Source of the DNA: a virus
Length of the DNA: 50,582 bases
Direction: 5' to 3' (one strand)
IMG/VR virus record: IMGVR_UViG_3300023235_000014
Shown: positions 1 through 50,582 of the stretch, one piece after another
How the letters are laid out: each line of letters opens with the position of its first letter
Position numbering within the stretch: position 1 is the stretch's first letter
Notes under the pieces: model-generated
The model's input: the letters and a program-made list of their open reading frames with translations, nothing else
The model's database searches: none
What the model was told of the DNA's origin: nothing
Program-made: the position numbers and the translations under genes

Positions 1-104
1 ATGAGGGAGCCCTCCAAAAGAAGTTCATGGAAATGTTGGATACCTTTTTCCACACGTGTGATCGGGAATCGGTAGGCACAGTAAATCTTAGTACTCATAG
101 TTAA
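1..104 (+). CDS. 3' end of an upstream plus-strand gene (partial, frame 3, ...KKFMEMLDTFFHTCDRESVGTVNLSTHS*)
   Basis: Open frame running in from the window edge to TAA at 102..104. It is followed by a hairpin plus T-run terminator at 119..140. The choice of frame is uncertain. Confidence 0.25.
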   Translation, partial: EGALQKKFMEMLDTFFHTCDRESVGTVNLSTHS

Positions 105-118
105 TCTCTAATTGAAGA

Positions 119-142
119 AACCCTGCAAGCAGGGTTTTTTCA
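119..142. terminator. Bidirectional intrinsic terminator between convergent genes
   Basis: Hairpin aaccctg-caag-cagggtt (7 bp) followed by TTTTTT on the plus strand. On the minus strand it lies directly after the RNA ligase stop (140..142) and is followed by a T-rich run. Confidence 0.6.
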
Positions 143-1384
143 GTTCTCTGTTTGACGAAGGATAGAATCAAGGAAGTTATTTGCCCAACCACCATTGACA
201 TGACGCTTCTTGGTCGCCCAGTCCAACAAGTCAGTCACATTGCCCTGGTATTGCTGCATTAGCGGTGACATCCAAGCCTTTCGGGCGTTTACGGCAAGCG
301 CAAACGCCTTACGGTGTTCACACTGGTATGCATCCCCGACAAGTGGTGCCCCTTCATCGTCGTATGTGACCTTCAGGGCAGCGTTAGCTTCGTCCAAACA
401 CTCTTGGAATATGGACTTATGCGAGATAACAAGCTTACGAAAGTTTTCACGCAGAGCCTCTGCACGCTTTACAATCTCCTCTGGGAGAAGCGGAAGAGCA
501 TCATCTAGCTTCTCCATAAGGATTAGTTCAACGATACCACGAGGTGAGTTGAGAACAGAGTCTCGGATCTTGTTCAAGGCCAAATACCCAGCGTTCTTAA
601 CCTTAATTCGGTTGAAGTTCTGGTCGCAGACCACGATCCCCTCGTAAGCGGACGGATCTCGTTCAGATACGAAATCAACCATTTCCTTGAGTGAACCAAA
701 ACGGAAGCGCTCAGCAACTGGAGTCTTTACCTTTGCCTGGACAAACGCAGGGAAAAGCTCCTTGCCTGTGCGAGTCTTACGGGCTGCAAGTAGAGTGATC
801 CCATAACCCTCATAGTCAACAACGATACGGTTTAGTGGCGTCGTCAGCTCAAACATGTACGTAGTGTCACGGAAAAGCATCTTCTCGGTCCATACACCAA
901 AGTCCTTGCCAACGGTCTCAAGGACCGCCTTCTCAAACAGAGTACGGAAAGTAAACTCTTCGAAACCAGACATCGGCAAATCCGCTTCTGGGACAGAGCG
1001 AGTTGCGACATGCCATTCCTTTTTGTGATCATCGTAGTAGACGATACAAAGAGTGCCGTCCATCTTCTCATAGAATGAGGTTGCAGGGTGATCGATATCC
1101 ACCTCAGCAGCAGCAGCCTGACCAAGGTTGAAGAAGCGATCAAAAGGGCGAGCAAGCACAACCGTCTCACCAATCGGGCGATCGGAGACGATAACTTGTG
1201 AATCGGGATCTGCTACCCGCAGAATCAGACCACGGCACTGTTGTGCCAAAACATCATCATCACGAGACTCGATCTGGTTATAGTTCAGGCTAAACTTATG
1301 CCCACACACACGAGCCTTCACTCCATGTGCAAGCTCCAAGTCGTCCAACGAATGCTTCTTGAGATACTCTTGTACCAACGTCAT
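140..1384 (-). CDS. ATP-dependent RNA ligase, Rnl1-like (T4 RnlA-type nucleotidyltransferase)
   Basis: 414-aa ORF. Motif I KMDGTL (KxDG lysine adenylation site, compare T4 Rnl1 KEDGSL), EGIVV (motif IV) and KVKNAGY (motif V). SD AGGAG 9 nt upstream of the ATG. Confidence 0.75.
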   Translation of the reverse strand: MTLVQEYLKKHSLDDLELAHGVKARVCGHKFSLNYNQIESRDDDVLAQQCRGLILRVADPDSQVIVSDRPIGETVVLARPFDRFFNLGQAAAAEVDIDHPATSFYEKMDGTLCIVYYDDHKKEWHVATRSVPEADLPMSGFEEFTFRTLFEKAVLETVGKDFGVWTEKMLFRDTTYMFELTTPLNRIVVDYEGYGITLLAARKTRTGKELFPAFVQAKVKTPVAERFRFGSLKEMVDFVSERDPSAYEGIVVCDQNFNRIKVKNAGYLALNKIRDSVLNSPRGIVELILMEKLDDALPLLPEEIVKRAEALRENFRKLVISHKSIFQECLDEANAALKVTYDDEGAPLVGDAYQCEHRKAFALAVNARKAWMSPLMQQYQGNVTDLLDWATKKRHVNGGWANNFLDSILRQTEN

Positions 1385-1404
1385 TACTAATTCTCCTATG
1401 CTTG

Positions 1405-1440
1405 ATTATAACAGCAATGGGCCCACAAGTGAACCCATTT
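1405..1440 (-). promoter_or_regulatory. Promoter-like element GGGTTCACT-N17-TATAAT upstream of the RNA ligase gene
   Basis: Minus strand reads AAATGGGTTCACTTGTGGGCCCATTGCTGTTATAATC. The -35-like TTCACT is 17 nt from TATAAT. The motif sits in an imperfect hairpin TGGGTTCA/TGGGCCCA. The SD and ATG lie about 20 nt downstream. Confidence 0.55.
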
Positions 1441-1529
1441 AGCTTTTTCTAAGTGTCCCTAAATAGGGAAAAATTGTATTTCAGTTGTTCGCTACTTTCA
1501 GGCCATCACTCAGCATTCCAAGGAACATC

Positions 1530-2171
1530 CTAGTCTTCCAAAGGTGCAACCATAGCCTTGTCCTTCCAGAACATAAAGGACTCCCGAAGCATCTTGACAA
1601 AGTCTTCGTCAGAGAGCCCCGTGTCGGTCCCGCCATTAGAACCAAAGTGGTTATGCATTAGGACATTCGGCCCGATGGGCATTTCGCCCTCACAAGGGTT
1701 TGCGTTGATTGAGATAATCTCCCAATTCCCCTCTTCTGCGGGAAGTTCGTTATCACCACCCTCAGCAAGGACCGTCGAGGCGTAGAGTACGATCTCTACA
1801 GACTTCGCAGGAAGCTTGTCCGCTGCCACGGCGCCAACACTCTTTCGTGGCGCCTCACCAGCCCGTCGGGCCTTGAATGAACCACGAAGCTCACTGCCCT
1901 CTTCAAGAGTAACTACCCCCGAAAAGAAGTATTGTGGGTTGCATGGAACAAGCACTACACCATCACGGTATCCAGGCTTGCTAACTCCATCAGCTAGCAT
2001 CAGCTCAATGGAGGCACGAAGGTTCTCCCAAACATCAGCAGCCCCAGGAGGGCCATCGAAGTGTGAGAACTCACTCTCAGGGGTCTGGCGCCTGACGAAA
2101 CTGTTCACGTGTACTGTAGTCGTTGTTCCTGCCTTTTTCATTCTTCCATTATACCATATTTGGGATGGCAT
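1530..2171 (-). CDS. Hypothetical protein (213 aa) adjacent to the RNA ligase
   Basis: Long ORF on the same strand as its neighbours. No motif I can name with confidence. Confidence 0.5.
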   Translation of the reverse strand: MPSQIWYNGRMKKAGTTTTVHVNSFVRRQTPESEFSHFDGPPGAADVWENLRASIELMLADGVSKPGYRDGVVLVPCNPQYFFSGVVTLEEGSELRGSFKARRAGEAPRKSVGAVAADKLPAKSVEIVLYASTVLAEGGDNELPAEEGNWEIISINANPCEGEMPIGPNVLMHNHFGSNGGTDTGLSDEDFVKMLRESFMFWKDKAMVAPLED

Positions 2172-2220
2172 ATGAACCGCTATTTCTCATTTTAAGCTGG
2201 TTTTCTTCTTTCTGACTGGT

Positions 2221-2553
2221 TCATTGCTTTTCCTTGTACAGTTGGGTTATTCGGCGGACCACAACCTTGGATTTCTGGCGATATTCCTGAGACTGGAAGC
2301 TCCAGTAATAAAACCACAGGTTACGCAGGTTCTCAGACCTAATGCTCCATTGAGCAAACCAGCCCTTAGTGATGTTTGCATGGATTTTGGTCAGTTCGAC
2401 ATGCATCAGGAAAATAGGCCACAGCAGACCATCCAGGTCATTTTCTGGGCTTCCAGAGACTTCTCGGCCAAACCAAACCCCAGTTTTGAATACAACCTGG
2501 GTAAAGAACCCCAGTACCTTCAGCTGCCTACGCTTCACAATTGCCACAGACAT
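2221..2553 (-). CDS. Hypothetical small Trp-rich protein (start at internal Met, MSVAIVKRRQ...)
   Basis: The ATG at 2553 lies 4 nt after the stop of the upstream zinc-finger gene (TGAAAAAATG coupling). The longer form in the ORF track overlaps the neighbouring gene. The antisense plus ORF 2224..2574 is the alternative reading. Confidence 0.35.
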   Translation of the reverse strand: MSVAIVKRRQLKVLGFFTQVVFKTGVWFGREVSGSPENDLDGLLWPIFLMHVELTKIHANITKGWFAQWSIRSENLRNLWFYYWSFQSQEYRQKSKVVVRRITQLYKEKQ

Positions 2554-2557
2554 TTTT

Positions 2558-2935
2558 TCAATCTTTCTTTCTGACCTTACAGGTGCGTGCATTATGGCCA
2601 GCGTTTCCACACTTGCCACACTTGCGAACATTTTTCTTACGTTCAACCCGCTTAGGGCGGGCCAGCTCCTGAGTACTATTGCCGCTGTCAATGCCCTCCT
2701 TAACTGAAGAAAGGCGAAGGACCACTCCCATTGCTCGAAGTTCACCCTCAGATTTCACTCGGCGAGTAGCTGGATCGTGAGTCTTCATAGCCTCTAGACG
2801 TCGAGCAAGGCTCTCGGATTCATGGAGGTCTCTACACTCCTGGGAACAATAGAGAAAGAGTTCCTCATCTCGTTCAGGCGTCAGTGGGGGTTTTCGAGCC
2901 TTACAACGTGTGCAAAGCATTATCGGGTGAATCAT
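2558..2935 (-). CDS. Small zinc-binding protein with an N-terminal TRASH-like C-x2-C-x17-C-x3-C motif and a C-terminal CCHC zinc knuckle
   Basis: Start trimmed to the ATG at 2935 (MIHPIMLCTRC...), which has SD AGGAAGG 7 nt upstream and removes the overlap with the GNAT gene. The C-terminus CGKCGNAGHNARTC fits C-X2-C-X4-H-X4-C exactly. The N-terminal region is CTRC...17 aa...CSQEC. Confidence 0.6.
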   Translation of the reverse strand: MIHPIMLCTRCKARKPPLTPERDEELFLYCSQECRDLHESESLARRLEAMKTHDPATRRVKSEGELRAMGVVLRLSSVKEGIDSGNSTQELARPKRVERKKNVRKCGKCGNAGHNARTCKVRKKD

Positions 2936-3012
2936 TGGTCTTACCTTCCTATCTTCATTATACCAAAATGAAGATAGGGTTTGAACCAACTTTCGGACAT
3001 TTAACCAAAAGG

Positions 3013-3474
3013 CTAAACTGGCATGTTCTTTCTGCGGTCTATGTAGGCCCAGCTCACTGGAATGTCGGGGACATCGTTGGAACTGTAGAAGCTTCGACCT
3101 GCCTCGTTCCAGGAATTGGAACGCATTGTTAGCCTGTTTGCCTTGCACCAGGCTTTAGCCTTAGCGATTAATCGTGAGCCAACCCCTCGGCGCCTGTGTT
3201 TTGAGCCAACGAAACATCCAACTTGACCAACCCCCTTTTTTGTTGGGTTGAAGGTTACGGAAGCCCAGCCTATCGGTTTACCGTGTTCCCAGGCAACGAA
3301 CATCATCATAGGCCGCCCGAGATCCAAATCCGAGTTCATCCCCGAACCAATGTCCCAGTTGCCGTCGGCGTAGTTGTTGAGATGGTCTTGAAGGTAATCA
3401 ACTAGCTTGAACCTTTTTTGAAAAACGTAGGCACTTTCATAGCGCATGATTTTAATCACTGCCCACTCCGACAC
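3013..3474 (-). CDS. GNAT family N-acetyltransferase
   Basis: GNAT motif A: VGSKHRRRGVGSRLIAKAKAW (R/Q-x-x-G-x-G/A). Confidence 0.7.
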   Translation of the reverse strand: MSEWAVIKIMRYESAYVFQKRFKLVDYLQDHLNNYADGNWDIGSGMNSDLDLGRPMMMFVAWEHGKPIGWASVTFNPTKKGVGQVGCFVGSKHRRRGVGSRLIAKAKAWCKANRLTMRSNSWNEAGRSFYSSNDVPDIPVSWAYIDRRKNMPV

Positions 3475-4411
3475 AGTCCCATTCCTTACGATATCTTAGC
3501 AGGGCTAGTTCTTTGGCCTTGGCTTCGATCATAATATCGATACTCTTACCGTGATCGCCGATAGGGTTGAAGATGTAGTCAGAGTGTGCTTGAGGTTTGC
3601 AGTAGTCGGTGCCGTCGGCATTGCGCTTAGTCTCCGAGTAGTGTGTTACAGGTCTGACGTGTCCCCAGGTGGACATCGCAAGTTCTAGGGCGTCCAGGAC
3701 AGGAAGATCAGAGCGGAACTTGTGGTGGTGGAAATCAAACACAACGGGGATACCGAGAGGTTTGTGTACATATTCATATAGTTCCTTGGTGGAGTACAAC
3801 GAGGGTCGGTCATCATTCTCAACCGTGAGACGAGTTTTGACCGAATCAGGAAGTTTATCGAAGTTTTGACAGAACTGCTTGAGAGCAGCGGGCTTGTCAT
3901 CATAGGCTGCGCCTACATGAATATTGATCTTGTTGAATGGAGTCCGTGAAAGGCCAATAAGGTCAAAAACTTCGCCGTGAATCTCCAAGTCACGAATGGT
4001 ATTTGCCACAACTCTTGGTTTGGAACTTGCCAGCTTGTTGAACGGACCAGGGTGTGAAGTGATGCGATGACCATGCTGCTTGGCAAAATCACCAGCAGCC
4101 CTGAGAGTCGTCACAATCTCGCCGTAGTCGGGCAAGTCAGAAAGGTTGTACTCGGAAGCCCAGGGACAAATGTCACTTGAAAGTCGGAAGAAGGTAATGT
4201 TGTGCTCTTCATTCCACTTTAGAATAGTAAGCAAATCCCTGGCGTTTTGAAGAAGCAGCTCAGATGCGTAAGCTAAGCCTTTGGCTTCAAAGGTTGCTTT
4301 GCGCATTGTGCGATTGGTGGTAACACGATTCTTTTTAGGCTTCACGTTCGTCAACGTCATGTTGATACAGGCATAGCCTAGCGAAGCGTAATGATCAGTA
4401 CGAGTTGTCAT
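3452..4411 (-). CDS. uvdE: UV damage endonuclease UvdE (UVDE family)
   Basis: 319 aa. N-terminal LGYACINMTL and an overall TIM-barrel UvdE-like sequence with conserved His/Glu/Asp-rich blocks (HVGAAYDD, ENDDRP, DFHHH). Confidence 0.85.
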   Translation of the reverse strand: MTTRTDHYASLGYACINMTLTNVKPKKNRVTTNRTMRKATFEAKGLAYASELLLQNARDLLTILKWNEEHNITFFRLSSDICPWASEYNLSDLPDYGEIVTTLRAAGDFAKQHGHRITSHPGPFNKLASSKPRVVANTIRDLEIHGEVFDLIGLSRTPFNKINIHVGAAYDDKPAALKQFCQNFDKLPDSVKTRLTVENDDRPSLYSTKELYEYVHKPLGIPVVFDFHHHKFRSDLPVLDALELAMSTWGHVRPVTHYSETKRNADGTDYCKPQAHSDYIFNPIGDHGKSIDIMIEAKAKELALLRYRKEWDCVGVGSD

Positions 4412-4516
4412 GAGGTTACTTTACCATGCCTGGTAATCCTTATAAACTGTTTCTGGGACGCAAATAACGAAAAGGTTGCACAGGCTGGGAAATGAATCCC
4501 ACGGTCCTGTGAGCTT

Positions 4517-5077
4517 TTAGGCTTTTTTCTGTTTCTTAACTTTTTTGACCGTTTTGCTATGGGAGGCAAAGTTTTCCTTATAGAAAGAATGCCAGTTTTT
4601 GTTCGGGACAAAATCACCCTTATATCCGTGTCCACACTGTGCTGGCTCTTTGGGTCCCCAATCGCAAAAATAAGAAAGCCAGGCTGAAGCCTCTGCATTT
4701 GGAACGAGTCCATGGTCGCTCTTCCATTGAGCAGCCCTAACTGCTTTTACTTTCAACGTCTGGAACAGGGTCTCGGAGGAATATTGGTTCAGTCCAAGCC
4801 TGATATCCTTCGCCACATCACTGTTCGTATAGTTGGTATATTTTTCTGGGTATTCCTGGGGCGCCAGTCGGTCGAATCCACTGCATCCTCTCATAATATC
4901 AAGCATTTCCTCCAGGTGTTCTGCTTGACTCTTTAGGACCATAGCCCACTCCATGTATTTTAGGGTACGTTCAGAACGATATTCCTCATCAAATGAAAAA
5001 AACCTCAGTGCCAGATTTCGGAGTTCTTCGCTGTGTTCATCTCGGGTTCTTTCTGTCCCAAATTTCCTAAATGGCAT
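4517..5077 (-). CDS. Hypothetical protein (186 aa, start at the ATG with SD AAGGGG)
   Basis: The ORF track begins at a GTG at 5095. The ATG at 5077 is preceded by AAGGGGTGTTGT and is the more likely start. The overlapping ORF 4408..4713 is probably spurious. Confidence 0.5.
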   Translation of the reverse strand: MPFRKFGTERTRDEHSEELRNLALRFFSFDEEYRSERTLKYMEWAMVLKSQAEHLEEMLDIMRGCSGFDRLAPQEYPEKYTNYTNSDVAKDIRLGLNQYSSETLFQTLKVKAVRAAQWKSDHGLVPNAEASAWLSYFCDWGPKEPAQCGHGYKGDFVPNKNWHSFYKENFASHSKTVKKVKKQKKA

Positions 5078-5114
5078 ACAACACCCCTTCTGCACATATT
5101 TGTGTACTGTGTTT

Positions 5115-5421
5115 CAATCAGATGCATCTGTAGCGGATTTGTATTCCTGTGAATATGGTTCTAGGCTATTGACAAGAGTTGTCGCATATGAACGAGCCTC
5201 TTGAGCTGCCGCTTGTTCAATTTCGGGGCCGATGTCATTAGCAAAGGTGGTAAATACCTGGACCTCAGCCAAGTTTGCCACCATTCCTGGGAACTTCTCC
5301 CAGGTGAATTTCAGCCCTGGTTAGATTCATCTTGAAAGAACTCAAACAACCTGGTCGCTAGGATGCGACCATACTCCTGAGCTAACTCAATTTGGCTTTT
5401 CTTCTTTTTCTTCTTACTCAT
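5115..5421 (-). pseudogene. Frameshifted small gene (MSKKKKKKSQIELAQEYGRILATRLFEFFQDESNQG, then a +1 shift into ...KFTWEKFPGMVANLAEVQVF...SATDASD)
   Basis: Two collinear open frames (5311..5421 and 5115..about 5320) joined by a 1-nt frame change near 5311..5325. They fill an otherwise 340-nt gap with no ORF. Confidence 0.3.
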
Positions 5422-5433
5422 CGGCACGCCCTG

Positions 5434-5688
5434 TCAATCAACCTTGGTCAACTTGTTGGCAACAATGCTCCAGAGGTGCTTGTTCCCGTGAGCATCCTCA
5501 AGTTCAAGAACTCGTGAGTTGGAGTTGGTCCCGTTGAGAAGTCCAGAGCACATGATCGTGCAGTTCAATTCCTCTTCAACATGCCGAATAAGGAGGTGAT
5601 ACTCGTCGGTCCCCTCCTCGGACATCCTATCGAGAGCCATATCCAGGAGATTGAAAATGAAGTCTGAACTGTGATCATTTTTGTTCAT
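5434..5688 (-). CDS. Hypothetical protein (84 aa)
   Basis: ORF on the local coding strand, immediately downstream of the tRNA. Confidence 0.45.
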   Translation of the reverse strand: MNKNDHSSDFIFNLLDMALDRMSEEGTDEYHLLIRHVEEELNCTIMCSGLLNGTNSNSRVLELEDAHGNKHLWSIVANKLTKVD

Positions 5689-5718
5689 CGGGGTTATCTT
5701 CTCTTTCTATTCATTTAG

Positions 5719-5790
5719 TGGGTCCACTCAGATTCGAACTGAGAACCAAGAAGTTAAAAGCTTCCTGCACTGCCATTGTGCTATAGACCC
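5719..5790 (-). tRNA. tRNA-Lys(UUU): tRNA-Lys (anticodon UUU)
   Basis: Minus strand reads GGGTCTA-TA-GCAC-AATGGCA-GTGC-A-GGAAG-CTTTTAA-CTTCT-TGGT-TCTCAG-TTCGAAT-CTGAG-TGGACCC-A. Acceptor stem is 7 bp with one G-U pair. The T-loop is TTCGAAT. The anticodon loop CTTTTAA gives anticodon TTT. Discriminator A. No CCA is encoded. Confidence 0.9.
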
Positions 5791-5911
5791 AGGTTTGGCG
5801 CTTTTATATTCTCTATTTATAGCTTTGCGTTCACATTGGGTAGCGCCTGGTTGTTTGGAACCACAACCTATGTTGTTCTATCCCGCTCAACCTTTGAAAA
5901 CCCAGAATTTT

Positions 5912-5945
5912 TCGTACGCTGTCGGATTTGAACCGAGTCAGTTTA
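5912..5945 (-). other. tRNA-like T-arm fragment (GGTTCAAATCC), not a complete tRNA
   Basis: Minus strand has CTCGG-TTCAAAT-CCGAC followed by AGCGTACG. No complementary 5' acceptor strand or anticodon arm can be folded. Confidence 0.2.
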
Positions 5946-6147
5946 CCTGCCAAGTTGCCATCTTAGTACATTTTAATCTAATCTTTTTCGGTTAGACGAT
6001 CCCAGGCGAACGGGCTTCTACAGGATGTCTGACCAGCTTCATCGGAGGTCAATGCCTCCTCCACCAGGTGTCACAGCACTCTCACAACGTACAAAGACTT
6101 TCAAAGACCTGTCTTCTTTCTAGCAAAGAATAGGCAGAATCTGAACC

Positions 6148-6363
6148 TCAAATCACCTTTTCACCTTTTTTTGTGAGGCTGCCGTTCTTTATTTTACAGA
6201 GCCTACTGAATACTTTCAACACACGCAAACGTGGGCAGGTTGGTGTTACCGACACATTAGATGTAGACACCAGAAAGTCACCATGAACAATCAGAGGTGC
6301 ACCACATGCCGCCCGCTCGGCAGCATTCTCTGAATAAATGTGTGTGTACTTACCTTTACTCAC
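6148..6363 (-). CDS. Hypothetical small protein (71 aa, GTG start overlapping the ligase stop)
   Basis: GTGA overlap with the stop of the DNA ligase gene. Weak RBS. Confidence 0.3.
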   Translation of the reverse strand: MSKGKYTHIYSENAAERAACGAPLIVHGDFLVSTSNVSVTPTCPRLRVLKVFSRLCKIKNGSLTKKGEKVI

Positions 6364-7421
6364 TCGTAGTCCCGCACCGCTACGAACTGTGGAAATCTTG
6401 GCACACCAGTTTCCTTGAACGTTTCTGTGTATCGAAAAGTAATTACCGACCCAAGTGGCGGTGGGTTTTTGCGGAGCTTGTGTGTAAGCCCACCAACCTT
6501 AGTTTCAACATTGCCCCACTTCAAACGGATCGAGCCAACCCTACCCTTGTGTTGGCCCTTACCATCGATGTATCCAACGACCACACCCTCATCATCGAAC
6601 CACTTCTTCACCTTCAGGCAGGTGTTGGACTTACCCTCTTCATACATTGAACCAGGCATGCGAATCATGATGCCCTCGCCGCCCTCAGCGACAATCTTGT
6701 CGACTCGCCTGGTAAGATCAGCAGCGGACTTACACCTGGTGTGCGGAAGCACACGAGCAACCCCACCCTTTGAACCAGGCTCCCAGACAGGAAAAAGCCC
6801 CTTGAGAAACTCAACACGAACCTCAAAAGCGTCACCTTGCTCTGGAGCGTCGAAAATCACATATGTGATGTTGTTCCACTCGTCATCATTCGGGATGAGC
6901 TTACGGGCAGCGCCCGAGGTCTTGGTAAAGTTTCCTCGACCAGCAAAAAGCTCGCCATCAAGAACAACGCCCCTGGGCAACTGTTCCTTAAACCACTTGG
7001 GTGCATGGAACTCATTGCCATTGCGACTTAGAAAGCGCTCACCAGTCCACCAGGCTCGAACGCCATCAAGCTTTTCGGACATCCACCAATCAGTCGGGTC
7101 CTCATTCTCCCACTTGTGGGCGAGTAACACGGGAGGTGCAGCATCCTTTTTGACGGCAGCCTTTCTCGGAGCGCCCTTGCCGCCCTTCTTCGGTTTGGCC
7201 TTTTTGCTGTCGTACATCGCATGGGCCTGCGGGAGCAAGCAGGCACGGTCAACGTTCGCACGGATGTGCTTGCAGACACGGAGATCAAGAGGGCCTCCGA
7301 TGTTCCGCCAGGCGGGGCAAGAACAGTCCACCACGCCGCCGACGTTTCTGAGCAGGTATGGTTTCTTTCCTGAACCCTTTACTTCGATTGAGTCGCCGTC
7401 GTTCAAAAACACTTTAGTCAT
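6360..7421 (-). CDS. ATP-dependent DNA ligase with N-terminal SWIM-type zinc finger and a basic Lys/Ala/Pro-rich linker
   Basis: Motif I EKLDGVRAW (KxDGxR), motif IV EGIMIR, motif V LKVKK, and a C-terminal OB-like region. The N-terminus has CSC-x16-CKH (CxC...CxH SWIM pattern) followed by KKAKPKKGGKGAPRKAAVKK. SD AAGGAAA upstream. Confidence 0.85.
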   Translation of the reverse strand: MTKVFLNDGDSIEVKGSGKKPYLLRNVGGVVDCSCPAWRNIGGPLDLRVCKHIRANVDRACLLPQAHAMYDSKKAKPKKGGKGAPRKAAVKKDAAPPVLLAHKWENEDPTDWWMSEKLDGVRAWWTGERFLSRNGNEFHAPKWFKEQLPRGVVLDGELFAGRGNFTKTSGAARKLIPNDDEWNNITYVIFDAPEQGDAFEVRVEFLKGLFPVWEPGSKGGVARVLPHTRCKSAADLTRRVDKIVAEGGEGIMIRMPGSMYEEGKSNTCLKVKKWFDDEGVVVGYIDGKGQHKGRVGSIRLKWGNVETKVGGLTHKLRKNPPPLGSVITFRYTETFKETGVPRFPQFVAVRDYE

Positions 7422-7448
7422 TTCGTTTCCTTAGTTTTCCATTCTTCA

Positions 7449-7481
7449 ATTATACCAGTTTCGAGGTCACATTTGAACCTA
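7449..7481 (-). promoter_or_regulatory. Promoter-like element AGGTTCAAAT-N17-TATAAT upstream of the DNA ligase gene
   Basis: Minus strand reads TAGGTTCAAATGTGACCTCGAAACTGGTATAATTGAAG. The spacer is 17 nt exactly. RBS AAGGAAA and the ATG at 7421 lie downstream. Confidence 0.55.
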
Positions 7482-7482
7482 T

Positions 7483-7737
7483 TTACCAGGAAATATCAGC
7501 AGAATCCCGCTTTTTCGGGCTGCGGTGACGTCGTTCCTCGGCTGCTGAAGCAGTGTCTACCGCAAGGTCCCACACAAAATGGGTGTCATCGTCGAGCCAT
7601 GCAAGGCAATCGAAGTGCAAAGCAGCCTCTTCGGCTAGTTTGGTGCAGTTGACATCTCCATGTTCGTCCCAAAGACCACAATCGTAATCTTGGAGAGTCT
7701 GAAACATGAACTTACGAATTTTGGCTGGATTGCTCAT
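7483..7737 (-). CDS. Hypothetical protein (84 aa)
   Basis: ORF with a Trp/Asp-rich sequence, preceded by a promoter-like element and GGAAACGAGGAG-type SD. Confidence 0.45.
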   Translation of the reverse strand: MSNPAKIRKFMFQTLQDYDCGLWDEHGDVNCTKLAEEAALHFDCLAWLDDDTHFVWDLAVDTASAAEERRHRSPKKRDSADISW

Positions 7738-7767
7738 CTGACTCTACTCCTCGTTTCCTTCTAATTG

Positions 7768-7800
7768 ATTATAGCAGATTTATATGCCAAAATGAACCCC
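7768..7800 (-). promoter_or_regulatory. Promoter-like element GGGGTTCATT-N17-TATAAT
   Basis: Minus strand reads TGGGGTTCATTTTGGCATATAAATCTGCTATAATCA. The GGGTTC part is the 3' arm of the perfect hairpin at 7794..7824. Confidence 0.5.
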
Positions 7801-7824
7801 ATAGGTAAAAAACCTATGGGGTTC
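7794..7824 (-). terminator. Perfect 12-bp stem-loop (GAACCCCATAGG-TAAAAAA-CCTATGGGGTTC) with a following T-run on the minus strand
   Basis: Lies downstream of gene 7866..8246 on the minus strand. The hairpin is followed by CATTTTGG. It overlaps the -35 region of the next promoter. Confidence 0.5.
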
Positions 7825-7865
7825 ACACGAAAAAGGAGATTTAAAGACCACACATGGGCTGGGTT

Positions 7866-8246
7866 TCAGAGCCGTTCTAGAAGGTTGCCAGCAATACGCT
7901 CCTTGATACGTGAAATCACATAGACAAGGTGCTCGCTTGAGCCGTCTTCTTCTGCGTATAGAGGAGCCCATGAGGCTCCAATGGCCTCGTGCTCCTGAGG
8001 CTCCAGATAAGTTGCAGCCATCTTTAGTGAAGTCGCAGCATTACACCAACCGTGGTGATTGAAGCCATCACTTACACCCTCGACAACTTGGTCGAGGAGC
8101 TTATGGACGTACTTGATCGTCCTAAGACGATTCCTTTCCGCACGTTGTCTGCGTTTGTCTCTCTCTGTTTCTTTGTCACTCGTTGAACTGGAAGTCTCGC
8201 TGGTTTTTGGACCACTGGGCTTTTTCTTTACGTAATCTCTGCTCAT
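7866..8246 (-). CDS. Hypothetical protein (126 aa, basic Ser/Arg-rich N-terminus)
   Basis: ORF on the local coding strand. Confidence 0.45.
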   Translation of the reverse strand: MSRDYVKKKPSGPKTSETSSSTSDKETERDKRRQRAERNRLRTIKYVHKLLDQVVEGVSDGFNHHGWCNAATSLKMAATYLEPQEHEAIGASWAPLYAEEDGSSEHLVYVISRIKERIAGNLLERL

Positions 8247-8302
8247 TTTGCCTCTTCGTAGCGACCATTTGGTCGATTAGGTTACCAACTAGTGGTATCA
8301 TG

Positions 8303-8326
8303 TGGGCTCAATTAGTTGAACCCATT
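8303..8326 (-). promoter_or_regulatory. Imperfect hairpin carrying the AATGGGTTCAACT motif (terminator and/or weak promoter)
   Basis: Minus strand reads AATGGGTTCAACTAATTGAGCCCACATG, located 5 nt after the stop of gene 8331..8732. It has the same motif as the other four sites but a poor -10. Confidence 0.35.
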
Positions 8327-8330
8327 ATTT

Positions 8331-8732
8331 TCAGGGAGTTTTAAGTTTTTTGGCGGGCGAAAGTAGGTGTAGCGGGACAAGGTACTTCCGATCAAATCCT
8401 AGGATACAAGCCATATGTCTTGTCTTATTCCCAGTTGTGACCAAAAACCTTTTCAAGAACATTCCTAACGCTGGAAGCTCTGGTGACCTTCCTAACCATT
8501 TGTCTTCGTCCCTCGTTAAAGATGAGGATAAAATCCAACTAGGGGCACATTCTTCATACATCCGTGATGAATGATCAAGCACCACTGTTCTAAAAAACTG
8601 TTCCAAGTGCGGCTCAACCCTAATCGAATTACCTTCTGAAGATTCAAAAAGTTCCTCTGACAGAACTCTCCAACAAAGTGACTTTTTGTCGTCATTAATG
8701 TAGACGAGTTTGCCTGGGTGATACTTGGGCAT
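8331..8732 (-). CDS. Paralog-array member P5 (133 aa), HPGKLVYIN family
   Basis: N-terminal MPKYHPGKLVYIND and central RTVVLDHSS align with the KPGQLVVIN ... VMVMRHYV motifs of the other array members. Confidence 0.5.
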   Translation of the reverse strand: MPKYHPGKLVYINDDKKSLCWRVLSEELFESSEGNSIRVEPHLEQFFRTVVLDHSSRMYEECAPSWILSSSLTRDEDKWLGRSPELPALGMFLKRFLVTTGNKTRHMACILGFDRKYLVPLHLLSPAKKLKTP

Positions 8733-8742
8733 CGTTTATTGA

Positions 8743-9219
8743 CTATATCTTAGCAGGTTCGATCAAGGGAATAAACACTAATCCTGGATGCTTCGACAAT
8801 TTTTCTTCTGTAGTGTATTTGAGGAGGGACCTGCCAATACCTTCGTCCTTCTGTACGGCTATGACAGACTCGTACAACTTGTCTCCCGAAAGGAGGATAA
8901 GCGAGGCATAACCCAAATGGTTTAGGGCCCAGGAACCCCTTTTAGCAGATTTCTCGTAATGTTGTTGGCAGTGACACCAAGTAGGTTTTTTCACAACAAG
9001 CAGGATGGCCTCGGTCATAAAGTGCAAATGGGTCTTTGGGCGGCCTAAAGATGTTCCTGGAATTGGTGACTCAAGAGGAAGTGCCAAAAGTGAAAAACGA
9101 GGCCTTATGAGATTTCCAGGTTTCAAAACATCAGATGCATATTTTGCCGCATCAAGTTTGGACTCAAAAAGGGACTTGAGGAAAGCCTGTTTGTTGTATT
9201 CGTAGCTATAGGTTAACAT
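8743..9219 (-). CDS. Paralog-array member P6 (start trimmed to the internal Met; KPGNLI ... ILLVVKKPT)
   Basis: Contains LKPGNLIRPRF and ILLVVKKPTW. The full 197-aa track ORF overlaps P4 by 131 nt, so the internal start at 9219 is used. Confidence 0.4.
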   Translation of the reverse strand: MLTYSYEYNKQAFLKSLFESKLDAAKYASDVLKPGNLIRPRFSLLALPLESPIPGTSLGRPKTHLHFMTEAILLVVKKPTWCHCQQHYEKSAKRGSWALNHLGYASLILLSGDKLYESVIAVQKDEGIGRSLLKYTTEEKLSKHPGLVFIPLIEPAKI

Positions 9220-9547
9220 GTGCCTCGCTATTATTAATAGGTCGTATGATCCCCGAAATGCGACTCTGGAGGTCTCCCATATGGAGTATCTGTTCGTTAT
9301 ACAGAGAGTAGACTCGCAAGTATGGGTTTTTGCCACTTTCGGTTCTAAAGGTCAGGGTATTTACTTTTACTACCATAATAATTGCGTTAGCTGGAACTGG
9401 TACTAATTCAAAATCGCAGCCAACCATAGCGTCCCAAACGTCCCAACCGTCGGCGCCGAGCACCATCTGCGCCGTTTGTGCTCTTATGAAATATGTATCC
9501 ACACAAACCTGGTAGAGCTTACCAGCTCTTATTTTGGGTTCAAACAT
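9206..9547 (-). CDS. Paralog-array member P4 (113 aa; RAGKLYQV ... IIMVVKVNTL)
   Basis: Shares the family motifs. Confidence 0.45.
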   Translation of the reverse strand: MFEPKIRAGKLYQVCVDTYFIRAQTAQMVLGADGWDVWDAMVGCDFELVPVPANAIIMVVKVNTLTFRTESGKNPYLRVYSLYNEQILHMGDLQSRISGIIRPINNSEAHVNL

Positions 9548-9873
9548 GCTGGTATGGTAACATGTTTCCCAACCAAACTTGACTCACTTTGGTTGGTTAA
9601 CCTATTGCCCGATATGTAAAAAAGCCTACTGTCATGCAAGAAGACAAGAACTTCGCTAAACATTGGTTGCTCGGGAGAGTAATGGTTGTGGATACTGCCA
9701 CTGAGGACGTAGTGTCTCATTACCATAACAGAAGCACCTTCTGTCAGATGGTTGGAAACGCCCCAAAAACTTGGCTGTTTCGGGATATCGTCAAGGTCGG
9801 ACAAGCGGTATGCCAGCATGTTTCGGTTTATAACAACTAACTGCCCTGGTTTCAAAGTATTGCAGCTCTGCAT
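9529..9873 (-). CDS. Paralog-array member P1 (114 aa; KPGQLVVIN ... VMVMRHYVLS)
   Basis: Shares the family motifs. Confidence 0.5.
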   Translation of the reverse strand: MQSCNTLKPGQLVVINRNMLAYRLSDLDDIPKQPSFWGVSNHLTEGASVMVMRHYVLSGSIHNHYSPEQPMFSEVLVFLHDSRLFYISGNRLTNQSESSLVGKHVTIPACLNPK

Positions 9874-9897
9874 ATAGGGTAAGTGTGCAGACGGATA

Positions 9898-10290
9898 CTA
9901 TTCTTCACCAATTCTTTGATCTGGGATGGAAAAAATATTCCAGGGTGGCAGATAACAAAAGAATCGAACAATTTTTTCGCCTTGTAACAGGTCAAATTGT
10001 AGTGCTGCCATCATGGCTTGTTCGGTTTCAAGCCTTGGAACTTTAACAAGCAAGAATATTGTGTCTGTCTCAAAAGTCTTGTAGCGATACAGCTCCTCAT
10101 CGTCACCTTTAAGAATACGTACACTAATTGGGTGTTGGTTTACCAGAAGCATTCCAGGTTTATATGCCCGCTCAATTTTTTTCCAAAATAATGGGTTCGG
10201 GTTTTCGGCGTTATTGTACAACATCGAAATATTCGCTCCAAGTGTGGACGGATGTAGATATGCACAACTTCTCCCCGTATAGGAAAACAA
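9898..10290 (-). CDS. Paralog-array member P3 (KPGMLLVNQ ... IFLLVKVPRL); the true start is probably the internal Met at 10224
   Basis: Shares the family motifs. The 5' end overlaps P2. Confidence 0.4.
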   Translation of the reverse strand: MFSYTGRSCAYLHPSTLGANISMLYNNAENPNPLFWKKIERAYKPGMLLVNQHPISVRILKGDDEELYRYKTFETDTIFLLVKVPRLETEQAMMAALQFDLLQGEKIVRFFCYLPPWNIFSIPDQRIGEE

Positions 10291-10510
10291 TGCTTTTTGC
10301 GATAACGGCTGAAGTCCACCCTGGAAAGTAGTGTGTCGTGTCTGTTGGTACCTCTACCACCATTAGAATCTGGTCTCTACTGATTTTGAAGCCTCGAAGT
10401 GTTTTACGCTTGTCTATGGACAACTTTAGTTGATCTGAGAAGTCCAGTGGAATCTCCGAAACCTCCATGGTTGTCTTGGTGACTAGGAGCTGACCAGGTT
10501 TTATTTCCAC
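10211..10510 (-). CDS. Paralog-array member P2 (99 aa; MEIKPGQLLVT ... ILMVVEVPTD)
   Basis: Shares the family motifs. Confidence 0.5.
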   Translation of the reverse strand: MEIKPGQLLVTKTTMEVSEIPLDFSDQLKLSIDKRKTLRGFKISRDQILMVVEVPTDTTHYFPGWTSAVIAKSIVFLYGEKLCISTSVHTWSEYFDVVQ

Positions 10511-10515
10511 ATAAG

Positions 10516-10992
10516 TTAAATAGAGTGTCCATCAATGTCAAACTTAGTGTAATCAAATTCTACGGAAAACTCGCATGCCTCGGGTCTTACTTGAGCAGCA
10601 TAGCCAAAATCAATCGCATGTACAGTAGGCTCGTGGAAAGTCCAGGTTGAAAGTATCGCAGCCTCCTCTTCATCAAGAAAGTTAATTCTGAGTTCTTCCA
10701 TGCCTTCGTTTACCGACCTAAGGATTTCACCAAAGACGCCATTTTTGTGGCTACCATTGAATGTGAAGAGCAGATAGCCCTTCTCTGAATAGCCAACTTT
10801 GGGATTTAAATCGTTGAATATGTATTTGGGAAGAATAATGCTTTTTATGTCTTCCTGCTCAACTTCTAATCCTTCCACAAAGAAGTGGTCCTTGTGGACT
10901 GGTTCCCCAGGAGCGGGTTCTGCTGGAAGCTTTGCTGTCTTTCCTGACTCAATGGGGCCTTGAAACGTTGGCTCTTGATGTTCTTCACTCAT
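10516..10992 (-). CDS. Hypothetical acidic protein (158 aa)
   Basis: ORF on the local coding strand. Confidence 0.45.
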   Translation of the reverse strand: MSEEHQEPTFQGPIESGKTAKLPAEPAPGEPVHKDHFFVEGLEVEQEDIKSIILPKYIFNDLNPKVGYSEKGYLLFTFNGSHKNGVFGEILRSVNEGMEELRINFLDEEEAAILSTWTFHEPTVHAIDFGYAAQVRPEACEFSVEFDYTKFDIDGHSI

Positions 10993-11048
10993 ACCTGTAT
11001 TGTGCTTTCTGTTCTACCATTTGGATCACCTGCCTTGTTCAAATAACG

Positions 11049-11693
11049 TTACCAGGTTGAAGGATTTGTGTAGATGTCAGTCTTACTGGTTTTCCCATCC
11101 AAGATGTCATCAATTTTTCCGAAGCGTACTTCACTCTTGGCTCCTCGGGCATGCTGCTCCATAATATTGTCATAATAGGCTCGTCCTCGGTGCTCCCCAA
11201 CCATATTGGTAACTGATTCAAGAACAATTGACAGTTTCGTAACGAGGAGAGAACTCGGACAGATTAGCCATATGAGAAGTCCTAGCCACCATAGTCCTGT
11301 GCCAATGGTTGCAAGCCCCACAAAAAGCCCCAAAAGCCCAAAAGTGAACCCTCGTTGTACTGATTGGCGAACATGCCTCATTTCGTGGTGTAATGTAAAT
11401 GTGTTCATTCCATTTTCAGAAAGCATGATGGCGTAAGGGAACAAAGCAGTGCCGTTCCAGGGTTTCTTGTGCTTAGAGCCATCTGAGTAAGTCTTTTCAA
11501 GGAGGTACCACCCTCCAAACTTTTTCTCATCATTGACAGGCCAAGAGTCATTTCTCAGAACGGTACAAAGTGCACCTTCCCACCAGAAAAGCCGCCGACC
11601 CCACATTGCATGGATGACCAAAACTACCAGCCAGCCAAAAAGGGCAAGTAGTGGCACAGAGCATATTCTCAATATCGTAAAAAATGTATTCAT
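11049..11693 (-). CDS. Integral membrane protein with an HExxH motif (possible membrane zinc metallopeptidase-like)
   Basis: Several hydrophobic helices (LLALFGWLVVLVIHAMW, FGLLGLFVGLATIGTGLWWLGLLIWLI) flank LHHEMRHVRQ. Confidence 0.45.
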   Translation of the reverse strand: MNTFFTILRICSVPLLALFGWLVVLVIHAMWGRRLFWWEGALCTVLRNDSWPVNDEKKFGGWYLLEKTYSDGSKHKKPWNGTALFPYAIMLSENGMNTFTLHHEMRHVRQSVQRGFTFGLLGLFVGLATIGTGLWWLGLLIWLICPSSLLVTKLSIVLESVTNMVGEHRGRAYYDNIMEQHARGAKSEVRFGKIDDILDGKTSKTDIYTNPSTW

Positions 11694-11709
11694 GTTGTAC
11701 GTTCCTGTG

Positions 11710-14700
11710 TTAGGCGAGAACTTTCGATTCGATGCCGTCGTTTTTGACTTCGATCATTCGTTCAGCAACCTCCTTGACTGGAGTGACATGCGAAATCACA
11801 AGAATCGTCTTGAAGTACCCACGAAGGAAGGTAAGCATATCCATACAGCTCTGGATGTTATTTTCATCCAACGCACCGAAGCCCTCATCGATAATGAGCA
11901 CATCGGGTTTTGGAAGCGACGATAGGTTGATTAACGCAGCCCTTAGGGCCATGCTTGCAATTGTCTTTTCCATGCCAGAAGCCAACTCGATAATACGCTG
12001 GCTGTGTTCATCCTGAATATAGACGTCCATGACATTGGAGTTAATATCAGTCTCCAGACCAATCTTGAAGTCGGTGATACCCTCAAGAATCTTTGACAGT
12101 TCTTCGTTGATGGCAGGAAGCTGGGACTTGAGGACCATAGCGGGGATTCCCGTCTTTGAGAATGCGGATAGGATGGAGTCATAAATCTTCAATTTGCCTA
12201 TCAACGATTTTGTTTCTTCCTCTTCCATAATAAGGTTTTTCAACCCCTCTTTCTTGCCGCCTAGTTTTACCAGGGTTTCCTGGCGCCTTGTTTCAATATC
12301 CGCAACTAGTTGACGACATTTATCAAGCTGAATTTTCTTCTTCTCATACTCTTTGCCCTCTAACACGTTGACCTTCTTCTTCAATGAAGAAATTTCGTCC
12401 TTGATTTTCTTGACTTCAAGTTTTGTTGATGTGAACTCCTTTTTCAGGAGTTCACGGTGCTTTTTGCTTGATTCAATAGTGCGAATAAGATCAAATTCCT
12501 GACGGTCCAAGGTTTGGTGTGTGGTAATCTGCTCACGAAGTTTTTTAGCAACGTACTCTTCAAAAGTCTTTTCATTTATCTCATATTGGGACGTGAGTTT
12601 CTTTACCAGCTCTTCTTGAGTTTTAACCTTCTTTTTGTCTCGGTGACCGTCTTTGATATAATGGCAGTCTGGAAACTGGTCACCACAAGGCACGACTTCC
12701 AGTTTTTTGATGTTCTTTTTCTGGTTGTTTAGTACGGCCTTGTGCGAGTTCAGCTCTGCTCTAAGTTCATGCAAAAGCGACTTTAAGGATTCAAATTCTT
12801 CAAGCTGTTCCTTGAGCGACACAACGTCGATTTTCTTCTTGTCAGCCTTTACGTCTTTCAGCTTAGTTTCATTAGATTTGAGTCCTGATTTTAGTCTTAC
12901 AAGACTGTCTGACTTTGCCTTGACAGTCTTTTCACCAGCAATCACCTTTCGCTCCAGCTCTTCCATGTGAGCGAGGTCGACATCCGCAGCATTTTTTTCG
13001 TGATGCATCAGCCAAAGCTTGACTGAATCCTTTTGCTCACGGAGTTTTCGTAGTCGCTCCTCAAGTGAGCCAACTTCATTTTCTCCCTGGGCAATTATCT
13101 TCCTCGTTTTCACGATTTGATTGCTTACGGTCTGTGGTGAAAGAGAGTTTCCACGAGTGTTAAGTCCGCTGTAATCATCCTTGCAGAGGTAATAGAGGTT
13201 GTCAAATATATCAAGTTCTAGGAAGCGAGCCAGAATTTTCTTTCGCTCTGTTGGGCCTTCCTTGATAAAGCGATCTACCGAGCCCTGAGAGGACAGGGCA
13301 GTCAGTAGAAAGTCATTGGATGTTCCGACAAGCTTTCTGATTTCTTTGTCCGTGTCGTCACGAGTGACGGAGTTCATAACCACTTTTTTCTCGTGACCTG
13401 TTACTTCATCCCGTTCAATGCGATAGAAATTCAAAGTGGTGGTGGTCTTGTTCGGGTCTCGCTTTGAAGTCTTCTTTTTAGGGACGACCCTAGTGCTCTT
13501 TCGTTCAACGATATAATCCGTGCCACCCACATTGATACGGACCTTACCACGACACCAATTTTTACGTCGGTTAATGATGTGAGCATTTTTCATCGGACCA
13601 CGATCGGTGGTGTTGTACAAAACATACATCAAGGCTCCGACAATGCTGCTTTTCCCTATCTTGTTTGGACCGAAAATACCTACTATGCCCTCTAGGTCTG
13701 AGAAATCAATTTTATTGCCTTCGCCGTAACGGAAAATGTTGTCAAACTCCAGATATTTGATCGACCAGTTGGTTGTCCTGGCAATTTTGTCTGAGTCTCG
13801 AATCATGAGCTTTGACATGTAACCACGAATAAGCTGGTCTGCTTCTTCGATAGCATCACGGTCAAAGTTGTAGCTAGCGATATGAGCTGTTAGATAATCT
13901 AAGTAAAGCCGAACAACTGCGTCTGGATCCTGCCTTAGGCTTTTTTTGGAAATCTTAAGGTTGTCATTTGTAGACACATGGTCCATTCTTGACAACATAT
14001 TGTATTTAAAGACTACCTCAGAAGCTTTCTTCTCTTCCCTGAGCGAATGGACCAATTTTCGGGCTTCGACACTAGGAATTGCTGAAGAGGAGGACACACG
14101 GAAACGGCTGCCCTTGAGGAAAGCTCGTGTGCCCCTTGAATCCTTGACTTTTTGCAGTGTGTTTTCAACTGAGCCTTCCCAGCCAATGGTTATAAAGGGC
14201 ATGCGGTTCTCAAGCTCATGGAACTTGATGGACCAGTCATCCTTGTCCTTTATGTCCCAAATCAAGTAACCCTTCTTTTCGGATTCTCCGAAGTTTTGTT
14301 GAATCAGGGAGCCAGGGTAAGCCATCCAAGGCTTAAGTTTTCCATTTTTGTCTTTACGCTGTGCTAGAGTCTGGTGCTTGTGAATGTCACCAAGCAAAGT
14401 AAAATCAAACTGTGCAAAGTCAGTAGTCACTGCTTCGGCGATGCCTTCTGGCATCTTCCAGTTGTTGTCCATTAAAGAACCTGCAACCGAACCGTGGTAT
14501 AATGCTATATTGATCGCCCCTTCGATAGGTTTGACTTTGGGCCAGCCCTTTTGATCAAAAGGGGAATATACACACAGATGGACGTCTTTTCCTTTAACTT
14601 TCTCGCTGAGTTTGAAAGTTCCTGATTCACGTAGTAGGTGAGCACGAGGGTGCGCAATGGATTCGTGAATTGGTGTGATTGTATCCTTGCGATATAAATT

Positions 14701-14958
14701 CGTCAGATTGCCATCGTGATTCCCTAAGATGGTGTAAGACGGTGCGATGTCCGCAAGCGAGCGAAACATCCAAGCAAGCCGTTCAATGATTTCTGGTGTT
14801 ATACCCTGGGTTTTGGTATGGAACGTATCCCCTGTATTCACAATTAGGTCTGGCTTGTGGTGTCGAAGCTCTTCAAAAAGACGTTCAAAAGCTTGAACGT
14901 ACTCTTTATGACGAGAAATGCCACGCCAATGTATGTCGGAGATGTGAGCAATTTTCAT
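11710..14958 (-). CDS. Mre11-Rad50 fusion (SbcD nuclease fused to SbcC ATPase; T4 gp47+gp46 equivalents in one 1082-aa polypeptide)
   Basis: N-terminal calcineurin-like phosphoesterase motifs HISDIHW, GDTFH, GNHD, HGS and GDIHKHQ (Mre11 motifs I to V). Walker A GIFGPNKIGKSS. Long coiled-coil. Signature LASGMEK, Walker B VLIIDEGF and D-loop ALD at the C-terminus. Start taken at the ATG at 14958 (MKIAHISDIHWRG), with AAGGA 9 nt upstream; the longer track start at 15030 is rejected. Confidence 0.85.
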   Translation of the reverse strand: MKIAHISDIHWRGISRHKEYVQAFERLFEELRHHKPDLIVNTGDTFHTKTQGITPEIIERLAWMFRSLADIAPSYTILGNHDGNLTNLYRKDTITPIHESIAHPRAHLLRESGTFKLSEKVKGKDVHLCVYSPFDQKGWPKVKPIEGAINIALYHGSVAGSLMDNNWKMPEGIAEAVTTDFAQFDFTLLGDIHKHQTLAQRKDKNGKLKPWMAYPGSLIQQNFGESEKKGYLIWDIKDKDDWSIKFHELENRMPFITIGWEGSVENTLQKVKDSRGTRAFLKGSRFRVSSSSAIPSVEARKLVHSLREEKKASEVVFKYNMLSRMDHVSTNDNLKISKKSLRQDPDAVVRLYLDYLTAHIASYNFDRDAIEEADQLIRGYMSKLMIRDSDKIARTTNWSIKYLEFDNIFRYGEGNKIDFSDLEGIVGIFGPNKIGKSSIVGALMYVLYNTTDRGPMKNAHIINRRKNWCRGKVRINVGGTDYIVERKSTRVVPKKKTSKRDPNKTTTTLNFYRIERDEVTGHEKKVVMNSVTRDDTDKEIRKLVGTSNDFLLTALSSQGSVDRFIKEGPTERKKILARFLELDIFDNLYYLCKDDYSGLNTRGNSLSPQTVSNQIVKTRKIIAQGENEVGSLEERLRKLREQKDSVKLWLMHHEKNAADVDLAHMEELERKVIAGEKTVKAKSDSLVRLKSGLKSNETKLKDVKADKKKIDVVSLKEQLEEFESLKSLLHELRAELNSHKAVLNNQKKNIKKLEVVPCGDQFPDCHYIKDGHRDKKKVKTQEELVKKLTSQYEINEKTFEEYVAKKLREQITTHQTLDRQEFDLIRTIESSKKHRELLKKEFTSTKLEVKKIKDEISSLKKKVNVLEGKEYEKKKIQLDKCRQLVADIETRRQETLVKLGGKKEGLKNLIMEEEETKSLIGKLKIYDSILSAFSKTGIPAMVLKSQLPAINEELSKILEGITDFKIGLETDINSNVMDVYIQDEHSQRIIELASGMEKTIASMALRAALINLSSLPKPDVLIIDEGFGALDENNIQSCMDMLTFLRGYFKTILVISHVTPVKEVAERMIEVKNDGIESKVLA

Positions 14959-14961
14959 ATT
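14920..14961. repeat. Copy A of a 45-nt duplicated block (true mre11 5' end)
   Basis: gccacgccaatgtatgtcggagatgtgagcaattttcatatt, compared with copy B at 15606..15647, gccacgccaatgaataccagatatgtgagcaattttcatatt. The flanks are identical (20 and 13 nt). The central 12 nt have 5 substitutions. Confidence 0.8.
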
Positions 14962-15644
14962 GAGTCCTTTTTCAGAAGGGCTTTGGTCCGAGCCCCCCAA
15001 GTTTTTGTTTTTTTGTGGCATGAAATACAAAGTGTTCTTCCGTTACCAATATCCCACAGTTCGACACATTTCACAGCTTCCTCCAGGGTCTCGATGGCAT
15101 TTCTCTGTATCAACAGAGCCAGAGGAACAATATGGTCTGCATTCAGATTTCCACCTTTTGTTTTGCAAAATTGACAGGTGTAATCATCTTTTTCAAAAAC
15201 TGCTTGCCGCCAATTCTTGGATTCAATTCTATCTCGCAAGGCTTTGTTTAAGGTTTTCTTGTGTTGGTCTACTGGTTTCCAGTTGGGACTCTTCCTCCCA
15301 GCCAACCTTCCTTTGTTTGCCTTGCTTATTTTGTTCTTGGTGTGGTCAGAATGAGTTTTTCCAAAAAATCCATTGTTCTTACCACAAGTCGCCCGAGACA
15401 TCTTTTCCAAAGATTGCCTTGTGTGCTTACGACCAAAAAAAGCATTTTTGTTGCCCTGGGCAGCTTCTGTTCTAGTTCTTCTCGGGATGCCAAATTTAAT
15501 CAACTTGGCTCGCACAGTCGCATACGTAACGCCAAACAACTCTGCAACTTGCCTTAAAGATAACTCTTGTGTGCAATACAGTTTGGTAAGTGTTTCTTTG
15601 TTAGTGCCACGCCAATGAATACCAGATATGTGAGCAATTTTCAT
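14955..15644 (-). CDS. HNH homing endonuclease (N-terminal HTH, NUMOD3-like repeats, C-terminal HNH); its first 13 codons duplicate the mre11 start
   Basis: MKIAHISGIHWRG, then LRQVAELFGVTYATVRAKLIKFGIP (HTH), then GKTHSDHTKNKISKANKG (NUMOD3-like), then CQFC...NADHIVP...NGRTLCISCH (HNH). The stop TGA overlaps the mre11 ATG. Confidence 0.85.
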   Translation of the reverse strand: MKIAHISGIHWRGTNKETLTKLYCTQELSLRQVAELFGVTYATVRAKLIKFGIPRRTRTEAAQGNKNAFFGRKHTRQSLEKMSRATCGKNNGFFGKTHSDHTKNKISKANKGRLAGRKSPNWKPVDQHKKTLNKALRDRIESKNWRQAVFEKDDYTCQFCKTKGGNLNADHIVPLALLIQRNAIETLEEAVKCVELWDIGNGRTLCISCHKKTKTWGARTKALLKKDSI

Positions 15645-15647
15645 ATT
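15606..15647. repeat. Copy B of the duplicated block (5' end of the HNH endonuclease ORF)
   Basis: See copy A. Confidence 0.8.
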
Positions 15648-15721
15648 ATTTTACGATCTATGAGTAACTACTTTCTTCCCATGCACACAATGTATGAAAT
15701 GAGTAAATTCAAAACTCTTTG

Positions 15722-16750
15722 TTAATTTAACAGAGACGTGATTCTCATTCTGAGTTCGTAGTTCTCTGTAAGAGGTTTAGCAGAGTTGAGTAGTTTCATA
15801 AACTCGTTTCGAGTCATGTCGCCGATATCCTTGTCCCAGGAGGGGTATTCGAGAATCCGAACTGATATATCAAACTCTGCCAGGCGTTTTGCAAGCCTAA
15901 ATTGTTTTTTCTGAGCCTTGGGTTCAGGGTCAAATGCCAATACAACTGGTGTCTTATTGATAACGATTTTCTGTAAAAGCGCAAATTCTAAAGTCAATTC
16001 CTCAGAGCCAAGAACCGCTGTAGCATTCTGGTTCGCCTTCAGCAAATCAAAGGGGCCTTCGACTATAGTCAAGGGCTCTTCCCAATCAATGTTCAATTCA
16101 TTGAAGATTATCTTACGTCGGTCGCTTGGCGGGTTCTTGTAATTGAACATTGGCTTCCTTGTCCAGGAACGAGCCGTCCAATAAGATAGTTCTCCGCTTG
16201 AATCATAAGACGGAATGATAATGCGATACTTGCACCTAGCTTCACGGTCTTCTGTGATGCCAAGCTTCCAATACCACAACTCAGTCCTTGTATTTATATT
16301 CCTCGATTTTAAATATTCGAGTGCCTGTTGCACATAACGTCGTGTGACAGGAGAATGTATGGAGTCGAAGTCCCTGACAAGCTCTGCCAATAACTTAAAA
16401 CCCGCTGGGAGTTCGACAACAGTTTCTTCTGGCCCTTCATCCGAATCCTGGGCCTCAAGCTCCTCAGCGTTTACAAAAGATTCCTTGTACTCTTTGAGAT
16501 TTGCAGGATGGTATTTGGCGATAAGCTTGTAGATGTTGCGAGCCTTATACCCACAAACCCAACAGTGAACAAAATGCGGATGAACCGTCTTAATGACCAG
16601 CTTCTGCTTAGTGTAAGATGAACCTTTAAATTGCCTGCACATAGGACAAACGACGGAAAAGTTTTTCCCGCCGTTTGAAGGTTTTCCATCGCCAAAAACC
16701 TTTTCTATGAAGTCAATTGCTTGACCTTGTGTGAAATAATTTTGACTCAT
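15722..16750 (-). CDS. DNA primase (T4 gp61 / DnaG-like: zinc ribbon plus TOPRIM)
   Basis: CPMC...HCWVC zinc-binding domain, TOPRIM IVEGPFDLL (EGxxD), and acidic DxD-type residues downstream. Confidence 0.8.
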   Translation of the reverse strand: MSQNYFTQGQAIDFIEKVFGDGKPSNGGKNFSVVCPMCRQFKGSSYTKQKLVIKTVHPHFVHCWVCGYKARNIYKLIAKYHPANLKEYKESFVNAEELEAQDSDEGPEETVVELPAGFKLLAELVRDFDSIHSPVTRRYVQQALEYLKSRNINTRTELWYWKLGITEDREARCKYRIIIPSYDSSGELSYWTARSWTRKPMFNYKNPPSDRRKIIFNELNIDWEEPLTIVEGPFDLLKANQNATAVLGSEELTLEFALLQKIVINKTPVVLAFDPEPKAQKKQFRLAKRLAEFDISVRILEYPSWDKDIGDMTRNEFMKLLNSAKPLTENYELRMRITSLLN

Positions 16751-16762
16751 CTGACTTCTGTC

Positions 16763-17185
16763 TTAGGCCACCTTTGTACAAACCTTGTGGGGAACAAGGA
16801 TCATCTTGTCCTTGACCATGATGAAGCAGTAAATGGCGTAGCCAGGTTCCAACTCAGGATTCTTCTGTAGTTCTTCCTCGGTGGGCAGTGACTCGATCCA
16901 AAACTGTGACAAGACCATGCCGTGGGACCCGCTCTCGAAGTGTACCTGCTCAGTAGCTTCGGCAAATCGGCTAGGAGCCTCGGAACCATCTGGATAAATA
17001 TCCTCAGACCCCAGGATCATGCCGTGTTGACCCATTAGCCAGTCAACAATGGCCTGTTTGGAAAATGCGGCAGCTGACACCTGACTCTGTTTGCTTCGTA
17101 CCTGCTTGGCATTGCCCTGAAGGTACACTGTCTGACCCACAGGCCAAAGGTGCGGCTTCCTCGGATCATCAATTTCTCTAGCCAT
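16763..17185 (-). CDS. Hypothetical protein (140 aa)
   Basis: ORF with a promoter-like element upstream. Confidence 0.45.
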   Translation of the reverse strand: MAREIDDPRKPHLWPVGQTVYLQGNAKQVRSKQSQVSAAAFSKQAIVDWLMGQHGMILGSEDIYPDGSEAPSRFAEATEQVHFESGSHGMVLSQFWIESLPTEEELQKNPELEPGYAIYCFIMVKDKMILVPHKVCTKVA

Positions 17186-17221
17186 TCTCGTCGTTCCAGT
17201 CTGTTTTAGAAAGTGCTATAT

Positions 17222-17256
17222 CACTATAACCTAATGCTCGGTACCAAGTGAACCCT
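17222..17256 (-). promoter_or_regulatory. Promoter-like element AAGGGTTCACT-N18-TATAGT in the divergent intergenic region
   Basis: Minus strand reads AAAAGGGTTCACTTGGTACCGAGCATTAGGTTATAGTG. Confidence 0.45.
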
Positions 17257-17399
17257 TTTCTGTTAATGGCAGTTTTGGCCGACAAATAACTTTCTTGACC
17301 CATCCTTATAATATTGTTCGATCATATTAGTACAGATAGGTTAGGTTATCATTGAAAGTTAGCCTAAACTCTACTTACTGACAGACGGTGAATCTATAG

Positions 17400-19841
17400 A
17401 TGAGAGCACGAATCAAAAGAACTGCGAATATCATGCAAGTCCCAAGCGAGTTTGCCAAACTGGAAAAAATTACCCAGGGTGGTGAGTTTGTTTACAAAGT
17501 CAAATTCAGGATTGACCCAGTCAAGGCTGCGAGGGCCAAGGCATTCAAAGTTCGTATCTCAGCTGCTGAGCAGCCTGAGGTAAAGAAGACCTTTCGGACC
17601 TTTACCAATTTCAATGCCGAACTTATCACCAAACGCTTGTTAGCACGTCCAGCGGCGCTCAAGGACATTGCTCGGCAAAGGGATAGCGCTAGGTTTTTTA
17701 CCTATTTGTCGGATATCACTAAACGAATTCCAAATAGCCGAACCATACACCTGTCGAAAGGCGTTTTCACAGCGCCCCAGATCGCTACGAAGGTTCGACG
17801 AATACGTCCTGCACTAGCAAGTGATTTAACAGATAGAAACTTACGTCTACCAGTTCTAGACCAAAACCTAAATCGTAACATCGATTCAGATAGAACAGTC
17901 TCAACTCGGCTGATTCGTTCTTCAGCCACAAGGTTGCTTTTTGGCTGCAAGTGTGACCCAGCAAGCTTCGTTGGTGCTCGTACAAACGTTATTCGTTCTG
18001 CGGTTAGAGCCTCTGCTGGAACCGTCTCGAAAAAGACTCCGTCAAATCAGTCCAGGCTTGCCCCAGGGAGACTGTTGGTCGGGTCTCTTTTGAATAACCG
18101 ACGGTACTCCAATCAGGCTCAAGTCAATTCATCACGTTTTCTCAACACAATCGTCCGTGAAGAGTCTTCCTGGATCGAAATTGAAGAAGAGCTGCGCATT
18201 CCCATCGGCGACCTTGATGAGGACGAGTTCTACTATATTTTTGAACTGGTCGATATGCGGAATATTCGTGTTCAAACTATCACACGTGCTGTGCCTCACA
18301 GCAAAAATGTATCCCAACTTCAAATTCCAACAAAGGCTCCAACCGTTTCTGCTGTCCCCATTGGGAAACTCGGTAAAACTGTTTTGAATATTAAACAGAA
18401 CGACCTCAATGCAACATCCGTCAACATCTACAGACGTGATGTCAAAAAAGCTGTACCAAATATCGATGCACAGTATGACCTAGTAGGTTCCCTTGATATT
18501 GAACAAGGATATGGTTTCAGAAAAATAGAAGACGTGTACGCATCTACCAATCCTATCATCTACCGTGTTGTGCCAGTAAACTCAAATGGTATTCTAGGCG
18601 CTGAATTCGACTCTGTCGTCGTTCAACAACAAAGAGGGAACTTGGCCTCTAGAACTAACTTTTTCCGACGAACCTATTACGTTTCAGTTACACACGAAAT
18701 TTTGGATAGCTCTATCGTCATTTCAGTCTCTGATGTTCCTTCAGGGCCTATCGCCGTTAGTTTACAACGCAAGGATAAGACGATAAACCAAAGGACGTTT
18801 ACGAGCATCGGTGACATCACACTAGTAGATGAAGATTCTAACGCTCCTATTGTATTTGAGGATTCCTCGGTTAAGGAAGACCGCATCTATGAGTACCGTG
18901 TAATTCTATTGTTCATTGATGGAGCTTCGGAGATAGCAGCAAATAACCTTATCATCGAATTTTGCCCTATCGCTAACAACATTCTGAGTTTGGAGGTCAC
19001 CGAGCCAGAGGTGGAGGAATCAGGAGATGACGTTGATGTCATCTTCAATATAACAAAAAATGTAATCCAGGGGGACGCAGATTTAGTTAAAACTTTCCTA
19101 GGTGAGCAGGGATTTACATCGGAATACCAAGACCAGCTGCTGGCCAACCGTAACTTGCTTCAAGATTTGTTTGCTGTCAGAATTACCAGAACCAACCTGG
19201 GCACTGGTGAATTGGAAGATTTTGGCATTATTGATAGTGCAGATTTCTCAGACAAGAAATTCGGGAGAGTTAAAGGAGTAAAACCTTTGCAGGGTGGGTT
19301 TGGTTATAACTACAATATCACAGCTCACGCCCGAGAAACGGACACACTCTTTGAAACCTTATCTAGAACAATTACTCCACGAACAAATGTCAGTTACTCA
19401 TTTGCACCAGCTAAGTGGAAACACCCATTGGCTCTGCTCAGGGGCAATCTCTCTAGTCAATCTTCTCGACTAAGAAACCACTCAAAGAGTACCTTTACTT
19501 TTGGTCGGGTTGTTGATACACAAAATGTAGTTGTATCTTTAGCTGACATAATTCCTTCTTTGACCGAGGGCAAGATCAGCCAGTTTGGAGAGAGTAATAT
19601 TTTTATCCAATGGAAAGTTCAGGGTAATGTCAATAAGATAGACCATTTCATAGTTATCCTTGACGTTCTTGGCATTCGAACTGTTGTTGGCAAATCACAC
19701 AACATCACGAATTCCAACTACTTCCAATTTGTAGATGAACTTACAAACCAAGAGTGTGGAGAATTGACCTACTACATTGTTCCTGTGATGTTCGACTATA
19801 GTCGGGGTCCAGAACTCAAAACAAACTCGGTGGTAATTTAA
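17400..19841 (+). CDS. Large protein (813 aa), probable virion structural protein
   Basis: Long ORF. First of a co-directional run of giant ORFs joined by TAATG junctions. Confidence 0.6.
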   Translation: MRARIKRTANIMQVPSEFAKLEKITQGGEFVYKVKFRIDPVKAARAKAFKVRISAAEQPEVKKTFRTFTNFNAELITKRLLARPAALKDIARQRDSARFFTYLSDITKRIPNSRTIHLSKGVFTAPQIATKVRRIRPALASDLTDRNLRLPVLDQNLNRNIDSDRTVSTRLIRSSATRLLFGCKCDPASFVGARTNVIRSAVRASAGTVSKKTPSNQSRLAPGRLLVGSLLNNRRYSNQAQVNSSRFLNTIVREESSWIEIEEELRIPIGDLDEDEFYYIFELVDMRNIRVQTITRAVPHSKNVSQLQIPTKAPTVSAVPIGKLGKTVLNIKQNDLNATSVNIYRRDVKKAVPNIDAQYDLVGSLDIEQGYGFRKIEDVYASTNPIIYRVVPVNSNGILGAEFDSVVVQQQRGNLASRTNFFRRTYYVSVTHEILDSSIVISVSDVPSGPIAVSLQRKDKTINQRTFTSIGDITLVDEDSNAPIVFEDSSVKEDRIYEYRVILLFIDGASEIAANNLIIEFCPIANNILSLEVTEPEVEESGDDVDVIFNITKNVIQGDADLVKTFLGEQGFTSEYQDQLLANRNLLQDLFAVRITRTNLGTGELEDFGIIDSADFSDKKFGRVKGVKPLQGGFGYNYNITAHARETDTLFETLSRTITPRTNVSYSFAPAKWKHPLALLRGNLSSQSSRLRNHSKSTFTFGRVVDTQNVVVSLADIIPSLTEGKISQFGESNIFIQWKVQGNVNKIDHFIVILDVLGIRTVVGKSHNITNSNYFQFVDELTNQECGELTYYIVPVMFDYSRGPELKTNSVVI

Positions 19842-22800
19842 TGGCACGTAGAAAGCGCAGAACCAAGTCAACTGGGACGGCAGCCGTGCTCGGACGTTTG
19901 TCAACCCAGGCGGTTGTACCTACAAGTACAAGCAGAAGAACGTCAACTCGGACGAGTTCGGCTTCGACCTCAGTTTCAAGGGTGGGAACCAAAAGGCCAG
20001 CTGTAACAGCTGTCTTTCCTCGGTCCAGTCCCAGGGGCACGTCGCCGCTTACTCTTCGACAACTGCCTGTAACGAACAATCTGAATATTAGTGGGGTCGC
20101 CGACCTTCGTCGGTTAACTCGCACCATAAGATTGCCACAATTCAAACTTCAGCTTCCGCTGTTGAAGCGACCCCCTGCCGAGAAATACTCTGAGGATGTT
20201 CTAGATGTGTCTGAAACTCGTCTCGCAAACTCACAATTCGTTCCACTTGAACGTAATGGCATTTCTGCATTTCGCCCTGAAATAATCCAAATAACAGACT
20301 TCCTGCCTGTATGGAAGGATAGGTCACAAGCACGTTACCTTAAGGATTTCTCACCTGCTGGCAAACTCATTGACACTCAATACAATGCACTGTGGCTCCG
20401 ACGTGACACATTGGTCGGTCTTCTGGAAGGCATGTCCAAAGACAACAACCAAAGAACAGCGGAAATTTTGTCAGGGATTCGCAACCGATGGCAGAGCAAT
20501 TTGGGACGAACTGACAGAACTATAGAGTGGTATGGTCAAATCCTTGATAAGGTTGAAGTGATTAAAAAGCTGCTTGATCTCAAGGACATTCCTAGGTCGG
20601 ACTTTGACAAGCACCTTCTCCCATTGGATGACTTTTTTGACCGCCGAATGCAGCTCTCAAAAGATAAGCTCGACGCCTTTTCTGATACCAAAATCATCCT
20701 TCAACTGCTTGCTGATTTCAAGGAAATTTCTGAAAACTACTCGGTCAACCTGCTTGACCTAGAAGACAGCGATCGAGTCAATGATTTTGACCCAGTTAGC
20801 ATCGACACCACCTACACACTGAATGATGGGTTTTCATTCACGATTGACCAAATACGTTCAAGGAACTTAGCAGCGAATGCAGCTCAGCGTTCCTTTTTCA
20901 ACACCTTCTTGAACTCGTTACCAAATGATCCTGATGATAGACTTCGTTTGCTGTTGACAATAATCAGCAAAGAATACCGCATTTCTAGAAGTCTTGGTAT
21001 CCCTAAAATTAAAAGAAAATTACAGGATGTCTTTGCAAGCGGAGATACAGGCTCACCTTTTGACAACATAATCGGCATTCCTGGAACTGATATATTTGAG
21101 CAGCCGCTCGGGGACAGATCACTATCTTCTTTGTTTGTACAACCCTTATCAGAAAACTCGGTCGTGCTTCCACTTGAGAAGAAATACGTTGATGCGAGTG
21201 ACAGCAAAAAGACATTCATTCCTGGGAGTGGCTTTTTTGTCGACTCCGTGCTCCAGATCACTGATGGCCGATTCAACACACAACCTTACGTGAATTTTGC
21301 TAACCAGGTTTCCAGCCGAATCAACGAAGCAAGCAATCTCATCTCTGAGATGTTCAGTCTCAATAAGCAAGGAACTTTAAACGCTGACCCGCTCGTGGAC
21401 CTTGTTTATACTTCTTTCAGGGATGCCACTGTTGGCATGATTGATCTAAACAGCTTGAATCGTGACCAGGCAGTAATCACTGCTATCTTTAAACTGGCTA
21501 ACACAGACAACGAACTCAAAAGTAAGTTATTCCAATTCTGTATGCTTTCGGGCCTTGCAAGCACCTCACCTAACGATCAAAAGCCTGTGTTTCAGGAGCT
21601 TGCTCGTGAATTTGGGAATATCCGTTCCTTCCCTAATGTAAATGTTTCCAAGCGAAGGAACCCAAGGCTGGGCGGCGGGATCCGTACTTTACGACCATAC
21701 CTGCAACGCCTAGCGGCGGACATAGAAAATCGAGTTATTGCCCTGACAACTTCTGCTCCCAAGTTTAACCTTGGTCTAGTCCTAAGAGCCAGTCCAGATT
21801 ATACCAGGTTCAGAGCAACCAAGTCTCCGAGAGACATCAACCTTTCAGCCCATGCGAGACTTTCCGTTAACGCTTTGACCTTCAACCAAACTACTATCAA
21901 CATCCCTCGTTACACCATCCGTAAAATTCTGATGAGCAACGTGGATCCGAAATCTGCAACCTCAACAAATCTTATTAAACAATTTGTAGATATCGCAAAT
22001 TCACTTACGCAAGCCGCAACTCACAACGGAGAATCCGTTCACCTCCTTGACGATCAATCGGGCCGCACTCGGTTCAACTTCCTTAGCACAAGTACCCAGC
22101 TTTTGATCATTTTTGAAATCCTTGCAAGCATGACATCCAAATACAGTTTTTCGAGCTTTGGTAGATCAAGAAGTATTTTTAGCACCTTCATCACAATCGA
22201 TGCACAAAAAAGCGATTTCGTTGTTAAATCAATCAACGACGTCATTACGGTCCGACCTATTCAATTTTCACCTGCGCTACTCAGACGTTCCACTACTCGT
22301 CTTCCACGTGCAGCGCTGACAACACTCGCATCCAAAAACTCAAAGACATCGACTGCATTTAGTAGGTTACTCACTCCGACTCTTACCAGGATTATGCGTT
22401 CAGGAGATTCCACAGCGAACACTAGTAAGACAGCCATGGCTGCGAGCACGCTTAGCTTCTTGACCGACAACAACAGTCGGACTTCAGGCAATACGAAAAC
22501 GCTGGTTAATAGGAACCTAGGCTCAGCTTTCCTTGGGACCCGCCTTATTCAGAAATTGGGGCCTGCAAATATTGAAGCTCTGTCATTCTCACGTGACACA
22601 ATCAACCTCAAAAACAACCTGAAGGCGACAAAAAACAAGGTGGTTACTGAGGATAAGATTATTGAAAATATCCTCAACATCCTTTCAGTTGTTGAAGGTC
22701 GAATTCGAAGCGGAAAAAGGAGTATGGTAAACTTCTTCTCTCCAGAATTCCTAAATAACTTCCTTACAGAAAACTCGATTGAGGACTTGGCTATTGCTCG

Positions 22801-23935
22801 AAACCCATCTCAGGTCCGTACAGCCGCCTTCATCCAACGTGAAGCCAGGAATCGCTCTCGCAATTTTGCTGAAACTGATCAGGCAGCCCAAACAGGCCTG
22901 GGCCGTGCCTTGGGTTTGGGGCGTGCAGAGAATGCTCTTGTGGATGATGAAATCATATTTCCGTCAACCAGGAACGCACTAATTTCTTTGTTGTCTGAGC
23001 CCAAATATCTCTTGGGGTCAAATGCTGATCTTAGAACCAAGATTATTTCCGTTGGAATCCCATCTGGTTTTTCCCAGCAGCTAGCAGACCGAATTGAGCG
23101 CATGGACATAAACCAAAGAAGCTTCAAAGACAAACAGTTCGATGTCGTGGCAATTAAGCTTTACAAGCGTGACCAACGTTTTGAGGATATTATCTTTAAA
23201 CCAAAGACATTCCTGTTCGACCTCAGCTTGTTTCAGGAAGAAAACCTAGAACTTACTCAGGCAAATAAAGGTGAGGCCTGGTCGAAGATTGTACAGCGAA
23301 ACAAAATTCTTGACCTTGGCATTGTCTCAAACCCTAAGACTCGTTCCTGGAACAACATTGCTGACGATGATGGGTATGACTTTTTATCTCTTGGACAGAA
23401 GCGTGAACTCATAGAAAATCATACTGCTGATGGGCTGCTAGGCCTGTATATGAGATTGCTAACAGGCATGCGTATTGACGAAGCTACTTTTGCCAAGAAC
23501 AAGATTGAACCTGGTACGACCTTTAGCGAAGAATTGAACAATCTTGTCTTTACCTATTTGCGAGACACCCTCAAAAAGAAGGTGCCTAATCAGCCAATTC
23601 CTGACTTGCTCGCCAACAACAACGTGGACGATGAAACAAAAGATGTTTTGAGGCTCTTGACTTATGGTAACGCTGTATTTGAGCCCGAAGTTCTTCGCTC
23701 CAAAGTTACAAGCCCTAAAATGTTTGATCGAGTTTTTCATCTCGCATTCAATACAGAAGATTTCGAAATTGATGAGGAAGAGACACTAGATTCAGAGAGC
23801 GGCAAACTCACATTCCAAAAATCCGTTGTTCAAGAACGCATTGTGAATCAAAACGGTATTCTGTACTTACGCCCAAAGACCAGAAACGAACTTGTATTTG
23901 AAGACTACTTTGTAGTCGTGGAGAACTCAATATAA
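19841..23935 (+). CDS. Giant protein (1364 aa) with an Arg/Ser/Thr-rich N-terminal 80 aa, probable virion protein
   Basis: Start ATG overlaps the upstream stop (TAATG). No recognisable catalytic motif. Confidence 0.6.
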   Translation: MARRKRRTKSTGTAAVLGRLSTQAVVPTSTSRRTSTRTSSASTSVSRVGTKRPAVTAVFPRSSPRGTSPLTLRQLPVTNNLNISGVADLRRLTRTIRLPQFKLQLPLLKRPPAEKYSEDVLDVSETRLANSQFVPLERNGISAFRPEIIQITDFLPVWKDRSQARYLKDFSPAGKLIDTQYNALWLRRDTLVGLLEGMSKDNNQRTAEILSGIRNRWQSNLGRTDRTIEWYGQILDKVEVIKKLLDLKDIPRSDFDKHLLPLDDFFDRRMQLSKDKLDAFSDTKIILQLLADFKEISENYSVNLLDLEDSDRVNDFDPVSIDTTYTLNDGFSFTIDQIRSRNLAANAAQRSFFNTFLNSLPNDPDDRLRLLLTIISKEYRISRSLGIPKIKRKLQDVFASGDTGSPFDNIIGIPGTDIFEQPLGDRSLSSLFVQPLSENSVVLPLEKKYVDASDSKKTFIPGSGFFVDSVLQITDGRFNTQPYVNFANQVSSRINEASNLISEMFSLNKQGTLNADPLVDLVYTSFRDATVGMIDLNSLNRDQAVITAIFKLANTDNELKSKLFQFCMLSGLASTSPNDQKPVFQELAREFGNIRSFPNVNVSKRRNPRLGGGIRTLRPYLQRLAADIENRVIALTTSAPKFNLGLVLRASPDYTRFRATKSPRDINLSAHARLSVNALTFNQTTINIPRYTIRKILMSNVDPKSATSTNLIKQFVDIANSLTQAATHNGESVHLLDDQSGRTRFNFLSTSTQLLIIFEILASMTSKYSFSSFGRSRSIFSTFITIDAQKSDFVVKSINDVITVRPIQFSPALLRRSTTRLPRAALTTLASKNSKTSTAFSRLLTPTLTRIMRSGDSTANTSKTAMAASTLSFLTDNNSRTSGNTKTLVNRNLGSAFLGTRLIQKLGPANIEALSFSRDTINLKNNLKATKNKVVTEDKIIENILNILSVVEGRIRSGKRSMVNFFSPEFLNNFLTENSIEDLAIARNPSQVRTAAFIQREARNRSRNFAETDQAAQTGLGRALGLGRAENALVDDEIIFPSTRNALISLLSEPKYLLGSNADLRTKIISVGIPSGFSQQLADRIERMDINQRSFKDKQFDVVAIKLYKRDQRFEDIIFKPKTFLFDLSLFQEENLELTQANKGEAWSKIVQRNKILDLGIVSNPKTRSWNNIADDDGYDFLSLGQKRELIENHTADGLLGLYMRLLTGMRIDEATFAKNKIEPGTTFSEELNNLVFTYLRDTLKKKVPNQPIPDLLANNNVDDETKDVLRLLTYGNAVFEPEVLRSKVTSPKMFDRVFHLAFNTEDFEIDEEETLDSESGKLTFQKSVVQERIVNQNGILYLRPKTRNELVFEDYFVVVENSI

Positions 23936-25743
23936 TGGCCCAGTCCCTTCCTTCAAAGCGTATCGCATACGTGGACGTTCCAGAGGTTAAAACCTTTGAT
24001 GCGTCGTTTGTCTATGGCTTCTTTGAGGCTGATGAGAGAGTTAGCGATTCAGAACTTGAATCACCAGAATTTATCCGCAACCGCTCAGCAGGAGGATTCG
24101 ACAATTCCTTTATCGATTCAATTAATTTCCGACGTTTTACCCCGAGGTTTGTACGTTTTTCTTGGACTCCAACAGTTGACCAAAGCAGACTTGGAAGTAT
24201 AGAAAACCCGACAATAAACAACGTGAGTATTCAGTCCAACTTGAAGAAGATCCACAATGAACAAACTTTCGTTACAGATGAGTACACCAATGTCTATCTT
24301 CAGGATAACGGCGCCGACGAGAAAATGGACTTTTTCTTAAATCGTTTACTTCAGGAAGTAAGAGACCACCAGAATCCAAACGATGAAGAATCCCCAATTG
24401 ACATTCTGCGATTTTTGAGAACCAAAACAAATCGCAGAATTGACACAAGGTTTTTAACCAACACCTTCTTTACGATGTCGGAAAACGGATACACCTTCCT
24501 GGATAGTCGTGGTCGTGAGAAGGTGGTAGAGAGTTTAACCGATGAAATATCTCAAGTTCGAGTCAGAACCCAACTAAACAATAAGGTCGCTGCGACGCTG
24601 CTGAAAACTACGCAGGAGAACACAATCAATATTTTTGATGACGAAGCTAGTCAGCTACTAGAAAGTGCCAACCAAATACAGCAAGAGGCAACCTCCCAGA
24701 AGAACTCTACCATCTTAGATGGCCGTGATTACGACTTCGAAGTCCTGGAATTCCTTGACTACCGTGAAGTAGACCCAAATGCTTTTGACCCAACCGTTCA
24801 GGTTATTGGTTATGTGGTTGATAAAATTGAATACCTGGCCGATGGTGGGTCCGTCGACCACGACCCAATTATTGTTGAAAATCCAAGAGCAAATGCTGCT
24901 GTTGATCTTCGGGTGAGATATGGAACCACCTATGGCTACACTATCCGCACTATTGCGTTTGTGGAACTTCAAGTTGAAGACACGGACTCAAATTCAGTCG
25001 TTGCAATCAGCTTCCTCATTTCTTCTAAGCCAACTAAGAGGGTCTTGGTACGCACCGAAGAAAGTGTAGCCCCGCCCCCACCGTGTGACTTCAATGTAAA
25101 TTGGTGTTATACCAGTCAGGCTGCCAGGCTTATGTGGAACTTTCCTGTAAATCCGCAAAGAGACATCAAGAAATTCCAGGTCTTTAGACGGTCTTCTATT
25201 CTAGAACCATTCCAACTAATTCGTGAGTTCGATTTCGATAACTCTGTTGTTAAATCGCCAGCCAGGGAATTCCCAGACCCACAGCTCATAATAAAACTTT
25301 CTTCGCCCCAGTCATATTACATCGATAAGGAGTTCGACAAGGATTCCAGGTACATATACGCAGTTGCGGCTGTTGATGCACACGGATTTACTTCTGGTTA
25401 TAGCATACAATTTGAAGCATCCTTCAACAGGTACACAAACAAGATCGAGAAGAAGCTGATCTCACTAACGGGTGCCCCGAAAGCTTACCCCAATGCCTTC
25501 CTTCAGGAGGATACATTCGTTGATTCAATTCGTGATTCAGGGCACAAGAAGGTCAAAGTTTACTTTAACCCAGAATATCTGAATGTCATTGACTCACAAA
25601 ACAACGATCTCGGCCTACTTAAAACGGACCGTGGTGCTGATTACCGATTGCAGCTGATAAACATCGATCTACAACAACAACAAGTTGTCAAAATTAAGTT
25701 ACAAGACAAAAGAACAACTACAGAGAAGAATAATGAAGAGTAA
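23935..25743 (+). CDS. Large protein (602 aa), probable virion protein
   Basis: TAATG coupling to the upstream gene. Contains a PPPPCDFNVNW segment. Confidence 0.55.
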   Translation: MAQSLPSKRIAYVDVPEVKTFDASFVYGFFEADERVSDSELESPEFIRNRSAGGFDNSFIDSINFRRFTPRFVRFSWTPTVDQSRLGSIENPTINNVSIQSNLKKIHNEQTFVTDEYTNVYLQDNGADEKMDFFLNRLLQEVRDHQNPNDEESPIDILRFLRTKTNRRIDTRFLTNTFFTMSENGYTFLDSRGREKVVESLTDEISQVRVRTQLNNKVAATLLKTTQENTINIFDDEASQLLESANQIQQEATSQKNSTILDGRDYDFEVLEFLDYREVDPNAFDPTVQVIGYVVDKIEYLADGGSVDHDPIIVENPRANAAVDLRVRYGTTYGYTIRTIAFVELQVEDTDSNSVVAISFLISSKPTKRVLVRTEESVAPPPPCDFNVNWCYTSQAARLMWNFPVNPQRDIKKFQVFRRSSILEPFQLIREFDFDNSVVKSPAREFPDPQLIIKLSSPQSYYIDKEFDKDSRYIYAVAAVDAHGFTSGYSIQFEASFNRYTNKIEKKLISLTGAPKAYPNAFLQEDTFVDSIRDSGHKKVKVYFNPEYLNVIDSQNNDLGLLKTDRGADYRLQLINIDLQQQQVVKIKLQDKRTTTEKNNEE

Positions 25744-25807
25744 GAACAGTCAAAGAGTTCGGCACGCTTCCAGCCAAAGAATTTATTAACAGGCTTAGGG
25801 TAAGATA

Positions 25808-26521
25808 ATGGGATTTCTACAGAACGATACAAACAACATCATTTTAGACGCTGTTTTAACAGACAAGGGCCGTGAGTTCTTGGCCAGAAACGATGGCAGT
25901 TTTTCTATCGTCAAATTCTCCCCTGGAGATGACGAGATAGATTATACGATCATTCAGAAATTCGGCCGAACAGTCGGCAAAGAGAAGCTGGAAAAGAACA
26001 CACCAATTTTTGAAGCATTGACCAACCAAGGCCTCGCCCAAAAATATAGAATGATCAGTGTGTCCAATCCGAGCTTGATCCGCCTGCCAACCCTGTCCCT
26101 GACAGGTGAAGGTGTTACTGCAACTACCAACGTCGTCTCTATTGGCAGCACTACCGTCAAACGACGAAACCTCACCGTTGCTCAAGACATTCAGGATGAA
26201 AACTCCATTGACGTAGAGCTGAGAGACCAGGCTTTCATTGTGGAAATGAACAATCAGTTCCTACAGGTGCTCGGCTCCACTCCAGAAGATATCGATGGTC
26301 AGCAGAGAGCAACTTACTTGTTAACTCGTGATGCTGTTGAAACCGCTGTTGGCGGTTCACGGCTCTCTTTCACTCTTGCAACCAAGGCGATAACAGAATC
26401 GCAGTTCCAAATTTACGGAGCAACATTCAACAAGAGCTTGATCAGCACCTTTGTTAAAATCTCAGGTGTGCAGTCAGGCGCTGTATACGAATTTGAGACA
26501 CAAATCTCAAAGAACACATGA
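25808..26521 (+). CDS. Hypothetical protein (237 aa) beginning MGFLQN
   Basis: ORF. The N-terminal MGFLQN matches the repeat core of the 37552..38682 protein. Confidence 0.5.
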   Translation: MGFLQNDTNNIILDAVLTDKGREFLARNDGSFSIVKFSPGDDEIDYTIIQKFGRTVGKEKLEKNTPIFEALTNQGLAQKYRMISVSNPSLIRLPTLSLTGEGVTATTNVVSIGSTTVKRRNLTVAQDIQDENSIDVELRDQAFIVEMNNQFLQVLGSTPEDIDGQQRATYLLTRDAVETAVGGSRLSFTLATKAITESQFQIYGATFNKSLISTFVKISGVQSGAVYEFETQISKNT

Positions 26522-26529
26522 TCTAATAC

Positions 26530-26783
26530 TTTTTATGCAAAACACATCCATAGAAGAGTTCACTAAGAAATTTTGCGGTGCTACACATGTGCAACTAAAT
26601 GTTAATCATATTAAGCCCTTTGCTTTAATCGTACATCGCAATAAGTTGAAATCAACACACGAAGCGCAAAGCTGTGAGGCGCTTTGGGATATTAAAAATG
26701 GTAGAACATTGTGTGAACAATGTCACAGGGCAACTACAACGTATGGTCTGCCTTTAATTAACCAACAGCAAATAAGCAAGTAG
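26530..26783 (+). pseudogene. 3' remnant of an HNH homing endonuclease gene (HNH domain only)
   Basis: Encodes ...KFCGATHVQLNVNHIKPFALIVHRNKLKSTHEAQSCEALWDIKNGRTLCEQCHRATT. This is homologous to the C-terminus of the intact HNH at 31016..31795 (CCLNADHIKPFALI...LWDIKNGRTLCVECHKTT) at both protein and nucleotide level. The HTH and NUMOD parts are missing. Confidence 0.7.
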
Positions 26784-26793
26784 AAGGTATATT

Positions 26794-27969
26794 TTGGCTA
26801 CATTCAAAGAATTCGCAGCAGAAGATGTGAAAACAAGCAGAAGCTTTTTGAACCAATTAGTGGACGTGATCAACACAGATATTTCTGCATCGAGCACACG
26901 AAGAAAATTTCAAGTTTTTGTGACTGGCGGTGTGGGACCTGGTGTAACGTCATCATTGTTCCAGACTGTATACGATCAAGACTTCACTCTCCAGACAGCA
27001 AACCCTGTTTTCGATATAACGATTGGACTTGCTAGCGGCTCAGAGGTTGTTCAGAATGCTAACCCGACGATTGATGCTAACGGCAAATATCTGTTTGGCT
27101 CTGACACTCTCATGATGCGTGAAAAGATGGATCTCTACCGCCAATTTGCCCAAAACCTTCTTGGGGATTCCGCCGCTGTTTTCACAGCTCGCTCAGGCTC
27201 TACCTCCTTCCAAATTAAGGAAGCTGGGTTCCTTTGCTTTAAGCGATTGTTCTCCCGTGATCAGATGAAGCGTGAGACTTTTGCCTTGCGCTACTTCCCA
27301 ACTGCTAGTCTGGATGGTTTCAAAAATGCCGATACCCCGACTATCAGTACCCCACCAGAGAGCGCTACAAAAATCCTTACAGATATCAACTCGTCTGTAA
27401 ATAAGGAGTTCACTTTTGGCGGTCAGGTCTCTACGGTTGTCGATTCATCAAATACAGCTGTCCCTCTTGGGCTTTTGTTCATTGATAAAGGCATCTTTGT
27501 CATGGACCTTTCTAGGTCTATGGATCAGACAGTGGAAATCTCAGGAGCAATTGATGGCGTAACAGCTACAGGCACTGCCTTCCTTTCTGGTACATTCGAT
27601 AAGCTGCTGCTTTCGGCATCGATTGATGATGTTGTTGATCATTTGGCAGCCACCAGATTCCTCTCGGGAACCGTTGACCAGACAGCAATCACATTTCAGA
27701 ACATCACAAACATCAATTCATCACTTTTCTTTGCTCGACTTGCTGCCGATGAATTCAACTACTCAAGTAACCCTTCTTACGTAGATTCCGAAAATCGTAT
27801 CGTTGTCATCGACGAAGGCCAAGAGGAAACCCAAAGAAGCTTTACATTTGTTTCAAGCATCGGCATGTATGATGCTTTTGATAACTTATTGGCCGTCGCT
27901 AAGCTGAGTCGTCCCGTTCTAAAGGACGACGAAAGGGATATCACCTTCAAAGTAAGGCTGGACTACTAA
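26794..27969 (+). CDS. Structural-like protein (391 aa, TTG start); its C-terminus is paralogous to that of 28617..30965
   Basis: SD AGAAGG 8 nt upstream of the TTG. The C-terminus YDAFDNLLAVAKLSRPVLKDDERDITFKVRLDY aligns with HDDNLNIIARTNLAQPVLKRSGDKFLFKIKLDF. Confidence 0.55.
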   Translation: MATFKEFAAEDVKTSRSFLNQLVDVINTDISASSTRRKFQVFVTGGVGPGVTSSLFQTVYDQDFTLQTANPVFDITIGLASGSEVVQNANPTIDANGKYLFGSDTLMMREKMDLYRQFAQNLLGDSAAVFTARSGSTSFQIKEAGFLCFKRLFSRDQMKRETFALRYFPTASLDGFKNADTPTISTPPESATKILTDINSSVNKEFTFGGQVSTVVDSSNTAVPLGLLFIDKGIFVMDLSRSMDQTVEISGAIDGVTATGTAFLSGTFDKLLLSASIDDVVDHLAATRFLSGTVDQTAITFQNITNINSSLFFARLAADEFNYSSNPSYVDSENRIVVIDEGQEETQRSFTFVSSIGMYDAFDNLLAVAKLSRPVLKDDERDITFKVRLDY

Positions 27970-27997
27970 CAGAAGCTAAGCTGTGCAGCCCCATGAG

Positions 27998-28035
27998 ACC
28001 TCGCTATGCTACTTAGTAGTTGGCGAGGTTTTGTT
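27998..28035 (+). terminator. Intrinsic terminator (ACCTCGC ... GCGAGGT stem, then TTTTGTT)
   Basis: Hairpin with an inner palindrome, followed by a T-run, 30 nt after the stop of 26794..27969. Confidence 0.5.
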
Positions 28036-28231
28036 ATGGCAAGAAGAATAACGTTTGGTGAAATTGAAAAGCGCTTTGCAGAGCAAGGCAGAGACGATAT
28101 AGAGATTTGCAAACATGGATGAAAGGAAGTTGCCTCAAAGTGAGCACGCAAATGAGTTAGGTTGGTATAAAATCTATGATGCGGGGCAAGGGTTGTTCGT
28201 AAAAAACATAGGCTTATCAAAGTCAACGTAG
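28036..28231 (+). repeat. Diverged copy of a dispersed small-ORF module (two short overlapping frames, MARRITFGEIEKRF... and MDERKLPQSEHANELGWYKIYDAGQGLFVKNI...)
   Basis: Translation matches the minus-strand ORF 40245..40451 (MDKRGLRQAEHAKELGWYKIYDAGQRLYVKKI) at about 70 percent nt identity. Here the module is split by a frame change. Confidence 0.6.
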
Positions 28232-28247
28232 TATCATACCTAATGTT

Positions 28248-28568
28248 ATGGTATCCATCAGAAGACGTTACGGGCAGCCAAAGCTGAAAAAGGTCAAGTG
28301 TGAGATGTGTGGCCTTGATGAACCAAGTGCTCTTGAGGAACACCACGTTATCCCCCGACACGACCCAAGAAGCCACAACAATAATGGAAACCTCGCTGTA
28401 ATTTGTGGTTCGTGCCACAACCTGGTTCATACGGGGGAAGCTATCATTCTCGGTGTTTACAAAAGCACTGGCGGAAGAATCGTCATGTGGCATCGCAAGG
28501 GCGAAGAGGCTCCCCTAGCAGAGGAGTTTTGGCTGGTTAAGAACAATAGTGGTGTAAAGACCAGGTGA
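28248..28568 (+). CDS. Small HNH endonuclease (106 aa)
   Basis: CEMCG...EEHHVIPRH...NGNLAVICGSCHNLVH, the classic C-x2-C / HH / N / C-x2-C-H HNH motif. Confidence 0.8.
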   Translation: MVSIRRRYGQPKLKKVKCEMCGLDEPSALEEHHVIPRHDPRSHNNNGNLAVICGSCHNLVHTGEAIILGVYKSTGGRIVMWHRKGEEAPLAEEFWLVKNNSGVKTR

Positions 28569-28616
28569 CATTTTGATACATAAAATGCATACTGTCTATT
28601 TACCTTTGGAAACTAA

Positions 28617-30965
28617 ATGATTACCAAACTTACACCTGACAACTTCGAGTTCTTTAGTTTAGTCACAAACCCACGGCGAACTTTCACATCTGGTTCGGGC
28701 ACCGAAGGAGTAACGGGTTCGGTAAACATATTCCCGAGACGTTCAACCTACGAGAAAGAGGTTCAACCACTTTCGTTGTTCAGTGCCTCTCTATACCAAG
28801 ACAGTAATTTAGATGACCTTCGGGTTATTGCCGTTACTACTACTTCATCAAATATTGAAGACTCGATTATTTCCTATATGAGTGGGGTGCAGGGTCAACA
28901 ACAATCAATTAGAAAACAACAGCAGGTTGAGATTATTCGTTTCACACCTTCTTTCAGATTCTCGTCAAACACTCTTCGCAAAAACATTGTTCGTCAGCTT
29001 TTGATGCCGTATTACAGAACAGTTAGTCCAAGAGCCCAGTGGACAATAGGCAATTACAACTGCCTCAACTTCTTCACAAGTAGCACTGTTCCAACCGACT
29101 CAGCACTTCTGTATCCAAATACCAGGTCGGTTGATATTTCTGTGCAGGCAACTGGATCGAAATTCCAAATTACGGGTGCATTCTCTTTCGACTTCCATAT
29201 CCGCCCAAAGTATACGACGCTTGTTGAGTCAGCTGAATACAAGCCAGGCACACTTATGCACCTAACTGGTGGGTATTCGCTGACGCTCCATTCAGGGTCC
29301 AGTAAGGACATCAGTGGCTTGCCAAATAGGTATAGAATTGCTCTTGCCGTGTCGAGCGCAGCCAATACAGCGCCCAGCCAGCTTCTTGAGGGTCAGGAGT
29401 TTGTACATTTTAGTGACGACAACGCCCTGTCTAAGGATGAATGGCAACACGTAACTGTACGATGGGGCGGAACCGATTACAACTTTGGTTCTGGCTCATT
29501 CGTTGTTGACAGTGTCAACAGGGGAAGGTTCAATATTACCGAATCGTTTTCAGCGGGTTTCTACGAAAACGGAGAAGACCCTTCAGTTCTTGTTGTGGGC
29601 AACTATTACGAGGGCGAAAACAATTCGACCACGGCCTTAGACCGATTTTTTGCTCAAGACTCGGCTACAAGAGATGGCATCTTACAACTCAATACAACCA
29701 CTGATGTGTTCGCCCCTTCAACTTCTTCATTCACTCATCCTTTAAACGCTGAAATTCATGACATAAAGTTGTATGACAAGTACCTGACTCTTGACGATAT
29801 TAGTCAATTGTCTGCATCAGGCCCTACAAACCTTGACAATCTTAGATTTTATCTCCCACCATTCTTTACTCAGGAATCACCATTTAGGCAGGATTTAAAT
29901 AATTTCGGTGGTGTTCTATACACCCCGTTCTTTGCCGTAGACGGGACGACTGAGACACCTTACGCAGGCGAAATGGCTTTCGGAGCAGGTGGGCATTATA
30001 TCAACCTTGAGAATTACACTAGAGAGTTAGTTACTGGTTGCTACCCAAGGCTTTGGCAATTGAGTGGTTCTACGTTTGAACCACCGTCTACCACAGTTCT
30101 CAGTGCTAATGATTTTATGTATCAGACTGGTTCTGTTCGCCGTCGCCTTTACACCATTCTCCCATGCGACAATGGCAACTTTCAGCCCAACTTTGATTTG
30201 CTATCAAAGCTCTCTGGTTCCAAATTTGTAAATGACCTTGGAAACACAGAACTTGGTATAATCACCCTAAACAACATTGTTGATTCGGCAGGTGCTCGTG
30301 CTTCGTCGACCATTCTTACATCGGGTTCAATTCTTGACGATGTGCTTGGTGTTCAACCTGAGTCTGGCTCGGTTAATGTGCTGCCTGGCGATTCTCTCGC
30401 TGTCCTTCATCGCACCAAGGACCCAAGTTCTAACCAGGTCGTTTTCTTTGATGTGTCAAATCTCTTCTATGGAAATAGGATTAAGCCTGGTTCTGTTGTA
30501 CTTTCTGATACAGCTTTATCGTACTCTGGTGGCGCTCTTGCAATCACCGTACGAGATGATGGGCTTGGAAACCTCTACAGGGGAGATGCGAGTGGCTCAC
30601 ATGCAACTTGGAACTCAGTAGGTAATGTCTTCTATAACGAGGGAATAATTGTTCTTAAACACCCACAACTGTACTTCTTCGGTGAGGGCGGCTTTACGGT
30701 TGAGCTACAGGGTGAGAACAACATCCATATATTGACTGTCAATGCATTTGCACGTTCTCTGAGGGAGGTGACTTCTTCTAATCCATCATACCAGCCCTTC
30801 GTTATCAATGAGCTGGCAAACGAAACAGATTCAAAGGCTACATGGATTACAGGCATAAATCTTCACGATGACAACTTAAACATCATTGCTCGCACGAATC
30901 TAGCCCAGCCCGTTTTAAAGCGCAGCGGTGATAAATTTCTCTTTAAGATCAAATTAGATTTCTGA
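28617..30965 (+). CDS. Large structural-like protein (782 aa); its C-terminal domain is paralogous to that of 26794..27969
   Basis: Long beta-rich, Ser/Thr/Asn/Gly-rich ORF. Shares the C-terminal motif ...PVLK....F.(K)(I/V)(K/R)LD(F/Y). Confidence 0.6.
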   Translation: MITKLTPDNFEFFSLVTNPRRTFTSGSGTEGVTGSVNIFPRRSTYEKEVQPLSLFSASLYQDSNLDDLRVIAVTTTSSNIEDSIISYMSGVQGQQQSIRKQQQVEIIRFTPSFRFSSNTLRKNIVRQLLMPYYRTVSPRAQWTIGNYNCLNFFTSSTVPTDSALLYPNTRSVDISVQATGSKFQITGAFSFDFHIRPKYTTLVESAEYKPGTLMHLTGGYSLTLHSGSSKDISGLPNRYRIALAVSSAANTAPSQLLEGQEFVHFSDDNALSKDEWQHVTVRWGGTDYNFGSGSFVVDSVNRGRFNITESFSAGFYENGEDPSVLVVGNYYEGENNSTTALDRFFAQDSATRDGILQLNTTTDVFAPSTSSFTHPLNAEIHDIKLYDKYLTLDDISQLSASGPTNLDNLRFYLPPFFTQESPFRQDLNNFGGVLYTPFFAVDGTTETPYAGEMAFGAGGHYINLENYTRELVTGCYPRLWQLSGSTFEPPSTTVLSANDFMYQTGSVRRRLYTILPCDNGNFQPNFDLLSKLSGSKFVNDLGNTELGIITLNNIVDSAGARASSTILTSGSILDDVLGVQPESGSVNVLPGDSLAVLHRTKDPSSNQVVFFDVSNLFYGNRIKPGSVVLSDTALSYSGGALAITVRDDGLGNLYRGDASGSHATWNSVGNVFYNEGIIVLKHPQLYFFGEGGFTVELQGENNIHILTVNAFARSLREVTSSNPSYQPFVINELANETDSKATWITGINLHDDNLNIIARTNLAQPVLKRSGDKFLFKIKLDF

Positions 30966-31015
30966 TCACAACAGGTGTTTCTGCACATTTAGATGATTTG
31001 TGACACACTAACGGA

Positions 31016-31795
31016 ATGGTTGTTACTGACGAAACTTTGCCTGCAACATTGTTTGAACTTTACATAGCTCAAAAATTGTCTATCCAAAAGATTGCCAAGA
31101 AACTTGACAGCAGCTATGGCACAATTTATCGACGTTTAAAAAAGTTCGGCATTCCCGTAAGAAAAAAAACGGACTATCCTAATCCATTTTTAGGAAAGAC
31201 GCATACATCTGCGGCTCGGCAAAAAATTAGTAAGGCCAACAAAGGTCAGCGTTGGGGTCCGCTTTCCGAAGAGACAAAAAAGAAAATTAGCGAGGCACAC
31301 AAGGGCAAAGTAGTCTCAGCTGAAACAAAACAGAAAATATCCAAAAATCACGCAAACGTATCTGGTCAAAATAATCCGATGTGGGGTGAGAAACACTCTT
31401 TGGAAACACGAAAGAAAATCTCCAAAGCAATTAAAGGAAAATTGCGAACTGGCAGTGAACACCATTGGTATAAAAAACCAAACGAAAGAGTGACTAGCCT
31501 TTTAATGCTAGTTCGAACTTGTACCCAGTACAAAAGCTGGCGTACATCCGTTTACAAGCGTGACAAGTACACGTGTGTTTGGTGTGGAAAAAACACTGGC
31601 AATGACAATAAATGTTGTCTGAACGCTGATCACATCAAGCCATTTGCATTGATCATAAAAGAAAATAAAATTACAACTCTTGAGCAAGCAATTAAATGTA
31701 AGCTGTTGTGGGATATCAAAAATGGCAGAACACTGTGTGTCGAATGCCACAAGACAACGAGTTCATTCGCAAAACGAATTTCTCACTATAGCTAA
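31016..31795 (+). CDS. HNH homing endonuclease (HTH, four NUMOD3-like repeats, HNH), paralog of 14955..15644
   Basis: LYIAQKLSIQKIAKKLDSSYGTIYRRLKKFGIP (HTH). GKTHTSAARQKISKANKG, LSEETKKKISEAHKGK, SAETKQKISKNH and HSLETRKKISKAIKGK (NUMOD3-like). CVWCG...NADHIKPFALI...NGRTLCVECH (HNH). Confidence 0.85.
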   Translation: MVVTDETLPATLFELYIAQKLSIQKIAKKLDSSYGTIYRRLKKFGIPVRKKTDYPNPFLGKTHTSAARQKISKANKGQRWGPLSEETKKKISEAHKGKVVSAETKQKISKNHANVSGQNNPMWGEKHSLETRKKISKAIKGKLRTGSEHHWYKKPNERVTSLLMLVRTCTQYKSWRTSVYKRDKYTCVWCGKNTGNDNKCCLNADHIKPFALIIKENKITTLEQAIKCKLLWDIKNGRTLCVECHKTTSSFAKRISHYS

Positions 31796-31856
31796 AGAAG
31801 TAAATGTTACCAAAGTTCACATAATATCATTGCACAAGCGAACTTGACTCAGCCGA

Positions 31857-32630
31857 TTGCTTGAGAAATCTGATTTGCAAGAATGCAAGGAATGGGGATC
31901 TTGGCTAGGCGACCTATTTAGTCATATGCCAGCAAAGACAGCAAAAGAACTCAGGGGCGAGGGTCTGTCCTTATACCTCTTCAGATACTCGGGTGGCCTA
32001 AAGGCTTTTCTTTATGACGGCAATGCTCTTTTAGCCACAGTACTTGAAGAGCTTTTATTGAATGGCGCTGAGGAGGAGTCAGAAGGAGTACGCATCCCAA
32101 AGAAACAAAAACAACTTTGGACTAATGCGGCCCTAGCTGAACTCGACGGTTCCGAAGTTGGTTATGGGATGATAGACGGTAGCTGGAACCGCAGCTGCGG
32201 AGCATTTGAAGTTGAACTGGTCGCAGCGGAGCGTGGCTATGGTCCATTCATGTATGATGTCGCTGGGTCTGTTTTTAAATGGATTATGTCAGACAGGCAA
32301 ACTGTATCTAGCCAGGCTCTTTATGTTTGGGAGTGGATGAAGAAACATCCAGAACTTTACACCAGCAAATATATTGCAGACCCAGAAGTGTCGGATCCCT
32401 TTGACGTGGGCGCTACGGAAGATAACCCGTGTGTTCCTTATACTGAGGAGGAAGTCTTACTGTATGCCTATCGGCCCAAAAATAGTAAAATGGCTAGAAC
32501 AAAAGCCCTGGTCAACAACCACAAAAAAGTAGTTGCTAAACTCAGAGAAAAAGGCGTCTCCGCAAACACGGTCAATGACTGGTTCGCTCGGGCTGCTGAA
32601 GATATGTTTAGAAGCAAGCACCTGTTTTAG
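31857..32630 (+). CDS. Hypothetical protein (257 aa; TTG start, or the ATG at 31926)
   Basis: ORF with a terminator hairpin spanning its stop codon. Confidence 0.5.
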   Translation: MLEKSDLQECKEWGSWLGDLFSHMPAKTAKELRGEGLSLYLFRYSGGLKAFLYDGNALLATVLEELLLNGAEEESEGVRIPKKQKQLWTNAALAELDGSEVGYGMIDGSWNRSCGAFEVELVAAERGYGPFMYDVAGSVFKWIMSDRQTVSSQALYVWEWMKKHPELYTSKYIADPEVSDPFDVGATEDNPCVPYTEEEVLLYAYRPKNSKMARTKALVNNHKKVVAKLREKGVSANTVNDWFARAAEDMFRSKHLF

Positions 32631-32645
32631 AACAGGTGGTTTTAG
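32619..32645 (+). terminator. Intrinsic terminator between convergent genes (CACCTGTT-TTAG-AACAGGTG then GTTTTAG)
   Basis: Perfect 8-bp stem enclosing the stop codon, followed by a T-run. Confidence 0.55.
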
Positions 32646-33298
32646 AAAGTACCTTCAAAGTAAAACGGGTCATTCCGAGGTTCGACAATCATGTCAATGA
32701 CATATTGGATATCCTCTTGAGTTATCTGGTTTGTTCTGTCTGGTTGATTGAATGGAAACATAATTGATTCAATCTCTGGGTCGTGGTTCAAACCGAGCAT
32801 GTGCCCAAATTCGTGAATGGCTGTTGAGGTAATTCGGTCCTGAGGGACACCAGAATGAAATTCGACCCAACCTCGATTGATACTTGTTTTGATTCCAAGA
32901 ATATCTGCCTCATATAGGCGATGAGCAAACCCGTAGTATTGGCCACCACATGGAGACGAGCCAAGTTCGCTTTCGGTAACCCAAATAGTTCCTGTCTGTT
33001 CTGGGTTAGGTCCTTCACCAGCGTAGGTGAAAACTTCTAAACCTGTCTGTTGATTCCAAACTAGCATCGCTTCAAAAGCTGCGCTGCGGCGTTCGTCTCC
33101 CAAATTTGGATCCAACGTAACCCTGATTGGGAATGCATTTTGGCTCCATCTAAGGGGTTGGCCAAAAGAGTTTTCAACTGAATTGGGTCCGTTAATTGGC
33201 AGCTGTTGTCTTTGCCCGCAGATAGGAACATTGATAGCGGCAACACATCCTGATAGAACACCCAGGGCAATAAGCAAAACAGTCAGCTTTTTGAACAT
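32642..33298 (-). CDS. Secreted lipoprotein zinc metallopeptidase of the metzincin type (matrixin/M10-like HExxHxxGxxH)
   Basis: Start taken at the ATG at 33298 (MFKKLTVLLIALGVLSGCVAA: signal peptide plus lipobox LSGC). Zinc site HEFGHMLGLNHD, followed by a Met-turn-like SIMFP. Confidence 0.8.
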   Translation of the reverse strand: MFKKLTVLLIALGVLSGCVAAINVPICGQRQQLPINGPNSVENSFGQPLRWSQNAFPIRVTLDPNLGDERRSAAFEAMLVWNQQTGLEVFTYAGEGPNPEQTGTIWVTESELGSSPCGGQYYGFAHRLYEADILGIKTSINRGWVEFHSGVPQDRITSTAIHEFGHMLGLNHDPEIESIMFPFNQPDRTNQITQEDIQYVIDMIVEPRNDPFYFEGTF

Positions 33299-33330
33299 AT
33301 TGTTAAATAGCGAACCTCTACTTATGGGTG

Positions 33331-35919
33331 ATGCCAAAACGTCGAAAAAGTCTTAAGTCCCTTGTGGAAGCTCTAGAAGAGTCGGGTTATGCTGGCCAAG
33401 GGCACGGTTCGGGTGCAGAAAGTTTCTACGGAGGCTTTTTTGGATATGGTGGGGACAAACAACTCGCTAAAAAACAAGACCCAACTGTTCGCAGAATAAA
33501 GCAAATGACAGACGCTGAAGCTGGAGCTAACTTCCAGGCCAAGCAACAGCGAGGCCGAGGCTACCCCGCTTCTAGAGATAGCCTTGGAATTTCAGACAAG
33601 GGTGGTGTTGGTGCAAGTTTTCCTGGAGAGGAGTTGAACCAGGTGGGCAAAAGTCCACAAAAGCTTGACTCAATGTATATTACAGATCCTCGCAAGGACT
33701 ATTGGAGTGATCGTGTTGTTGAAGACGAGGTGGTAGTCCTGGCTGATGAAGCTGAAGAACAGCGACGTGAAGAAGAGCGGGAACTTAAGGAACAAGGTGG
33801 AACGGCCAGTGGCGGGGGCGCTGGGCGAGCCGTAGCTTCTGATAGCAGGCACAGAGACCTTCCAGGTTGGCCTCGCATGAATTCCGTTGAAGAGCCTGTG
33901 GACTTTGTTCCTGAAGTTGAAGGAGACATCGATGGTGATGGTGAAGAGGACGTGTATTTGGAAGATGACGAATATGTCAATGACGTAATGAGGTTAAATG
34001 GCCTTTCGTTTGCACCAGGTCAATTTAAGCGCCTGTTTGGCGTGGACTCTTTGGAAGAGCGAACCCTTTATCACGGAACTGTCATTGACAACAAGGAAAG
34101 CATAGAAAAATATGGGTTTTCAGGTGAGCTAGGAGATTTCGTAAAAGATTCTTATGGCATGGAATTTGACGACGACACCTTAGAAGGTGTGACTTTTGCT
34201 GCACAAAAAGACGATATGGGTAAAGCCGAAGGTGCAATTCGCTACCACATTGGCAAGAAGATTGGGAAGTCGATCGGTGAGGTTACCATTGAAGACATTC
34301 GTCGTTGGGGCATGCTCGCCGTTCTCAAAGAGATTGAAGAAGACGATGATTACGGCGACGGGTGGAGACGACGTCCTGAAAACTGGGAAGTTGAAGGTTA
34401 CTATGATGAATACCCACCCGCTGTTGAACCTGGTGATTGGTTTACGGAAAATAACGTACACGTAGACCACATACTCACAGGTCAGAAACTTGTAGATTTC
34501 CTCAGACGTCATGGGGCACTTGAACATGTTGAAGGTGAAAATGAAAGAGAAGTTCTTCAGGATTTGATTCAGGCTGCTGTAATCTACCATGGCCCAGATT
34601 CTAGGGATGCCGTGGTGAAAAAAGTTAAAGCGCTGACCCACAAAGAACGTAAAAAGATGCTTTCCGTTTATTTTGACAATTACGGAGATGAAATTCAAGC
34701 CAGGCTTGACAAACAACGACACCAAAAATATGGCACTCAAAAAGCCAAACAACTGAAACTGGACTTCAGCGAGGGTAAATTGTCATTGAAGAGTGTGTTC
34801 TTCGAGAGCAATAGCGAAACTAGAAAAACTGCCGTTATCATTAAAGGAAACCCGAAGTATATCGAAGGTAGCCAAGAAGCCTCCAGCTTCTACAAGGAAA
34901 TAAGATCGTTCTTGGAAGATGAGGGTTATGACGTCCAAATGCATTCAGGCGAGCCTTTTTCAACACCACCCAAGGCAGACCTGTGGGCAGGGCACTCAAG
35001 AGGTGTCGACAGGCTCACCCACGCCCCAGAAGAAATCAAGACAGTTGCAATCGGCACATCCGACGGCATTGCTCATCCCAGGGACAACTCAGCGAAGATA
35101 GATGGCAAACCACCCAAAGGTTTTAAGCCTAACAAATATCACTATGTGTTCACAGACGAGATGAAGAAGGCACTGACGTCTGAAAAGATCGAGGAACAAG
35201 GTTCTAACACACCAGGTGGGTCTGAACGTTACAAACAAGGTAAATTGGTCAGAGACCATGAACCTGATGCGACAAAGAAGCTAATCAAACATGTGGATTA
35301 CACAGGTGGTCATGCAGAAATGGCCGCAGCTAATCACAGCCCAGGAGCACAGGCATACGGAAATGTCGCTGCCCCCAAGGACTTCGTACCAGAGGACTGG
35401 GAACAGAGGCACCCGAAAACGAAAGAAGCACCTATCGACATGGAAACCATGGAAACAATTGAAGAGGTGATTGGACACCTCGTAAAAGAGGCGCTTGCAG
35501 AGCGTACTGTGATGTCCTCAAAGAAACTAGCCAAGAAGCTCCGTAAAAATAGGGAGCCTGGTTGTGACCACGTGAGACAAAAGGGCTCGCACGCAGTCTA
35601 CCAGTGTGGTCTTTGCAGTACCGTCGTTCCAATGCACGGCTCCAAAGACATCAAGCATGGAACCCTCAAGTCGATCGAAAAAGACCTTGAAGGCTGCTTG
35701 GGAAATGACTGGCTCGATGAATCCATTTCCGCCGTGGTGTCTCAGGCGCTCGGTGAGGCTTTCACTGGCATAGATGATGAGACGGGCGAAGGAAAAGCCA
35801 CAGGCGGCTCAGAAGCTTTTAATAAATCCCGTAAGAGTGTTTTAGACTACAATGAGAAGCAAAGTCCTGAAGGCGTAGAAGACCTTGAGAATTATCATCT
35901 AGGAGATGACGACAAATGA
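33331..35919 (+). CDS. Large acidic multidomain protein (about 862 aa) with an ART/Tpt1-like YHGT motif, a GHSRG serine-hydrolase motif and a C-terminal HicA-like domain
   Basis: ATG at 33331 (the track's GTG at 33328 is adjacent). LYHGTVIDNKESIEKYGF at aa about 247 (compare diphtheria toxin SYHGTKPGYVDSIQKG and Tpt1 LYHGT). WAGHSRGV (GxSxG) at aa about 555. KKLAKKLRKNREPGCDHVRQKGSHAVYQ...VPMHGSKDIKHGTLKSIEKDL at aa 729 to 787 matches the HicA family (GSH, PxH, K-GTL). Confidence 0.65.
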   Translation: MPKRRKSLKSLVEALEESGYAGQGHGSGAESFYGGFFGYGGDKQLAKKQDPTVRRIKQMTDAEAGANFQAKQQRGRGYPASRDSLGISDKGGVGASFPGEELNQVGKSPQKLDSMYITDPRKDYWSDRVVEDEVVVLADEAEEQRREEERELKEQGGTASGGGAGRAVASDSRHRDLPGWPRMNSVEEPVDFVPEVEGDIDGDGEEDVYLEDDEYVNDVMRLNGLSFAPGQFKRLFGVDSLEERTLYHGTVIDNKESIEKYGFSGELGDFVKDSYGMEFDDDTLEGVTFAAQKDDMGKAEGAIRYHIGKKIGKSIGEVTIEDIRRWGMLAVLKEIEEDDDYGDGWRRRPENWEVEGYYDEYPPAVEPGDWFTENNVHVDHILTGQKLVDFLRRHGALEHVEGENEREVLQDLIQAAVIYHGPDSRDAVVKKVKALTHKERKKMLSVYFDNYGDEIQARLDKQRHQKYGTQKAKQLKLDFSEGKLSLKSVFFESNSETRKTAVIIKGNPKYIEGSQEASSFYKEIRSFLEDEGYDVQMHSGEPFSTPPKADLWAGHSRGVDRLTHAPEEIKTVAIGTSDGIAHPRDNSAKIDGKPPKGFKPNKYHYVFTDEMKKALTSEKIEEQGSNTPGGSERYKQGKLVRDHEPDATKKLIKHVDYTGGHAEMAAANHSPGAQAYGNVAAPKDFVPEDWEQRHPKTKEAPIDMETMETIEEVIGHLVKEALAERTVMSSKKLAKKLRKNREPGCDHVRQKGSHAVYQCGLCSTVVPMHGSKDIKHGTLKSIEKDLEGCLGNDWLDESISAVVSQALGEAFTGIDDETGEGKATGGSEAFNKSRKSVLDYNEKQSPEGVEDLENYHLGDDDK

Positions 35920-36503
35920 GTAATGATATACCTGAGTGGGAACGTAAATATTGGGCCGAGAAGCAACGGCAGGCAAACCAAGGACACACACATCCCCAGG
36001 ACATACCGCACTATGAGCCTTTGCACGTAACGCAAGGCAGAGAGCGCAATGCCCACAACCCACAGCAACAACACAATCCGCATGCGCCAACTGGCCAATG
36101 GCGAGACGTTGATGCTATGTCAATAATGCAAAGCAGACAAGGTGGAATGGCAATCCCTGGGATGGTTCCATCACCACAAAACGCAAGCGCTCCAATGGTA
36201 ATGCTCCGTGAGGGTGCTCGATTTTATCGTGCAGTTCAGGCCGAAAAATGGGGACATACACAGACTATGGTAAGAAGTGGTGGTGAGGTTCAGGGCGTAG
36301 CTGGAAGGGAATTCCAACTCAAAGGTGAGAGTCAATGTTACTGCATCGATAATCTCCCAGTTGTAGACTTGACTCAAGTCAACCCACAACATATGCTTAA
36401 CCTTGTAGAAGTTAGTGCACCTTTCGTAGGCACAATCTTGGTCGAGCGGAGTGCCGTTGTGCCTGTTGGTCGTACTGGCGGTCCACAACTTTTGAAAGGT
36501 TGA
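35916..36503 (+). CDS. Hypothetical His/Gln/Pro-rich protein (195 aa)
   Basis: ATGA overlap with the upstream gene. Confidence 0.5.
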   Translation: MSNDIPEWERKYWAEKQRQANQGHTHPQDIPHYEPLHVTQGRERNAHNPQQQHNPHAPTGQWRDVDAMSIMQSRQGGMAIPGMVPSPQNASAPMVMLREGARFYRAVQAEKWGHTQTMVRSGGEVQGVAGREFQLKGESQCYCIDNLPVVDLTQVNPQHMLNLVEVSAPFVGTILVERSAVVPVGRTGGPQLLKG

Positions 36504-36598
36504 GTCTAAAGTTCTTGCTCAACAAGATAACTATATTTCGTAACCAATTGACCAGATGTGACAAATATGTTAAACTAACACATCTATCGGAGTAACAG

Positions 36599-37084
36599 AT
36601 GTCTGGAACAGTGTTTCATTTTGAAAGTTTTGATATTGACGTTTTCAGCGGTCGGGAAATTGATCTAGACTGCTGGAGATATGCATGTAAGGCATTCGGC
36701 CTTCGCAAGATGTGCATGATTGACAAAGTGCCTGGCGGCACTCAGGTAGCTATGCGTGATACTGAAATACAATTTGAAAAGTTCTCTTCACTGAAAGAGT
36801 TTGAGGCTGCACACTTGGACGATACTCTAATTTACCTAGAGACCGCATGGGTGTTTACAGACCGAGACCTACCTGTTCCAACGTTCCTCAAAGACTTTAA
36901 GCACCCAGCTGATGAAAACACCTGGTACATATTTGGCCCAGCCATGGGCTTTGCTCCAGAGGTTGATAGCACAAGAACTTGGGTCTCAATTCTTCAGGAT
37001 GGTCGTGGGGCAATGCACAGTGTTCATGTTGCACCAATAGTCTTACGTGACCGCTTTCTGAAAACTAGCGGAAATAACAGTTAA
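36599..37084 (+). CDS. Hypothetical protein (161 aa)
   Basis: GGAG SD 8 nt upstream. A palindromic operator-like site lies upstream of it. Confidence 0.5.
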   Translation: MSGTVFHFESFDIDVFSGREIDLDCWRYACKAFGLRKMCMIDKVPGGTQVAMRDTEIQFEKFSSLKEFEAAHLDDTLIYLETAWVFTDRDLPVPTFLKDFKHPADENTWYIFGPAMGFAPEVDSTRTWVSILQDGRGAMHSVHVAPIVLRDRFLKTSGNNS

Positions 37085-37542
37085 TGGTTGCGCCTACAGT
37101 CACGGCTATTTCTACTCTAATCAACGATGCTGATTCAGCAACTGGGTGGTCAGGTGGTTCTTTGGATACTGACTCCGAAGTGCAGGGCACGGGGTGCATT
37201 GGCAGTAAGGTTTCAAACTCCACCGTTAATTTCATTTATGACGCCTCAGGCGAACCAGATGCTCCATTCGATTTCTCATCAGGCGGGGCTTTCTTTGGCC
37301 AAGGCATTTATGTTTGGCTGAACTGTCTAACGCCCACATTGGATACTTTTACAAACGGAGGCCTTCGAATTTATGTTGGTGATGGAACAAACGCAGGGGT
37401 GTGGTATGTTGCTGGGTCAGATGCAAACTACAGTGGAGGCTGGAAGAACTTTGTTGTAGATCCAAGTCGAGATTTTGACGAGATTATTGCTGGAACTTGG
37501 ACCTTGGCACAATATGATCCTGCAAATGGCTTTACAGGTTAG
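37084..37542 (+). CDS. Beta-rich Gly/Ser/Thr protein (152 aa), probable tail/fibre-associated
   Basis: TAATG coupling. The composition is typical of receptor-binding or collar domains. Confidence 0.45.
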   Translation: MVAPTVTAISTLINDADSATGWSGGSLDTDSEVQGTGCIGSKVSNSTVNFIYDASGEPDAPFDFSSGGAFFGQGIYVWLNCLTPTLDTFTNGGLRIYVGDGTNAGVWYVAGSDANYSGGWKNFVVDPSRDFDEIIAGTWTLAQYDPANGFTG

Positions 37543-37551
37543 AGTTTATAA

Positions 37552-38682
37552 GTGTACTTCACCAGATCAGATACAGGTTTCAGAGTATGGTTTCAAGTTG
37601 TTCGTAATAATGGGCTGCTTAGGACCGACATTACTGGCAGCGACTTTACAGCCCTGGTCGTAGATGCAAGCGATACAACCTCATCACAAATGGTGGTCAC
37701 GCAAAGCCAACAAAAGGCAGGCTTGTACCGTTTTGACGTCCCATCAGTCTTCCTCGTGTCTAATGGTAGTGGCGAATATGGTGTAAGTGTAGAGCTGGAC
37801 ACCTCTTCGCCTCCTCACGTCACCACCGCCTTTTCTGAAATCCTCAAGGTGTCCGAAGATGACTTCAATTCCCTGAGTGGCTCAATCCAGATAGGTGAAG
37901 TCTCCGCTTCCTTTACAGTTGATGTAGACTCAATTGTTTCTGGTGTTTGGAGTGCGGTGACCTCGACGTTCAACTTGTCGGGCACAATGGGCTACATTCA
38001 AAACCAGACGTTCACAAACTCAACAACCATTCTTCAGGACACCCTGTTGCTTATTTCTGGTGTGAATGCTATCCTTGGGCAAACAACAGACATACAGAAC
38101 ATTGTTGCCTCGGGTTCAGTTGAAATAAGCTTAGACTCAATTAATACATTCGTCAGCTCCGTGTGGCAAACAAATGATGTAACATTCAATACCTCAGGCA
38201 CGATGGGCTTCCTTCAGAATCTGATAGACGACATTCGCTTTGAAACAAGTCAGACACTGAATAATACTACAAATATTGCAAATGGAGTCACTGCGAGTCT
38301 AACAACCGAGTCAATCGCTTCAGTAGTTTCGGGTGTGTGGTCAGCTGCCTCGGGTGTGTATGACGCCTCGGGAACCATGGGATTCTTGCAGAACCAAATT
38401 GGAGCTACAGAGATTTCAGCTTCGGTATCGATTAACGAACAGGCGATTGCTAACGCCGTATGGAATACCCTTACTTCCTCAATGACCACCTCGGGTTCTG
38501 CTGGTGCTGTCCTGTTCACGCAAACCGATGCGCTTGCTACCAAGATCTGTGAAATTTATCAGATACTCGGATTAGAGCTTGGTGCCCCGCTTACAGTAAG
38601 TGATGTACAACGAACCGTTGCAGCCATTACTCAGAGTATCTCGTGTGTTGGTGACGTAGTGACTGTCACAAGGACTTCCTGA
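37552..38682 (+). CDS. Fibre-like protein (376 aa) with three internal roughly 75-aa repeats (…SGVWSA…SGTMGF/YLQNQ…)
   Basis: Repeats SIVSGVWSAVTSTFNLSGTMGYIQNQ, TFVSSVWQTNDVTFNTSGTMGFLQNL and SVVSGVWSAASGVYDASGTMGFLQNQ. Confidence 0.55.
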   Translation: MYFTRSDTGFRVWFQVVRNNGLLRTDITGSDFTALVVDASDTTSSQMVVTQSQQKAGLYRFDVPSVFLVSNGSGEYGVSVELDTSSPPHVTTAFSEILKVSEDDFNSLSGSIQIGEVSASFTVDVDSIVSGVWSAVTSTFNLSGTMGYIQNQTFTNSTTILQDTLLLISGVNAILGQTTDIQNIVASGSVEISLDSINTFVSSVWQTNDVTFNTSGTMGFLQNLIDDIRFETSQTLNNTTNIANGVTASLTTESIASVVSGVWSAASGVYDASGTMGFLQNQIGATEISASVSINEQAIANAVWNTLTSSMTTSGSAGAVLFTQTDALATKICEIYQILGLELGAPLTVSDVQRTVAAITQSISCVGDVVTVTRTS

Positions 38683-39176
38683 TGGCAGGCTCTGGCACGT
38701 ACATCATTGACCCGCTGTCGATTGCGACGCAGGGTTATAGAAACAAACAAGGCAAATGCCCGTTTCCCATCAGCCTGGCTACCCTGGGTCTCCTCACGCC
38801 TAGAGCAGATGTCGAAGAATTAGTCCGCAAAAGACTTGCGGGCGGACGTGGCGTGGCCATTGGTTTCAAAAGCACAGTACCTCGTAGAAAACCAGAGTTT
38901 GAATACGATCTGACGATTAAAGCTGCGTTCAGAAAAGTGAACGACGAAGAGGTGGACCAAGACCTGGTCGTAAAGCGTTATAGGGATTCCCACAAGCCCA
39001 TTGAAGTTGGTATTCGACACCTGGTCCATAGGAATGAAGAAATCGAACTGGGGCTTTATGAGGTAATCGCAACCTCTGTCAGGCCAAAGATTAAAGTAGA
39101 CAACGTAAAACTTGTTCCACTCAGAACTATCGTTTCTTCGTCAATCATACTTCGGAACAAAAAGAAGAAAAAGTAA
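38682..39176 (+). CDS. Hypothetical protein (164 aa)
   Basis: Coupled ATG (ATGA) to the upstream gene. Confidence 0.5.
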   Translation: MAGSGTYIIDPLSIATQGYRNKQGKCPFPISLATLGLLTPRADVEELVRKRLAGGRGVAIGFKSTVPRRKPEFEYDLTIKAAFRKVNDEEVDQDLVVKRYRDSHKPIEVGIRHLVHRNEEIELGLYEVIATSVRPKIKVDNVKLVPLRTIVSSSIILRNKKKKK

Positions 39177-39214
39177 CCTGGACAGCTTAGGCTTACTTAC
39201 ATACAGGAGCCCCA

Positions 39215-39688
39215 ATGTCCGAAATGCCACTTCTGCTTCTATCTCCAACCACAGAGAACAAGATAGAATTTGCTGTTCATGTTGAAGGAACGATGTCAAC
39301 AGCACTTGCCAGCCCATTCGTACGGCTTATTCTTCAAGAAGAGGGCGGGCGGAACGCTTGGTACTTCCCAACAAGAAAATTGGGGGATGGTCTGTATGAA
39401 TCAACCGTAAGATTAGCACCCCAATCTATAACCTCAAAAATGTACAGAGCGTATATTGAAGTCATAATGCACGACTACTACTTTGTACCTGTTGAATCCC
39501 TGGCTCGTTTTGATACTGAGATCAAAGAACCAACTGTTACTATGACTGAACTAAAAGGGTTTAAACGTCGGTATACCACTTCATCTCCCATAATTCGAGT
39601 AAATGAAGGCAAAGGTATGCCTCGGATAAGTGTGACTGTTGGCGACGTTCAAGTAACCAGCAAGAAAAAGACCTTAAGTCGGGACTAA
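39215..39688 (+). CDS. Hypothetical protein (157 aa)
   Basis: ORF with SD AGGAGCC upstream. Confidence 0.5.
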   Translation: MSEMPLLLLSPTTENKIEFAVHVEGTMSTALASPFVRLILQEEGGRNAWYFPTRKLGDGLYESTVRLAPQSITSKMYRAYIEVIMHDYYFVPVESLARFDTEIKEPTVTMTELKGFKRRYTTSSPIIRVNEGKGMPRISVTVGDVQVTSKKKTLSRD

Positions 39689-40291
39689 CTCAATTTCGAT
39701 TGAGACTCCTGGGAACTCTGCCACTAATTCCCTGGCAGCTTCTATATTCTCGACATTGTCGTCAAAGAACCGAAGAATCTTTAGTCCTCGCTGTAGGATT
39801 TTATTTTTGAGGTAGCTTTTCTTACGTGAAGAATTGATTCGGCCTACATCACCCCTGGGGTCTGCATCGCCAATGGCAACTATCTCGATATCTGGCAACC
39901 CCAAAGTTCCCATGAGATCAATGACTGGGTTCGCATCTGGTCTTGCCGTACAAATTGAAACTCCGTGGGGACCAAGCCGAGCATAGTCTTCCAACATCTG
40001 ATCCAGATGTGGAAGCCCCACTGGGTCTACGAGTTTGCCAAAGTCGCTTAGATCAAATTTCTCATGGGACTCCAAGTGACATTCGTGAAATTCATGTGGG
40101 TGGAGTTCCCGTCGATCGCCCGTATCGTTATTTATGACATGAATCACACCCTCGGTCTTTATAAGAGTGTCATCGAAATCATAAACGTTCAACTCATCAG
40201 GATATGAATGAGCCATCTCGGTCAGAACCTCACTGAGACATTCGTCAATCATGCCTTCTAATTTTTTTGACATATAATCTTTGTCCTGCAT
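39674..40291 (-). CDS. HAD-superfamily phosphatase (possible nucleotidase)
   Basis: Motif I VYDFDDTLI (DxDxT), motif II ICTARP, and later K and FFDDN (motif IV Dx3-4D). The exact start is ambiguous (Met at 40291, 40273 or 40252). Confidence 0.6.
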   Translation of the reverse strand: MQDKDYMSKKLEGMIDECLSEVLTEMAHSYPDELNVYDFDDTLIKTEGVIHVINNDTGDRRELHPHEFHECHLESHEKFDLSDFGKLVDPVGLPHLDQMLEDYARLGPHGVSICTARPDANPVIDLMGTLGLPDIEIVAIGDADPRGDVGRINSSRKKSYLKNKILQRGLKILRFFDDNVENIEAARELVAEFPGVSIEIELVPT

Positions 40292-40451
40292 CGTATATCT
40301 TGTACCACCCTAACTCCTTAGCATGTTCTGCTTGTCTTAAACCCCTCTTATCCATGTTAGCACGACATTTAAGTCTGTTGAACGTATTTGTGCCGTCAGT
40401 CCATTTCCAGCCCAGTGCCTCTCTTGTTTCTTCAAAACCTTTATTGAGCAA
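40245..40451 (-). CDS. Small ORF (68 aa) carrying the intact version of the dispersed module (…MDKRGLRQAEHAKELGWYKIYDAGQRLYVKKIRRHD)
   Basis: Homologous to the frameshifted copy at 28036..28231. Overlaps the HAD gene start by 47 nt. Confidence 0.45.
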   Translation of the reverse strand: MLNKGFEETREALGWKWTDGTNTFNRLKCRANMDKRGLRQAEHAKELGWYKIYDAGQRLYVKKIRRHD

Positions 40452-40552
40452 GTGTCTGCCTGTGCCATATCGAAGATCTACCCAGTTGTGGATTTCAATT
40501 GTTTTCTTTATCAGTTATTCGTTGTTGAGAGAACCTGGCCATATTTAAAAGC

Positions 40553-41830
40553 ATGTCAACGTTCCTAACCACTCTTAGACCGACCCCATTTGGTTTTTTT
40601 GATTCTGACCCAATCTTTCAACAAGATGCCGATAAAGTTGTCTTCTTTGTCTTAAGGAAACTCGGGGAAGATGTTCTGAGTGTGGAGCTTACAAAAAAGA
40701 TGGTCTGGGCATGCTTCGAAGAAGCTACTCTGGCCTTCAACTCCCTAATCATAGAATACCAGGCTAAATCAAATCTTGTAACCTTACTAGGCTCTCCCAC
40801 AGGTTCCGTTGACCCAAACAACCCTACAAACAATACGGCAAACCTTTCTGTCAACCTTACTGATGTCTATGTACGTCCAAACTTTGAGTTCCTAATCCGT
40901 CAAGCAGAACCATACGCATCTGAAGTTGGTTTTGGTCAGTCCCTGGATAGTTACAGCGGCTCTATTAACCTCAAGACTGGTGTACAGGATTATGACCTTT
41001 ACACAGCATTGCAAGATGCAGGCGGCACTCCTCTTAGTTCGTACATGACCTCGGGTAGTCAAGGACGTATGAAGGTCGTCGAGGTTTTCCACAACGGACC
41101 AATCCAATTCGTTTACAACTCTAACCTGGCTAGCAACTTTGTCGCTTCAGGTATGCCTGTGGAATCTTTTGTTCCAGATACTCGTTTCTATGTGCTGCCG
41201 CTTTTTGAAGATATTTTGCGTGGCCAAATGATGGAAACAGCACAACGGGTAAGACGCTCGCACTATAGATACCGTCTTTCTGGTCGAAATATCCGAATCT
41301 ATCCTGCTCCCACAAACCTACTCCCAGGTTTCACAGACAAACTCTGGATTCGTGTGGCCTTCCCACCTTCAGCTGCACCTGGCATCGTCGGTACTGACTT
41401 CGTTAGTGGTACTCTCGGTCTCAATAGCGGACAGAATGCCGCCATCCCCGATGGAACCCTCTTCGGTGTCTCCCATCCAGCCAATATCCCATTCGGCCTG
41501 ATCAACTACTCAACCCTAAACCCTTGGGCCAAACACTGGATCTACCAATACACACTCGCCCTTGCTCGTGAGCTTCTTGGGCTCGTCCGCAACAAGTTCA
41601 AAAACTTCCCAATCCCAAATGCTGAACTCACACTCAATGGTGACGACCTCGTCGCCCAAGGACGTGAAGACAAAGCTAGCCTGCTATACGGTGAAGGTGG
41701 GCTCTCACAAAAACTAGACAACCTAACCTATGATAAACTCGCAGAAATCGAAGCCAATAAGGCCGAGTTCCAACTAAAACAACTTCAGATGATGCCTATG
41801 CCACCGAAATATGTTATAAGCTTTGGTTGA
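40553..41830 (+). CDS. Hypothetical protein (425 aa), possibly a structural protein
   Basis: Long ORF. No diagnostic motif. Confidence 0.55.
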   Translation: MSTFLTTLRPTPFGFFDSDPIFQQDADKVVFFVLRKLGEDVLSVELTKKMVWACFEEATLAFNSLIIEYQAKSNLVTLLGSPTGSVDPNNPTNNTANLSVNLTDVYVRPNFEFLIRQAEPYASEVGFGQSLDSYSGSINLKTGVQDYDLYTALQDAGGTPLSSYMTSGSQGRMKVVEVFHNGPIQFVYNSNLASNFVASGMPVESFVPDTRFYVLPLFEDILRGQMMETAQRVRRSHYRYRLSGRNIRIYPAPTNLLPGFTDKLWIRVAFPPSAAPGIVGTDFVSGTLGLNSGQNAAIPDGTLFGVSHPANIPFGLINYSTLNPWAKHWIYQYTLALARELLGLVRNKFKNFPIPNAELTLNGDDLVAQGREDKASLLYGEGGLSQKLDNLTYDKLAEIEANKAEFQLKQLQMMPMPPKYVISFG

Positions 41831-41904
41831 CCAGCTAAGTACTTGATATCATTGAGGTTTTCAGCCTAGGATATTACAAACGCACCTCAAAACGCCTATT
41901 CTAA

Positions 41905-42099
41905 GGGCTCAGCGGATACAACGAGTCACGTGAGTTGACGAAGAAGCCAGATTTGGTTGGACCTGACGGGACTGTATATAGGGATGTGAGGAACCTTGCT
42001 GCATTTGCGAGGGAGCATGATTTGGACACGAGTGGTGCTTACAAGCTTATGAGTGGAAAATTGAAGAAGCATCGAGGGTTTCGACTATTTACTTCATGA
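41905..42099 (+). pseudogene. Orphan fragment of a GIY-YIG-type homing endonuclease DNA-binding repeat (no start codon)
   Basis: Open frame GLSGYNESRELTKKPDLVGPDGTVYRDVRNLAAFAREHDLDTSGAYKLMSGKLKKHRGFRLFTS*. It aligns with the two C-terminal repeats of the GIY-YIG protein at about 45648..46277 (VLVDSNGNKHGPIVGLGAFARKHGMFKENLSTLIKGRLKSYKGWRL). Confidence 0.6.
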
Positions 42100-42299
42100 G
42101 ATGCCCAATTCTTTAAAACAACTCATTGAATCGGTGGTCAGAGATGTGTTCCTTGAAGCTGGGTCCCGTTGATCAGGGCCAATCCCTCCTTGGCTTGCAG
42201 GGTGACGGGCGAGAGTCCCAGAGCAACTGCTAAAATGACATGGCTACAAACTATGGCTCTTGCAACATACTGACAAGTACAACCTGGCAAAGGAAAAAA

Positions 42300-42536
42300 A
42301 TGTACATTGACAAAGAATACGTAAACGACATGAACCACAAGCTTAACAACGAGGAAAGCATTTCTGAGAAGACATATTGGTTTAACCTTATGACTCGTCA
42401 TAAGGTTCTCAACACAAAAGAAGCCATTGATTTGGTGAAAGGTCTTGAGAAAAGTGGGTTTGAGGTAACAGAAGACGAGAAGGCAATTTTAGGCAAAGCC
42501 TTCAAGGTCTTTACAGGTAAGAAGTTGACGTTCTAA
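42300..42536 (+). CDS. Hypothetical small protein (78 aa from the ATG at 42300)
   Basis: AAGGA SD upstream of the ATG. Followed by a strong terminator. Confidence 0.45.
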   Translation: MYIDKEYVNDMNHKLNNEESISEKTYWFNLMTRHKVLNTKEAIDLVKGLEKSGFEVTEDEKAILGKAFKVFTGKKLTF

Positions 42537-42568
42537 TTTCCAGCTTATTTGATTGATAAGAATTTGAG

Positions 42569-42599
42569 ACCCGTGCCTAAGCACGGGTTTTCTTTTTTG
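42569..42599 (+). terminator. Rho-independent terminator (ACCCGTGC-CTAA-GCACGGGT then TTTCTTTTTTG)
   Basis: Perfect 8-bp GC-rich stem followed by a long T-run. Confidence 0.8.
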
Positions 42600-42609
42600 T
42601 TGGGTCCAA

Positions 42610-43380
42610 GTGTCCAGGTATGGATATTTACCTCATGGTATGCCCAACAAATTTTTAGAAAAGCTAATTGAGTCGATGGTTGGACAGATCCTTCTAGAGA
42701 CTTCCCCAGAGGCTCCCAAGAATTCCATTGCAGGTGAATACCTCTGGGCTGACCCTATGAATGGAGTCCGTAGGGATGATGCAGTTGAGAAAGACTCGGA
42801 AGATGAAGTAAAAGCCCTCAGAGGGATACAAGGCTGGTATATCACTGGCTTACAAGGGCCAATCAAGAAAGCTCTACCAGTGATCCAACAGCTTGTTGAC
42901 GAAGGACATTACAAAAAATACTTCAATCCTCCCAACACGCCTATGTACAGGTGGCTTAGCAGGATGGAACCAACAACGGTTGCCAAGGTATTCAATTTGG
43001 ATATCGACGAACTGTTGGCAAATAAGAACCAGGTTCAAGTATTTGGCCCAGGAACTCTCAGAGCCCAAAGAGGTAAAAGCGTAACAAGCTGGACTGTTGA
43101 ACCTTCCTTGGAAATGCTCAAGCAGATGTCGAGCCCACGCCCATATTACACGACTGTCTTAGTGAAAGCCAGGCCAAATTTTGGAGGAAACAATTTCCTT
43201 TTGAACCCCACAGAACTCCTTAGGACATTTGACCCAGAATTGTTTTCATCATTCTTAGAAGAGGAAATGGAAACTATTGCCGTTGGTGATGTGCACTATG
43301 AGTCCGTTGTCGTGCTATATATTGACAAGGCTCTTGACAGCGAAGAAGAAGCCATCCAGAAAATGATTGCAGCCATTTAG
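42610..43380 (+). CDS. Hypothetical protein (256 aa; GTG start, or the ATG at 42640)
   Basis: ORF. Confidence 0.5.
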   Translation: MSRYGYLPHGMPNKFLEKLIESMVGQILLETSPEAPKNSIAGEYLWADPMNGVRRDDAVEKDSEDEVKALRGIQGWYITGLQGPIKKALPVIQQLVDEGHYKKYFNPPNTPMYRWLSRMEPTTVAKVFNLDIDELLANKNQVQVFGPGTLRAQRGKSVTSWTVEPSLEMLKQMSSPRPYYTTVLVKARPNFGGNNFLLNPTELLRTFDPELFSSFLEEEMETIAVGDVHYESVVVLYIDKALDSEEEAIQKMIAAI

Positions 43381-43402
43381 CGCATATTTAGTAGAAGACA
43401 CC

Positions 43403-43909
43403 ATGAAAATAACAAAAACACAATTGAAAAAACTCATTCGTGAGACAGTTAGAGAACAGCTAGAGGAGATATCTTCTAGTCCACAGGACGCATTTAACAG
43501 ACTTGAGGAACTCAGAAAGTATGATAGTTTGTTTTACTACTTTAAAAATGCAGGTAGTGACACACTGTCCAAGATTTTTGAACTCAGAGATGAATCTGTA
43601 GACTACAGCGAGTTCTACAAAAAAGTTGGTCCTGGAGAATATGACCGAAGGACAGGCAATTACATCAAGAATAACAAATTTGGCATGCGACCAAAAGCTG
43701 CCAAAATGTTTTGGGAACTTGACCTCTCGTTCAGTGAAGCAGAGTCACTTTTTGCTGAGTATCAGGAGCTTGAAGACCGCTTTGAGCAAAAGTCGGGCGG
43801 CGACCAGGCAGATGCAGTGTATGGACGTCGCAGAACCGTAGTGATCGATAAGCTGACTGGCGAAAAGGTTTCCTCGAAGACAGACCGTCGAGGCTCACTC
43901 GGGACCTGA
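43403..43909 (+). CDS. Hypothetical protein (start at ATG 43403, MKITKTQLKK...)
   Basis: AGAAGACACC upstream. The track start at 43367 overlaps the upstream gene. Confidence 0.5.
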   Translation: MKITKTQLKKLIRETVREQLEEISSSPQDAFNRLEELRKYDSLFYYFKNAGSDTLSKIFELRDESVDYSEFYKKVGPGEYDRRTGNYIKNNKFGMRPKAAKMFWELDLSFSEAESLFAEYQELEDRFEQKSGGDQADAVYGRRRTVVIDKLTGEKVSSKTDRRGSLGT

Positions 43910-43919
43910 GATTTCTCTT

Positions 43920-45578
43920 ATGTCGAATTTAGAACTGCTGCTCGAAGAACTATTGTTTGAAGGGCGTTTTGAAGATGCGCAGAAGAAATATCCAGACGCA
44001 TCTGACGAACTGGCTCATCTAAAAGCGGCTGGTGTTGACTCGAAGTTTGCCCAGTGGTTTGCCAAGAAGTGGTCCGAACTTGACATTGGAGTTAAGAGAG
44101 AAGAGACAATGGACAGCATTGCTCAGGCTTTCAAATTCTACAATGACCTACTCAAGAAGAAACTTGTTCCAGAGCCAAAAAACAGGGACATAAACAGCTT
44201 TCCAGATTGGGAGACGTGGATTAGCTTTGTCGGACACATGGAAGAAAAAATGCGGCGGCGCAAAGAAGAAGATACTCGTGCTGACGACAAGGAAGTCATT
44301 TACAAAGACAACCAGTTCCTAATCATCCAGCCGAATTCTTCTGAGGCCTCGTGTAAATTCGGCAAGGGGACAAGGTGGTGCATCTCGGCCAAAGAAAACA
44401 ACATGTTTGACAGCTACGCATCGAAAGGAGCTGACTTCTATTTCATCATTGATAGGAAGACAGACGACAAAGATGCTTTAGCCACCTATCCGTCGGGCGA
44501 TAACAACATGGTAGAAGTGTTCAACTCAGCTGACGAACAGTTTGATTTTCCCTACCTACTAAACAAGTACCCTGAAAATTTGCATGACATCCTTTACAGC
44601 CTAGCTTATGGGGAAGAACAGGCGAAAAACCTTAAACAATTTATGGACGACCCTGTGGGCAGGCTGATGCAGCTTGAACCTACTGAAGCGGCCGTGTCAA
44701 GTTTCTACCATGAGAACCTAGAAACTTTCGGAGAGGACGCTATAATCCAGGTGGCTGCCAAAATACTTGCAGAGATGGAAACCGAGGAACTTCCGACGCA
44801 ACTGGCTGAGTTCGTGCATCAAGTGGGCTGGAATTTTGACAGCGATGAGACTTCTGTTCAAGCGTTATGGAAATTATATGGAGCTTCCAGGAAATTCCTG
44901 AATGCACAATCGGAGTACCTTGACTGGAATGGTCCGATAGCACTGGCAGCCTTTGCAGGCCTAGCCAGAAGGGCAAATGTAAATTCCATCGGAGCGCTTC
45001 TCCAATTTGTCAAGGAGGCGAACTTCTTGTCAGCGGCTTTCATTGGCACGCAAAACGAAGGTGCGGCTAGCAGTGCCGTTGGCTACATCCTCAGAAGGCC
45101 AAGAAGTCCTGAATTGGTATTTCAATTAGCTCAAGCAGACCCTAAAGCCTTCAGTGATTTTATAGTTCACGCTTACGACTTCTGGCCTACTTGGGGCAAT
45201 GGCATTGCCTACTCTAGGTGGGTTGGTGACTACCTCGCTGGTAAACATGGTATCGAGCCGAAAACTGCTGCCAGTTTCGTAGGACATTTACCTACCCTGT
45301 GGGAAGTTTACACAGAATCAGTTGAGGAAGGTAATGCAGATAACTTCAAAAAGTTCCTCCCTACAATGTTGTCAATTGCAAACAAGTATCCCATCGGCAC
45401 AAAAGAAGAAACCATTAAACATATGGATTTGTTTATGCAGCTTATTCTTGAAACCCAGGGAAAAAGAAATGCACTTATTGGTGGGAATCTATTGAAACAG
45501 TATAACGAGGCGCACGTACGAGCAGCCAGGCTACTAAGAGATGACATGAAACGTTTCTTCCCTGAGTTGATTCGCTAG
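43920..45578 (+). CDS. Hypothetical protein (552 aa)
   Basis: Long ORF. The TAG stop is followed in frame by the GIY-YIG ORF. Confidence 0.55.
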   Translation: MSNLELLLEELLFEGRFEDAQKKYPDASDELAHLKAAGVDSKFAQWFAKKWSELDIGVKREETMDSIAQAFKFYNDLLKKKLVPEPKNRDINSFPDWETWISFVGHMEEKMRRRKEEDTRADDKEVIYKDNQFLIIQPNSSEASCKFGKGTRWCISAKENNMFDSYASKGADFYFIIDRKTDDKDALATYPSGDNNMVEVFNSADEQFDFPYLLNKYPENLHDILYSLAYGEEQAKNLKQFMDDPVGRLMQLEPTEAAVSSFYHENLETFGEDAIIQVAAKILAEMETEELPTQLAEFVHQVGWNFDSDETSVQALWKLYGASRKFLNAQSEYLDWNGPIALAAFAGLARRANVNSIGALLQFVKEANFLSAAFIGTQNEGAASSAVGYILRRPRSPELVFQLAQADPKAFSDFIVHAYDFWPTWGNGIAYSRWVGDYLAGKHGIEPKTAASFVGHLPTLWEVYTESVEEGNADNFKKFLPTMLSIANKYPIGTKEETIKHMDLFMQLILETQGKRNALIGGNLLKQYNEAHVRAARLLRDDMKRFFPELIR

Positions 45579-45647
45579 CGCTCACTAATTACCTGTAGGC
45601 CAGGAGACACCATCGCACGTTTATTCACAACTCCACTTCCTAGTCGG

Positions 45648-46277
45648 ATTTATTACATCGACGATGAAACCAATGGGAAAAAGTATGTTGGCAGCGCCAT
45701 CAACCTGCCACGAAGAAAAAGCCAGCACTTCAGTGCTCTACGGAAGAAGAATCACTCAAATCCGCAACTCCAAGCGTGCTTCAACAAAGGCCACGAATTA
45801 GAATTCGTTGTTGCTGAGTTGTGCAAGGAAGATGAATTACTTGCTTGTGAACAAAAGTATCTAGATGAAATGTGGGACAACGGGAAAACCTGCTTCAACG
45901 TTTCGCCTGATGCTTTACGAAACATCAACGGAGTGAAAACGTTTGATATTGTTCTGGTTGACTCAAATGGAAACAAGCATGGTCCAATCGTAGGCCTTGG
46001 CGCTTTCGCTCGCAAGCACGGGATGTTTAAGGAGAATCTAAGCACGCTCATCAAAGGCCGCCTAAAGTCTTACAAGGGATGGCGGTTGGATGACGGGCTT
46101 TCAAAAAGACCGCAGTCTCGTAAAAAGGGCCGAAGCTTTATTTCTCCGTCAGGGAAAATCCACGAAAACGTAAAAAACATGACAGAATTTGCCGAGCGAT
46201 TTAAATTGCATTATTCTGGGTTTAGCAAATTAGCAAGAGGGCGCCTGCGTACTTATCGTGGCTGGAGATTAGCATGA
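45648..46277 (+). CDS. GIY-YIG homing endonuclease with two C-terminal DNA-binding repeats; no canonical start codon
   Basis: The frame opens at 45579, right after the TAG of the upstream gene, in the same frame. IYYIDDETNGKKYVGSAINLPRRKSQHFSALRKK is the GIY...YIG motif with the catalytic R. There is no ATG, GTG or TTG between 45579 and the motif; the first in-frame TTG is at 45819. The C-terminal repeats end in ...GRLKSYKGWRL and ...GRLRTYRGWRL. Confidence 0.7.
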   Translation: MYYIDDETNGKKYVGSAINLPRRKSQHFSALRKKNHSNPQLQACFNKGHELEFVVAELCKEDELLACEQKYLDEMWDNGKTCFNVSPDALRNINGVKTFDIVLVDSNGNKHGPIVGLGAFARKHGMFKENLSTLIKGRLKSYKGWRLDDGLSKRPQSRKKGRSFISPSGKIHENVKNMTEFAERFKLHYSGFSKLARGRLRTYRGWRLA

Positions 46278-46981
46278 GTAGACTATTCATTACGCCCCGT
46301 GAGATTCACCTTATCAACGACTGGACCAAGGAGTTCATCAAAGATGTAGTGGGTCAATATATTGTTTATTACCCCATTTCTATTCTTAAGACACGAGTTC
46401 ACCCTGTGTATGATGAAGCGATTCAGAAAATCTTTGATTCCCCAATCAAGATTGATGCTTTGGTAGACCAGCCACAGGAAGGCAACGTTATTGGCAACTT
46501 TTCGGTTGAGTCTTCAACGACTCTTAGCGTTTACATTCAGGCTCGTGACCTAATCGACAAGGAATTCCAACCAGAGCCTGGCGATTTTTTTTCCTATGGT
46601 AGCCAAGTCTTTGAGGTGCTAATAGCAAAAACTGTTGGCGATATTTTTGGACAATCCGAATATGACATTCACTGGCAGCTTGAAGCAAAACTCGCTCGTT
46701 CTGGCCGTTTTGATCTTCCAGACTTCAAAAAACTGCTTGAAGACTCTAAGCATTTTGAAAGTAGTATGGTAAACAAAACGTTCCAGCAACAACGTGGATT
46801 GTCAGAAACCGATCAAGAAGGTGTAACTGGGGATGTCCGCCAGGTTCGTCAGAGGCTAAAGGATGACATGGAGCCAATTGCCTTGAATGAAGGGCCACGA
46901 ACAGTGGGTACAGAAGAAGACGAATCTGATGTATCTGACACCGACGGGAAACAGTCTTCCTCTTCGTTCTACAACGAATGA
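46274..46981 (+). CDS. Hypothetical acidic protein (235 aa)
   Basis: ATGA overlap with the GIY-YIG stop. Confidence 0.5.
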   Translation: MSRLFITPREIHLINDWTKEFIKDVVGQYIVYYPISILKTRVHPVYDEAIQKIFDSPIKIDALVDQPQEGNVIGNFSVESSTTLSVYIQARDLIDKEFQPEPGDFFSYGSQVFEVLIAKTVGDIFGQSEYDIHWQLEAKLARSGRFDLPDFKKLLEDSKHFESSMVNKTFQQQRGLSETDQEGVTGDVRQVRQRLKDDMEPIALNEGPRTVGTEEDESDVSDTDGKQSSSSFYNE

Positions 46982-47044
46982 ATTAGCCTGTTCCTTATAC
47001 TTATGGGCGGAACGAGTCCGAAGTATGGCCAACAAATTTGATTT

Positions 47045-47575
47045 ATGATTGCTACCGTAGCACAAAGAAAAGCGGCCTTGAAAAAGAGAAGAGCTGCTAC
47101 GACACGAAGTCGCAAGCGTGGAAAGTCCAGGTTCAAGACTGGGTCACACGATTCACCAAAATGTAAAAATGGTCCTGCGAAATATCGCTCGGGCTGGGAG
47201 AAGACTGTTTGCGACTTCTTGGATCAGAGCCCCGACGTCCTCTATTACGAATATGAGCCCTTCAAATTGCAGTGGTGCTCTAATATGAAAACAGGAAGAA
47301 TCCGTACCTACATTCCTGACTTTCTCGTAGTATACTGTGACGGAAGAAAGAAGCTTGTTGAGGTTAAAAGCGACCGCTTTAAGAACAGTCGACATGTTCT
47401 CAAAAAAGCTGCTATTGGTAAATCATGGTGCGAAAGAAACAAAGCGACATACGAATTCTGGTGCGACCAGGAGATAAAAACGTTCGCAAAACTGCTAAAG
47501 CCAAAAAAGGTCAAGAAGACCTTGGCGAAAGCCTCGACAAAAATGACGAAGTCAAAGACACCCGTCAAGTCGTAG
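47045..47575 (+). CDS. PD-(D/E)xK nuclease-fold protein (Hjc/TnsA-like) with a Lys-rich C-terminal tail
   Basis: YEYEPF...IPDFLVVYCDGRKKLVEVKSDRF has the E...PD...(E)VK arrangement. Confidence 0.45.
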   Translation: MIATVAQRKAALKKRRAATTRSRKRGKSRFKTGSHDSPKCKNGPAKYRSGWEKTVCDFLDQSPDVLYYEYEPFKLQWCSNMKTGRIRTYIPDFLVVYCDGRKKLVEVKSDRFKNSRHVLKKAAIGKSWCERNKATYEFWCDQEIKTFAKLLKPKKVKKTLAKASTKMTKSKTPVKS

Positions 47576-48150
47576 ACATAGGCCTAGACATCTCAACAAG
47601 TATTGTTGGTCTTACGCTTCTCGATGGGACCACGGGGCAATATGTTTTGATGAAAGCCTTCAAACTTCAGAAGGCTGCCCTCAAAGATGTGTGGGACAAA
47701 GCTTCCTTCATGAAGGTGGCCCTTGGAGATTCAGTTGACACCAAGAAGTACAAAGTCAGACGCATTTTCGTTGAAGAGGCAGCGAAGAAGTTCTCCCCAG
47801 GATTTTCTAGTGCGGGAACCATTTTTGCCCTTGCCAGCTTCAACGGAATCGTTTCCTACATAGCCCACGAGTTATTCGAAAAAAAGCCACAGATGATCAA
47901 TGTTCGTTCGGCTCGCAAGAAGCTCGGTATTAAGATCAATTATAAAGACAAGTCCAAGGATACCAAAACCAAAGTTTTCGATGCTGTGCGAGGCCTCAAC
48001 CCAGATTTTCCCTGGGAACAGCATACTGCAAAGACTGGCAAGAAAAAAGGTCAAACCGTATACGGTAAACAGAACTTTGACATGGCTGACGCCTGGGTTA
48101 TTTGTCGTGGCGGTCAACTAATGCAAGGCAGTACCTCAGGTGGTTATTAA
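47425..48150 (+). CDS. RuvC-like Holliday junction resolvase (RuvC/YqgF fold; Pox_A22/phage RuvC family)
   Basis: VVDIGLDISTSIVGLTLLD (the D-x-G-x4-G motif carrying the first catalytic Asp), FVEEAA (Glu), and DMADAWVI (the C-terminal D-x-x-D pair). The ATG at 47425 gives a 48-aa basic extension that overlaps the upstream gene by 151 nt. Confidence 0.6.
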   Translation: MVRKKQSDIRILVRPGDKNVRKTAKAKKGQEDLGESLDKNDEVKDTRQVVDIGLDISTSIVGLTLLDGTTGQYVLMKAFKLQKAALKDVWDKASFMKVALGDSVDTKKYKVRRIFVEEAAKKFSPGFSSAGTIFALASFNGIVSYIAHELFEKKPQMINVRSARKKLGIKINYKDKSKDTKTKVFDAVRGLNPDFPWEQHTAKTGKKKGQTVYGKQNFDMADAWVICRGGQLMQGSTSGGY

Positions 48151-48530
48151 TGTACAAGCCAGGAGATTACGTGGTTGGGTACCCTGATTTCTATATCAGC
48201 GACAACAAGAAATATAAGTTTGGTGGCGGGAAAATCCAGTACTGTGAGAACAAGTGGTCCATGATTGCCCAAAGGCAGCGGACCAAAGGATACAATATCT
48301 CCTGGCCTTTGGTTGATGTGGCAACTGGTGAGTTAGATGCCAAAGGAGTGAAAATTTATCCAAGCTACATAGGTTACGAAAAGCTCCAGGGAATGATAGT
48401 TGAAGTTGATGAAATGGGTGAGGAAAGGCCACACTGGGATGGAATCGTCCGAGTCCTTACTGGTGAAAAGATTTTATGGTTTTGGCCTAGGAATGTCCGC
48501 CTGGTTAGATACGCAGGAGCAAAGTCATGA
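48150..48530 (+). CDS. Hypothetical protein (start at the TAATG-coupled ATG at 48150, MYKPGDYVVGYPDFY...)
   Basis: The ATG overlaps the TAA of the RuvC-like gene. The N-terminal KPGDYVV resembles the KPGQLVV array family (weakly). Confidence 0.45.
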   Translation: MYKPGDYVVGYPDFYISDNKKYKFGGGKIQYCENKWSMIAQRQRTKGYNISWPLVDVATGELDAKGVKIYPSYIGYEKLQGMIVEVDEMGEERPHWDGIVRVLTGEKILWFWPRNVRLVRYAGAKS

Positions 48531-49177
48531 GTGCTACAGGACGAGGAAAAAAGAAGAGAGACCCAAATGATTTCTACCCCACACCAGGATGGACAGTCAG
48601 GCGCTTTTTAGAAAAAGCAGGAGGCCGTTTGAAGTCTGGTACATGGATTGAGCCATGCGCAGGTGACGGGGCTATTATACGAGCTGCTAGGCCCCTTGTG
48701 CCACATGTTCGCTGGCACGCTGTTGAACTCCAAGGTAGGTTTGAAAAAAAGCTTCAACAGACCCCAGGGGTTGCAAGGGTTGACATCTCTAGTTTTTTAG
48801 ATTGGCAGTACGAGCCCCAAAAGACAAACCCGAGTGCTAGGGCTGCGGTCATCTTGACCAATCCTCCCTACAAGATGGCGCAAGATATGATTATTCATGC
48901 GATGACTCAGGCCGAGCAAGTTTGCATGCTATTGCGCCTGAACTTTCTTGCCTCAGACGTACGATGTACTTGGATGCAAAATAACACTCCAGATATTTAC
49001 GTCATTCCAAATAGGCCATCCTTCAGAGGTAAAGGGTCTGATGCCTGTGAATACGGATGGTTCATCTGGGATGACAAGTCTATTGGGAAAGTAACAATTC
49101 TTAATTCCACCCCGAGGAAAATAAGGTCAGATGAAAAAAAAGCAGTGCAAAAAATGCTTGGCAACGAAGAAACTTGA
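48527..49177 (+). CDS. DNA N6-adenine methyltransferase, gamma-class (NPPY)
   Basis: Motif X DFYPTP, motif I EPCAGDGAI (FxGxG-like), and motif IV ILTNPPYK. Confidence 0.75.
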   Translation: MSATGRGKKKRDPNDFYPTPGWTVRRFLEKAGGRLKSGTWIEPCAGDGAIIRAARPLVPHVRWHAVELQGRFEKKLQQTPGVARVDISSFLDWQYEPQKTNPSARAAVILTNPPYKMAQDMIIHAMTQAEQVCMLLRLNFLASDVRCTWMQNNTPDIYVIPNRPSFRGKGSDACEYGWFIWDDKSIGKVTILNSTPRKIRSDEKKAVQKMLGNEET

Positions 49178-50111
49178 GAAATTTCATAAAGACAAATATT
49201 CAAAAGACGGCCTAACCAACATTTGTAAAGAATGCAGGAATGCTTACAAAAGACAGTACAATAAAGCTAATAAGGAAAAAATTTCGGCATACAATAAACA
49301 GTATGGGCAAGCCAATAAAACTGTCAAAAAAGTCAAAGACCAAAACAGGTACAAGCATACGAGAAACGAGTATCTGAAAAAAGTATCTGAGAACCAAGAG
49401 TTGTACTCTGCACGAAACAAAGCTTCTTACAGAAAGCACATTTACAAACGCCTGTTGGCCTCTGCACGAAAACGTGCAACCAAGCTGAACTTGGAATTCT
49501 CAATTACGATTGCAGATTTAAATTGCTCAGAACACTGTCCGATCCTTGGGGAAGAATTCACCTTCGGTTCCCAGAGAATAAAACCACACTACTCCAGCAG
49601 AACCATTGATAGGTTGAACCCTAATATAGGATACGTTCCTGGTAACGTACTGGTGGTCAGCAGTCTAGCAAATGTCACCAAGAACAACGGCACCATTGAA
49701 GAATTAGAATTATTAACAGGTAATCTGACAAAAATTGAAAGACATGGCAGTCTCTCCTGGGATGTAATTTTCAAAAAAGAGGGTATGACCAGGCACCCTA
49801 ACTCCGAGACTATAGTTTATGGCTTACTTCAAAGCTGCCGACGAAGAGCTAAAATTAGGAATAGGCGCTTCTCTTTACAGAAAACTGATTTACCCATTCC
49901 ACAGTTTTGCCCATTGCTGGGCCTTCCGCTTGAAAAGGGAAAGGGCAGGGTTACCACCTCGTCACCTACAATCGACAGAAAAAATAACCTTCTTGGCTAT
50001 ACTCCAAAGAATACAATCATTTGTTCCCACAAAGCAAACAGAATGAAGAATCAGTGTTCTGTAGAACAACTCAAAAAGATTGTCAAAGCTTATAAGTCGT
50101 TAATCCAGTAA
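49131..50111 (+). CDS. Zinc-ribbon protein with two tandem degenerate EndoVII/HNH-like modules (catalytic His and Cys replaced)
   Basis: N-terminal CKKC...17 aa...CKEC ribbon. Repeat 1: FSITIADLNCSEHCPILG...SRTIDRLNPNIGYVPGNVLVVSSLAN. Repeat 2: FSLQKTDLPIPQFCPLLG...SPTIDRKNNLLGYTPKNTIICSHKAN. Pattern resembles C-x-x-CG...DHDH..G..RGLLC..CN of Endonuclease VII but with DR/N in place of DHDH. Confidence 0.5.
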   Translation: MKKKQCKKCLATKKLEKFHKDKYSKDGLTNICKECRNAYKRQYNKANKEKISAYNKQYGQANKTVKKVKDQNRYKHTRNEYLKKVSENQELYSARNKASYRKHIYKRLLASARKRATKLNLEFSITIADLNCSEHCPILGEEFTFGSQRIKPHYSSRTIDRLNPNIGYVPGNVLVVSSLANVTKNNGTIEELELLTGNLTKIERHGSLSWDVIFKKEGMTRHPNSETIVYGLLQSCRRRAKIRNRRFSLQKTDLPIPQFCPLLGLPLEKGKGRVTTSSPTIDRKNNLLGYTPKNTIICSHKANRMKNQCSVEQLKKIVKAYKSLIQ

Positions 50112-50247
50112 AATCGTCTGGATGTTATCGACTACGGACTCTCAAACATGATTGCTGACGAGCATTACGGAGTGTGGTCATAACTTTCTTAGCCACGGAT
50201 AATCCGATATAGTTTTAGACTCGGCTGAGGGCTCTATACTTATATTC

Positions 50248-50582
50248 ATGGCTCGCAATGAAACTCGTCAGACTATCCATAGAGATCCGAGAAACCCAGA
50301 GGCCCATGTCAACTCTGGGTATGAAGGAGATTCTACGTCTGACGACTTTCTTATTCCGCCATGTGGAATTGAAGATTCGGACATGGCTCTCTTTCGCCTA
50401 TTTGACAGGGACATTGGGTTTACTGTTCGTCTCGTAGAGGCTGGGAACAAACAGCTACAGGTCAAAAAGCCTTTTGTGATATTCGCCACTGGTGAGCGCT
50501 TTGCTTTGGCCAAGAGGCTACGCCCTCCGAGGGACAGGAACAACACATTGATGCTTCCTGCTATCTCCATTAGGAGAACATC
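50248..50582 (+). CDS. Partial ORF running off the window end (MARNETRQTIHRDPRNPEAHV...)
   Basis: ATG at 50248 with the frame open to the end of the window. Same orientation as its neighbours. The antisense track ORF 50268..50570 is rejected. Confidence 0.35.
   Translation, partial: MARNETRQTIHRDPRNPEAHVNSGYEGDSTSDDFLIPPCGIEDSDMALFRLFDRDIGFTVRLVEAGNKQLQVKKPFVIFATGERFALAKRLRPPRDRNNTLMLPAISIRRT

Follow-up and report, generated by a model that had tools for sequence, protein, structure and literature searches.

A recurrent GGTTCA extended -10 element, probably a sigma70-type promoter, upstream of leftward genes in an uncultured jumbo phage

Background

The early promoters of bacteriophage T4 combine a GTTTAC sequence at -36 to -31 with an A-rich stretch at -40 to -44 and a conserved -10 hexamer, and in T4-like phages early promoters are also found 5' of tRNA genes (PMC1524935). 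The base at -33 differs among these phages, being T in T4 and G in RB49, RB43 and Aeh1, and in T4 it is thought to contact ADP-ribosylated alpha (PMC1524935). T4 middle promoters instead carry the MotA box, (a/t)(a/t)(a/t)TGCTTtA centred at -30, separated by 11 to 13 nt from a TAtaAT sequence that is often extended (PMC1524935).

The sequence examined here comprises approximately 70 kb of the ~285 kb genome of an uncultured jumbo phage; the 'window' denotes the whole 50,582 nt stretch that was analysed, in which leftward genes lie on the minus strand and a structural arm runs rightward. The phage is only remotely T4-like, possessing a gp13-like neck protein and a T4 Rnl1-type RNA ligase, with most ORFs having no family match.

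Results

Members of the element in the window

The original prediction described one promoter-like element recurring upstream of five leftward genes. GGTTCA is indeed present on the minus strand at all five sites, but the full element, GGTTCA-N19/20-TATAAT or TATAGT, is found at only four of them (1435..1405, 7479..7449, 7798..7768 and 17254..17223). The fifth, at 8322, had been flagged as having a weak -10, and no -10 element was found there. Three members had been overlooked: two perfect copies, at 2178..2148 and 2987..2957, and a degenerate one, at 6147..6117. The resulting set is listed below, with scores from a position matrix built solely from 12 sites in the related uncultured phages L125, L127 and L196 and then run on the window.

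P1, 1405..1440, minus strand: GGTTCA 1435..1430, TGT 1413..1411, TATAAT 1410..1405; upstream of the RNA ligase gene (RNA_lig_T4_1 domain; ATG 1384); 17.3 bits
P2, 2148..2178, minus strand: GGTTCA 2178..2173, TGG, TATAAT 2153..2148; upstream of the DUF3228 gene; 28.3 bits
P3, 2957..2987, minus strand: GGTTCA 2987..2982, TGG, TATAAT 2962..2957; 125-aa ORF (ATG 2935); 25.1 bits
P4, 6117..6147, minus strand: GGTTCA 6147..6142, N16, TGC, TAGAAA 6122..6117; degenerate copy, TGCTAGAAA; 15.1 bits
P5, 7449..7481, minus strand: (A)GGTTCA, with GGTTCA at 7479..7474, TGG, TATAAT 7454..7449; upstream of the DNA ligase gene (ligase domains; ATG 7421); 35.6 bits, the top score
P6, 7768..7798, minus strand: GGTTCA 7798..7793, TGC, TATAAT 7773..7768; upstream of an 84-aa ORF (ATG 7737); 18.9 bits
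P7, 17223..17256, minus strand: GGGTTCA 17255..17249, 18-nt spacer from TTCACT, TATAGT 17228..17223, no TGn

The -10 is a perfect TATAAT at P1, P2, P3, P5 and P6, and the spacer is exactly 17 nt at every site except P7, where it is 18. Two members depart from the pattern: the -10 of P4 ends in A rather than T at -7, and P7, with its longer spacer and no TGn, is a weaker member of the set. P7 nevertheless heads the leftward arm, preceding a 140-aa ORF (ATG 17185), a primase, a homing endonuclease, an SbcD-SbcC fusion and other genes. Downstream of P4 lie a conserved non-coding RNA of ~180 nt (6092..5914) and a tRNA-Lys (5790..5718). In the case of P2, alignment with the L125 homologue supports M11, at ATG 2141, as the start of the DUF3228 gene; as this codon is 6 nt past the -10, the geometry is that of a leaderless mRNA, and the sequence suggests that the DUF3228 transcript is probably leaderless.

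The site at 8303..8324 was rejected as a credible promoter, as the place of the -10 holds only ATACCA/TACCAC, with no TAnnnT; its matrix score, 13.6 bits, falls inside the range of null maxima. Elsewhere, GGGTTCACTT occurs within a gene at 11350, with no -10. Two possible weak variants with T at -33 were also found:

4418..4447, minus strand: GTTTA-N16-TGGTAAAGT, 6 nt before the UvdE ATG (4411), inside the upstream ORF
8747..8776, minus strand: GTTTA-N16-TGCTAAGAT, 14 nt before ATG 8732, inside the 3' end of the upstream ORF; 11.8 bits

This GTTTA class is represented twice against 0.39 expected, a count that 6 of 100 shuffles reach.

Enrichment and placement

Of the exact form, GGTTCA-N16-TGn-TATAAT, the window holds five copies where 0.02 would be expected, each on the minus strand, within a non-coding gap and 6 to 30 nt upstream of a start codon, while the count of five for GGTTCA-N19-TATAAT was reached in none of 100 shuffles. 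The possibility, raised with the original prediction, that the motif might be no more frequent than chance is thereby set aside. The looser GTTCA-N15-17-TGnTAnnnT is seen six times (0.38 expected), and TGNTATAAT by itself ten times (0.95 expected). Across a 1.23 Mb comparison set drawn from bacterial loci, there is a single copy of the GTTCA extended -10 form. The equivalent with canonical GTTGA is absent from the window (0.44 expected), and TTGACA-type promoters are not enriched on the leftward arm, with 20 found and 21 expected.

All seven members lie on the gene-sense strand within non-coding gaps, which make up 1.5% of the strand-specific positions of the leftward arm (p ~2e-13), and their -10 sequences are situated 6 to 37 nt before start codons. 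Of the 10 non-coding gaps on this arm that measure 56 nt or more, 7 hold a member, excluding the gap at 5285..5433 because it contains a 36-aa ORF called in L122. The element is absent from the rightward structural arm and its 10 kb extension. When the relatives-trained matrix was applied, the six best matches in the window were P5, P2, P3, P6, P1 and P4, in that order, and all ten of the best matches fell on the minus strand.

Consensus and conservation in relatives

The element is also present, intergenic and co-oriented, in L125 and L127, whose DNA ligases are 62-65% identical to that of this phage, and in L196 (44%). An alignment of 18 sites from the window and these three relatives, leaving out P4, gives a consensus of A-42 A-41, GGTTCA at -37 to -32, 16 variable bases, T-15 G-14 n, T-12 A-11 t A A T-7 and a purine at +1. 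The 6 bp block at -37 to -32 is invariant, with G-36, T-35, T-34, C-33 and A-32 each found at 18/18 sites. The extended -10 is almost as uniform (T-15 and G-14 at 17/18 each), as is the -10 hexamer (T-12 18/18, A-11 17/18, T-7 17/18). The seventh nucleotide after the -10 is A at 14 sites and G at two, and A is found at -42 in 13 and at -41 in 14 of the 18. Positions -31 and -30 are not conserved, C being present at -31 in 6/18.

When the window is compared with L125 at two orthologous promoters, only GGTTCA and the TGnTAnAAT block, along with the ribosome-binding site, prove to have been kept. At P3 the retained parts are GGTTCA, GTATAATGAAG and the ribosome-binding site, with a diverged spacer; at P4 the L125 orthologue is GGTTCA-N16-TGCTAGAAT, and just the two boxes of the promoter region are conserved. 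In sister lineages, the same place is occupied, at the same spacing, by sequences in which -33 is either G, giving canonical TTGA, or T, giving the T4-like TTTA, which points to the box being a -35 element.

Discussion

A likely host-read promoter class

The original prediction took the element to be a promoter consensus for the leftward genes, and its enrichment, strand and position, recovery by the relatives' matrix, conserved footprints and purine at +1 all agree with this. It is likely that these are the phage's strong promoters of the sigma70 family (group 1), of T4 early type and read by the host holoenzyme, driving the leftward block. Their cargo would consist of the leftward DNA- and RNA-metabolism genes, small ORFs and the tRNA and non-coding RNA unit. 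By analogy with sigma70 biology, TATAAT would be read by sigma region 2.4 and the extended -10 TG by region 3.0, easing the need for a perfect -35, and region 4.2 would touch TT.A in the -35-like box, which lies at the canonical 17 bp spacing. The alpha C-terminal domain may use the A-rich region around -42 as a proximal UP subsite. We infer the identity of the polymerase and sigma factor, the start sites and the early timing, the last from gene content, as the cargo includes ligases, a primase, SbcCD, UvdE and a tRNA. The T4 counterparts of the ligases, primase, SbcCD and UvdE are early or middle genes.

Alternative modes of -35 recognition

A counterpoint to the host sigma70 reading is the pattern of conservation across the -35 box. 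TTCAnn matches TTGACA at three of six positions (T, T and A), and it is the G at -33, generally held to be important for E. coli sigma70, that is replaced by an invariant C. Its constancy across the window, L125, L127 and L196, set against a fixed T or G in sister lineages, resembles the outcome of positive selection and not of tolerance; a modified or accessory recognition system could lie behind it. Additionally, the conserved block is displaced to -37..-32, such that -37 and -36 are conserved while -31 and -30, within the canonical hexamer, are not. One such system, unlikely though it appears, would have host sigma70 reading the -10 and GGTTCA read by, or with, a phage component, making this a phage-specific, possibly middle, promoter class. 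Candidate components are a sigma region 4 remodeller with an activator, as with T4 AsiA and MotA, Alt-like ADP-ribosylation or a phage sigma factor with an altered region 4. The lack of enrichment for TTGACA-type promoters on the leftward arm and the absence of GTTGA joined to an extended -10 are in keeping with this, as is the proposed contact of T4 -33 with ADP-ribosylated alpha (PMC1524935). Yet the box lies exactly at the canonical -35 position, with 17 bp spacing and T-35, T-34 and A-32 retained, and canonical TTGA stands at the same place in the sister lineages, whereas MotA boxes are centred at -30 with a spacing of 11 to 13 nt (PMC1524935). No homologue of MotA, AsiA or a sigma factor was seen in the window; the PHROG matches of the ORF at 49131..50111 to 'Srd anti-sigma' and 'decoy of host sigma70' lie among stronger matches to endonuclease VII/HNH proteins. 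Furthermore, extended -10 promoters are known to tolerate weak -35 boxes.

Marginally less probable again is that the -33 base constitutes a lineage-specific, 'private' -35 code, read by a phage-altered polymerase and diverting RNA polymerase from host promoters. The alteration, for instance Alt-like ADP-ribosylation of alpha or a remodeller of sigma region 4, would have co-evolved in each lineage. No Alt homologue was seen in the examined ~70 kb of the ~285 kb genome.

Inverted partners and hairpins

Some boxes have an inverted partner, as expected were GGTTCA the half-site of a dimeric repressor or activator acting over extended -10 promoters without a -35. The palindrome is perfect at L127 12518 (GGTTCA-CTCT-TGAACC), and imperfect partners lie 4 to 6 nt downstream of the boxes at 1435 and 8322 in the window and at 18366 in L125. 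A separate 12 bp perfect inverted repeat (2978..2967 and 2959..2948; -16.3 kcal/mol, z -3.7) straddles the -10 of P3. Such an operator is nonetheless very improbable, with the partner missing at most sites and, where present, carrying A-to-G changes that keep RNA pairing but lose DNA symmetry; a lone 6 bp half-site placed precisely at -35 is more easily explained as a -35 element.

The original prediction also placed the box in the arm of a hairpin at three sites, and RNA folding bears this out for 7825..7793 (-26.2 kcal/mol, z -7.1; none of 200 shuffles folds as well), 1439..1416 (-14.6 kcal/mol, z -3.4), in which the P1 box is the 5' arm, and 8324..8303 (-11.8 kcal/mol, z -4.2). Two of these follow genes:

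7789..7825, minus strand: intrinsic-terminator-like hairpin, TGAACCCCATAGG-loop-CCTATGGGGTTCA with UUUU, 40 nt past the stop of gene 8246..7866
8303..8324, minus strand: hairpin, TGGGTTCA-ACTAAT-TGAGCCCA, beginning 7 nt past the stop of gene 8732..8331, with no U-tract

The suggestion that they form compound terminator-promoter units is clearly borne out at 7798 alone, where the 3' arm of a 13 bp hairpin is the GGGGTTCA box, containing the GGTTCA of P6, and is followed by UUUU. There is no U-tract at 1435 or 8322, and no significant hairpin at 7479, 17254 or 2178 (P5, P7 and P2). P6 is the only clear terminator-promoter fusion and, as such a junction is convincing once only, the element does not generally have this property.

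The possibility that GGGTTCA is primarily an arm of 3'-end or processing hairpins, be they terminators, stabilisers or RNase sites, to which the proximity of TATAAT is secondary, is slighter even than that of an operator. The box takes part in significant hairpins at 7798, 1435 and 8322, as well as at L127 12518 and L125 5973, and the partner arms of these hairpins tolerate G.U pairs, as would be expected of RNA rather than DNA pairing. However, in addition to the three promoters just named, the sites at L125 7388, 14061 and 18366, L127 5921 and 9607 and in L196 are without a significant hairpin; the box may be either the 5' or the 3' arm; and hairpins leave unexplained the fixed 16 nt distance to TGnTATAAT, the purine at +1 and the A-rich -42 region. 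As 8322 is the sole hairpin site without a -10, the hairpin and promoter features are separable. Finally, chance or a compositional artefact, to which only the weak 8322 site and the -10-less GGGTTCACTT might be ascribed, is refuted by the element statistics, given the shuffles, the independent matrix, the strand and position bias and the conservation in relatives.

Implications

The element supplies a usable promoter model for a clade of uncultured giant phages, with contigs of ~200 to 340 kb, the majority of whose genes belong to no recognisable family. It delimits transcription units, corrects the start of at least one gene (DUF3228, ATG 2141), flags a conserved, promoter-driven non-coding RNA beside tRNA-Lys and sets the replication/early module on the leftward side apart from the structural arm.

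Comparison with known systems

The junction at 7825..7768 resembles the back-to-back terminators and promoters of compact phage genomes, a strong hairpin and U-tract ending one unit while, in the promoter that follows, the -35 box and the first part of the spacer are formed by the 3' arm and U-tract. With bacterial extended -10 promoters (TGnTATAAT) the element shares a consensus -10, the TG ahead of it at 17/18 sites and, seven nucleotides downstream of the -10, a purine at +1; the classical examples need no conserved -35, whereas here the -37..-32 block is invariant. Like T4 middle promoters, it joins a good -10 to a non-canonical, phage-specific upstream box, but the box differs in sequence, is centred at -34.5 rather than -30 and lies 19 nt from the -10 rather than 11 to 13. 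A MotA-dependent middle promoter was rejected on the position of GGTTCA, at -37..-32 and 19 nt from the -10.

The closest likeness is to T4 early promoters, with which the element has in common G-36, T-35, T-34 and A-32, the 17 bp spacing, TG with a near-perfect TATAAT and an A-rich stretch, here at -42/-41, as well as its many copies before small ORFs, early DNA-metabolism genes and a tRNA gene. It differs in the C at -33, the extra conserved G at -37 and the unconserved C at -31. The original prediction set the element apart from the T4 early -35; this is correct for the one base at -33, but was overstated, as the A-rich -42 region and TGn are common to T4. The element is therefore solid but fairly ordinary, of T4-early-like build apart from that base. 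A C at -33 in T4-like phages is not described in PMC1524935. The position is variable in both groups, being C, T or G by lineage here, and the -33 variation between related phages known within the T4-like coliphages is extended to a third base, C, and to a far more distant group.

A recurrent element on the minus strand

The promoter-like element, laid out as GGTTCA, 16 variable bases, TGn and TATAAT (equivalent to TTCAnn, a 17 nt spacer and TATAAT), is real, wider in extent than first reported and conserved among relatives. GGTTCA was present on the minus strand at all five sites of the original prediction, and the claim of recurrence was borne out as above chance: GGTTCA-N19-TATAAT occurred five times in the window, against 0.02 expected from dinucleotide-preserving shuffles, with TG at -15/-14 in every copy. 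The relaxed pattern GTTCA-N15-17-TGnTAnnnT gave six matches (0.38 expected), while substituting the canonical GTTGA gave none in the window and GTTTA gave two weak candidates, each within the 3' end of the upstream ORF.

Members of the element and weak candidates in the window
1435..1405, minus: P1, pattern match, ahead of the RNA ligase gene
2178..2148, minus: P2, pattern match, ahead of the DUF3228 gene
2987..2957, minus: P3, pattern match, ahead of a 125-aa ORF
6147..6117, minus: P4, GGTTCA-N16-TGCTAGAAA, found by comparison with a relative, ahead of an ncRNA and tRNA-Lys
7479..7449, minus: P5, pattern match, ahead of the DNA ligase gene
7798..7768, minus: P6, pattern match, ahead of an 84-aa ORF
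17254..17223, minus: P7, weaker member with an 18 nt spacer, TATAGT and no TG, ahead of a 140-aa ORF
4418..4447, minus: weak candidate with T for C at -33, GTTTA-N16-TGGTAAAGT, 6 nt ahead of the UvdE start codon, itself overlapping the upstream stop (ATGA)
8747..8776, minus: weak candidate with T for C at -33, GTTTA-N16-TGCTAAGAT

The five-site list was therefore only partly correct, as P2, P3 and P4 had been overlooked, and 8322 was rejected as a promoter, being a hairpin without TAnnnT at the -10 position. A match at 40383..40354 (GTTCA...TGCTAACAT) was set aside because it sits in an apparent coding remnant of an endonuclease gene.

Considered on its own, TGNTATAAT is also enriched in the window (10 observed, 0.95 expected), the matches comprising the five promoter copies and five perfect boxes inside genes, at 12654 (+), 14495 (+), 21798 (-), 29995 (-) and 30254 (+). 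Three of these five are antisense, and a -35 GTTNA box is missing from all of them. They may be promoters, internal or antisense, or reflect a codon effect outside the dinucleotide-shuffle model. Separately, GGGTTCACTT recurs at 11331..11354 (minus) inside a 214-aa ORF, in a G.U-rich hairpin followed by T-runs that was flagged as terminator-like in the scan; no -10 lies downstream of this copy.

Genomic placement

Genes of the leftward arm were mapped by combining ORFs with ribosome-binding sites and family hits.

Leftward arm, in order
First block, minus: 140-aa ORF, primase, HNH/NUMOD3 endonuclease, fused SbcD-SbcC
Second block, minus: about ten small ORFs
Third block, minus: DNA ligase, ncRNA, tRNA-Lys
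Fourth block, minus: UvdE, GNAT acetyltransferase, DUF3228, T4 Rnl1-type RNA ligase

All seven members lie on the sense strand within non-coding gaps; such gaps account for 1.5% of the window's strand-specific positions (p ~2e-13 for 7/7), and the -10 is situated 6 to 37 nt ahead of a start codon or RNA gene. Of the leftward-arm non-coding gaps at least 56 nt long, 7/10 hold the element, a count omitting the gap at 5285..5433, where a 36-aa ORF is called in the fetched locus L122. Neither the element, nor by eye a shared late-promoter motif in intergenic regions, was found on the rightward structural arm and its 10 kb extension.

In a single minus-strand ORF of some 1082 to 1106 aa (11710..14958), an SbcD/Mre11-type phosphoesterase is joined to an SbcC/Rad50-type ATPase, functions divided in T4 between two genes, gp47 and gp46, and the HNH/NUMOD3 homing-endonuclease gene (14955..15644) is located between this fusion and the primase gene. 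On the structural arm, 33328..35919 (plus) encodes an 863-aa protein whose C-terminus bears a HicA-toxin-like domain (Pfam 5.6e-10; PHROG 'toxin'). The large rightward proteins of 813, 1364 and 782 aa, considered with a possible phage RNA polymerase in mind, matched no solved structure by sequence.

Conservation among relatives

No DNA near-identical to the window was found in the phage collection, nor close relatives of its two ligases in IMG/VR, and relatives were found through protein homologs and the contigs bearing them. Contigs as long as 285 kb bear an identical copy of the DNA ligase, and homologs of 52-65% identity are carried by contigs of 205 to 343 kb, which indicates a clade of uncultured giant phages. 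The closest cultured phage, Microcystis phage Mel-JY01, has about 27-31% identity across three proteins; the element is not readable there, as TGnTAnnnT is too common at 32% GC.

Five co-oriented intergenic copies, and one with a 15 nt spacer, were found in the syntenic phage L125 (a 343 kb contig; ligase 64% identical), five in L127 (62%) and three in L196 (44%). No such element was found in L128 and L129 (54-57%), which have another gene neighbourhood, and thus it is not universal across the wider clade. In the window, the six top-scoring hits of a position matrix trained solely on 12 sites of L125, L127 and L196 were P5, P2, P3, P6, P1 and P4 (35.6 to 15.1 bits, where null maxima were mostly 8 to 13 bits), and its ten highest hits all fell on the minus strand. 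Two orthologous promoter pairs of the window and L125 lie ahead of the ncRNA/tRNA unit and ahead of the ORF that follows the acetyltransferase; in these, only GGTTCA, the TGnTAnAAT block and, where present, the ribosome-binding site are conserved, and the spacer has diverged in both. Bacterial loci totalling 1.23 Mb, an incidental control, contained one GTTCA-type match.

The phage DNA ligase (6360..7421, minus) has an N-terminal Cys-rich extension (CSCPAWR...CKH). Its closest full-length cellular homologs (41-47% identity) are chromosomal, in Myxococcota and Planctomycetota, faintly hinting at gene origin or host, too slightly for use; their loci do not carry the element.

Hairpins and local features

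It had been proposed that the element forms part of compound terminator-promoter units, which holds at one site. A 13 bp hairpin at 7825..7793 (-26.2 kcal/mol, z -7.1) is followed by UUUU and has as its 3' arm the GGGGTTCA box of P6, making this, by its predicted fold, a genuine terminator-promoter fusion. Two G.U-containing hairpins that lack a U-tract, at 1439..1416 (-14.6 kcal/mol, z -3.4) and 8324..8303 (-11.8 kcal/mol, z -4.2), use the box as their 5' arm, and the sites at 7479 and 17254 fold no better than shuffles. As about five of 17 sites, from four phages, have a significant fold using the box, and most do not, hairpins are an occasional extra outside the element proper. Directly 3' of the RNA ligase stop, a palindromic hairpin, AAACCCTGC-AAG-CAGGGTTT (110..145), with T-rich tails on both strands, is likely to be a bidirectional terminator ending the P1 transcription unit.

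Automatic gene calls start DUF3228 at ATG 2171, while the start supported by aligning the L125 homolog is ATG 2141, exactly 6 nt after the TATAAT of P2 (2141..2153, minus). The predicted +1 is therefore the A of the start codon, which would give a leaderless-mRNA geometry, as also found at lambda cI PRM. At P3, a perfect 12 bp inverted repeat, CCTATCTTCATT-N7-AATGAAGATAGG (2948..2978, minus), spans the -10 and extends into the ribosome-binding site, and L125 has a shorter one (ACCTTC...GAAGGT) at the matching place; it could be an operator, or a hairpin hiding the ribosome-binding site in read-through transcripts only.

Between P4 and tRNA-Lys (5790..5718) lies a ~180 nt non-coding stretch (5914..6092, minus; ortholog about L125 11560..11755), conserved between the window and L125 well above flanking intergenic DNA. 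A 2 nt indel breaks the frame of a small ORF within it, which shows the stretch to be non-coding. A stem of ~12 bp, in which one change is compensatory (U.G to A-U), joins the ends of the RNA and adjoins a tRNA-like T-arm (UCGG-UUCAAAU-CCGA). It matched no Rfam family, and the one IMG/VR match to its core, inside a coding region, was dismissed as chance. It may resemble the small stable RNAs of the T4 tRNA cluster.

Recognition of the element

Base conservation in the alignment of 18 sites
-42 / -41: A 13/18, A 14/18
-37: G 16/18
-36 to -32: G, T, T, C, A, each 18/18
-15 / -14: T 17/18, G 17/18
-12: T 18/18
-11: A 17/18
-9 / -8: A 13/18, A 12/18
-7: T 17/18
Base 7 after the -10: A 14/18, G 2/18

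Sister lineages have GTTTA (L139, L141, L131) or (G/A)TTGA (L137, L138, L144) at the position of the upstream box, at the same spacing from the extended -10, identifying this box as the -35 element. At the third base of the box, the window, L125 and L127 have C and L196 has mostly C, while T or G is found elsewhere.

The best-supported reading is that of a host sigma70-type promoter class, from which the host holoenzyme would transcribe the replication and repair module. This is suggested by the extended -10, 17 bp spacing, T4-like -35 variant, UP-like A-tract and purine at +1, which appears to be a third promoter feature independent of the others; both the host polymerase and early timing are inferred. 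The main rival is that the box is recognised by phage-modified or phage-assisted machinery (the analysis covered ~70 kb out of roughly 285 kb), consistent with the invariant C at -33, the displacement of the conserved block to -37..-32 and canonical promoters not being enriched on the leftward arm. GGTTCA acting as an RNA element or an operator fits poorly, as no RNA-level or operator model foresees the purine at the predicted +1, and the hairpins that an RNA element might use are only occasional. Chance recurrence is a poor fit to both the observed excess and the retrieval of P1-P6 by a matrix from relatives.

Comparison with T4-like early promoters

A literature search for GGTTCA with promoter and phage returned nothing relevant. 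The sigma70-type reading can be compared with the early promoters of T4-like phages, which have a -35 of GTTTAC at -36..-31, an A-rich UP-like stretch at -40..-44 and a conserved -10, and which also precede tRNA genes (PMC1524935). The window phage itself encodes a T4 gp13-like neck protein and a T4 Rnl1-family RNA ligase. The original prediction set the -35 apart from that of T4; one base does differ, but at a position, -33, already known to vary, with G favoured in RB49, RB43 and Aeh1 (PMC1524935). The base at -33 is lineage-dependent in both systems, and the contrast comes down to that one base. By its motif, the element would belong to the T4-type early promoters, with C at -33 as its sole unusual feature.

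Follow-up and report, generated by a model that had tools for sequence, protein, structure and literature searches.

The window analysed here, a 50,582-nt stretch of viral DNA, raises the question of whether six small ORFs lying next to each other on its minus strand belong to one protein family and, if so, what such a family does for the phage. All six were confirmed at the coordinates given for them in the preliminary description, and its picture of tightly packed ORFs with short overlaps holds, since there are three overlaps of 14–19 nt and three gaps of 5–24 nt. Paralogue A (10211–10510, 99 aa) starts with GTG 5 nt past the stop of a 158-aa gene (10516–10992, also on the minus strand), which lies directly upstream, is conserved and stands outside the family. 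A overlaps by 14 nt with B (9898–10224, 108 aa, ATG start), which is separated by 24 nt from C (9529–9873, 114 aa). C overlaps by 19 nt with D (9206–9547, 113 aa), and D by 14 nt with E (8743–9219, 158 aa, ATG start). After a gap of 10 nt follows ORF F (8331–8732, 133 aa), which is the last array gene in every case. An independent gene call on L008, a contig of the same phage, gave identical lengths for all six. At the position of C, some gene callers annotate an ORF of 68 aa on the other strand. C is nevertheless a real gene; its orthologues in contigs L013 (9388–9720) and L023 (429–782) differ from each other with pN 0.17 vs pS 0.67. The array is located between the genes of an SbcCD-like nuclease and a DNA ligase, which, like the primase and RNA ligase genes, are on the same strand. 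A promoter and terminator scan detected no signal within the array exceeding that of shuffled sequences.

Single-sequence Smith-Waterman comparisons raised the pairs A-B, A-C, A-E, B-E and C-F weakly above shuffles (z = 3–4), and D and most F pairs stayed at noise level. Thin hhalign profiles of 1–3 sequences produced local matches to single motifs alone, which falsely implied no homology, and the comparison was rerun with richer orthogroup profiles, for which orthologues were taken from related phage contigs (for example P0013, P0020, L005 and L017 for B, L001, L006, L013 and L023 for D, and P0009 and P0015 for E). With these profiles, full-length hhalign matches had P = 2e-8 to 9e-4, and z against column-shuffled nulls ranged from 6 to 34 overall; the alignments among A–E covered 80–92 columns with z = 6–11. 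B was thus linked to type G, known from relatives, with P = 2.4e-8 and to E and D with z = 7.5–8.3; D was linked to G (P = 5e-8), A (z = 8.0) and C (z = 10.9), and E to A (z = 6.2), B (z = 7.5) and G (z = 7.8). Leave-one-group-out HMM searches gave P = 1.5e-7 for A, 5.9e-6 for C, 6.7e-5 for E, 5.6e-4 for B and, via the L001 orthologue, 1.3e-8 for the D group, and the real score of the best member of each A–E group was reached by 0–1 of 500 shuffles. The D protein of the window itself is weak (leave-one-out P = 0.04, matched by 33 of 500 shuffles), and the membership of D is therefore carried by its orthologues and the D-group profile. Three colinear motifs are common to A–E and G, namely KPGxL (in general form xPGxL), ILMVVKVP (hhhVVKVP) and LxGEKL (hhLxGEKh), the third of which was absent from the preliminary description, and each of these types also matches the profile of the other types significantly. 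Profile scores no better than those of shuffled controls had been named at the outset as the result that would speak against a family; the comparison was run, and A–E scored well above the nulls. The profile data show that A–E and G are truly homologous.

The claim of six paralogues stands for five of them, A–E being secure by both HMM and profile comparisons; F is marginal. In the leave-one-group-out searches F had P = 0.018–0.04, and it scored 3 bits against the core HMM. In hhalign comparisons, the z of F ranged from −0.8 to 3.2 with single groups as the partner; with the pooled core it was 4.4, a value driven by the N-terminal xPGxL motif. The pairwise profile P values of F and of type H from relatives were all ≥ 0.01, and only the comparison of the core with F reached that z of 4.4. 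The second motif originally proposed for F, TVVLDHSS, is not conserved among F orthologues. The structure model of F is SH3/Tudor-like with low confidence. Taken together, F is probably a very divergent family member, and chance resemblance is a possible explanation for F alone.

The family was described at the outset as old and rapidly diverging and its surroundings as plastic, and the related genomes agree on each point. Relatives with an SbcC 83% and 68% identical to that of the window have the same paralogue types in unchanged order, and the family is therefore regarded as ancient. A 343-kb relative carries the order G-(158-aa gene)-A-B-C-D-E-H-F, and the conserved order, taken as ancestral, is G-(158-aa gene)-A-B-C-D-E-(H)-F. 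A comparison of copy number among relatives, suggested earlier, showed variation from 2 to 8; a 461-kb relative has A and B only, and others have 4–6 copies. G and H are missing from the window, B and C from one relative and C from another. A DNA repeat search of positions 8200–11100 gave no sign of recent duplication, and the gene comparisons explain the differences in copy number by lineage-specific losses from stable orthogroups rather than by recent duplication. The gene content of the whole stretch between SbcC and DNA ligase varies among relatives, and the stretch is plastic in this sense. The family is rare: a word-indexed protein search found little beyond the same phage and its close relatives, an exhaustive HMM search was needed for distant ones, and in a set of 1.84 billion representative proteins the family profile matched no more than 15. 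With 50,697 phage records as the database, a megablast search with 10 kb of sequence around the array had no match, and a search of IMG/VR for related loci with the SbcC-like protein found no relative. In tblastn against the phage records, the top identities of this protein were just 28–31% (484-kb uncultured phage LR756508; Microcystis phage Mel-JY01), and family members are absent near SbcC in both.

In the same genome pair, B–F show 32–45% identity and backbone genes 73–83%, and the pN of B–F is 0.30–0.39 vs 0.08–0.14 for the backbone, i.e. an approximately 2–4-fold faster non-synonymous divergence. Over all orthologue pairs, pN was 0.15–0.39 vs pS 0.67–0.95, and dN/dS was 0.04–0.11 where estimable; these values indicate that every orthologue pair is under purifying selection. 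Stable orthogroups and purifying selection suit housekeeping and counter-defence functions equally well, and to that extent they weigh against the reading favoured below. What the different types have in common is restricted to the barrel core, with P5, G6, L8, the central strand and L77 with GEKL; the loops are conserved only among members of one type. The pI values are mostly acidic or neutral (4.5–6.7), which argues for protein over nucleic-acid ligands. A DNA-binding role similar to that of Sso7d or Cren7 was judged unlikely on the same grounds.

Paralogue A is the slowest-evolving member. The neighbouring 158-aa gene, which was found beside A in L001, L005, L013, L017 and L012 and invariably adjoins the array, evolves at a similar rate, that of the backbone: the 158-aa protein is 73% identical in L013 and 46% in L017, and A 72% and 36%, respectively. 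The 158-aa protein had no family match and no PDB sequence match, and tblastn against the phage records gave nothing; a PDB sequence search with a 126-aa protein also gave nothing. Since A co-evolves with the adjacent protein and with the backbone, it may act together with that protein.

AlphaFold2 modelling of A yielded a confident SH3-like fold, a compact five- to six-stranded barrel superposable on solved SH3, SH3b or Tudor domains, in agreement with the initial guess. That the proteins belong to no described family was likewise borne out in Pfam, PHROGs, NCBIfam and PDB sequences. The Pfam SH3, SH3b, Tudor and KOW profiles matched neither 25 family members at E-values up to 10 nor the six window proteins at E-values up to 1; the best PHROGs E-values were 0.26–0.3, to unrelated short PHROGs without known function; and searches of NCBIfam and PDB sequences with family proteins or the profile gave no match. 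Neither further Pfam or NCBIfam domains in the array proteins nor anti-defence homologues were found with these two collections, which hold some Acr families. E is extended at its N terminus; the CxCxxH...H insertion that follows its central strand and its C-terminal tail are both conserved. A–E, and probably F, make up a family of small proteins with an SH3-like barrel that had not been described before; the family proteins are approximately 95–165 aa long and probably cytoplasmic.

The explanation that we favour, with a confidence just short of even, is that these are lineage-specific SH3-like proteins which go back to ancient tandem duplication within one clade of huge phages (with the 343- and 461-kb relatives), followed by losses in individual lineages, and which serve as specialised binding modules. 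Each paralogue would have its own fixed partner, recognised by type-specific loops (the strand 2–3 insertion, the distal loop and the C-terminal tail), and expression of the modules would coincide with that of the replication and repair genes. For B–F, which are dispensable and fast-evolving, protein targets in host takeover or counter-defence are rated most likely. A more specific version, rather unlikely as a whole, would make the array a clade-specific toolkit, in which each paralogue has a different host protein as its target (for example a defence effector or a factor of replication or repair) and neutralises or redirects it by means of its conserved loops, E binds zinc and A works with the 158-aa protein. 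If this version were true, it would add a new counter-defence or host-takeover family on an SH3-like scaffold, and true inhibitors or adaptors of host proteins would represent a new scaffold among phage host-manipulation proteins. Huge phages carry hundreds of genes without known function. The present result is a solid family definition, and families without an assigned function are common for phage accessory genes. As a sequence-orphan family, an ordered set of 2–8 specialised paralogues beside replication and repair genes is a well-defined experimental target, for which loss variants exist in nature, the fold model is confident and the surfaces specific to each type are clear.

Accessory subunits of phage replication, recombination or repair are a doubtful explanation that nevertheless has a real chance of being right. 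The paralogues would then be stand-alone counterparts of the SH3-like 2B domain of SF1B helicases (RecD/Dda/Pif1 type), binding ssDNA or the SbcCD-like nuclease, primase or ligase, and they would give an insight into the DNA metabolism of huge phages. The position of the array between nuclease and ligase genes on the strand shared with primase and RNA ligase points in this direction, as do the phage helicases and RecD-like proteins that are the top Foldseek matches in BFVD and the backbone-like rate of A and its 158-aa neighbour; B–F, however, are dispensable across relatives, down to the 461-kb phage with A and B only, their pN exceeds that of the backbone approximately 2–4-fold, and the charge of most members is acidic or neutral. 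The closest structural neighbours of the family are the SH3 domains of SF1B helicases; these neighbours and the DNA-metabolism block around the array favour such accessory subunits over our preferred binding modules.

Taken in its strict sense, the arms-race reading of the preliminary description would mean recent duplicates under positive selection in anti-defence or host-range roles. The faster divergence of B–F than of their neighbours and the variable copy number in a plastic region agree with this, but distant relatives have orthologues of each type, arranged in the same order, DNA-level repeats are absent, pN is far below pS, and losses account for the variation in copy number, all of which makes the explanation improbable. 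Mutual assembly of the paralogues into a hetero-oligomer, with gene order reflecting co-assembly, would be analogous to Sm/LSm paralogues, which form mixed rings of SH3-like subunits. Several types in a fixed order, the overlaps with apparent translational coupling and the SH3-like fold would suit such an assembly, which we consider very improbable; the variable copy number was the reason for dropping an Sm-like hetero-ring as the leading explanation, and the N-terminal helix, bent five-stranded sheet, Sm1 and Sm2 motifs and ring assembly typical of Sm/LSm/Hfq proteins were not found together in the array proteins. That there is no family at all and that the short motifs are a chance likeness among unrelated small ORFs, as the weak raw pairwise scores and the single-motif matches of thin profiles might suggest, is barely credible, being refuted for A–E by leave-one-out HMMs, full-length profile alignments and column-shuffle nulls.

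Compared with known proteins of the SH3-like superfold (SH3b domains of NlpC/P60 hydrolases, lysostaphin and endolysins, eukaryotic SH3 domains, and Tudor, KOW and chromo barrels), the array proteins share the fold and show no sequence-profile relation. They differ in being stand-alone, in a long insertion, specific to each type, that separates strands 2 and 3, and in having neither a signal peptide nor a catalytic partner domain, and they are encoded in an early DNA-metabolism gene block, not in a lysis module. The 2B domain of SF1B helicases (HSV-1 UL5, RecD2, T4 Dda, Pif1 and TraI) is structurally similar at 3–16% identity, which the superfold alone may explain; the array proteins are free-standing polypeptides of 95–165 aa that lack helicase motifs and do not form an insertion in a RecA-like helicase domain. 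The Vibrio cholerae integron cassette protein VCH_CASS4 (PDB 3g1j) is a structural match with 13% identity and no sequence relation. The title of this PDB entry gives no function, and hence the match carries no mechanistic information. Nip of the Bacillus phage phi3T, which has predicted SH3-like domains, inhibits the SpbK TIR defence system by binding (PMC11984713). Both Nip and the array proteins are SH3-like phage proteins; in Nip, a chain of 279 aa, two SH3-like domains are combined with an HU-like dimerisation domain. By analogy only, and with no homology expected, Nip may serve as a precedent for SH3-like counter-defence factors of phages. Plastic regions with multi-copy families of small accessory genes are common in large phage genomes. 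The array resembles these families in its tandem small paralogues between core genes, in its variable copy number and in a divergence faster than that of the backbone; unlike recent lineage-specific expansions, its types are stable orthogroups that have kept a fixed order across deep divergence and are under purifying selection.

The six ORFs of the array (8331-10510, minus strand) are A (10211-10510, 99 aa), with a GTG start 5 nt past the stop codon of the upstream 158-aa gene, and the ATG-initiated B (9898-10224, 108 aa), C (9529-9873, 114 aa), D (9206-9547, 113 aa), E (8743-9219, 158 aa) and F (8331-8732, 133 aa). Neighbours overlap at A/B (14 nt), C/D (19 nt) and D/E (14 nt), and gaps of 24 and 10 nt separate B from C and E from F. 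The six products have identical lengths in the gene call on L008, another contig of the same phage. RNA ligase, UvdE, DNA ligase (6360-7421), an SbcCD-like nuclease/ATPase (11710-14958), a NUMOD3 endonuclease and a Toprim primase are encoded in the same minus-strand block. Within the array, no DNA-level repeats were found and a promoter and terminator scan gave no signal above shuffles. Automatic gene calls across the array are unreliable. A 68-aa opposite-strand ORF was called instead of C in three other contigs of this phage (L002 6122-6328, L003 776-982, L004 459-665), which is a wrong call since C orthologues were found in relatives. In the 343-kb contig of a relative (L013), the A-type (8771-9079) and C-type (9388-9720) genes were missed entirely.

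The six ORFs had been proposed to be diverged paralogues sharing two motifs. With the six window sequences only, Smith-Waterman comparison gave weak signals (z = 3-4) for A-B, A-C, A-E, B-E and C-F, and the D pairs and most F pairs were at noise. MAFFT alignment recovered both proposed family motifs, the N-terminal xPGxL and the hydrophobic strand (ILMVVEVP and variants), and a third colinear one, hhLxGEKh, which the preliminary description had missed. The comparison with shuffled controls, named there as decisive, was rerun with orthologues from related contigs added. HMMs built without one type and scored on that type against 500 shuffles gave P = 1.5e-7 for A, 5.6e-4 for B, 5.9e-6 for C, 6.7e-5 for E and 1e-6 for G, a type absent from the window; for D, P = 1.3e-8 was reached via the L001 orthologue and only 0.04 with the window's own D. 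The best member of each of these groups was matched by 0-1 of 500 shuffles. Full-length hhalign of orthogroup profiles (80-92 columns) gave P = 2.4e-8 for B-G, 5e-8 for D-G, 2.3e-5 for C-D, 1.2e-4 for A-C, 1.3e-4 for A-D, 1.4e-4 for B-E and 2.9e-4 for A-E, and the scores (z = 6-34) were reached by no column-shuffled target profile. A-E and G are thus a real family.

The proposed membership of F did not hold up equally well. Its leave-one-group-out P was 0.018-0.04 (15-46 of 500 shuffles reached the score), and the core HMM scored it at 3 bits. In hhalign its z lay between -0.8 and 3.2 for single types, and the pooled core gave 4.4 (P = 0.02). The profile signal stems mainly from xPGxL. TVVLDHSS, suggested as its second motif, is not conserved among F orthologues, the conserved part of which is the C-terminal PxLPxxGhhhxxhxV...T(x)R...L...Y/FhVxLH. 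F may be a very divergent member, as its invariable position at the array end also suggests.

The family is extremely rare. Fifteen matches came from an exhaustive HMM search across 1.84 billion representative proteins and 7 from each word-indexed protein search; Pfam, PHROGs, NCBIfam and PDB sequences gave none. All matches sit in syntenic loci of related phages. The 343,196-bp contig (L013/L015) carries G (7926-8255), the 158-aa gene, A, B, C, D, E, H and F, followed by the orthologue of window 7866-8246. On short contigs, we found B, C, D and E (L023), the 158-aa gene, A, D, E and F without B and C (L001, with L007 for full-length E and F), and G, the 158-aa gene, A, B and D without C (L005/L006). 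The 460,987-bp contig (L017) has only A and B, then directly the orthologue of 7866-8246. The window has A-F and neither G nor H. Comparison of these syntenic contents indicates that the paralogue types and their order are older than the split of these phages and that the content differences are losses. H (L013 10504-10974) is a 156-aa ORF between E and F, which starts with MMPGDLVQYV and ends in ...WAVLFDKRIFLV, a motif that recalls the family; it gave no significant profile match, and may be another very divergent member lost from the window phage. Past DNA ligase, at a distance of about 9 kb from the array, L013 has two weaker family HMM matches (19216-19677, E = 3e-5; 19667-20050, E = 0.023) with no counterpart in the window. 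Among deposited phages, an uncultured one of 484 kb and Microcystis phage Mel-JY01 come closest (SbcC 28-31% identical), and no family members were found near their SbcC genes.

Between the window and the 343-kb relative, SbcC is 83%, primase 78%, the 214-aa membrane protein 76%, the 158-aa protein 73%, A 72%, ligase 65% and the 126-aa protein 57% identical; the values for C, E, B, D and F are 45, 42, 38, 34 and 32%. Thus B-F have diverged far more quickly than the backbone genes, and A at the backbone pace. Against L017, the 158-aa protein is 46% and A 36% identical; as the two diverge at the same rate, they may be functional partners. Synonymous sites have reached saturation (pS 0.67-0.95), and pN (0.15-0.39) is far below pS in every orthologue pair, those of C and F among them, which makes all six ORFs coding genes under constraint. 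Where dS was estimable, dN/dS was 0.04-0.11, and neither measure gave any sign of positive selection at the whole-gene level over the orthologue pairs.

The AlphaFold2 model of A (pLDDT 82.7, pTM 0.70; 10-sequence family alignment) is nearly all-beta (strands 8-11, 15-20, 39-43, 48-60, 69-78, 81-87 and 95-97), with a helical insertion of lower confidence at residues 21-38. Its structural neighbours are SH3b domains of NlpC/P60 enzymes, lysostaphin and endolysins, SH3 domains of RecD2, Dda, Pif1 and TraI, EF-P domain I and CarD. Foldseek against BFVD gave weak matches only (E >= 0.025), with phage helicases and RecD-like proteins on top. Family-wide conservation is limited to the motif positions (P5, G6, L8, I43, L49-E53, I74, L77, G79-L82 and F95 of A); the insertion and loops are conserved within a type only, in A at D23, D33-T37, P55, D57, P63-W65, C83, W91 and Y94. 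Type E has a conserved insertion of its own, C-x-C-x2-H...H (residues ~79-104, PTWCHCQQH...NHLGYASL), a possible zinc-binding site, as it occurs in all E orthologues and in no other type.

The set is thus one of ancient, ordered, co-oriented and tightly packed paralogues, predicted to be SH3-like and variably retained among relatives, with a core conserved throughout and surfaces conserved by type; the pI is mostly acidic or neutral. We infer that the members would be binding modules, each specialised for a partner of its own, and produced alongside replication and repair genes. For B-F, protein ligands are favoured, with putative roles in host takeover or counter-defence, because these genes are dispensable and fast-evolving, most members are not basic, and Nip is a known SH3-like phage counter-defence protein (PMC11984713). 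The main rival, that the members are accessories of the phage's own DNA-metabolism machinery, draws on where the genes lie, on the helicase SH3 domains among the structural neighbours and on the way A co-evolves with the 158-aa protein next to it. Assembly of the paralogues into a hetero-oligomer is unlikely because copies vary from 2 to 8 among relatives. The stability of the orthogroups and a pN far below pS contradict a strict, recent arms-race expansion.

Several neighbouring genes deserve description. The 158-aa protein (10516-10992, minus), which matched nothing in any library, is always encoded directly upstream of A, with a 5-nt gap in the window, L001, L005 and L013. The 126-aa protein always follows the array (window 7866-8246, minus; L013 11445-11798; L017 10642-11055); it has no family or PDB match and contains a strongly conserved basic stretch (RRQRAERNRLRTIKYVHKLLDQ) that resembles the bZIP and bHLH basic regions. 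A 214-aa predicted membrane protein (11049-11693, minus) is encoded between SbcC and the 158-aa gene. It has an HExxH motif (HHEMRH in the window, HEHVH in the 461-kb relative) and faintly matches DUF6782, a Pfam family of putative metallopeptidases (E = 0.095); type G stands in its place in L005. The SbcC-like protein of the 461-kb relative (L017 4535-8800) has 1421 aa vs 1082 aa in the window, with a block of ~340 aa inside the Walker A P-loop (between GPNRIGK and SSIVGA) that gives a faint LAGLIDADG match and looks like an intein. Directly upstream of the window's SbcC-like gene and overlapping its start, a 229-aa NUMOD3-domain protein (14955-15644, minus) is probably a homing endonuclease. 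A single tRNA-Lys gene (5718-5790, minus; anticodon TTT) lies among the minus-strand early genes. On the plus strand, an 863-aa protein (33328-35919) has, close to the C-terminus, a HicA toxin domain (residues 744-787, E = 5.6e-10); for most of the other large proteins encoded on that strand of the window (813, 1364, 602, 782 and 552 aa) there was no Pfam match.

The family definition is solid and makes a testable target, and nothing is at odds with expectations for phage accessory genes. What stands out most is that paralogue order and specialisation have been kept across phages of roughly 340-460 kb. By its modelled fold, the family is an SH3-like small barrel, and its sequences place it in no described family. 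It is set apart from the SH3b domain, to which it has no profile match; unlike the helicase 2B domain, its proteins are stand-alone and lack helicase motifs; and it does not belong to the Sm-like proteins. As a protein family it is new, but its kind is familiar: small accessory paralogues located in a plastic part of the genome of a large phage.

Follow-up and report, generated by a model that had tools for sequence, protein, structure and literature searches.

Homing endonucleases are thought to persist in essential genes by residing in introns or inteins, by splitting genes or by occupying intergenic positions. A gene-end arrangement is described in fungal mitochondria, where mORF elements occur in atp6 of Allomyces macrogynus and in atp6/atp9/cox2/nad3 hybrids of Glomus (PMC3630166). 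In these elements, the endonuclease ORF carries a copy of the terminal segment of the host gene, the terminus being duplicated on insertion; ORF and host gene can share one phase, and the host gene is functional without splicing. In T4-like phages, the free-standing HNH and GIY-YIG endonuclease genes of the mob/seg type adjoin conserved DNA-metabolism genes, are sporadically distributed and lack an initiation region of their own, with start/stop overlaps (UAAUGA for mobE) that suggest translational coupling (PMC2988022). All these traits recall the locus analysed here, but mob/seg genes are located between genes or overlap the upstream ORF, and the review describing them contains neither the word stem ‘duplicat’ nor an in-frame fusion to the first codons of a target gene (PMC2988022). 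Another comparison is with Aeh1 nrdA/mobE and T4 gene 60/39 mobA, where the endonuclease lies inside an essential coding region with no intron or intein, and where the host protein consists of two reassembling polypeptides (PMC2988022; PMC3045599). The present locus is unlike such split genes, since the whole Mre11-Rad50 protein is encoded downstream of the endonuclease and does not include the upstream 13-codon piece. One relative (L098) does have a genuine gene split of this kind. Finally, fractured genes, as outlined in PMC2677866, also illustrate non-intron residence of endonucleases in genes seen in environmental metagenomic data; there, the two halves of a split intein stand on either side of a free-standing endonuclease gene and protein trans-splicing is relied on, whereas the phage locus has no intein motifs and shows a stop and restart instead.

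The window, i.e. the whole stretch of 50,582 nt analysed (IMG/VR record IMGVR_UViG_3300023235_000014), probably contains a mobile HNH homing-endonuclease gene placed in the 5′ end of mre11-rad50, with a duplicated and captured start and without splicing. All features of the locus are on the minus strand. The mre11-rad50 fusion gene (11710–14958, 1082 aa; Pfam Metallophos plus SMC_N/SbcC Walker B/AAA_23) has as its conserved upstream neighbour a DNA primase gene (15722–16750, 342 aa; PHROG 47 DNA primase, E = 2e-38, with Toprim domains). About 90 related loci show this adjacency of primase and mre11, most often with −4 to +90 nt between the two. In the window, an HNH gene of 229 codons (14955–15644), recognized by Pfam and PHROG, stands between them. 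It is flanked by a direct repeat of 43 nt, with copy A at 15605–15647 and copy B at 14919–14961 (38/43 identical, 686 nt spacing). Two diverged copies around the HNH gene had been noted in the original prediction, with a length of 45 nt that measurement brings down to 43 nt. A degenerate 39-nt pattern of the block has exactly two matches in the window, which are the repeat copies, and none in 100 shuffles.

Copy A is composed of AAT, the ATG, codons 2–13 and a final A, and gives the endonuclease, in frame, its start codon and first residues MKIAHISGIHWRG. It keeps the native position behind the native primase–mre11 intergenic spacer (15645–15721, 77 nt), now located 5′ of the endonuclease. This spacer aligns with those of an empty-site relative (L007, 78 nt) and of a second filled genome (L009, 80 nt), with common blocks such as TTCATTTC and CGTAGTTA. 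Copy B opens the intact mre11-rad50, whose ORF, read from 14958, begins with MKIAHISDIHWRG. That copy B is the real Mre11 start, as had been proposed, is borne out by the homologues, all of which start with M(K/R)I.HI(S/A)D.HWR. At E ≤ 1e-20, Mre11-Rad50 has 4456 homologues, mostly of 1066–1100 aa. The announced overlap of the endonuclease stop with the mre11 start is present as ATGA at 14955–14958 (TGA 14957–14955, ATG 14958–14956). The final codons of the endonuclease contain an SD-like AAGGA (14965–14969), a motif match only, placed 6 nt 5′ of the mre11 ATG.

The five substitutions between copies A and B all fall within codons 6–9 (ATA/ATC, TCT/TCC, GGT/GAC and ATT/ATA). Four are synonymous, in line with the earlier count, and a single one, G/A at position 2 of codon 8, changes the amino acid. 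The two copies share identical runs of 17 nt. Copy A has Gly where Mre11 motif I has its catalytic Asp8, and is thus unusable as an Mre11 N-terminus. This bears on the view that a group I intron or an intein is removed from mre11, copy A being the true first exon. Phage endonuclease genes often reside in introns and inteins, and related Mre11-Rad50 genes do hold LAGLIDADG inteins in the Rad50 P-loop. Such a reading is nevertheless highly improbable. Besides the Gly in place of an invariant catalytic residue, no Rfam family is matched at E ≤ 1 in 14500–16000, RNA folding around both starts and around the native start does not exceed shuffled sequences in stability, and the downstream exon would bear a redundant ATG plus 13 codons. 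Against an intein, a TGA closes the ORF, copy B provides mre11 with a separate ATG and intein motifs are absent. The statement that the insertion is neither intron nor intein stands, given the lack of an Rfam match and the presence of its own stop and restart.

The encoded protein has the modular architecture of homing endonucleases. It matches Pfam NUMOD3 (E = 1.4e-14, three stretches), Pfam HNH (21.8 bits for a cut-off of 21.4 bits) and PHROG 8446 (HNH endonuclease, E = 6e-20). The AlphaFold2 model (mean pLDDT 89) starts with helices 16–25, 30–37 and 41–51, which together with family alignments delimit a predicted helix–turn–helix (HTH) DNA-binding domain (residues 16–51, 15492–15599). NUMOD3 repeats follow, with the best Pfam stretch at residues 71–107 (15324–15434), so that the DNA-binding region combines NUMOD3 and HTH. 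The C-terminal part is an HNH ββα-metal nuclease domain (residues 132–213, 15006–15251) with its catalytic motif; C157, C160, D170, H171, N201, C206, C209 and H210 are invariant. Foldseek searches against the PDB gave domain-level matches only, none at E ≤ 0.001; over 37 columns, the NUMOD3 region is 43% identical to the DNA-binding domain of I-TevI (1i3j), and the solved structure nearest to the HNH domain is that of the GVE2 phage HNH endonuclease (5h0m). In IMG/VR, the HNH protein has remote relatives (L102–L107), which are incomplete and do not exceed 51% identity. At least two further HNH genes and one HNH remnant are present in the window.

The first 13 residues of the endonuclease have no counterpart in the HNH family, whose members begin 1–8 residues ahead of the HTH and whose alignments open at query residues 14–17. 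Among the best 150 of 21,164 representative matches, alignments run from query residue 13 or later with one exception, which starts at residue 8 and aligns deep inside its target. In the AlphaFold2 model, the first 10 residues show no secondary structure. Downstream of the captured start, the next in-frame ATG is Met82, past the HTH domain, and the in-frame TTG/GTG codons at L36, V43 and L47 would also cut into it. These comparisons give good support to the view that the endonuclease lacks an independent start and uses the duplicated ATG and 13 codons of mre11; initiation at 15644 would then produce the peptide MKIAHISGIHWR. The claim that the duplicated start serves the endonuclease thus holds, since residues 1–13 are unmatched in the family and no in-frame ATG precedes Met82.

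The site was followed through roughly 100 related loci. Relatives with 70–83% identical Mre11-Rad50 have the order primase, spacer of 22–78 nt and mre11, with a single copy of the block. At the syntenic position, the site is empty and the block single in the closest relatives (L007/L008, L010, L099–L101, L011 and L042), as the original prediction had it, and its claim that the HNH gene is an insertion holds. A single copy is also found in about 90 other related loci, and about 75 loci beyond these named relatives are empty. Duplicated blocks with nothing between them, a configuration that would speak against the original prediction, were not seen in about 100 loci. Filled sites occur in only two lineages, the window and L009/L108, hence a sporadic distribution. 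No DNA similarity was found in GenBank phages, and the exact block pattern is absent from IMG/VR.

In L009/L108, the second filled site has the same gene order, frame, 686-nt spacing and ATGA overlap. The copies of its 43-nt repeat are 79% identical, with nine differences over codons 3–13, and its HNH protein is 72% identical to that of the window. The fusion of the duplicated start to the endonuclease, and its frame, are therefore kept in a second, diverged genome, which adds to the support for use of that start. An assembly or chimera artefact, for which the tendency of short repeats to mislead assemblers could be invoked, has a negligible probability: Logan, JGI and ENA samples yielded 19 contigs with the identical protein of the window, eight window-type loci compared between different samples have no mismatch over 961 nt, and the diverged L009 version was found again in another run (L108, six mismatches in 1489 nt). 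Synonymous sites between the window and L009 are saturated (pS 0.74–0.82 in HNH, mre11 and primase), so one ancient insertion is indistinguishable from repeated homing.

A rival account assumes an ordinary free-standing intergenic endonuclease, with the duplication as a scar of illegitimate recombination, an internal start and nothing captured. Free-standing phage endonuclease genes are indeed commonly without their own initiation regions and overlap their neighbours (PMC2988022). A plain intergenic state exists at the primase–mre11 junction of L098, with an HNH gene of the same family (36% identical) that has its own ATG and no duplication, and in L009 the gene caller picked an internal ATG. 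This account appears quite unlikely. Internal starts (Met82 or the TTG/GTG codons) would lose or truncate the HTH, the open frame, the 13–14-codon fusion and the 686-nt spacing are kept across two genomes saturated at synonymous sites, copy A differs between them by about six synonymous and only two non-synonymous changes, and another gene call of the L009 type begins at the captured ATG. Other endonuclease genes are hosted by the primase–mre11 junction in L019/L054 and L098. Flank duplications were found neither at the other junction insertions (L001–3, L005, L019, L054 and L098) nor at the other HNH genes of the window.

Between the window and L009, the HNH gene has a pN of 0.165 for a pS of 0.74, which suggests that it is functional. 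Strong long-term purifying selection, as read from these rates, fits continued homing and domestication equally well. Domestication would mean that the nuclease, no longer mobile, is kept because it helps the phage, for example in cutting mre11 of competitors in co-infection or in acting together with Mre11-Rad50; nuclease and mre11 would be expressed jointly from a single initiation region. The very low pN/pS despite saturating divergence, the identical geometry in two old lineages and the population variants of the HNH gene, with only 1–3 substitutions, all in a linker, go in this direction. On balance it appears unlikely, because the gene is sporadic (two lineages among roughly 100 related loci, with empty sites in the closest relatives), its architecture is typical of homing endonucleases and unrelated endonuclease genes fill the same junction elsewhere; moreover, competition and selfish homing can coexist.

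In the favoured reading of a mobile gene with a captured start, the insertion point would lie after codon 13–14 of mre11, with 39–43 nt of the gene start duplicated. The native initiation region of mre11 would now drive the endonuclease, and at copy B re-initiation or coupling would yield Mre11-Rad50. Neither an SD-like motif nor a sigma-70-like site was found in the native spacer, no promoter or terminator between the two copies, and no spacer motif recurring elsewhere in the window. An AAAAGG element in L009 and L098 occupies the same place as the AAGGA of the window; SD use in this phage is modest (13/39 genes versus an 11% background), so the AAGGA ahead of copy B is only suggestive. The element would spread in co-infection by cutting endonuclease-free mre11 in or close to the conserved motif-I coding block, and recombinational repair would copy it in, both block copies serving as adjacent homology. 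A plausible origin would be a free-standing HNH gene at the junction, as in L098, whose 5′ end became joined in frame to a broken mre11. By this route, the endonuclease would gain an intron- or intein-like residence in a conserved essential gene, kept active without splicing.

The clustering of substitutions between copies A and B had been read as a mark of self-immunity, which may exist but is not supported in that form: the clustering is nominal (about p = 0.02, post hoc) and absent in L009, and no substitution is specific to endonuclease-bearing genomes, the synonymous variants TCC, ATA and CAT of copy B being found also in empty-site alleles. Since copy B and the sequence downstream of it re-create a native-like 5′ end, immunity would call for a recognition site that reaches into the spacer. 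Traces of homing were also sought in the flanks. Over the first 90 nt of mre11, window–L009 identity is 84%, versus 71–77% for other pairs, and informative sites favour the grouping of window and L009 in 16 cases, versus 6 and 8 for the alternatives. In a breakpoint scan for co-conversion, the best Fisher p was 0.017–0.03 uncorrected, with no signal when L010 was the comparator; a shared co-conversion tract in the two filled genomes is thus at best weakly suggested. As for the mORF trait of a foreign inserted copy with a remnant grouping with close relatives, copy A of L009 agrees with the empty L007 allele in 34/39 positions and with its own copy B in 30/39, and copy A of the window with its own copy B in 34/39 and with L007 in 33/39, in a block too short for calls on origin.

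It is tempting to go further and to propose a self-contained start-replacement cassette, made up of the endonuclease body, the SD-like element and a replacement ATG followed by 13 mre11 codons. It would home into the centre of its recognition sequence within an essential ORF and seize the initiation region there, each copy of the site being protected by one missing native flank. This proposal is tentative and rather doubtful as it stands; if true, introns and inteins would have in it a splicing-free counterpart, perhaps in general use among phages. By analogy with I-TevI, which has a homing-site-like operator (PMC2988022), the target-like copy A at the endonuclease start may also act as an autoregulatory operator.

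If the favoured reading is right, the phage locus represents another solution to persistence in an essential gene: duplicate a dozen codons, take the initiation region and give the host gene a replacement start. It would account for a class of unusual N-terminal extensions and wrongly called starts among endonuclease genes from metagenomes, mark the Mre11 motif-I coding block as a likely target and offer a compact natural design for placing a payload into an essential gene without disruption. Full-text literature searches brought up no phage case of 5′-end duplication, the gene-end arrangement being known from fungal mitochondria. As in mORFs, the endonuclease ORF of the phage locus lies between duplicates of a terminal segment of the host gene, with which it is in phase; an inserted 3′-end copy that replaces the native C-terminus is absent. 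In mORFs, the 3′ (C-terminal) end is duplicated and the native remnant remains unused downstream, whereas in the phage the 5′ end is duplicated and the remnant has become the start of the endonuclease. Enzymes differ as well (LAGLIDADG or GIY-YIG versus HNH), and so does the host, a mitochondrion versus a large dsDNA phage with a duplicated block of only 39–43 nt. The phage arrangement is thus a 5′-end mirror image of the mORFs, its closest known analogue, and this mirror symmetry suggests convergent evolution, with gene-end duplication as a possible general route for selfish nucleases.

The genes of the locus all lie on the minus strand of the window. In the coding direction, a Toprim/primase gene (16750..15722; PHROG 47) comes first and is separated by a 77-nt spacer from copy A (15647..15605) of a block that corresponds to the start of mre11 (the ATG and codons 2-13 with flanking nucleotides). 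Next comes the HNH gene, a 229-codon ORF (15644..14955) encoding an endonuclease whose C-terminal HNH motif is accompanied by three NUMOD3 stretches and an HTH domain (residues 16-51). The ORF ends in a TGA that shares bases with the mre11 ATG (ATGA) within copy B of the block (14961..14919), the start of the 1082-codon mre11-rad50 fusion (14958..11710) with Metallophos and SMC/SbcC domains. Both copies, as delimited by a repeat finder, are 43 nt long, 88% identical and spaced by 686 nt; written as a degenerate 39-nt pattern, the block matches only these two places in the window and gives no match in 100 shuffles. The original prediction described this locus correctly overall, except for a block length of 45 nt. 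For 24 codons ahead of its true ATG, the mre11 frame (11710-15030, minus strand) has no stop and extends into the 3'-terminal part of the HNH gene, hence the spurious 1106-aa, TTG-started version found in ORF listings.

Comparison with relatives supports insertion of the HNH gene into the primase-mre11 junction, at the start of mre11. The closest relative with a long contig (L007/L008; Mre11-Rad50 83% identical) is syntenic with the window over an 813-aa gene, a 140-aa gene, the primase and mre11-rad50, and its junction consists of a 78-nt spacer and a single block copy, with no HNH gene. The same empty site with one block copy, as predicted for insertion-free relatives, occurs in L010, L011, L042, L099/L100 and L101 (70-82% identical). 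Across 80 metagenomic and 6 IMG/VR loci, the adjacency of primase and mre11 is kept, usually with a gap of -4 to +90 nt, and no second copy of the mre11 start was found besides that in the metagenomic locus L009. An assembly artefact is ruled out, as 19 contigs (Logan, JGI and ENA assemblies) encode the very same endonuclease protein, eight fetched loci show 0 mismatches to the window across 961 nt, and the L009 type recurs in L108. An intron or intein, already dismissed in the original prediction, is likewise excluded by the ORF's own stop, the restart of mre11 and an Rfam search of 14500-16000 without match at E<=1.

The second filled site lies on a 1.8-kb contig (L009), with a counterpart of the same type from another sequencing run (L108; 6 mismatches in 1489 nt). 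Here, the primase is followed by an 80-nt spacer, and the ATG and MKIAHISDIHWRS that come next are fused in frame to an HNH protein that shares 72% identity with that of the window; the gene ends in an ATGA overlap, followed by MKIAHISDIHWRG of mre11. The repeat is 43 nt long and 79% identical, with a spacing of exactly 686 nt, as in the window. Between the two sites synonymous positions are saturated (pS 0.74-0.82 in the primase, HNH and mre11 genes) and non-synonymous divergence is low (pN 0.165 for HNH and 0.073 for mre11). Thus, the arrangement is not a recent accident and the endonuclease gene is under purifying selection. Possibly the gene has been domesticated or is used in phage-phage competition, which is compatible with homing. 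Copy A itself shows about six synonymous and two non-synonymous changes between window and L009, a pattern consistent with two histories: the copy may be translated and under constraint, or each homing event may generate it anew from the recipient's working mre11 start.

The sequence evidence supports a borrowed start for the endonuclease, as originally proposed. In a 22-member family alignment, homologues start 1-8 residues ahead of the HTH, and residues 1-13 have no aligned counterpart, in the window protein as in that of L009. An exhaustive HMMER search with the HNH protein (1.84 billion representatives) yielded 21,164 relatives; among the best 150 of these, alignments begin at query residue 13 at the earliest, with one exception that begins at residue 8 and aligns deep within its target. 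The N-terminal extension is common to a single cluster of these relatives, that of the window and L009 proteins. In an AlphaFold2 model (pLDDT 89), the first 10 residues, ahead of the HTH, are devoid of secondary structure. Translation from an internal start is unlikely, as no in-frame ATG occurs between the captured ATG and Met82 and initiation at the in-frame TTG/GTG codons would leave an incomplete HTH. Finally, the spacer that precedes copy A shares homology with its native counterpart in the empty site. Collectively, the extension, the missing own start and the spacer homology indicate that the native mre11 initiation region now heads the endonuclease.

The five differences between copies A and B in the window all fall within codons 6-9. 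One of them places Gly at codon 8 of copy A, instead of Asp8, a residue of Mre11 nuclease motif I that is invariant in a 12-sequence alignment and in all other homologue N-termini inspected; copy A is therefore unfit as a working Mre11 start. For mre11 itself, an AAGGA located 6 nt upstream of the copy B ATG, within the last codons of the endonuclease gene, may serve initiation, and AAAAGG stands at the equivalent position in L009 and in a further relative, L098. This is suggestive at most, because only a third of the genes of this phage have SD-like motifs. Translational coupling through the ATGA overlap is another, likely, route. The clustered differences had been read as self-immunity, which the second instance does not support: L009 lacks such clustering, and the copy B substitutions are ordinary synonymous variants also present in empty alleles, so that immunity is not explained by sequence. 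One idea is that the recognition site might extend from the block into the native sequence on both sides; either copy would then be short of one flank.

The primase-mre11 region is a hot spot of selfish nucleases, a pattern that homing endonucleases aimed at a conserved DNA-repair gene would be expected to produce. L098 (1437-4014) carries in the junction an HNH gene of the same family (277 aa, 36% identical, two HTH domains). This gene starts at an ATG of its own that overlaps the stop of the primase gene, there is no duplication around it, and the arrangement is a plausible precursor of the fused state. Farther downstream, a 347-aa Vsr/DUF7487-like endonuclease gene also splits the mre11 of L098 after GDIHKQQFL, and the second part of mre11 restarts with MKKYKVKIRKPN; homologues P0144 and P0151 share this split. 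A different putative endonuclease occupies the junction in L019 (2047-2998) and L054 (579-1384), with 270-297 aa, repeated KNHWSKKS motifs and a PD-(D/E)xK-like C-terminus (PHROG 15427, endonuclease). Gaps of 868-870 nt in L001-L003 contain a stop-free stretch of ∼300 aa (297-307 aa); the 277-aa L001 junction translation has no family match. In five Mre11-Rad50 homologues of 1409-1435 aa (P0123, P0125, P0132, P0171 and P0221), the Rad50 Walker A region is interrupted between GPNKIGK and SSIVGA by an insertion of ∼340 aa, probably an intein, with LAGLIDADG_3 matches in P0123, P0125 and P0221 and none in P0132 and P0171.

Elsewhere in the window, on the plus strand, a full-length HTH-NUMOD3-HNH paralogue (31016-31795; 259 aa, 36% identical to the HNH protein at mre11, own ATG) sits between genes for 782 and 257 aa, with no flanking repeat. 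Between genes 25808-26521 and 26794-27969, a 110-aa ORF (26451-26783) is 46% identical in its C-terminal part to residues 153-217 of the HNH protein and is apparently what remains of a decayed endonuclease gene. A 106-aa ORF (28248-28568) with a CxxC...HH...CxxCH pattern, overlapping an antisense 175-aa ORF, is possibly another HNH nuclease. The 326-aa protein at 49131-50111, possibly one more mobile nuclease, matches PHROGs for endonuclease (E=3e-48) and endonuclease VII (E=3e-36), besides an HNH PHROG. The window codes for RNA ligase and DNA ligase besides primase and Mre11-Rad50, and GenBank phages gave no nucleotide match to it; contigs with these genes reach 254-285 kb. Its source is an uncultivated jumbo-type phage. 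NCBI lists one homologue as part of a Paceibacterota MAG, probably by mis-binning.

In the mechanism we propose, translation of the endonuclease would start from the captured ATG, and mre11 would be re-initiated or coupled at copy B. The enzyme would cut within or close to the motif-I block of empty alleles, and the element would spread through recombinational repair, with the two block copies as adjacent homology. At its origin, a recipient mre11 may have been broken near codon 13-14, the downstream side of the break being mended by homology and the upstream side joined illegitimately, in frame, to the beginning of a free-standing HNH gene from a donor.

A full-text literature search, incomplete in coverage, gave no phage example of such a duplicated or captured start. 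The T4 literature covers free-standing endonuclease genes that lack an initiation region of their own and show overlaps and translational coupling, as well as genes split by endonuclease insertion (PMC2988022; PMC3045599); terminal duplication and start capture are not described there. The nearest parallel is the mORF of fungal mitochondria, in which an endonuclease ORF, sometimes in phase with the host gene, comes with a foreign copy of the gene's C-terminus and leaves a duplicated 3' end (PMC3630166). The window locus is its mirror image at the 5' end, with an HNH enzyme, a large phage as host and a remnant copy put to use as the start of the endonuclease.

Follow-up and report, generated by a model that had tools for sequence, protein, structure and literature searches.

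A candidate polyvalent effector carrier with exchangeable cargo domains in an uncultivated T4-like jumbo phage

The locus and its two divergent genes

A phage gene for a large protein with several toxin-like domains, facing a gene for a secreted metalloprotease, raises the question of what the large protein is for and whether the two genes form one system. For the window (the whole stretch of viral DNA analyzed, 50,582 nucleotides; IMG/VR record IMGVR_UViG_3300023235_000014), the original prediction proposed a single effector locus that could not be matched to any described system. Both the metzincin and the long open reading frame (ORF) lie where that prediction placed them (Table 1) and, with the most likely metzincin start at ATG 33298 (MFKK...LSGC), the claimed 32-bp divergent gap is exact. 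The long ORF starts either at GTG 33328, giving 863 aa, or at ATG 33331, giving 862 aa. An assembly artefact can be dismissed, since 5 contigs drawn from three sources carry an identical 862-aa protein (P0001). The longest of these contigs, from an uncultivated T4-like jumbo phage, measures 284,850 bp. As predicted, the protein is acidic, its net charge being negative in every segment except HicA. A search of the spacer revealed no sigma-70-like site, and the T4 late-promoter motif was not enriched in the window.

Table 1. Features of the divergent locus (positions in the window)
Feature	Position	Strand	Evidence or note
Matrixin-like (M10) metzincin, 218 aa, predicted lipoprotein	32642..33298	-	Pfam Peptidase_M10
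Zinc-binding motif HEFGHMLGLNHD, followed by Met-turn SIMFP	32780..32815	-	alignment A7
Predicted signal peptide with lipobox (MFKKLTVLLIALGVLSGC)	33245..33298	-	read from sequence
Spacer between the two divergent start codons, 32 bp	33299..33330	.	
Candidate polyvalent chassis-plus-cargo protein, 863 aa (862 aa from ATG 33331)	33328..35919	+	
Chassis N part, aa 1-244	33328..34059	+	conserved in 23/23 family members
Slot 1 cargo: ART-fold domain (LYHGT), aa ~245-455, helical extension to aa 493	34060..34806	+	
Slot 2 cargo: hydrolase-like 120-aa domain, GNP...GHSRG...HPxD...HY	34807..35196	+	PHROG 30942
Chassis middle part, aa 624-725: ERYKQG...HVDYTGGH...PKDFVPEDWEQRHPKTKE, then amphipathic helix	35197..35502	+	
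Slot 3 cargo: HicA domain, aa ~729-790, between two copies of the chassis helix	35503..35721	+	
Chassis C part, aa 799-863 (EAFTGIDDETG...GGSEAF...NYH), and stop codon	35722..35919	+	
Conserved 195-aa protein, ATGA overlap, apparently translationally coupled	35916..36503	+	directly 3' of chassis gene

A conserved chassis with three variable slots

The original prediction is borne out in part; it named the three inserted segments but overlooked the structure that holds them, a conserved chassis with three variable slots. In alignments A1 and A6 the N, middle, and C parts of the protein are conserved and separated by the slots; together, these parts make up an acidic, Gly-rich, low-complexity chassis of ~400 aa with three insertion points, all filled in the window phage. 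The N part includes a propeptide-like L16-E-E18|SGY motif, a Gly/aromatic-rich segment, and an acidic DIDGDGEED motif, with E18, G20, and DxDGDGEED invariant or near-invariant across the 23 family members, and has no match in Pfam, PHROG, or PDB. The middle part retains K636, G638, D657, P683, K684, V687, P688, D690, W691, Q693, and R694 without exception in 23 sequences. No similarity of the chassis to any known virion protein was detectable.

The chassis also exists empty, 11 of the 23 family members (358 to 436 aa) being cargo-less, and each cargo domain is found elsewhere as a small stand-alone protein. Close relatives of the window protein carry other cargo combinations; P0003, for example, is 82% identical in the N part and yet lacks the ART and hydrolase cassettes. 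HicA cassettes are 71% to 83% identical where the chassis N parts are 48% to 82% identical, and GC3 is higher in the HicA and hydrolase cassettes than in the chassis. The new element of this locus is a conserved low-complexity chassis with three slots, in which domains are inserted in varying combinations across related phages.

Slot 1 carries an ART-fold domain

The slot 1 domain has the ADP-ribosyltransferase (ART) fold, with its split beta-sheet NAD-binding core, and LYHGTVIDNKESIEKYG is located at aa 246-262. An alignment of 81 sequences of the domain shows His, Gly, Thr, a Tyr, and a Glu (VEPGD) as invariant columns, the Tyr and Glu being candidates for the canonical strand-2 and strand-5 active-site positions, and no Arg is found among the invariant or near-invariant columns of this family. 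Both by sequence and by structure, the closest neighbor is Tpt1/KptA, an RNA 2'-phosphotransferase whose catalytic tetrad is Arg-His-Arg-Arg. Within the ART superfamily, however, the domain differs from Tpt1/KptA and DarT in matching the NAD lobe only, and it lacks the N-terminal lobe with which Tpt1 binds RNA. Three assignments were considered and rejected. No family member reaches the Pfam cut-off for Tpt1/KptA (PF01885), and the tetrad together with the N-terminal lobe is not seen; ART-PolyVal (PF18760, H-Y-D) matches neither the window protein nor any of the 81 family members, and in P0148 and P0149 the slot 1-type ART and ART-PolyVal are separate, adjacent regions; and an R-S-E ART of the T4 Alt type is contradicted by the invariant His, Tyr, and Glu, with no Alt or VIP2 match. 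The scores of the domain are those of a distinct family within the ART fold.

The proximity to Tpt1/KptA, the presence of a T4 Rnl1-type RNA ligase gene in the window, and the frequency of KptA in jumbo phages (PMC9503650) would suit a protein of RNA repair or processing, in which Tpt1-like removal of 2'-phosphates and a HicA RNA module act with the phage RNA ligase against host anticodon nucleases. We consider this very unlikely, given that the similarity is confined to the NAD lobe, that the conserved Arg and the N-terminal lobe are missing, that the Pfam Tpt1 cut-off is reached by no family member, and that the ART domain is optional among close relatives, unlike a component of a repair pathway.

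Slot 2 carries a small hydrolase-like domain

The predicted WAGHSRGV motif is present at aa 553-560, within a domain that matches PHROG 30942 with E=2.4e-19. Its 44 homologues are mostly stand-alone proteins (117 to 172 aa), and within the chassis family the domain is limited to the window protein and P0002. GNP, Tyr, and GHSxG are invariant in the 44 sequences, the G-x-S-x-G nucleophile elbow, preceded by a hydrophobic strand, taking the form LW(A/I/V)GHSRG with G, H, S, and G unchanged throughout; a near-invariant Asp (HPxD) and a near-invariant His (xHY) come after the Ser, which is, as far as sequence order goes, the right order for a catalytic triad. The proposed hydrolase stands as a conserved Ser/Asp/His pattern, whereas profiles and PDB gave it no link to alpha/beta hydrolases: the family matched no PDB profile at E<=10, a single member of the 44 gave a weak Pfam match (DUF915), and comparison with Escherichia coli YqiA in hhalign returned a probability of 0.3%. 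At ~120 aa, the domain is also much smaller than canonical alpha/beta hydrolases.

Slot 3 carries a HicA domain

The embedded HicA domain foreseen in the original prediction was recovered by all three profile comparisons. Pfam PF07927 (HicA) matches aa 744-787 (E=5.6e-10; 39.6 bits against a cut-off of 27), PHROG 353 "toxin" matches aa 728-795 (E=5.8e-14), and a solved HicA chain aligns to aa 729-787, its GSH coinciding with KGSH. PF07927 also matches 5 of 12 family members (best E=7.4e-12), and KGSH and VPxH...D...G are kept in all five HicA-bearing members. The chassis helix LxExIxxxVxEAL is duplicated so that a copy flanks the domain on each side. In HicA, G22 and H24, the Gly and His of G-S-H, are required for toxicity (PMC3969222). 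Slot 3 holds a HicA domain, a predicted mRNA interferase, with this functionally essential motif. With HicA of the HicAB type II systems it shares the Pfam match, G-S-H, and the downstream P...H...D...G, but it is internal to an 863-aa phage protein and has no detected HicB beside it, the flanking ORFs giving no Pfam or PHROG match to HicB. Gerdes (2023 preprint), who catalogued 14 contexts of HicA, does not list this one.

The conservation of the cargo bears on another view, in which the chassis would be a normal neck or baseplate protein with a role in structure or assembly, and its inserts displayed passengers or decaying remnants that are not injected. The cargo-less chassis is indeed conserved alone in a structural block, together with a conserved and apparently translationally coupled partner protein; this 195-aa protein overlaps or nearly abuts the chassis gene in the window and in L003, L007, L008, L009, L011, and L012, is 47% to 81% identical among relatives, and has no match in Pfam, PHROG, or PDB. 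Yet the catalytic-type residues of all three cargos are kept across phages, HicA is more conserved than the chassis, and NAD-dependent and RNase activities would be senseless outside a cell, which makes this explanation unlikely.

The metzincin is a syntenic neighbor

The neighboring gene does encode a lipobox-bearing metzincin, as proposed. Pfam Peptidase_M10 matches it above the cut-off (E=2.9e-10; 40.7 bits against 24), and a profile built from 5 orthologues matches the catalytic domains of MMPs and karilysin. In alignment A7, H162, E163, H166, G169, H172, D173, and M180 are invariant, and the five orthologues keep both HEFGHMLGLNHD and a SIM(F/Y)P Met-turn. The lipobox Cys18 is likewise invariant in 5 orthologues, as are C27 and C117; the lipoprotein signal is a matter of pattern evidence, and three orthologues are atypical at the -3/-2 residues. 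The protein shares HExxHxxGxxH, the Met-turn, and Pfam and PDB profile matches with matrixins (M10A; karilysin and MMP catalytic domains) and differs from them in its lipoprotein signal, its phage origin, and the lack of a recognizable propeptide Cys-switch. Because tblastn (E<=1e-3) found no relative among 50,697 cultured-phage records, it is unusual for a phage, in agreement with the original remark.

Orthologues occupy the same divergent position in L001/L002, L007, L008, L009, and L012, and the adjacency of M10 and chassis genes is kept in six loci, down to ~40% chassis identity. Such persistence could point to a functional pair, in which the metzincin processes the long protein as a polyprotein or both act on the host envelope; zincin peptidases are common in polyvalent proteins and thought to process them (PMC5512222), and a ClpP-like protease gene lies nearby in the lineage without M10. 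However, the adjacency carries little weight because the whole neighborhood is syntenic, and the metzincin also adjoins a cargo-less chassis gene, from which it follows that the pairing predates the toxins. Moreover, the long protein has no signal peptide, whereas the metzincin should be outside the cytoplasm because of its signal peptide, lipobox Cys, and conserved Cys pair. We therefore regard a functional pair as quite improbable and do not uphold the notion of a single effector locus; the metzincin is better described as a putative, separately exported envelope protease and syntenic neighbor, whose partnership with the long protein is conjectural.

Gene context and the packaging model

Large baseplate-like ORFs lie upstream of the chassis gene, and gp13-like, gp14-like, and gp15-like genes and two sheath genes lie downstream. 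In every lineage with an M10 neighbor, the chassis gene is inside this baseplate-to-neck block and co-oriented with it, just as T4 alt adjoins baseplate genes (PMC5512222), which bears out the suggested likeness to virion-packaged effectors such as Alt. Our main reading, to which we assign a probability of about 0.5, is that the product of the long ORF is a polyvalent effector carrier, packaged into the particle, possibly cut by a prohead protease, and injected. The protein would be made late alongside the structural genes, brought into the virion by its chassis, and delivered to the host together with the DNA. Once inside, the ART domain would transfer ADP-ribose to some host macromolecule and HicA would cleave host mRNA, with some further substrate falling to the small hydrolase. 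HicA would need no antitoxin because, under this proposal, it is held in the capsid.

The N terminus is consistent with this model. The motif [LFVMI]-x-E-[AGS]-G-[YH] is found 18 to 50 aa from the N terminus in 23 of 23 family members, and this invariant hydrophobic-x-Glu-(A/G/S)-G-Y sequence looks like the capsid-targeting propeptides of T4, gp21 cleavage site included. T4 gp21 cuts after Glu, removing propeptides of 7 to 65 aa from Alt and the internal proteins; processing is controlled by residues 8 and 10 of the capsid-targeting sequence (CTS), and "LIE" agrees with the logo of gp21 cleavage sites (PMC9026906, PMC5694885). Similar motifs in the cassette-bearing linkers, possibly also cleaved by the prohead protease, include L242-x-E244 (12 of 12 members of the first family set), F-x-E in nearly all members, and L/I-x-E immediately before and after HicA. 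These motifs may nevertheless be structural instead of cleavage sites, because cargo-less members share the hydrophobic-x-Glu linkers and the helix, HicA merely lies between two copies of that helix, and acidic proteins commonly contain such motifs (the window protein has 21). A search of the window and of 10 kb on either side of it revealed no prohead protease gene; the phage presumably has one, and Mel-JY01, to which it is closest by gp13 among cultured phages, carries genes for a gp21-type protease and a T4-like capsid protein. A more elaborate version, in which a CTS directs the protein into the prohead, gp21-type cuts bracket the slots, the freed ART, hydrolase, and HicA domains are injected for host shutdown, and cassettes are swapped as an arms-race device, is put forward tentatively.

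A cytoplasmic, non-packaged multi-enzyme protein for host shut-off or counter-defense, with the chassis as a flexible linker or regulator restraining the toxins, is an alternative we regard as rather unlikely. We infer the packaging, processing, and targets of the window protein, which leaves room for this alternative, as do a low-complexity chassis that matches no virion protein and the cis-regulated HicA fusions known in bacteria (Gerdes 2023 preprint). It is opposed by the fixed, co-oriented position of the gene in the baseplate-to-neck block, by an invariant propeptide-like N-terminal motif with no obvious role in a purely cytoplasmic enzyme, and by the harm that a late-active HicA RNase with no HicB nearby would seem to do to the phage itself.

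Relationship to known systems

Contrary to the original prediction, the protein can be matched to a described class. It fits the "polyvalent proteins" that Iyer, Burroughs, Anand, de Souza, and Aravind (2017; PMC5512222) described from phages and conjugative elements, and the same ART-like domain occurs in giant proteins (1,394 to 4,678 aa) with PBECR5 and ART-PolyVal, as well as NUDIX, SET, and poly(A) polymerase domains. Several unrelated effector domains (ART-fold, hydrolase-like, and HicA) reside in one polypeptide encoded among late/virion genes, baseplate-like ORFs on one side and gp13/14/15/sheath homologues on the other; multiple effectors including ART, a late or structural context, and variable architectures are thus common to both. 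The differences are that signature domains (MuF, zincin peptidase, DarB-type, or others) are missing from the window protein, that its ART is not of the ART-PolyVal family, and that its domains occupy three fixed slots in a conserved, non-globular chassis, of which empty forms also exist. HicA has 0 occurrences in that study's main text, and the passages searched there contain no organization of this kind. The window protein probably represents a novel form of the multi-effector proteins with which phages load their virions for injection.

As in T4-like phages with Alt and the CTS-targeted internal proteins (IPI-III), an ART is encoded next to the baseplate genes, and the short N-terminal segment, ending in hydrophobic-x-Glu followed by a small residue, recalls the CTS cut by gp21. 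Alt, however, is an R-S-E-class ART (PMC5512222), whereas the slot 1 domain, in which His, Tyr, and Glu are invariant, is similar to Tpt1, DarT, and PARP; packaging of the window protein is putative, and no resemblance in sequence to Alt or to any of the internal proteins emerged. Polymorphic toxins (Rhs, CDI) likewise have a conserved part for delivery, to which toxin modules are attached that can be exchanged and vary among close relatives, but in these proteins, which bacteria secrete, the C-terminal tip varies and immunity genes follow, whereas the window protein is phage-borne, has three internal slots, and has no recognized immunity gene.

Implications

If the protein is packaged and processed as envisaged, T4-like jumbo phages would carry exchangeable toxin cassettes on a dedicated carrier, and the polyvalent-protein idea would then cover a new type of architecture, in which a conserved chassis houses its cargo in internal slots. 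On the same condition, HicA, so far viewed as a bacterial toxin or defense module, would join the offensive weapons of phages, two unnamed domain families widespread in phages (the ART-fold family, with >300 clusters, and the 120-aa GHSRG family) would be defined, and the chassis could be used as it stands to bring foreign proteins into phage particles. Should the three-slot vehicle prove true, it would be a natural counterpart of engineered packaging by T4 CTS fusions, and for the first time a toxin of a toxin-antitoxin system would be seen to serve a phage as an injected weapon. Independently of packaging, the cassette pattern is a clear example of domain-level modular evolution between closely related phages.

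A conserved chassis with exchangeable cassettes

The divergent ORF pair of the original prediction was recovered at the positions claimed. The metzincin ORF, on the minus strand, most plausibly starts at ATG 33298, giving a protein beginning MFKKLTVLLIALGVLSGC and leaving a spacer of 32 bp (33299-33330) before the long ORF. A protein identical to the long one (P0001, 862 aa) is encoded on 5 contigs from 3 sources, and the window maps onto the longest of them (ena:ERZ27315719:k141_17111; 284,850 bp). Neither the spacer motif GTTAAATAG nor the T4 late promoter TATAAATA was enriched, and a scan for sigma-70 promoters and terminators returned matches at chance level. A 190-aa ORF (34180-34752, minus strand) inside the long ORF has no support as a gene, and a tape-measure role for the long protein was rejected, the sequence being neither helical nor coiled, too short, and in the wrong position.

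Alignment of 12 full-length homologues (P0001-P0012) demonstrates that the long protein is modular, with 3 conserved blocks, here termed the chassis, separated by regions that are either present or absent as whole units. The N block (aa 1-244) includes L-x-E-[AGS]-G-Y, a Gly/aromatic-rich stretch, RDLPGFPR, and DxDGDGEED; the middle block (aa 624-700) reads ERYKQG...HVDYSGGH...PKDFVPEDWEQRHPKTKE; and the C block (aa 799-863) reads EAYTGIDDETG...GGSxAF...NYH. Searching with a profile of the N part brought in another 11 clear members of 358-436 aa, all without an insert. Slot 1 holds an ADP-ribosyltransferase (ART)-like domain in the window protein and P0004-P0010, a shorter LYHGT domain in P0012, and a 92-aa insert of unassigned family in P0011. 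Slot 2 is occupied by a GHSRG domain in the window protein and P0002, and slot 3 by HicA in the window protein, P0002, P0003, P0004, and P0011. In P0005 (locus L001, 10001-12544), slot 3 contains an unrelated basic insert of 189 aa, a further candidate cargo with the motif YPSAYANAYASKWYKDKGGGW and a faint match to DUF5872.

The N part of P0003 is 82% identical to that of the window protein, yet P0003 lacks two of its three cargos; the HicA cassettes are 71-83% identical, whereas the chassis N parts are 48-82% identical; and GC3 is 0.58 in the HicA cassette and 0.52 in the GHSRG cassette vs 0.40-0.43 elsewhere. We therefore conclude that cassettes have been gained and lost over short evolutionary distances. 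DNA repeats around the cassettes amounted to short chance matches. The chassis had no match in Pfam, PHROGs, or PDB, nor among cultured phages even at E ≤ 1; a scan of viral contigs placed chassis genes on two IMG/VR contigs, 206 kb and 461 kb long.

Identity of the cargo domains

The identity of the domains was established from profile, alignment, and structural comparisons. The embedded HicA domain that had been proposed is borne out by Pfam HicA_toxin (aa 744-787; E = 5.6e-10; 39.6 bits against a cut-off of 27), PHROG 353 (“toxin”; aa 728-795), and a solved HicA chain, which aligns with aa 729-787, GSH opposite GSH. KGSH followed by VP-H...D...G is retained in 5/5 HicA-bearing family members; in Burkholderia HicA, toxicity requires Gly22 and His24 of the GSH loop (PMC3969222). 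Every segment of the long protein except HicA has an acidic net charge. No HicB-like neighbor was detected among the flanking ORFs using Pfam and PHROG, and a phage structural context is absent from the Gerdes catalogue of 14 HicA contexts.

The slot 1 region, with the motif LYHGTVIDNKESIEKYG at aa 246-262, had no match in a Pfam scan of the window protein, and a phmmer search of 1.84 billion representatives with aa 238-505 yielded 327 clusters at E ≤ 1e-3. The majority of the homologues are stand-alone proteins of 170-260 aa, and some form part of larger proteins (1,000-5,000 aa). Invariant positions in an 81-sequence alignment comprise the His, Gly, and Thr of LYHGT, one Tyr, the Glu of VEPGD, and one further Gly. 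The family profile matches Tpt1/KptA chains (E = 3.6e-5) exactly on the LYHGT strand and the following helix, with sub-threshold Pfam matches to Tpt1 (15/81) and PARP (7/81). An AlphaFold model based on the 81 sequences reached a pLDDT of 90.8, replacing an earlier model of aa 238-505 based on 9 sequences (pLDDT 53.6), and Foldseek again retrieved Tpt1/KptA and PARP folds, with weak E-values. Matches in a BFVD fold search were likewise weak, headed by Bacillus phage G gp53 (E = 7e-4), with DarT and a phage protein annotated as “putative RNA 2'-phosphotransferase” ranked lower. On the strength of these profile, Pfam, and structural matches, the region is an ART-fold domain, with H249, Y276, and E367 as putative active-site residues, of a family outside the Pfam version searched. 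The ART part of the original prediction stands at the level of the fold; identity as a Tpt1 enzyme was rejected, as the NAD lobe alone aligns and no Arg occurs among the invariant or near-invariant columns.

For slot 2, with WAGHSRGV at aa 553-560, PHROG 30942 (function unknown) covers aa 502-618. This was the only part of the window protein to find cultured phages by tblastn, the matches being hypothetical proteins from phiKZ-like jumbo phages (201phi2-1 gp429, for example). With aa 500-641 as the query, 44 proteins were gathered from phage contigs and CPR bacteria, the majority stand-alone (117-172 aa). Across these, G-H-S-x-G, a Tyr, and the G-N-P that follows the first strand show no variation, and an Asp (HPxD) and a His (xHY) are nearly invariant. 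The order Ser-Asp-His is that of alpha/beta hydrolases. At this motif level, the domain is putatively hydrolase-like; a profile search of PDB, Pfam on the 44 members, and hhalign to the Escherichia coli esterase YqiA provided no hydrolase link. One isolated GHSRG gene (locus L029, 5001-5423), flanked by long spacers, lies amid housekeeping genes in a CPR bacterium from groundwater (listed as Candidatus Nomurabacteria), and its neighborhood was uninformative.

Genomic context

Coordinates of features in and beside the window, with strand and assignment
Feature	Position	Strand	Remarks
T4 Rnl1-type RNA ligase	140-1384	-	
tRNA-Lys(UUU)	5718-5790	-	
ATP-dependent DNA ligase	6360-7421	-	
SbcC/gp46-like nuclease subunit	11710-15030	-	
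Primase	15722-16750	-	
HNH homing endonuclease	31016-31795	+	PHROG match
257-aa ORF	31857-32630	+	Between HNH gene and metzincin
Long ORF	33328-35919	+	863 aa from GTG, 862 aa from ATG 33331
Coupled 195-aa protein	35916-36503	+	ATGA overlap with chassis stop; conserved
376-aa ORF	37552-38682	+	Four ~55-aa internal repeats, each ending ...VW(S/Q/N)..T..SGTMG(Y/F)(I/L)QN
gp13-family neck protein	40553-41830	+	Precomputed Pfam PF26809 (Phage_T4_gp13); 30% identical to Mel-JY01
Tail-sheath paralogues (1026 and 1004 aa)	L006 12406-19632		~1.8-9 kb past the right end of the window; both match Mel-JY01 sheath

Pfam and PHROG searches of 20 neighboring ORFs identified almost nothing, the exceptions being the HNH endonuclease and a weak head-tail adaptor match. 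Upstream, large ORFs of 813, 1364, 602, 237, 391, and 782 aa have no family matches; an orthologue of the last matches LamG faintly. Then follow the HNH gene, the 257-aa ORF, and the metzincin. At loci L007 and L009, the LamG-like gene and the metzincin are adjacent, so that the HNH gene and the 257-aa ORF resemble a mobile element inserted among the structural genes.

Behind the chassis gene there is always a gene for a protein of 177-196 aa, which overlaps the chassis stop codon or begins very close to it, even in the lineage that lacks the metzincin. This protein found no family in Pfam, PHROG, or PDB and may serve the chassis as a partner or chaperone. It is followed by small ORFs, the 376-aa protein, possibly a fiber or whisker protein (no Pfam or PHROG match), and the gp13-family neck protein, for which our own Pfam scan at E ≤ 0.01 had no match, probably reflecting a difference in library version. 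Beyond lie gp14-like and gp15-like proteins and two sheath paralogues, with a GIY-YIG endonuclease gene between the latter. Among cultured phages, Microcystis phage Mel-JY01 is the closest relative by gp13, and it carries both a gene for a T4-type capsid protein and one for a gp21-type prohead protease. Given this kinship and the neighboring genes, the chassis gene is within the late structural block of a divergent T4-like jumbo myovirus. The ligases, SbcC/gp46-like subunit, primase, and tRNA-Lys on the minus strand make up a T4-like replication and repair set.

The neighboring metzincin

The predicted lipoprotein metzincin proved sound: it matches Pfam Peptidase_M10 above the curated cut-off, a profile of five orthologues matches MMP catalytic domains and karilysin, and no variation occurs in the zinc motif HExGHxLGLxHD, the Met-turn, the lipobox Cys, or another two Cys. 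Its rarity in phages was also upheld, as 50,697 phage records contained no relative. At 6 loci, one with a cargo-less chassis, it adjoins the chassis gene in divergent orientation, and it is absent from the P0006/P0207 lineage. In that lineage, genes for a ClpP-like protease and an RNase T-like exonuclease lie in the divergent position upstream (L003, 8671-9902; L011, 8704-9928; minus strand). With synteny extending over the whole region and export predicted for the protease, the notion of one effector locus is not supported, and we treat the metzincin as a neighbor with a separate, putatively envelope-directed role.

Putative processing sites and delivery

In all 23 family members, A/G/S-G-Y follows a hydrophobic-x-Glu motif located 18-50 residues from the N terminus, which is itself highly variable. 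Slot 1 has L242-x-E244 in front of it in 12/12 of the first set, nearly every member has a phi-x-x-phi-F-x-E linker ahead of the middle block, and L/I-x-E immediately flanks HicA on either side, where the helix carrying L-x-E is duplicated. The N-terminal motif resembles the sites of T4 gp21, which cleaves after Glu at hydrophobic-x-Glu and removes propeptides of 7-65 residues from Alt and from internal and capsid proteins; the capsid-targeting sequence, 10 residues long, is enough for foreign proteins to be packed into T4 heads (PMC5694885, PMC9026906). By this likeness, drawn from sequence, the chassis would be targeted to the prohead and then cut into pieces at the hydrophobic-x-Glu motifs. 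Alternatively, the motifs may be structural, being features of the chassis that also occur without cargo. No prohead protease of this phage was detected in the window or in 10-kb extensions at each end, and a metagenome scan with the Mel-JY01 protease retrieved relatives of Mel-JY01 only. The best explanation, with a probability of about 0.5, is that the long protein is a polyvalent carrier of exchangeable effector cassettes, delivered by the virion, for which we infer packaging, proteolytic release, injection, and targets.

Relation to polyvalent proteins

The original prediction had found no matching described system, a view that we revise: the long protein fits the polyvalent-protein class of Iyer et al. 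2017 (PMC5512222). Its ART-like domain is shared with giant proteins that also contain PBECR5, ART-PolyVal, NUDIX, SET, and poly(A)-polymerase domains, of which PBECR5 and ART-PolyVal are the polyvalent-protein-associated domains of Pfam. Iyer et al. and a survey, from 2022, of NAD systems in viruses (PMC9503650) argue that polyvalent proteins and many myovirus ARTs are packaged and injected, and describe T4 alt-like genes as adjoining baseplate genes. Neither the main text of PMC5512222 nor PMC9503650 mentions HicA. What is new in the long protein is the chassis-with-slots layout, HicA as a cargo, and two unnamed domain families.
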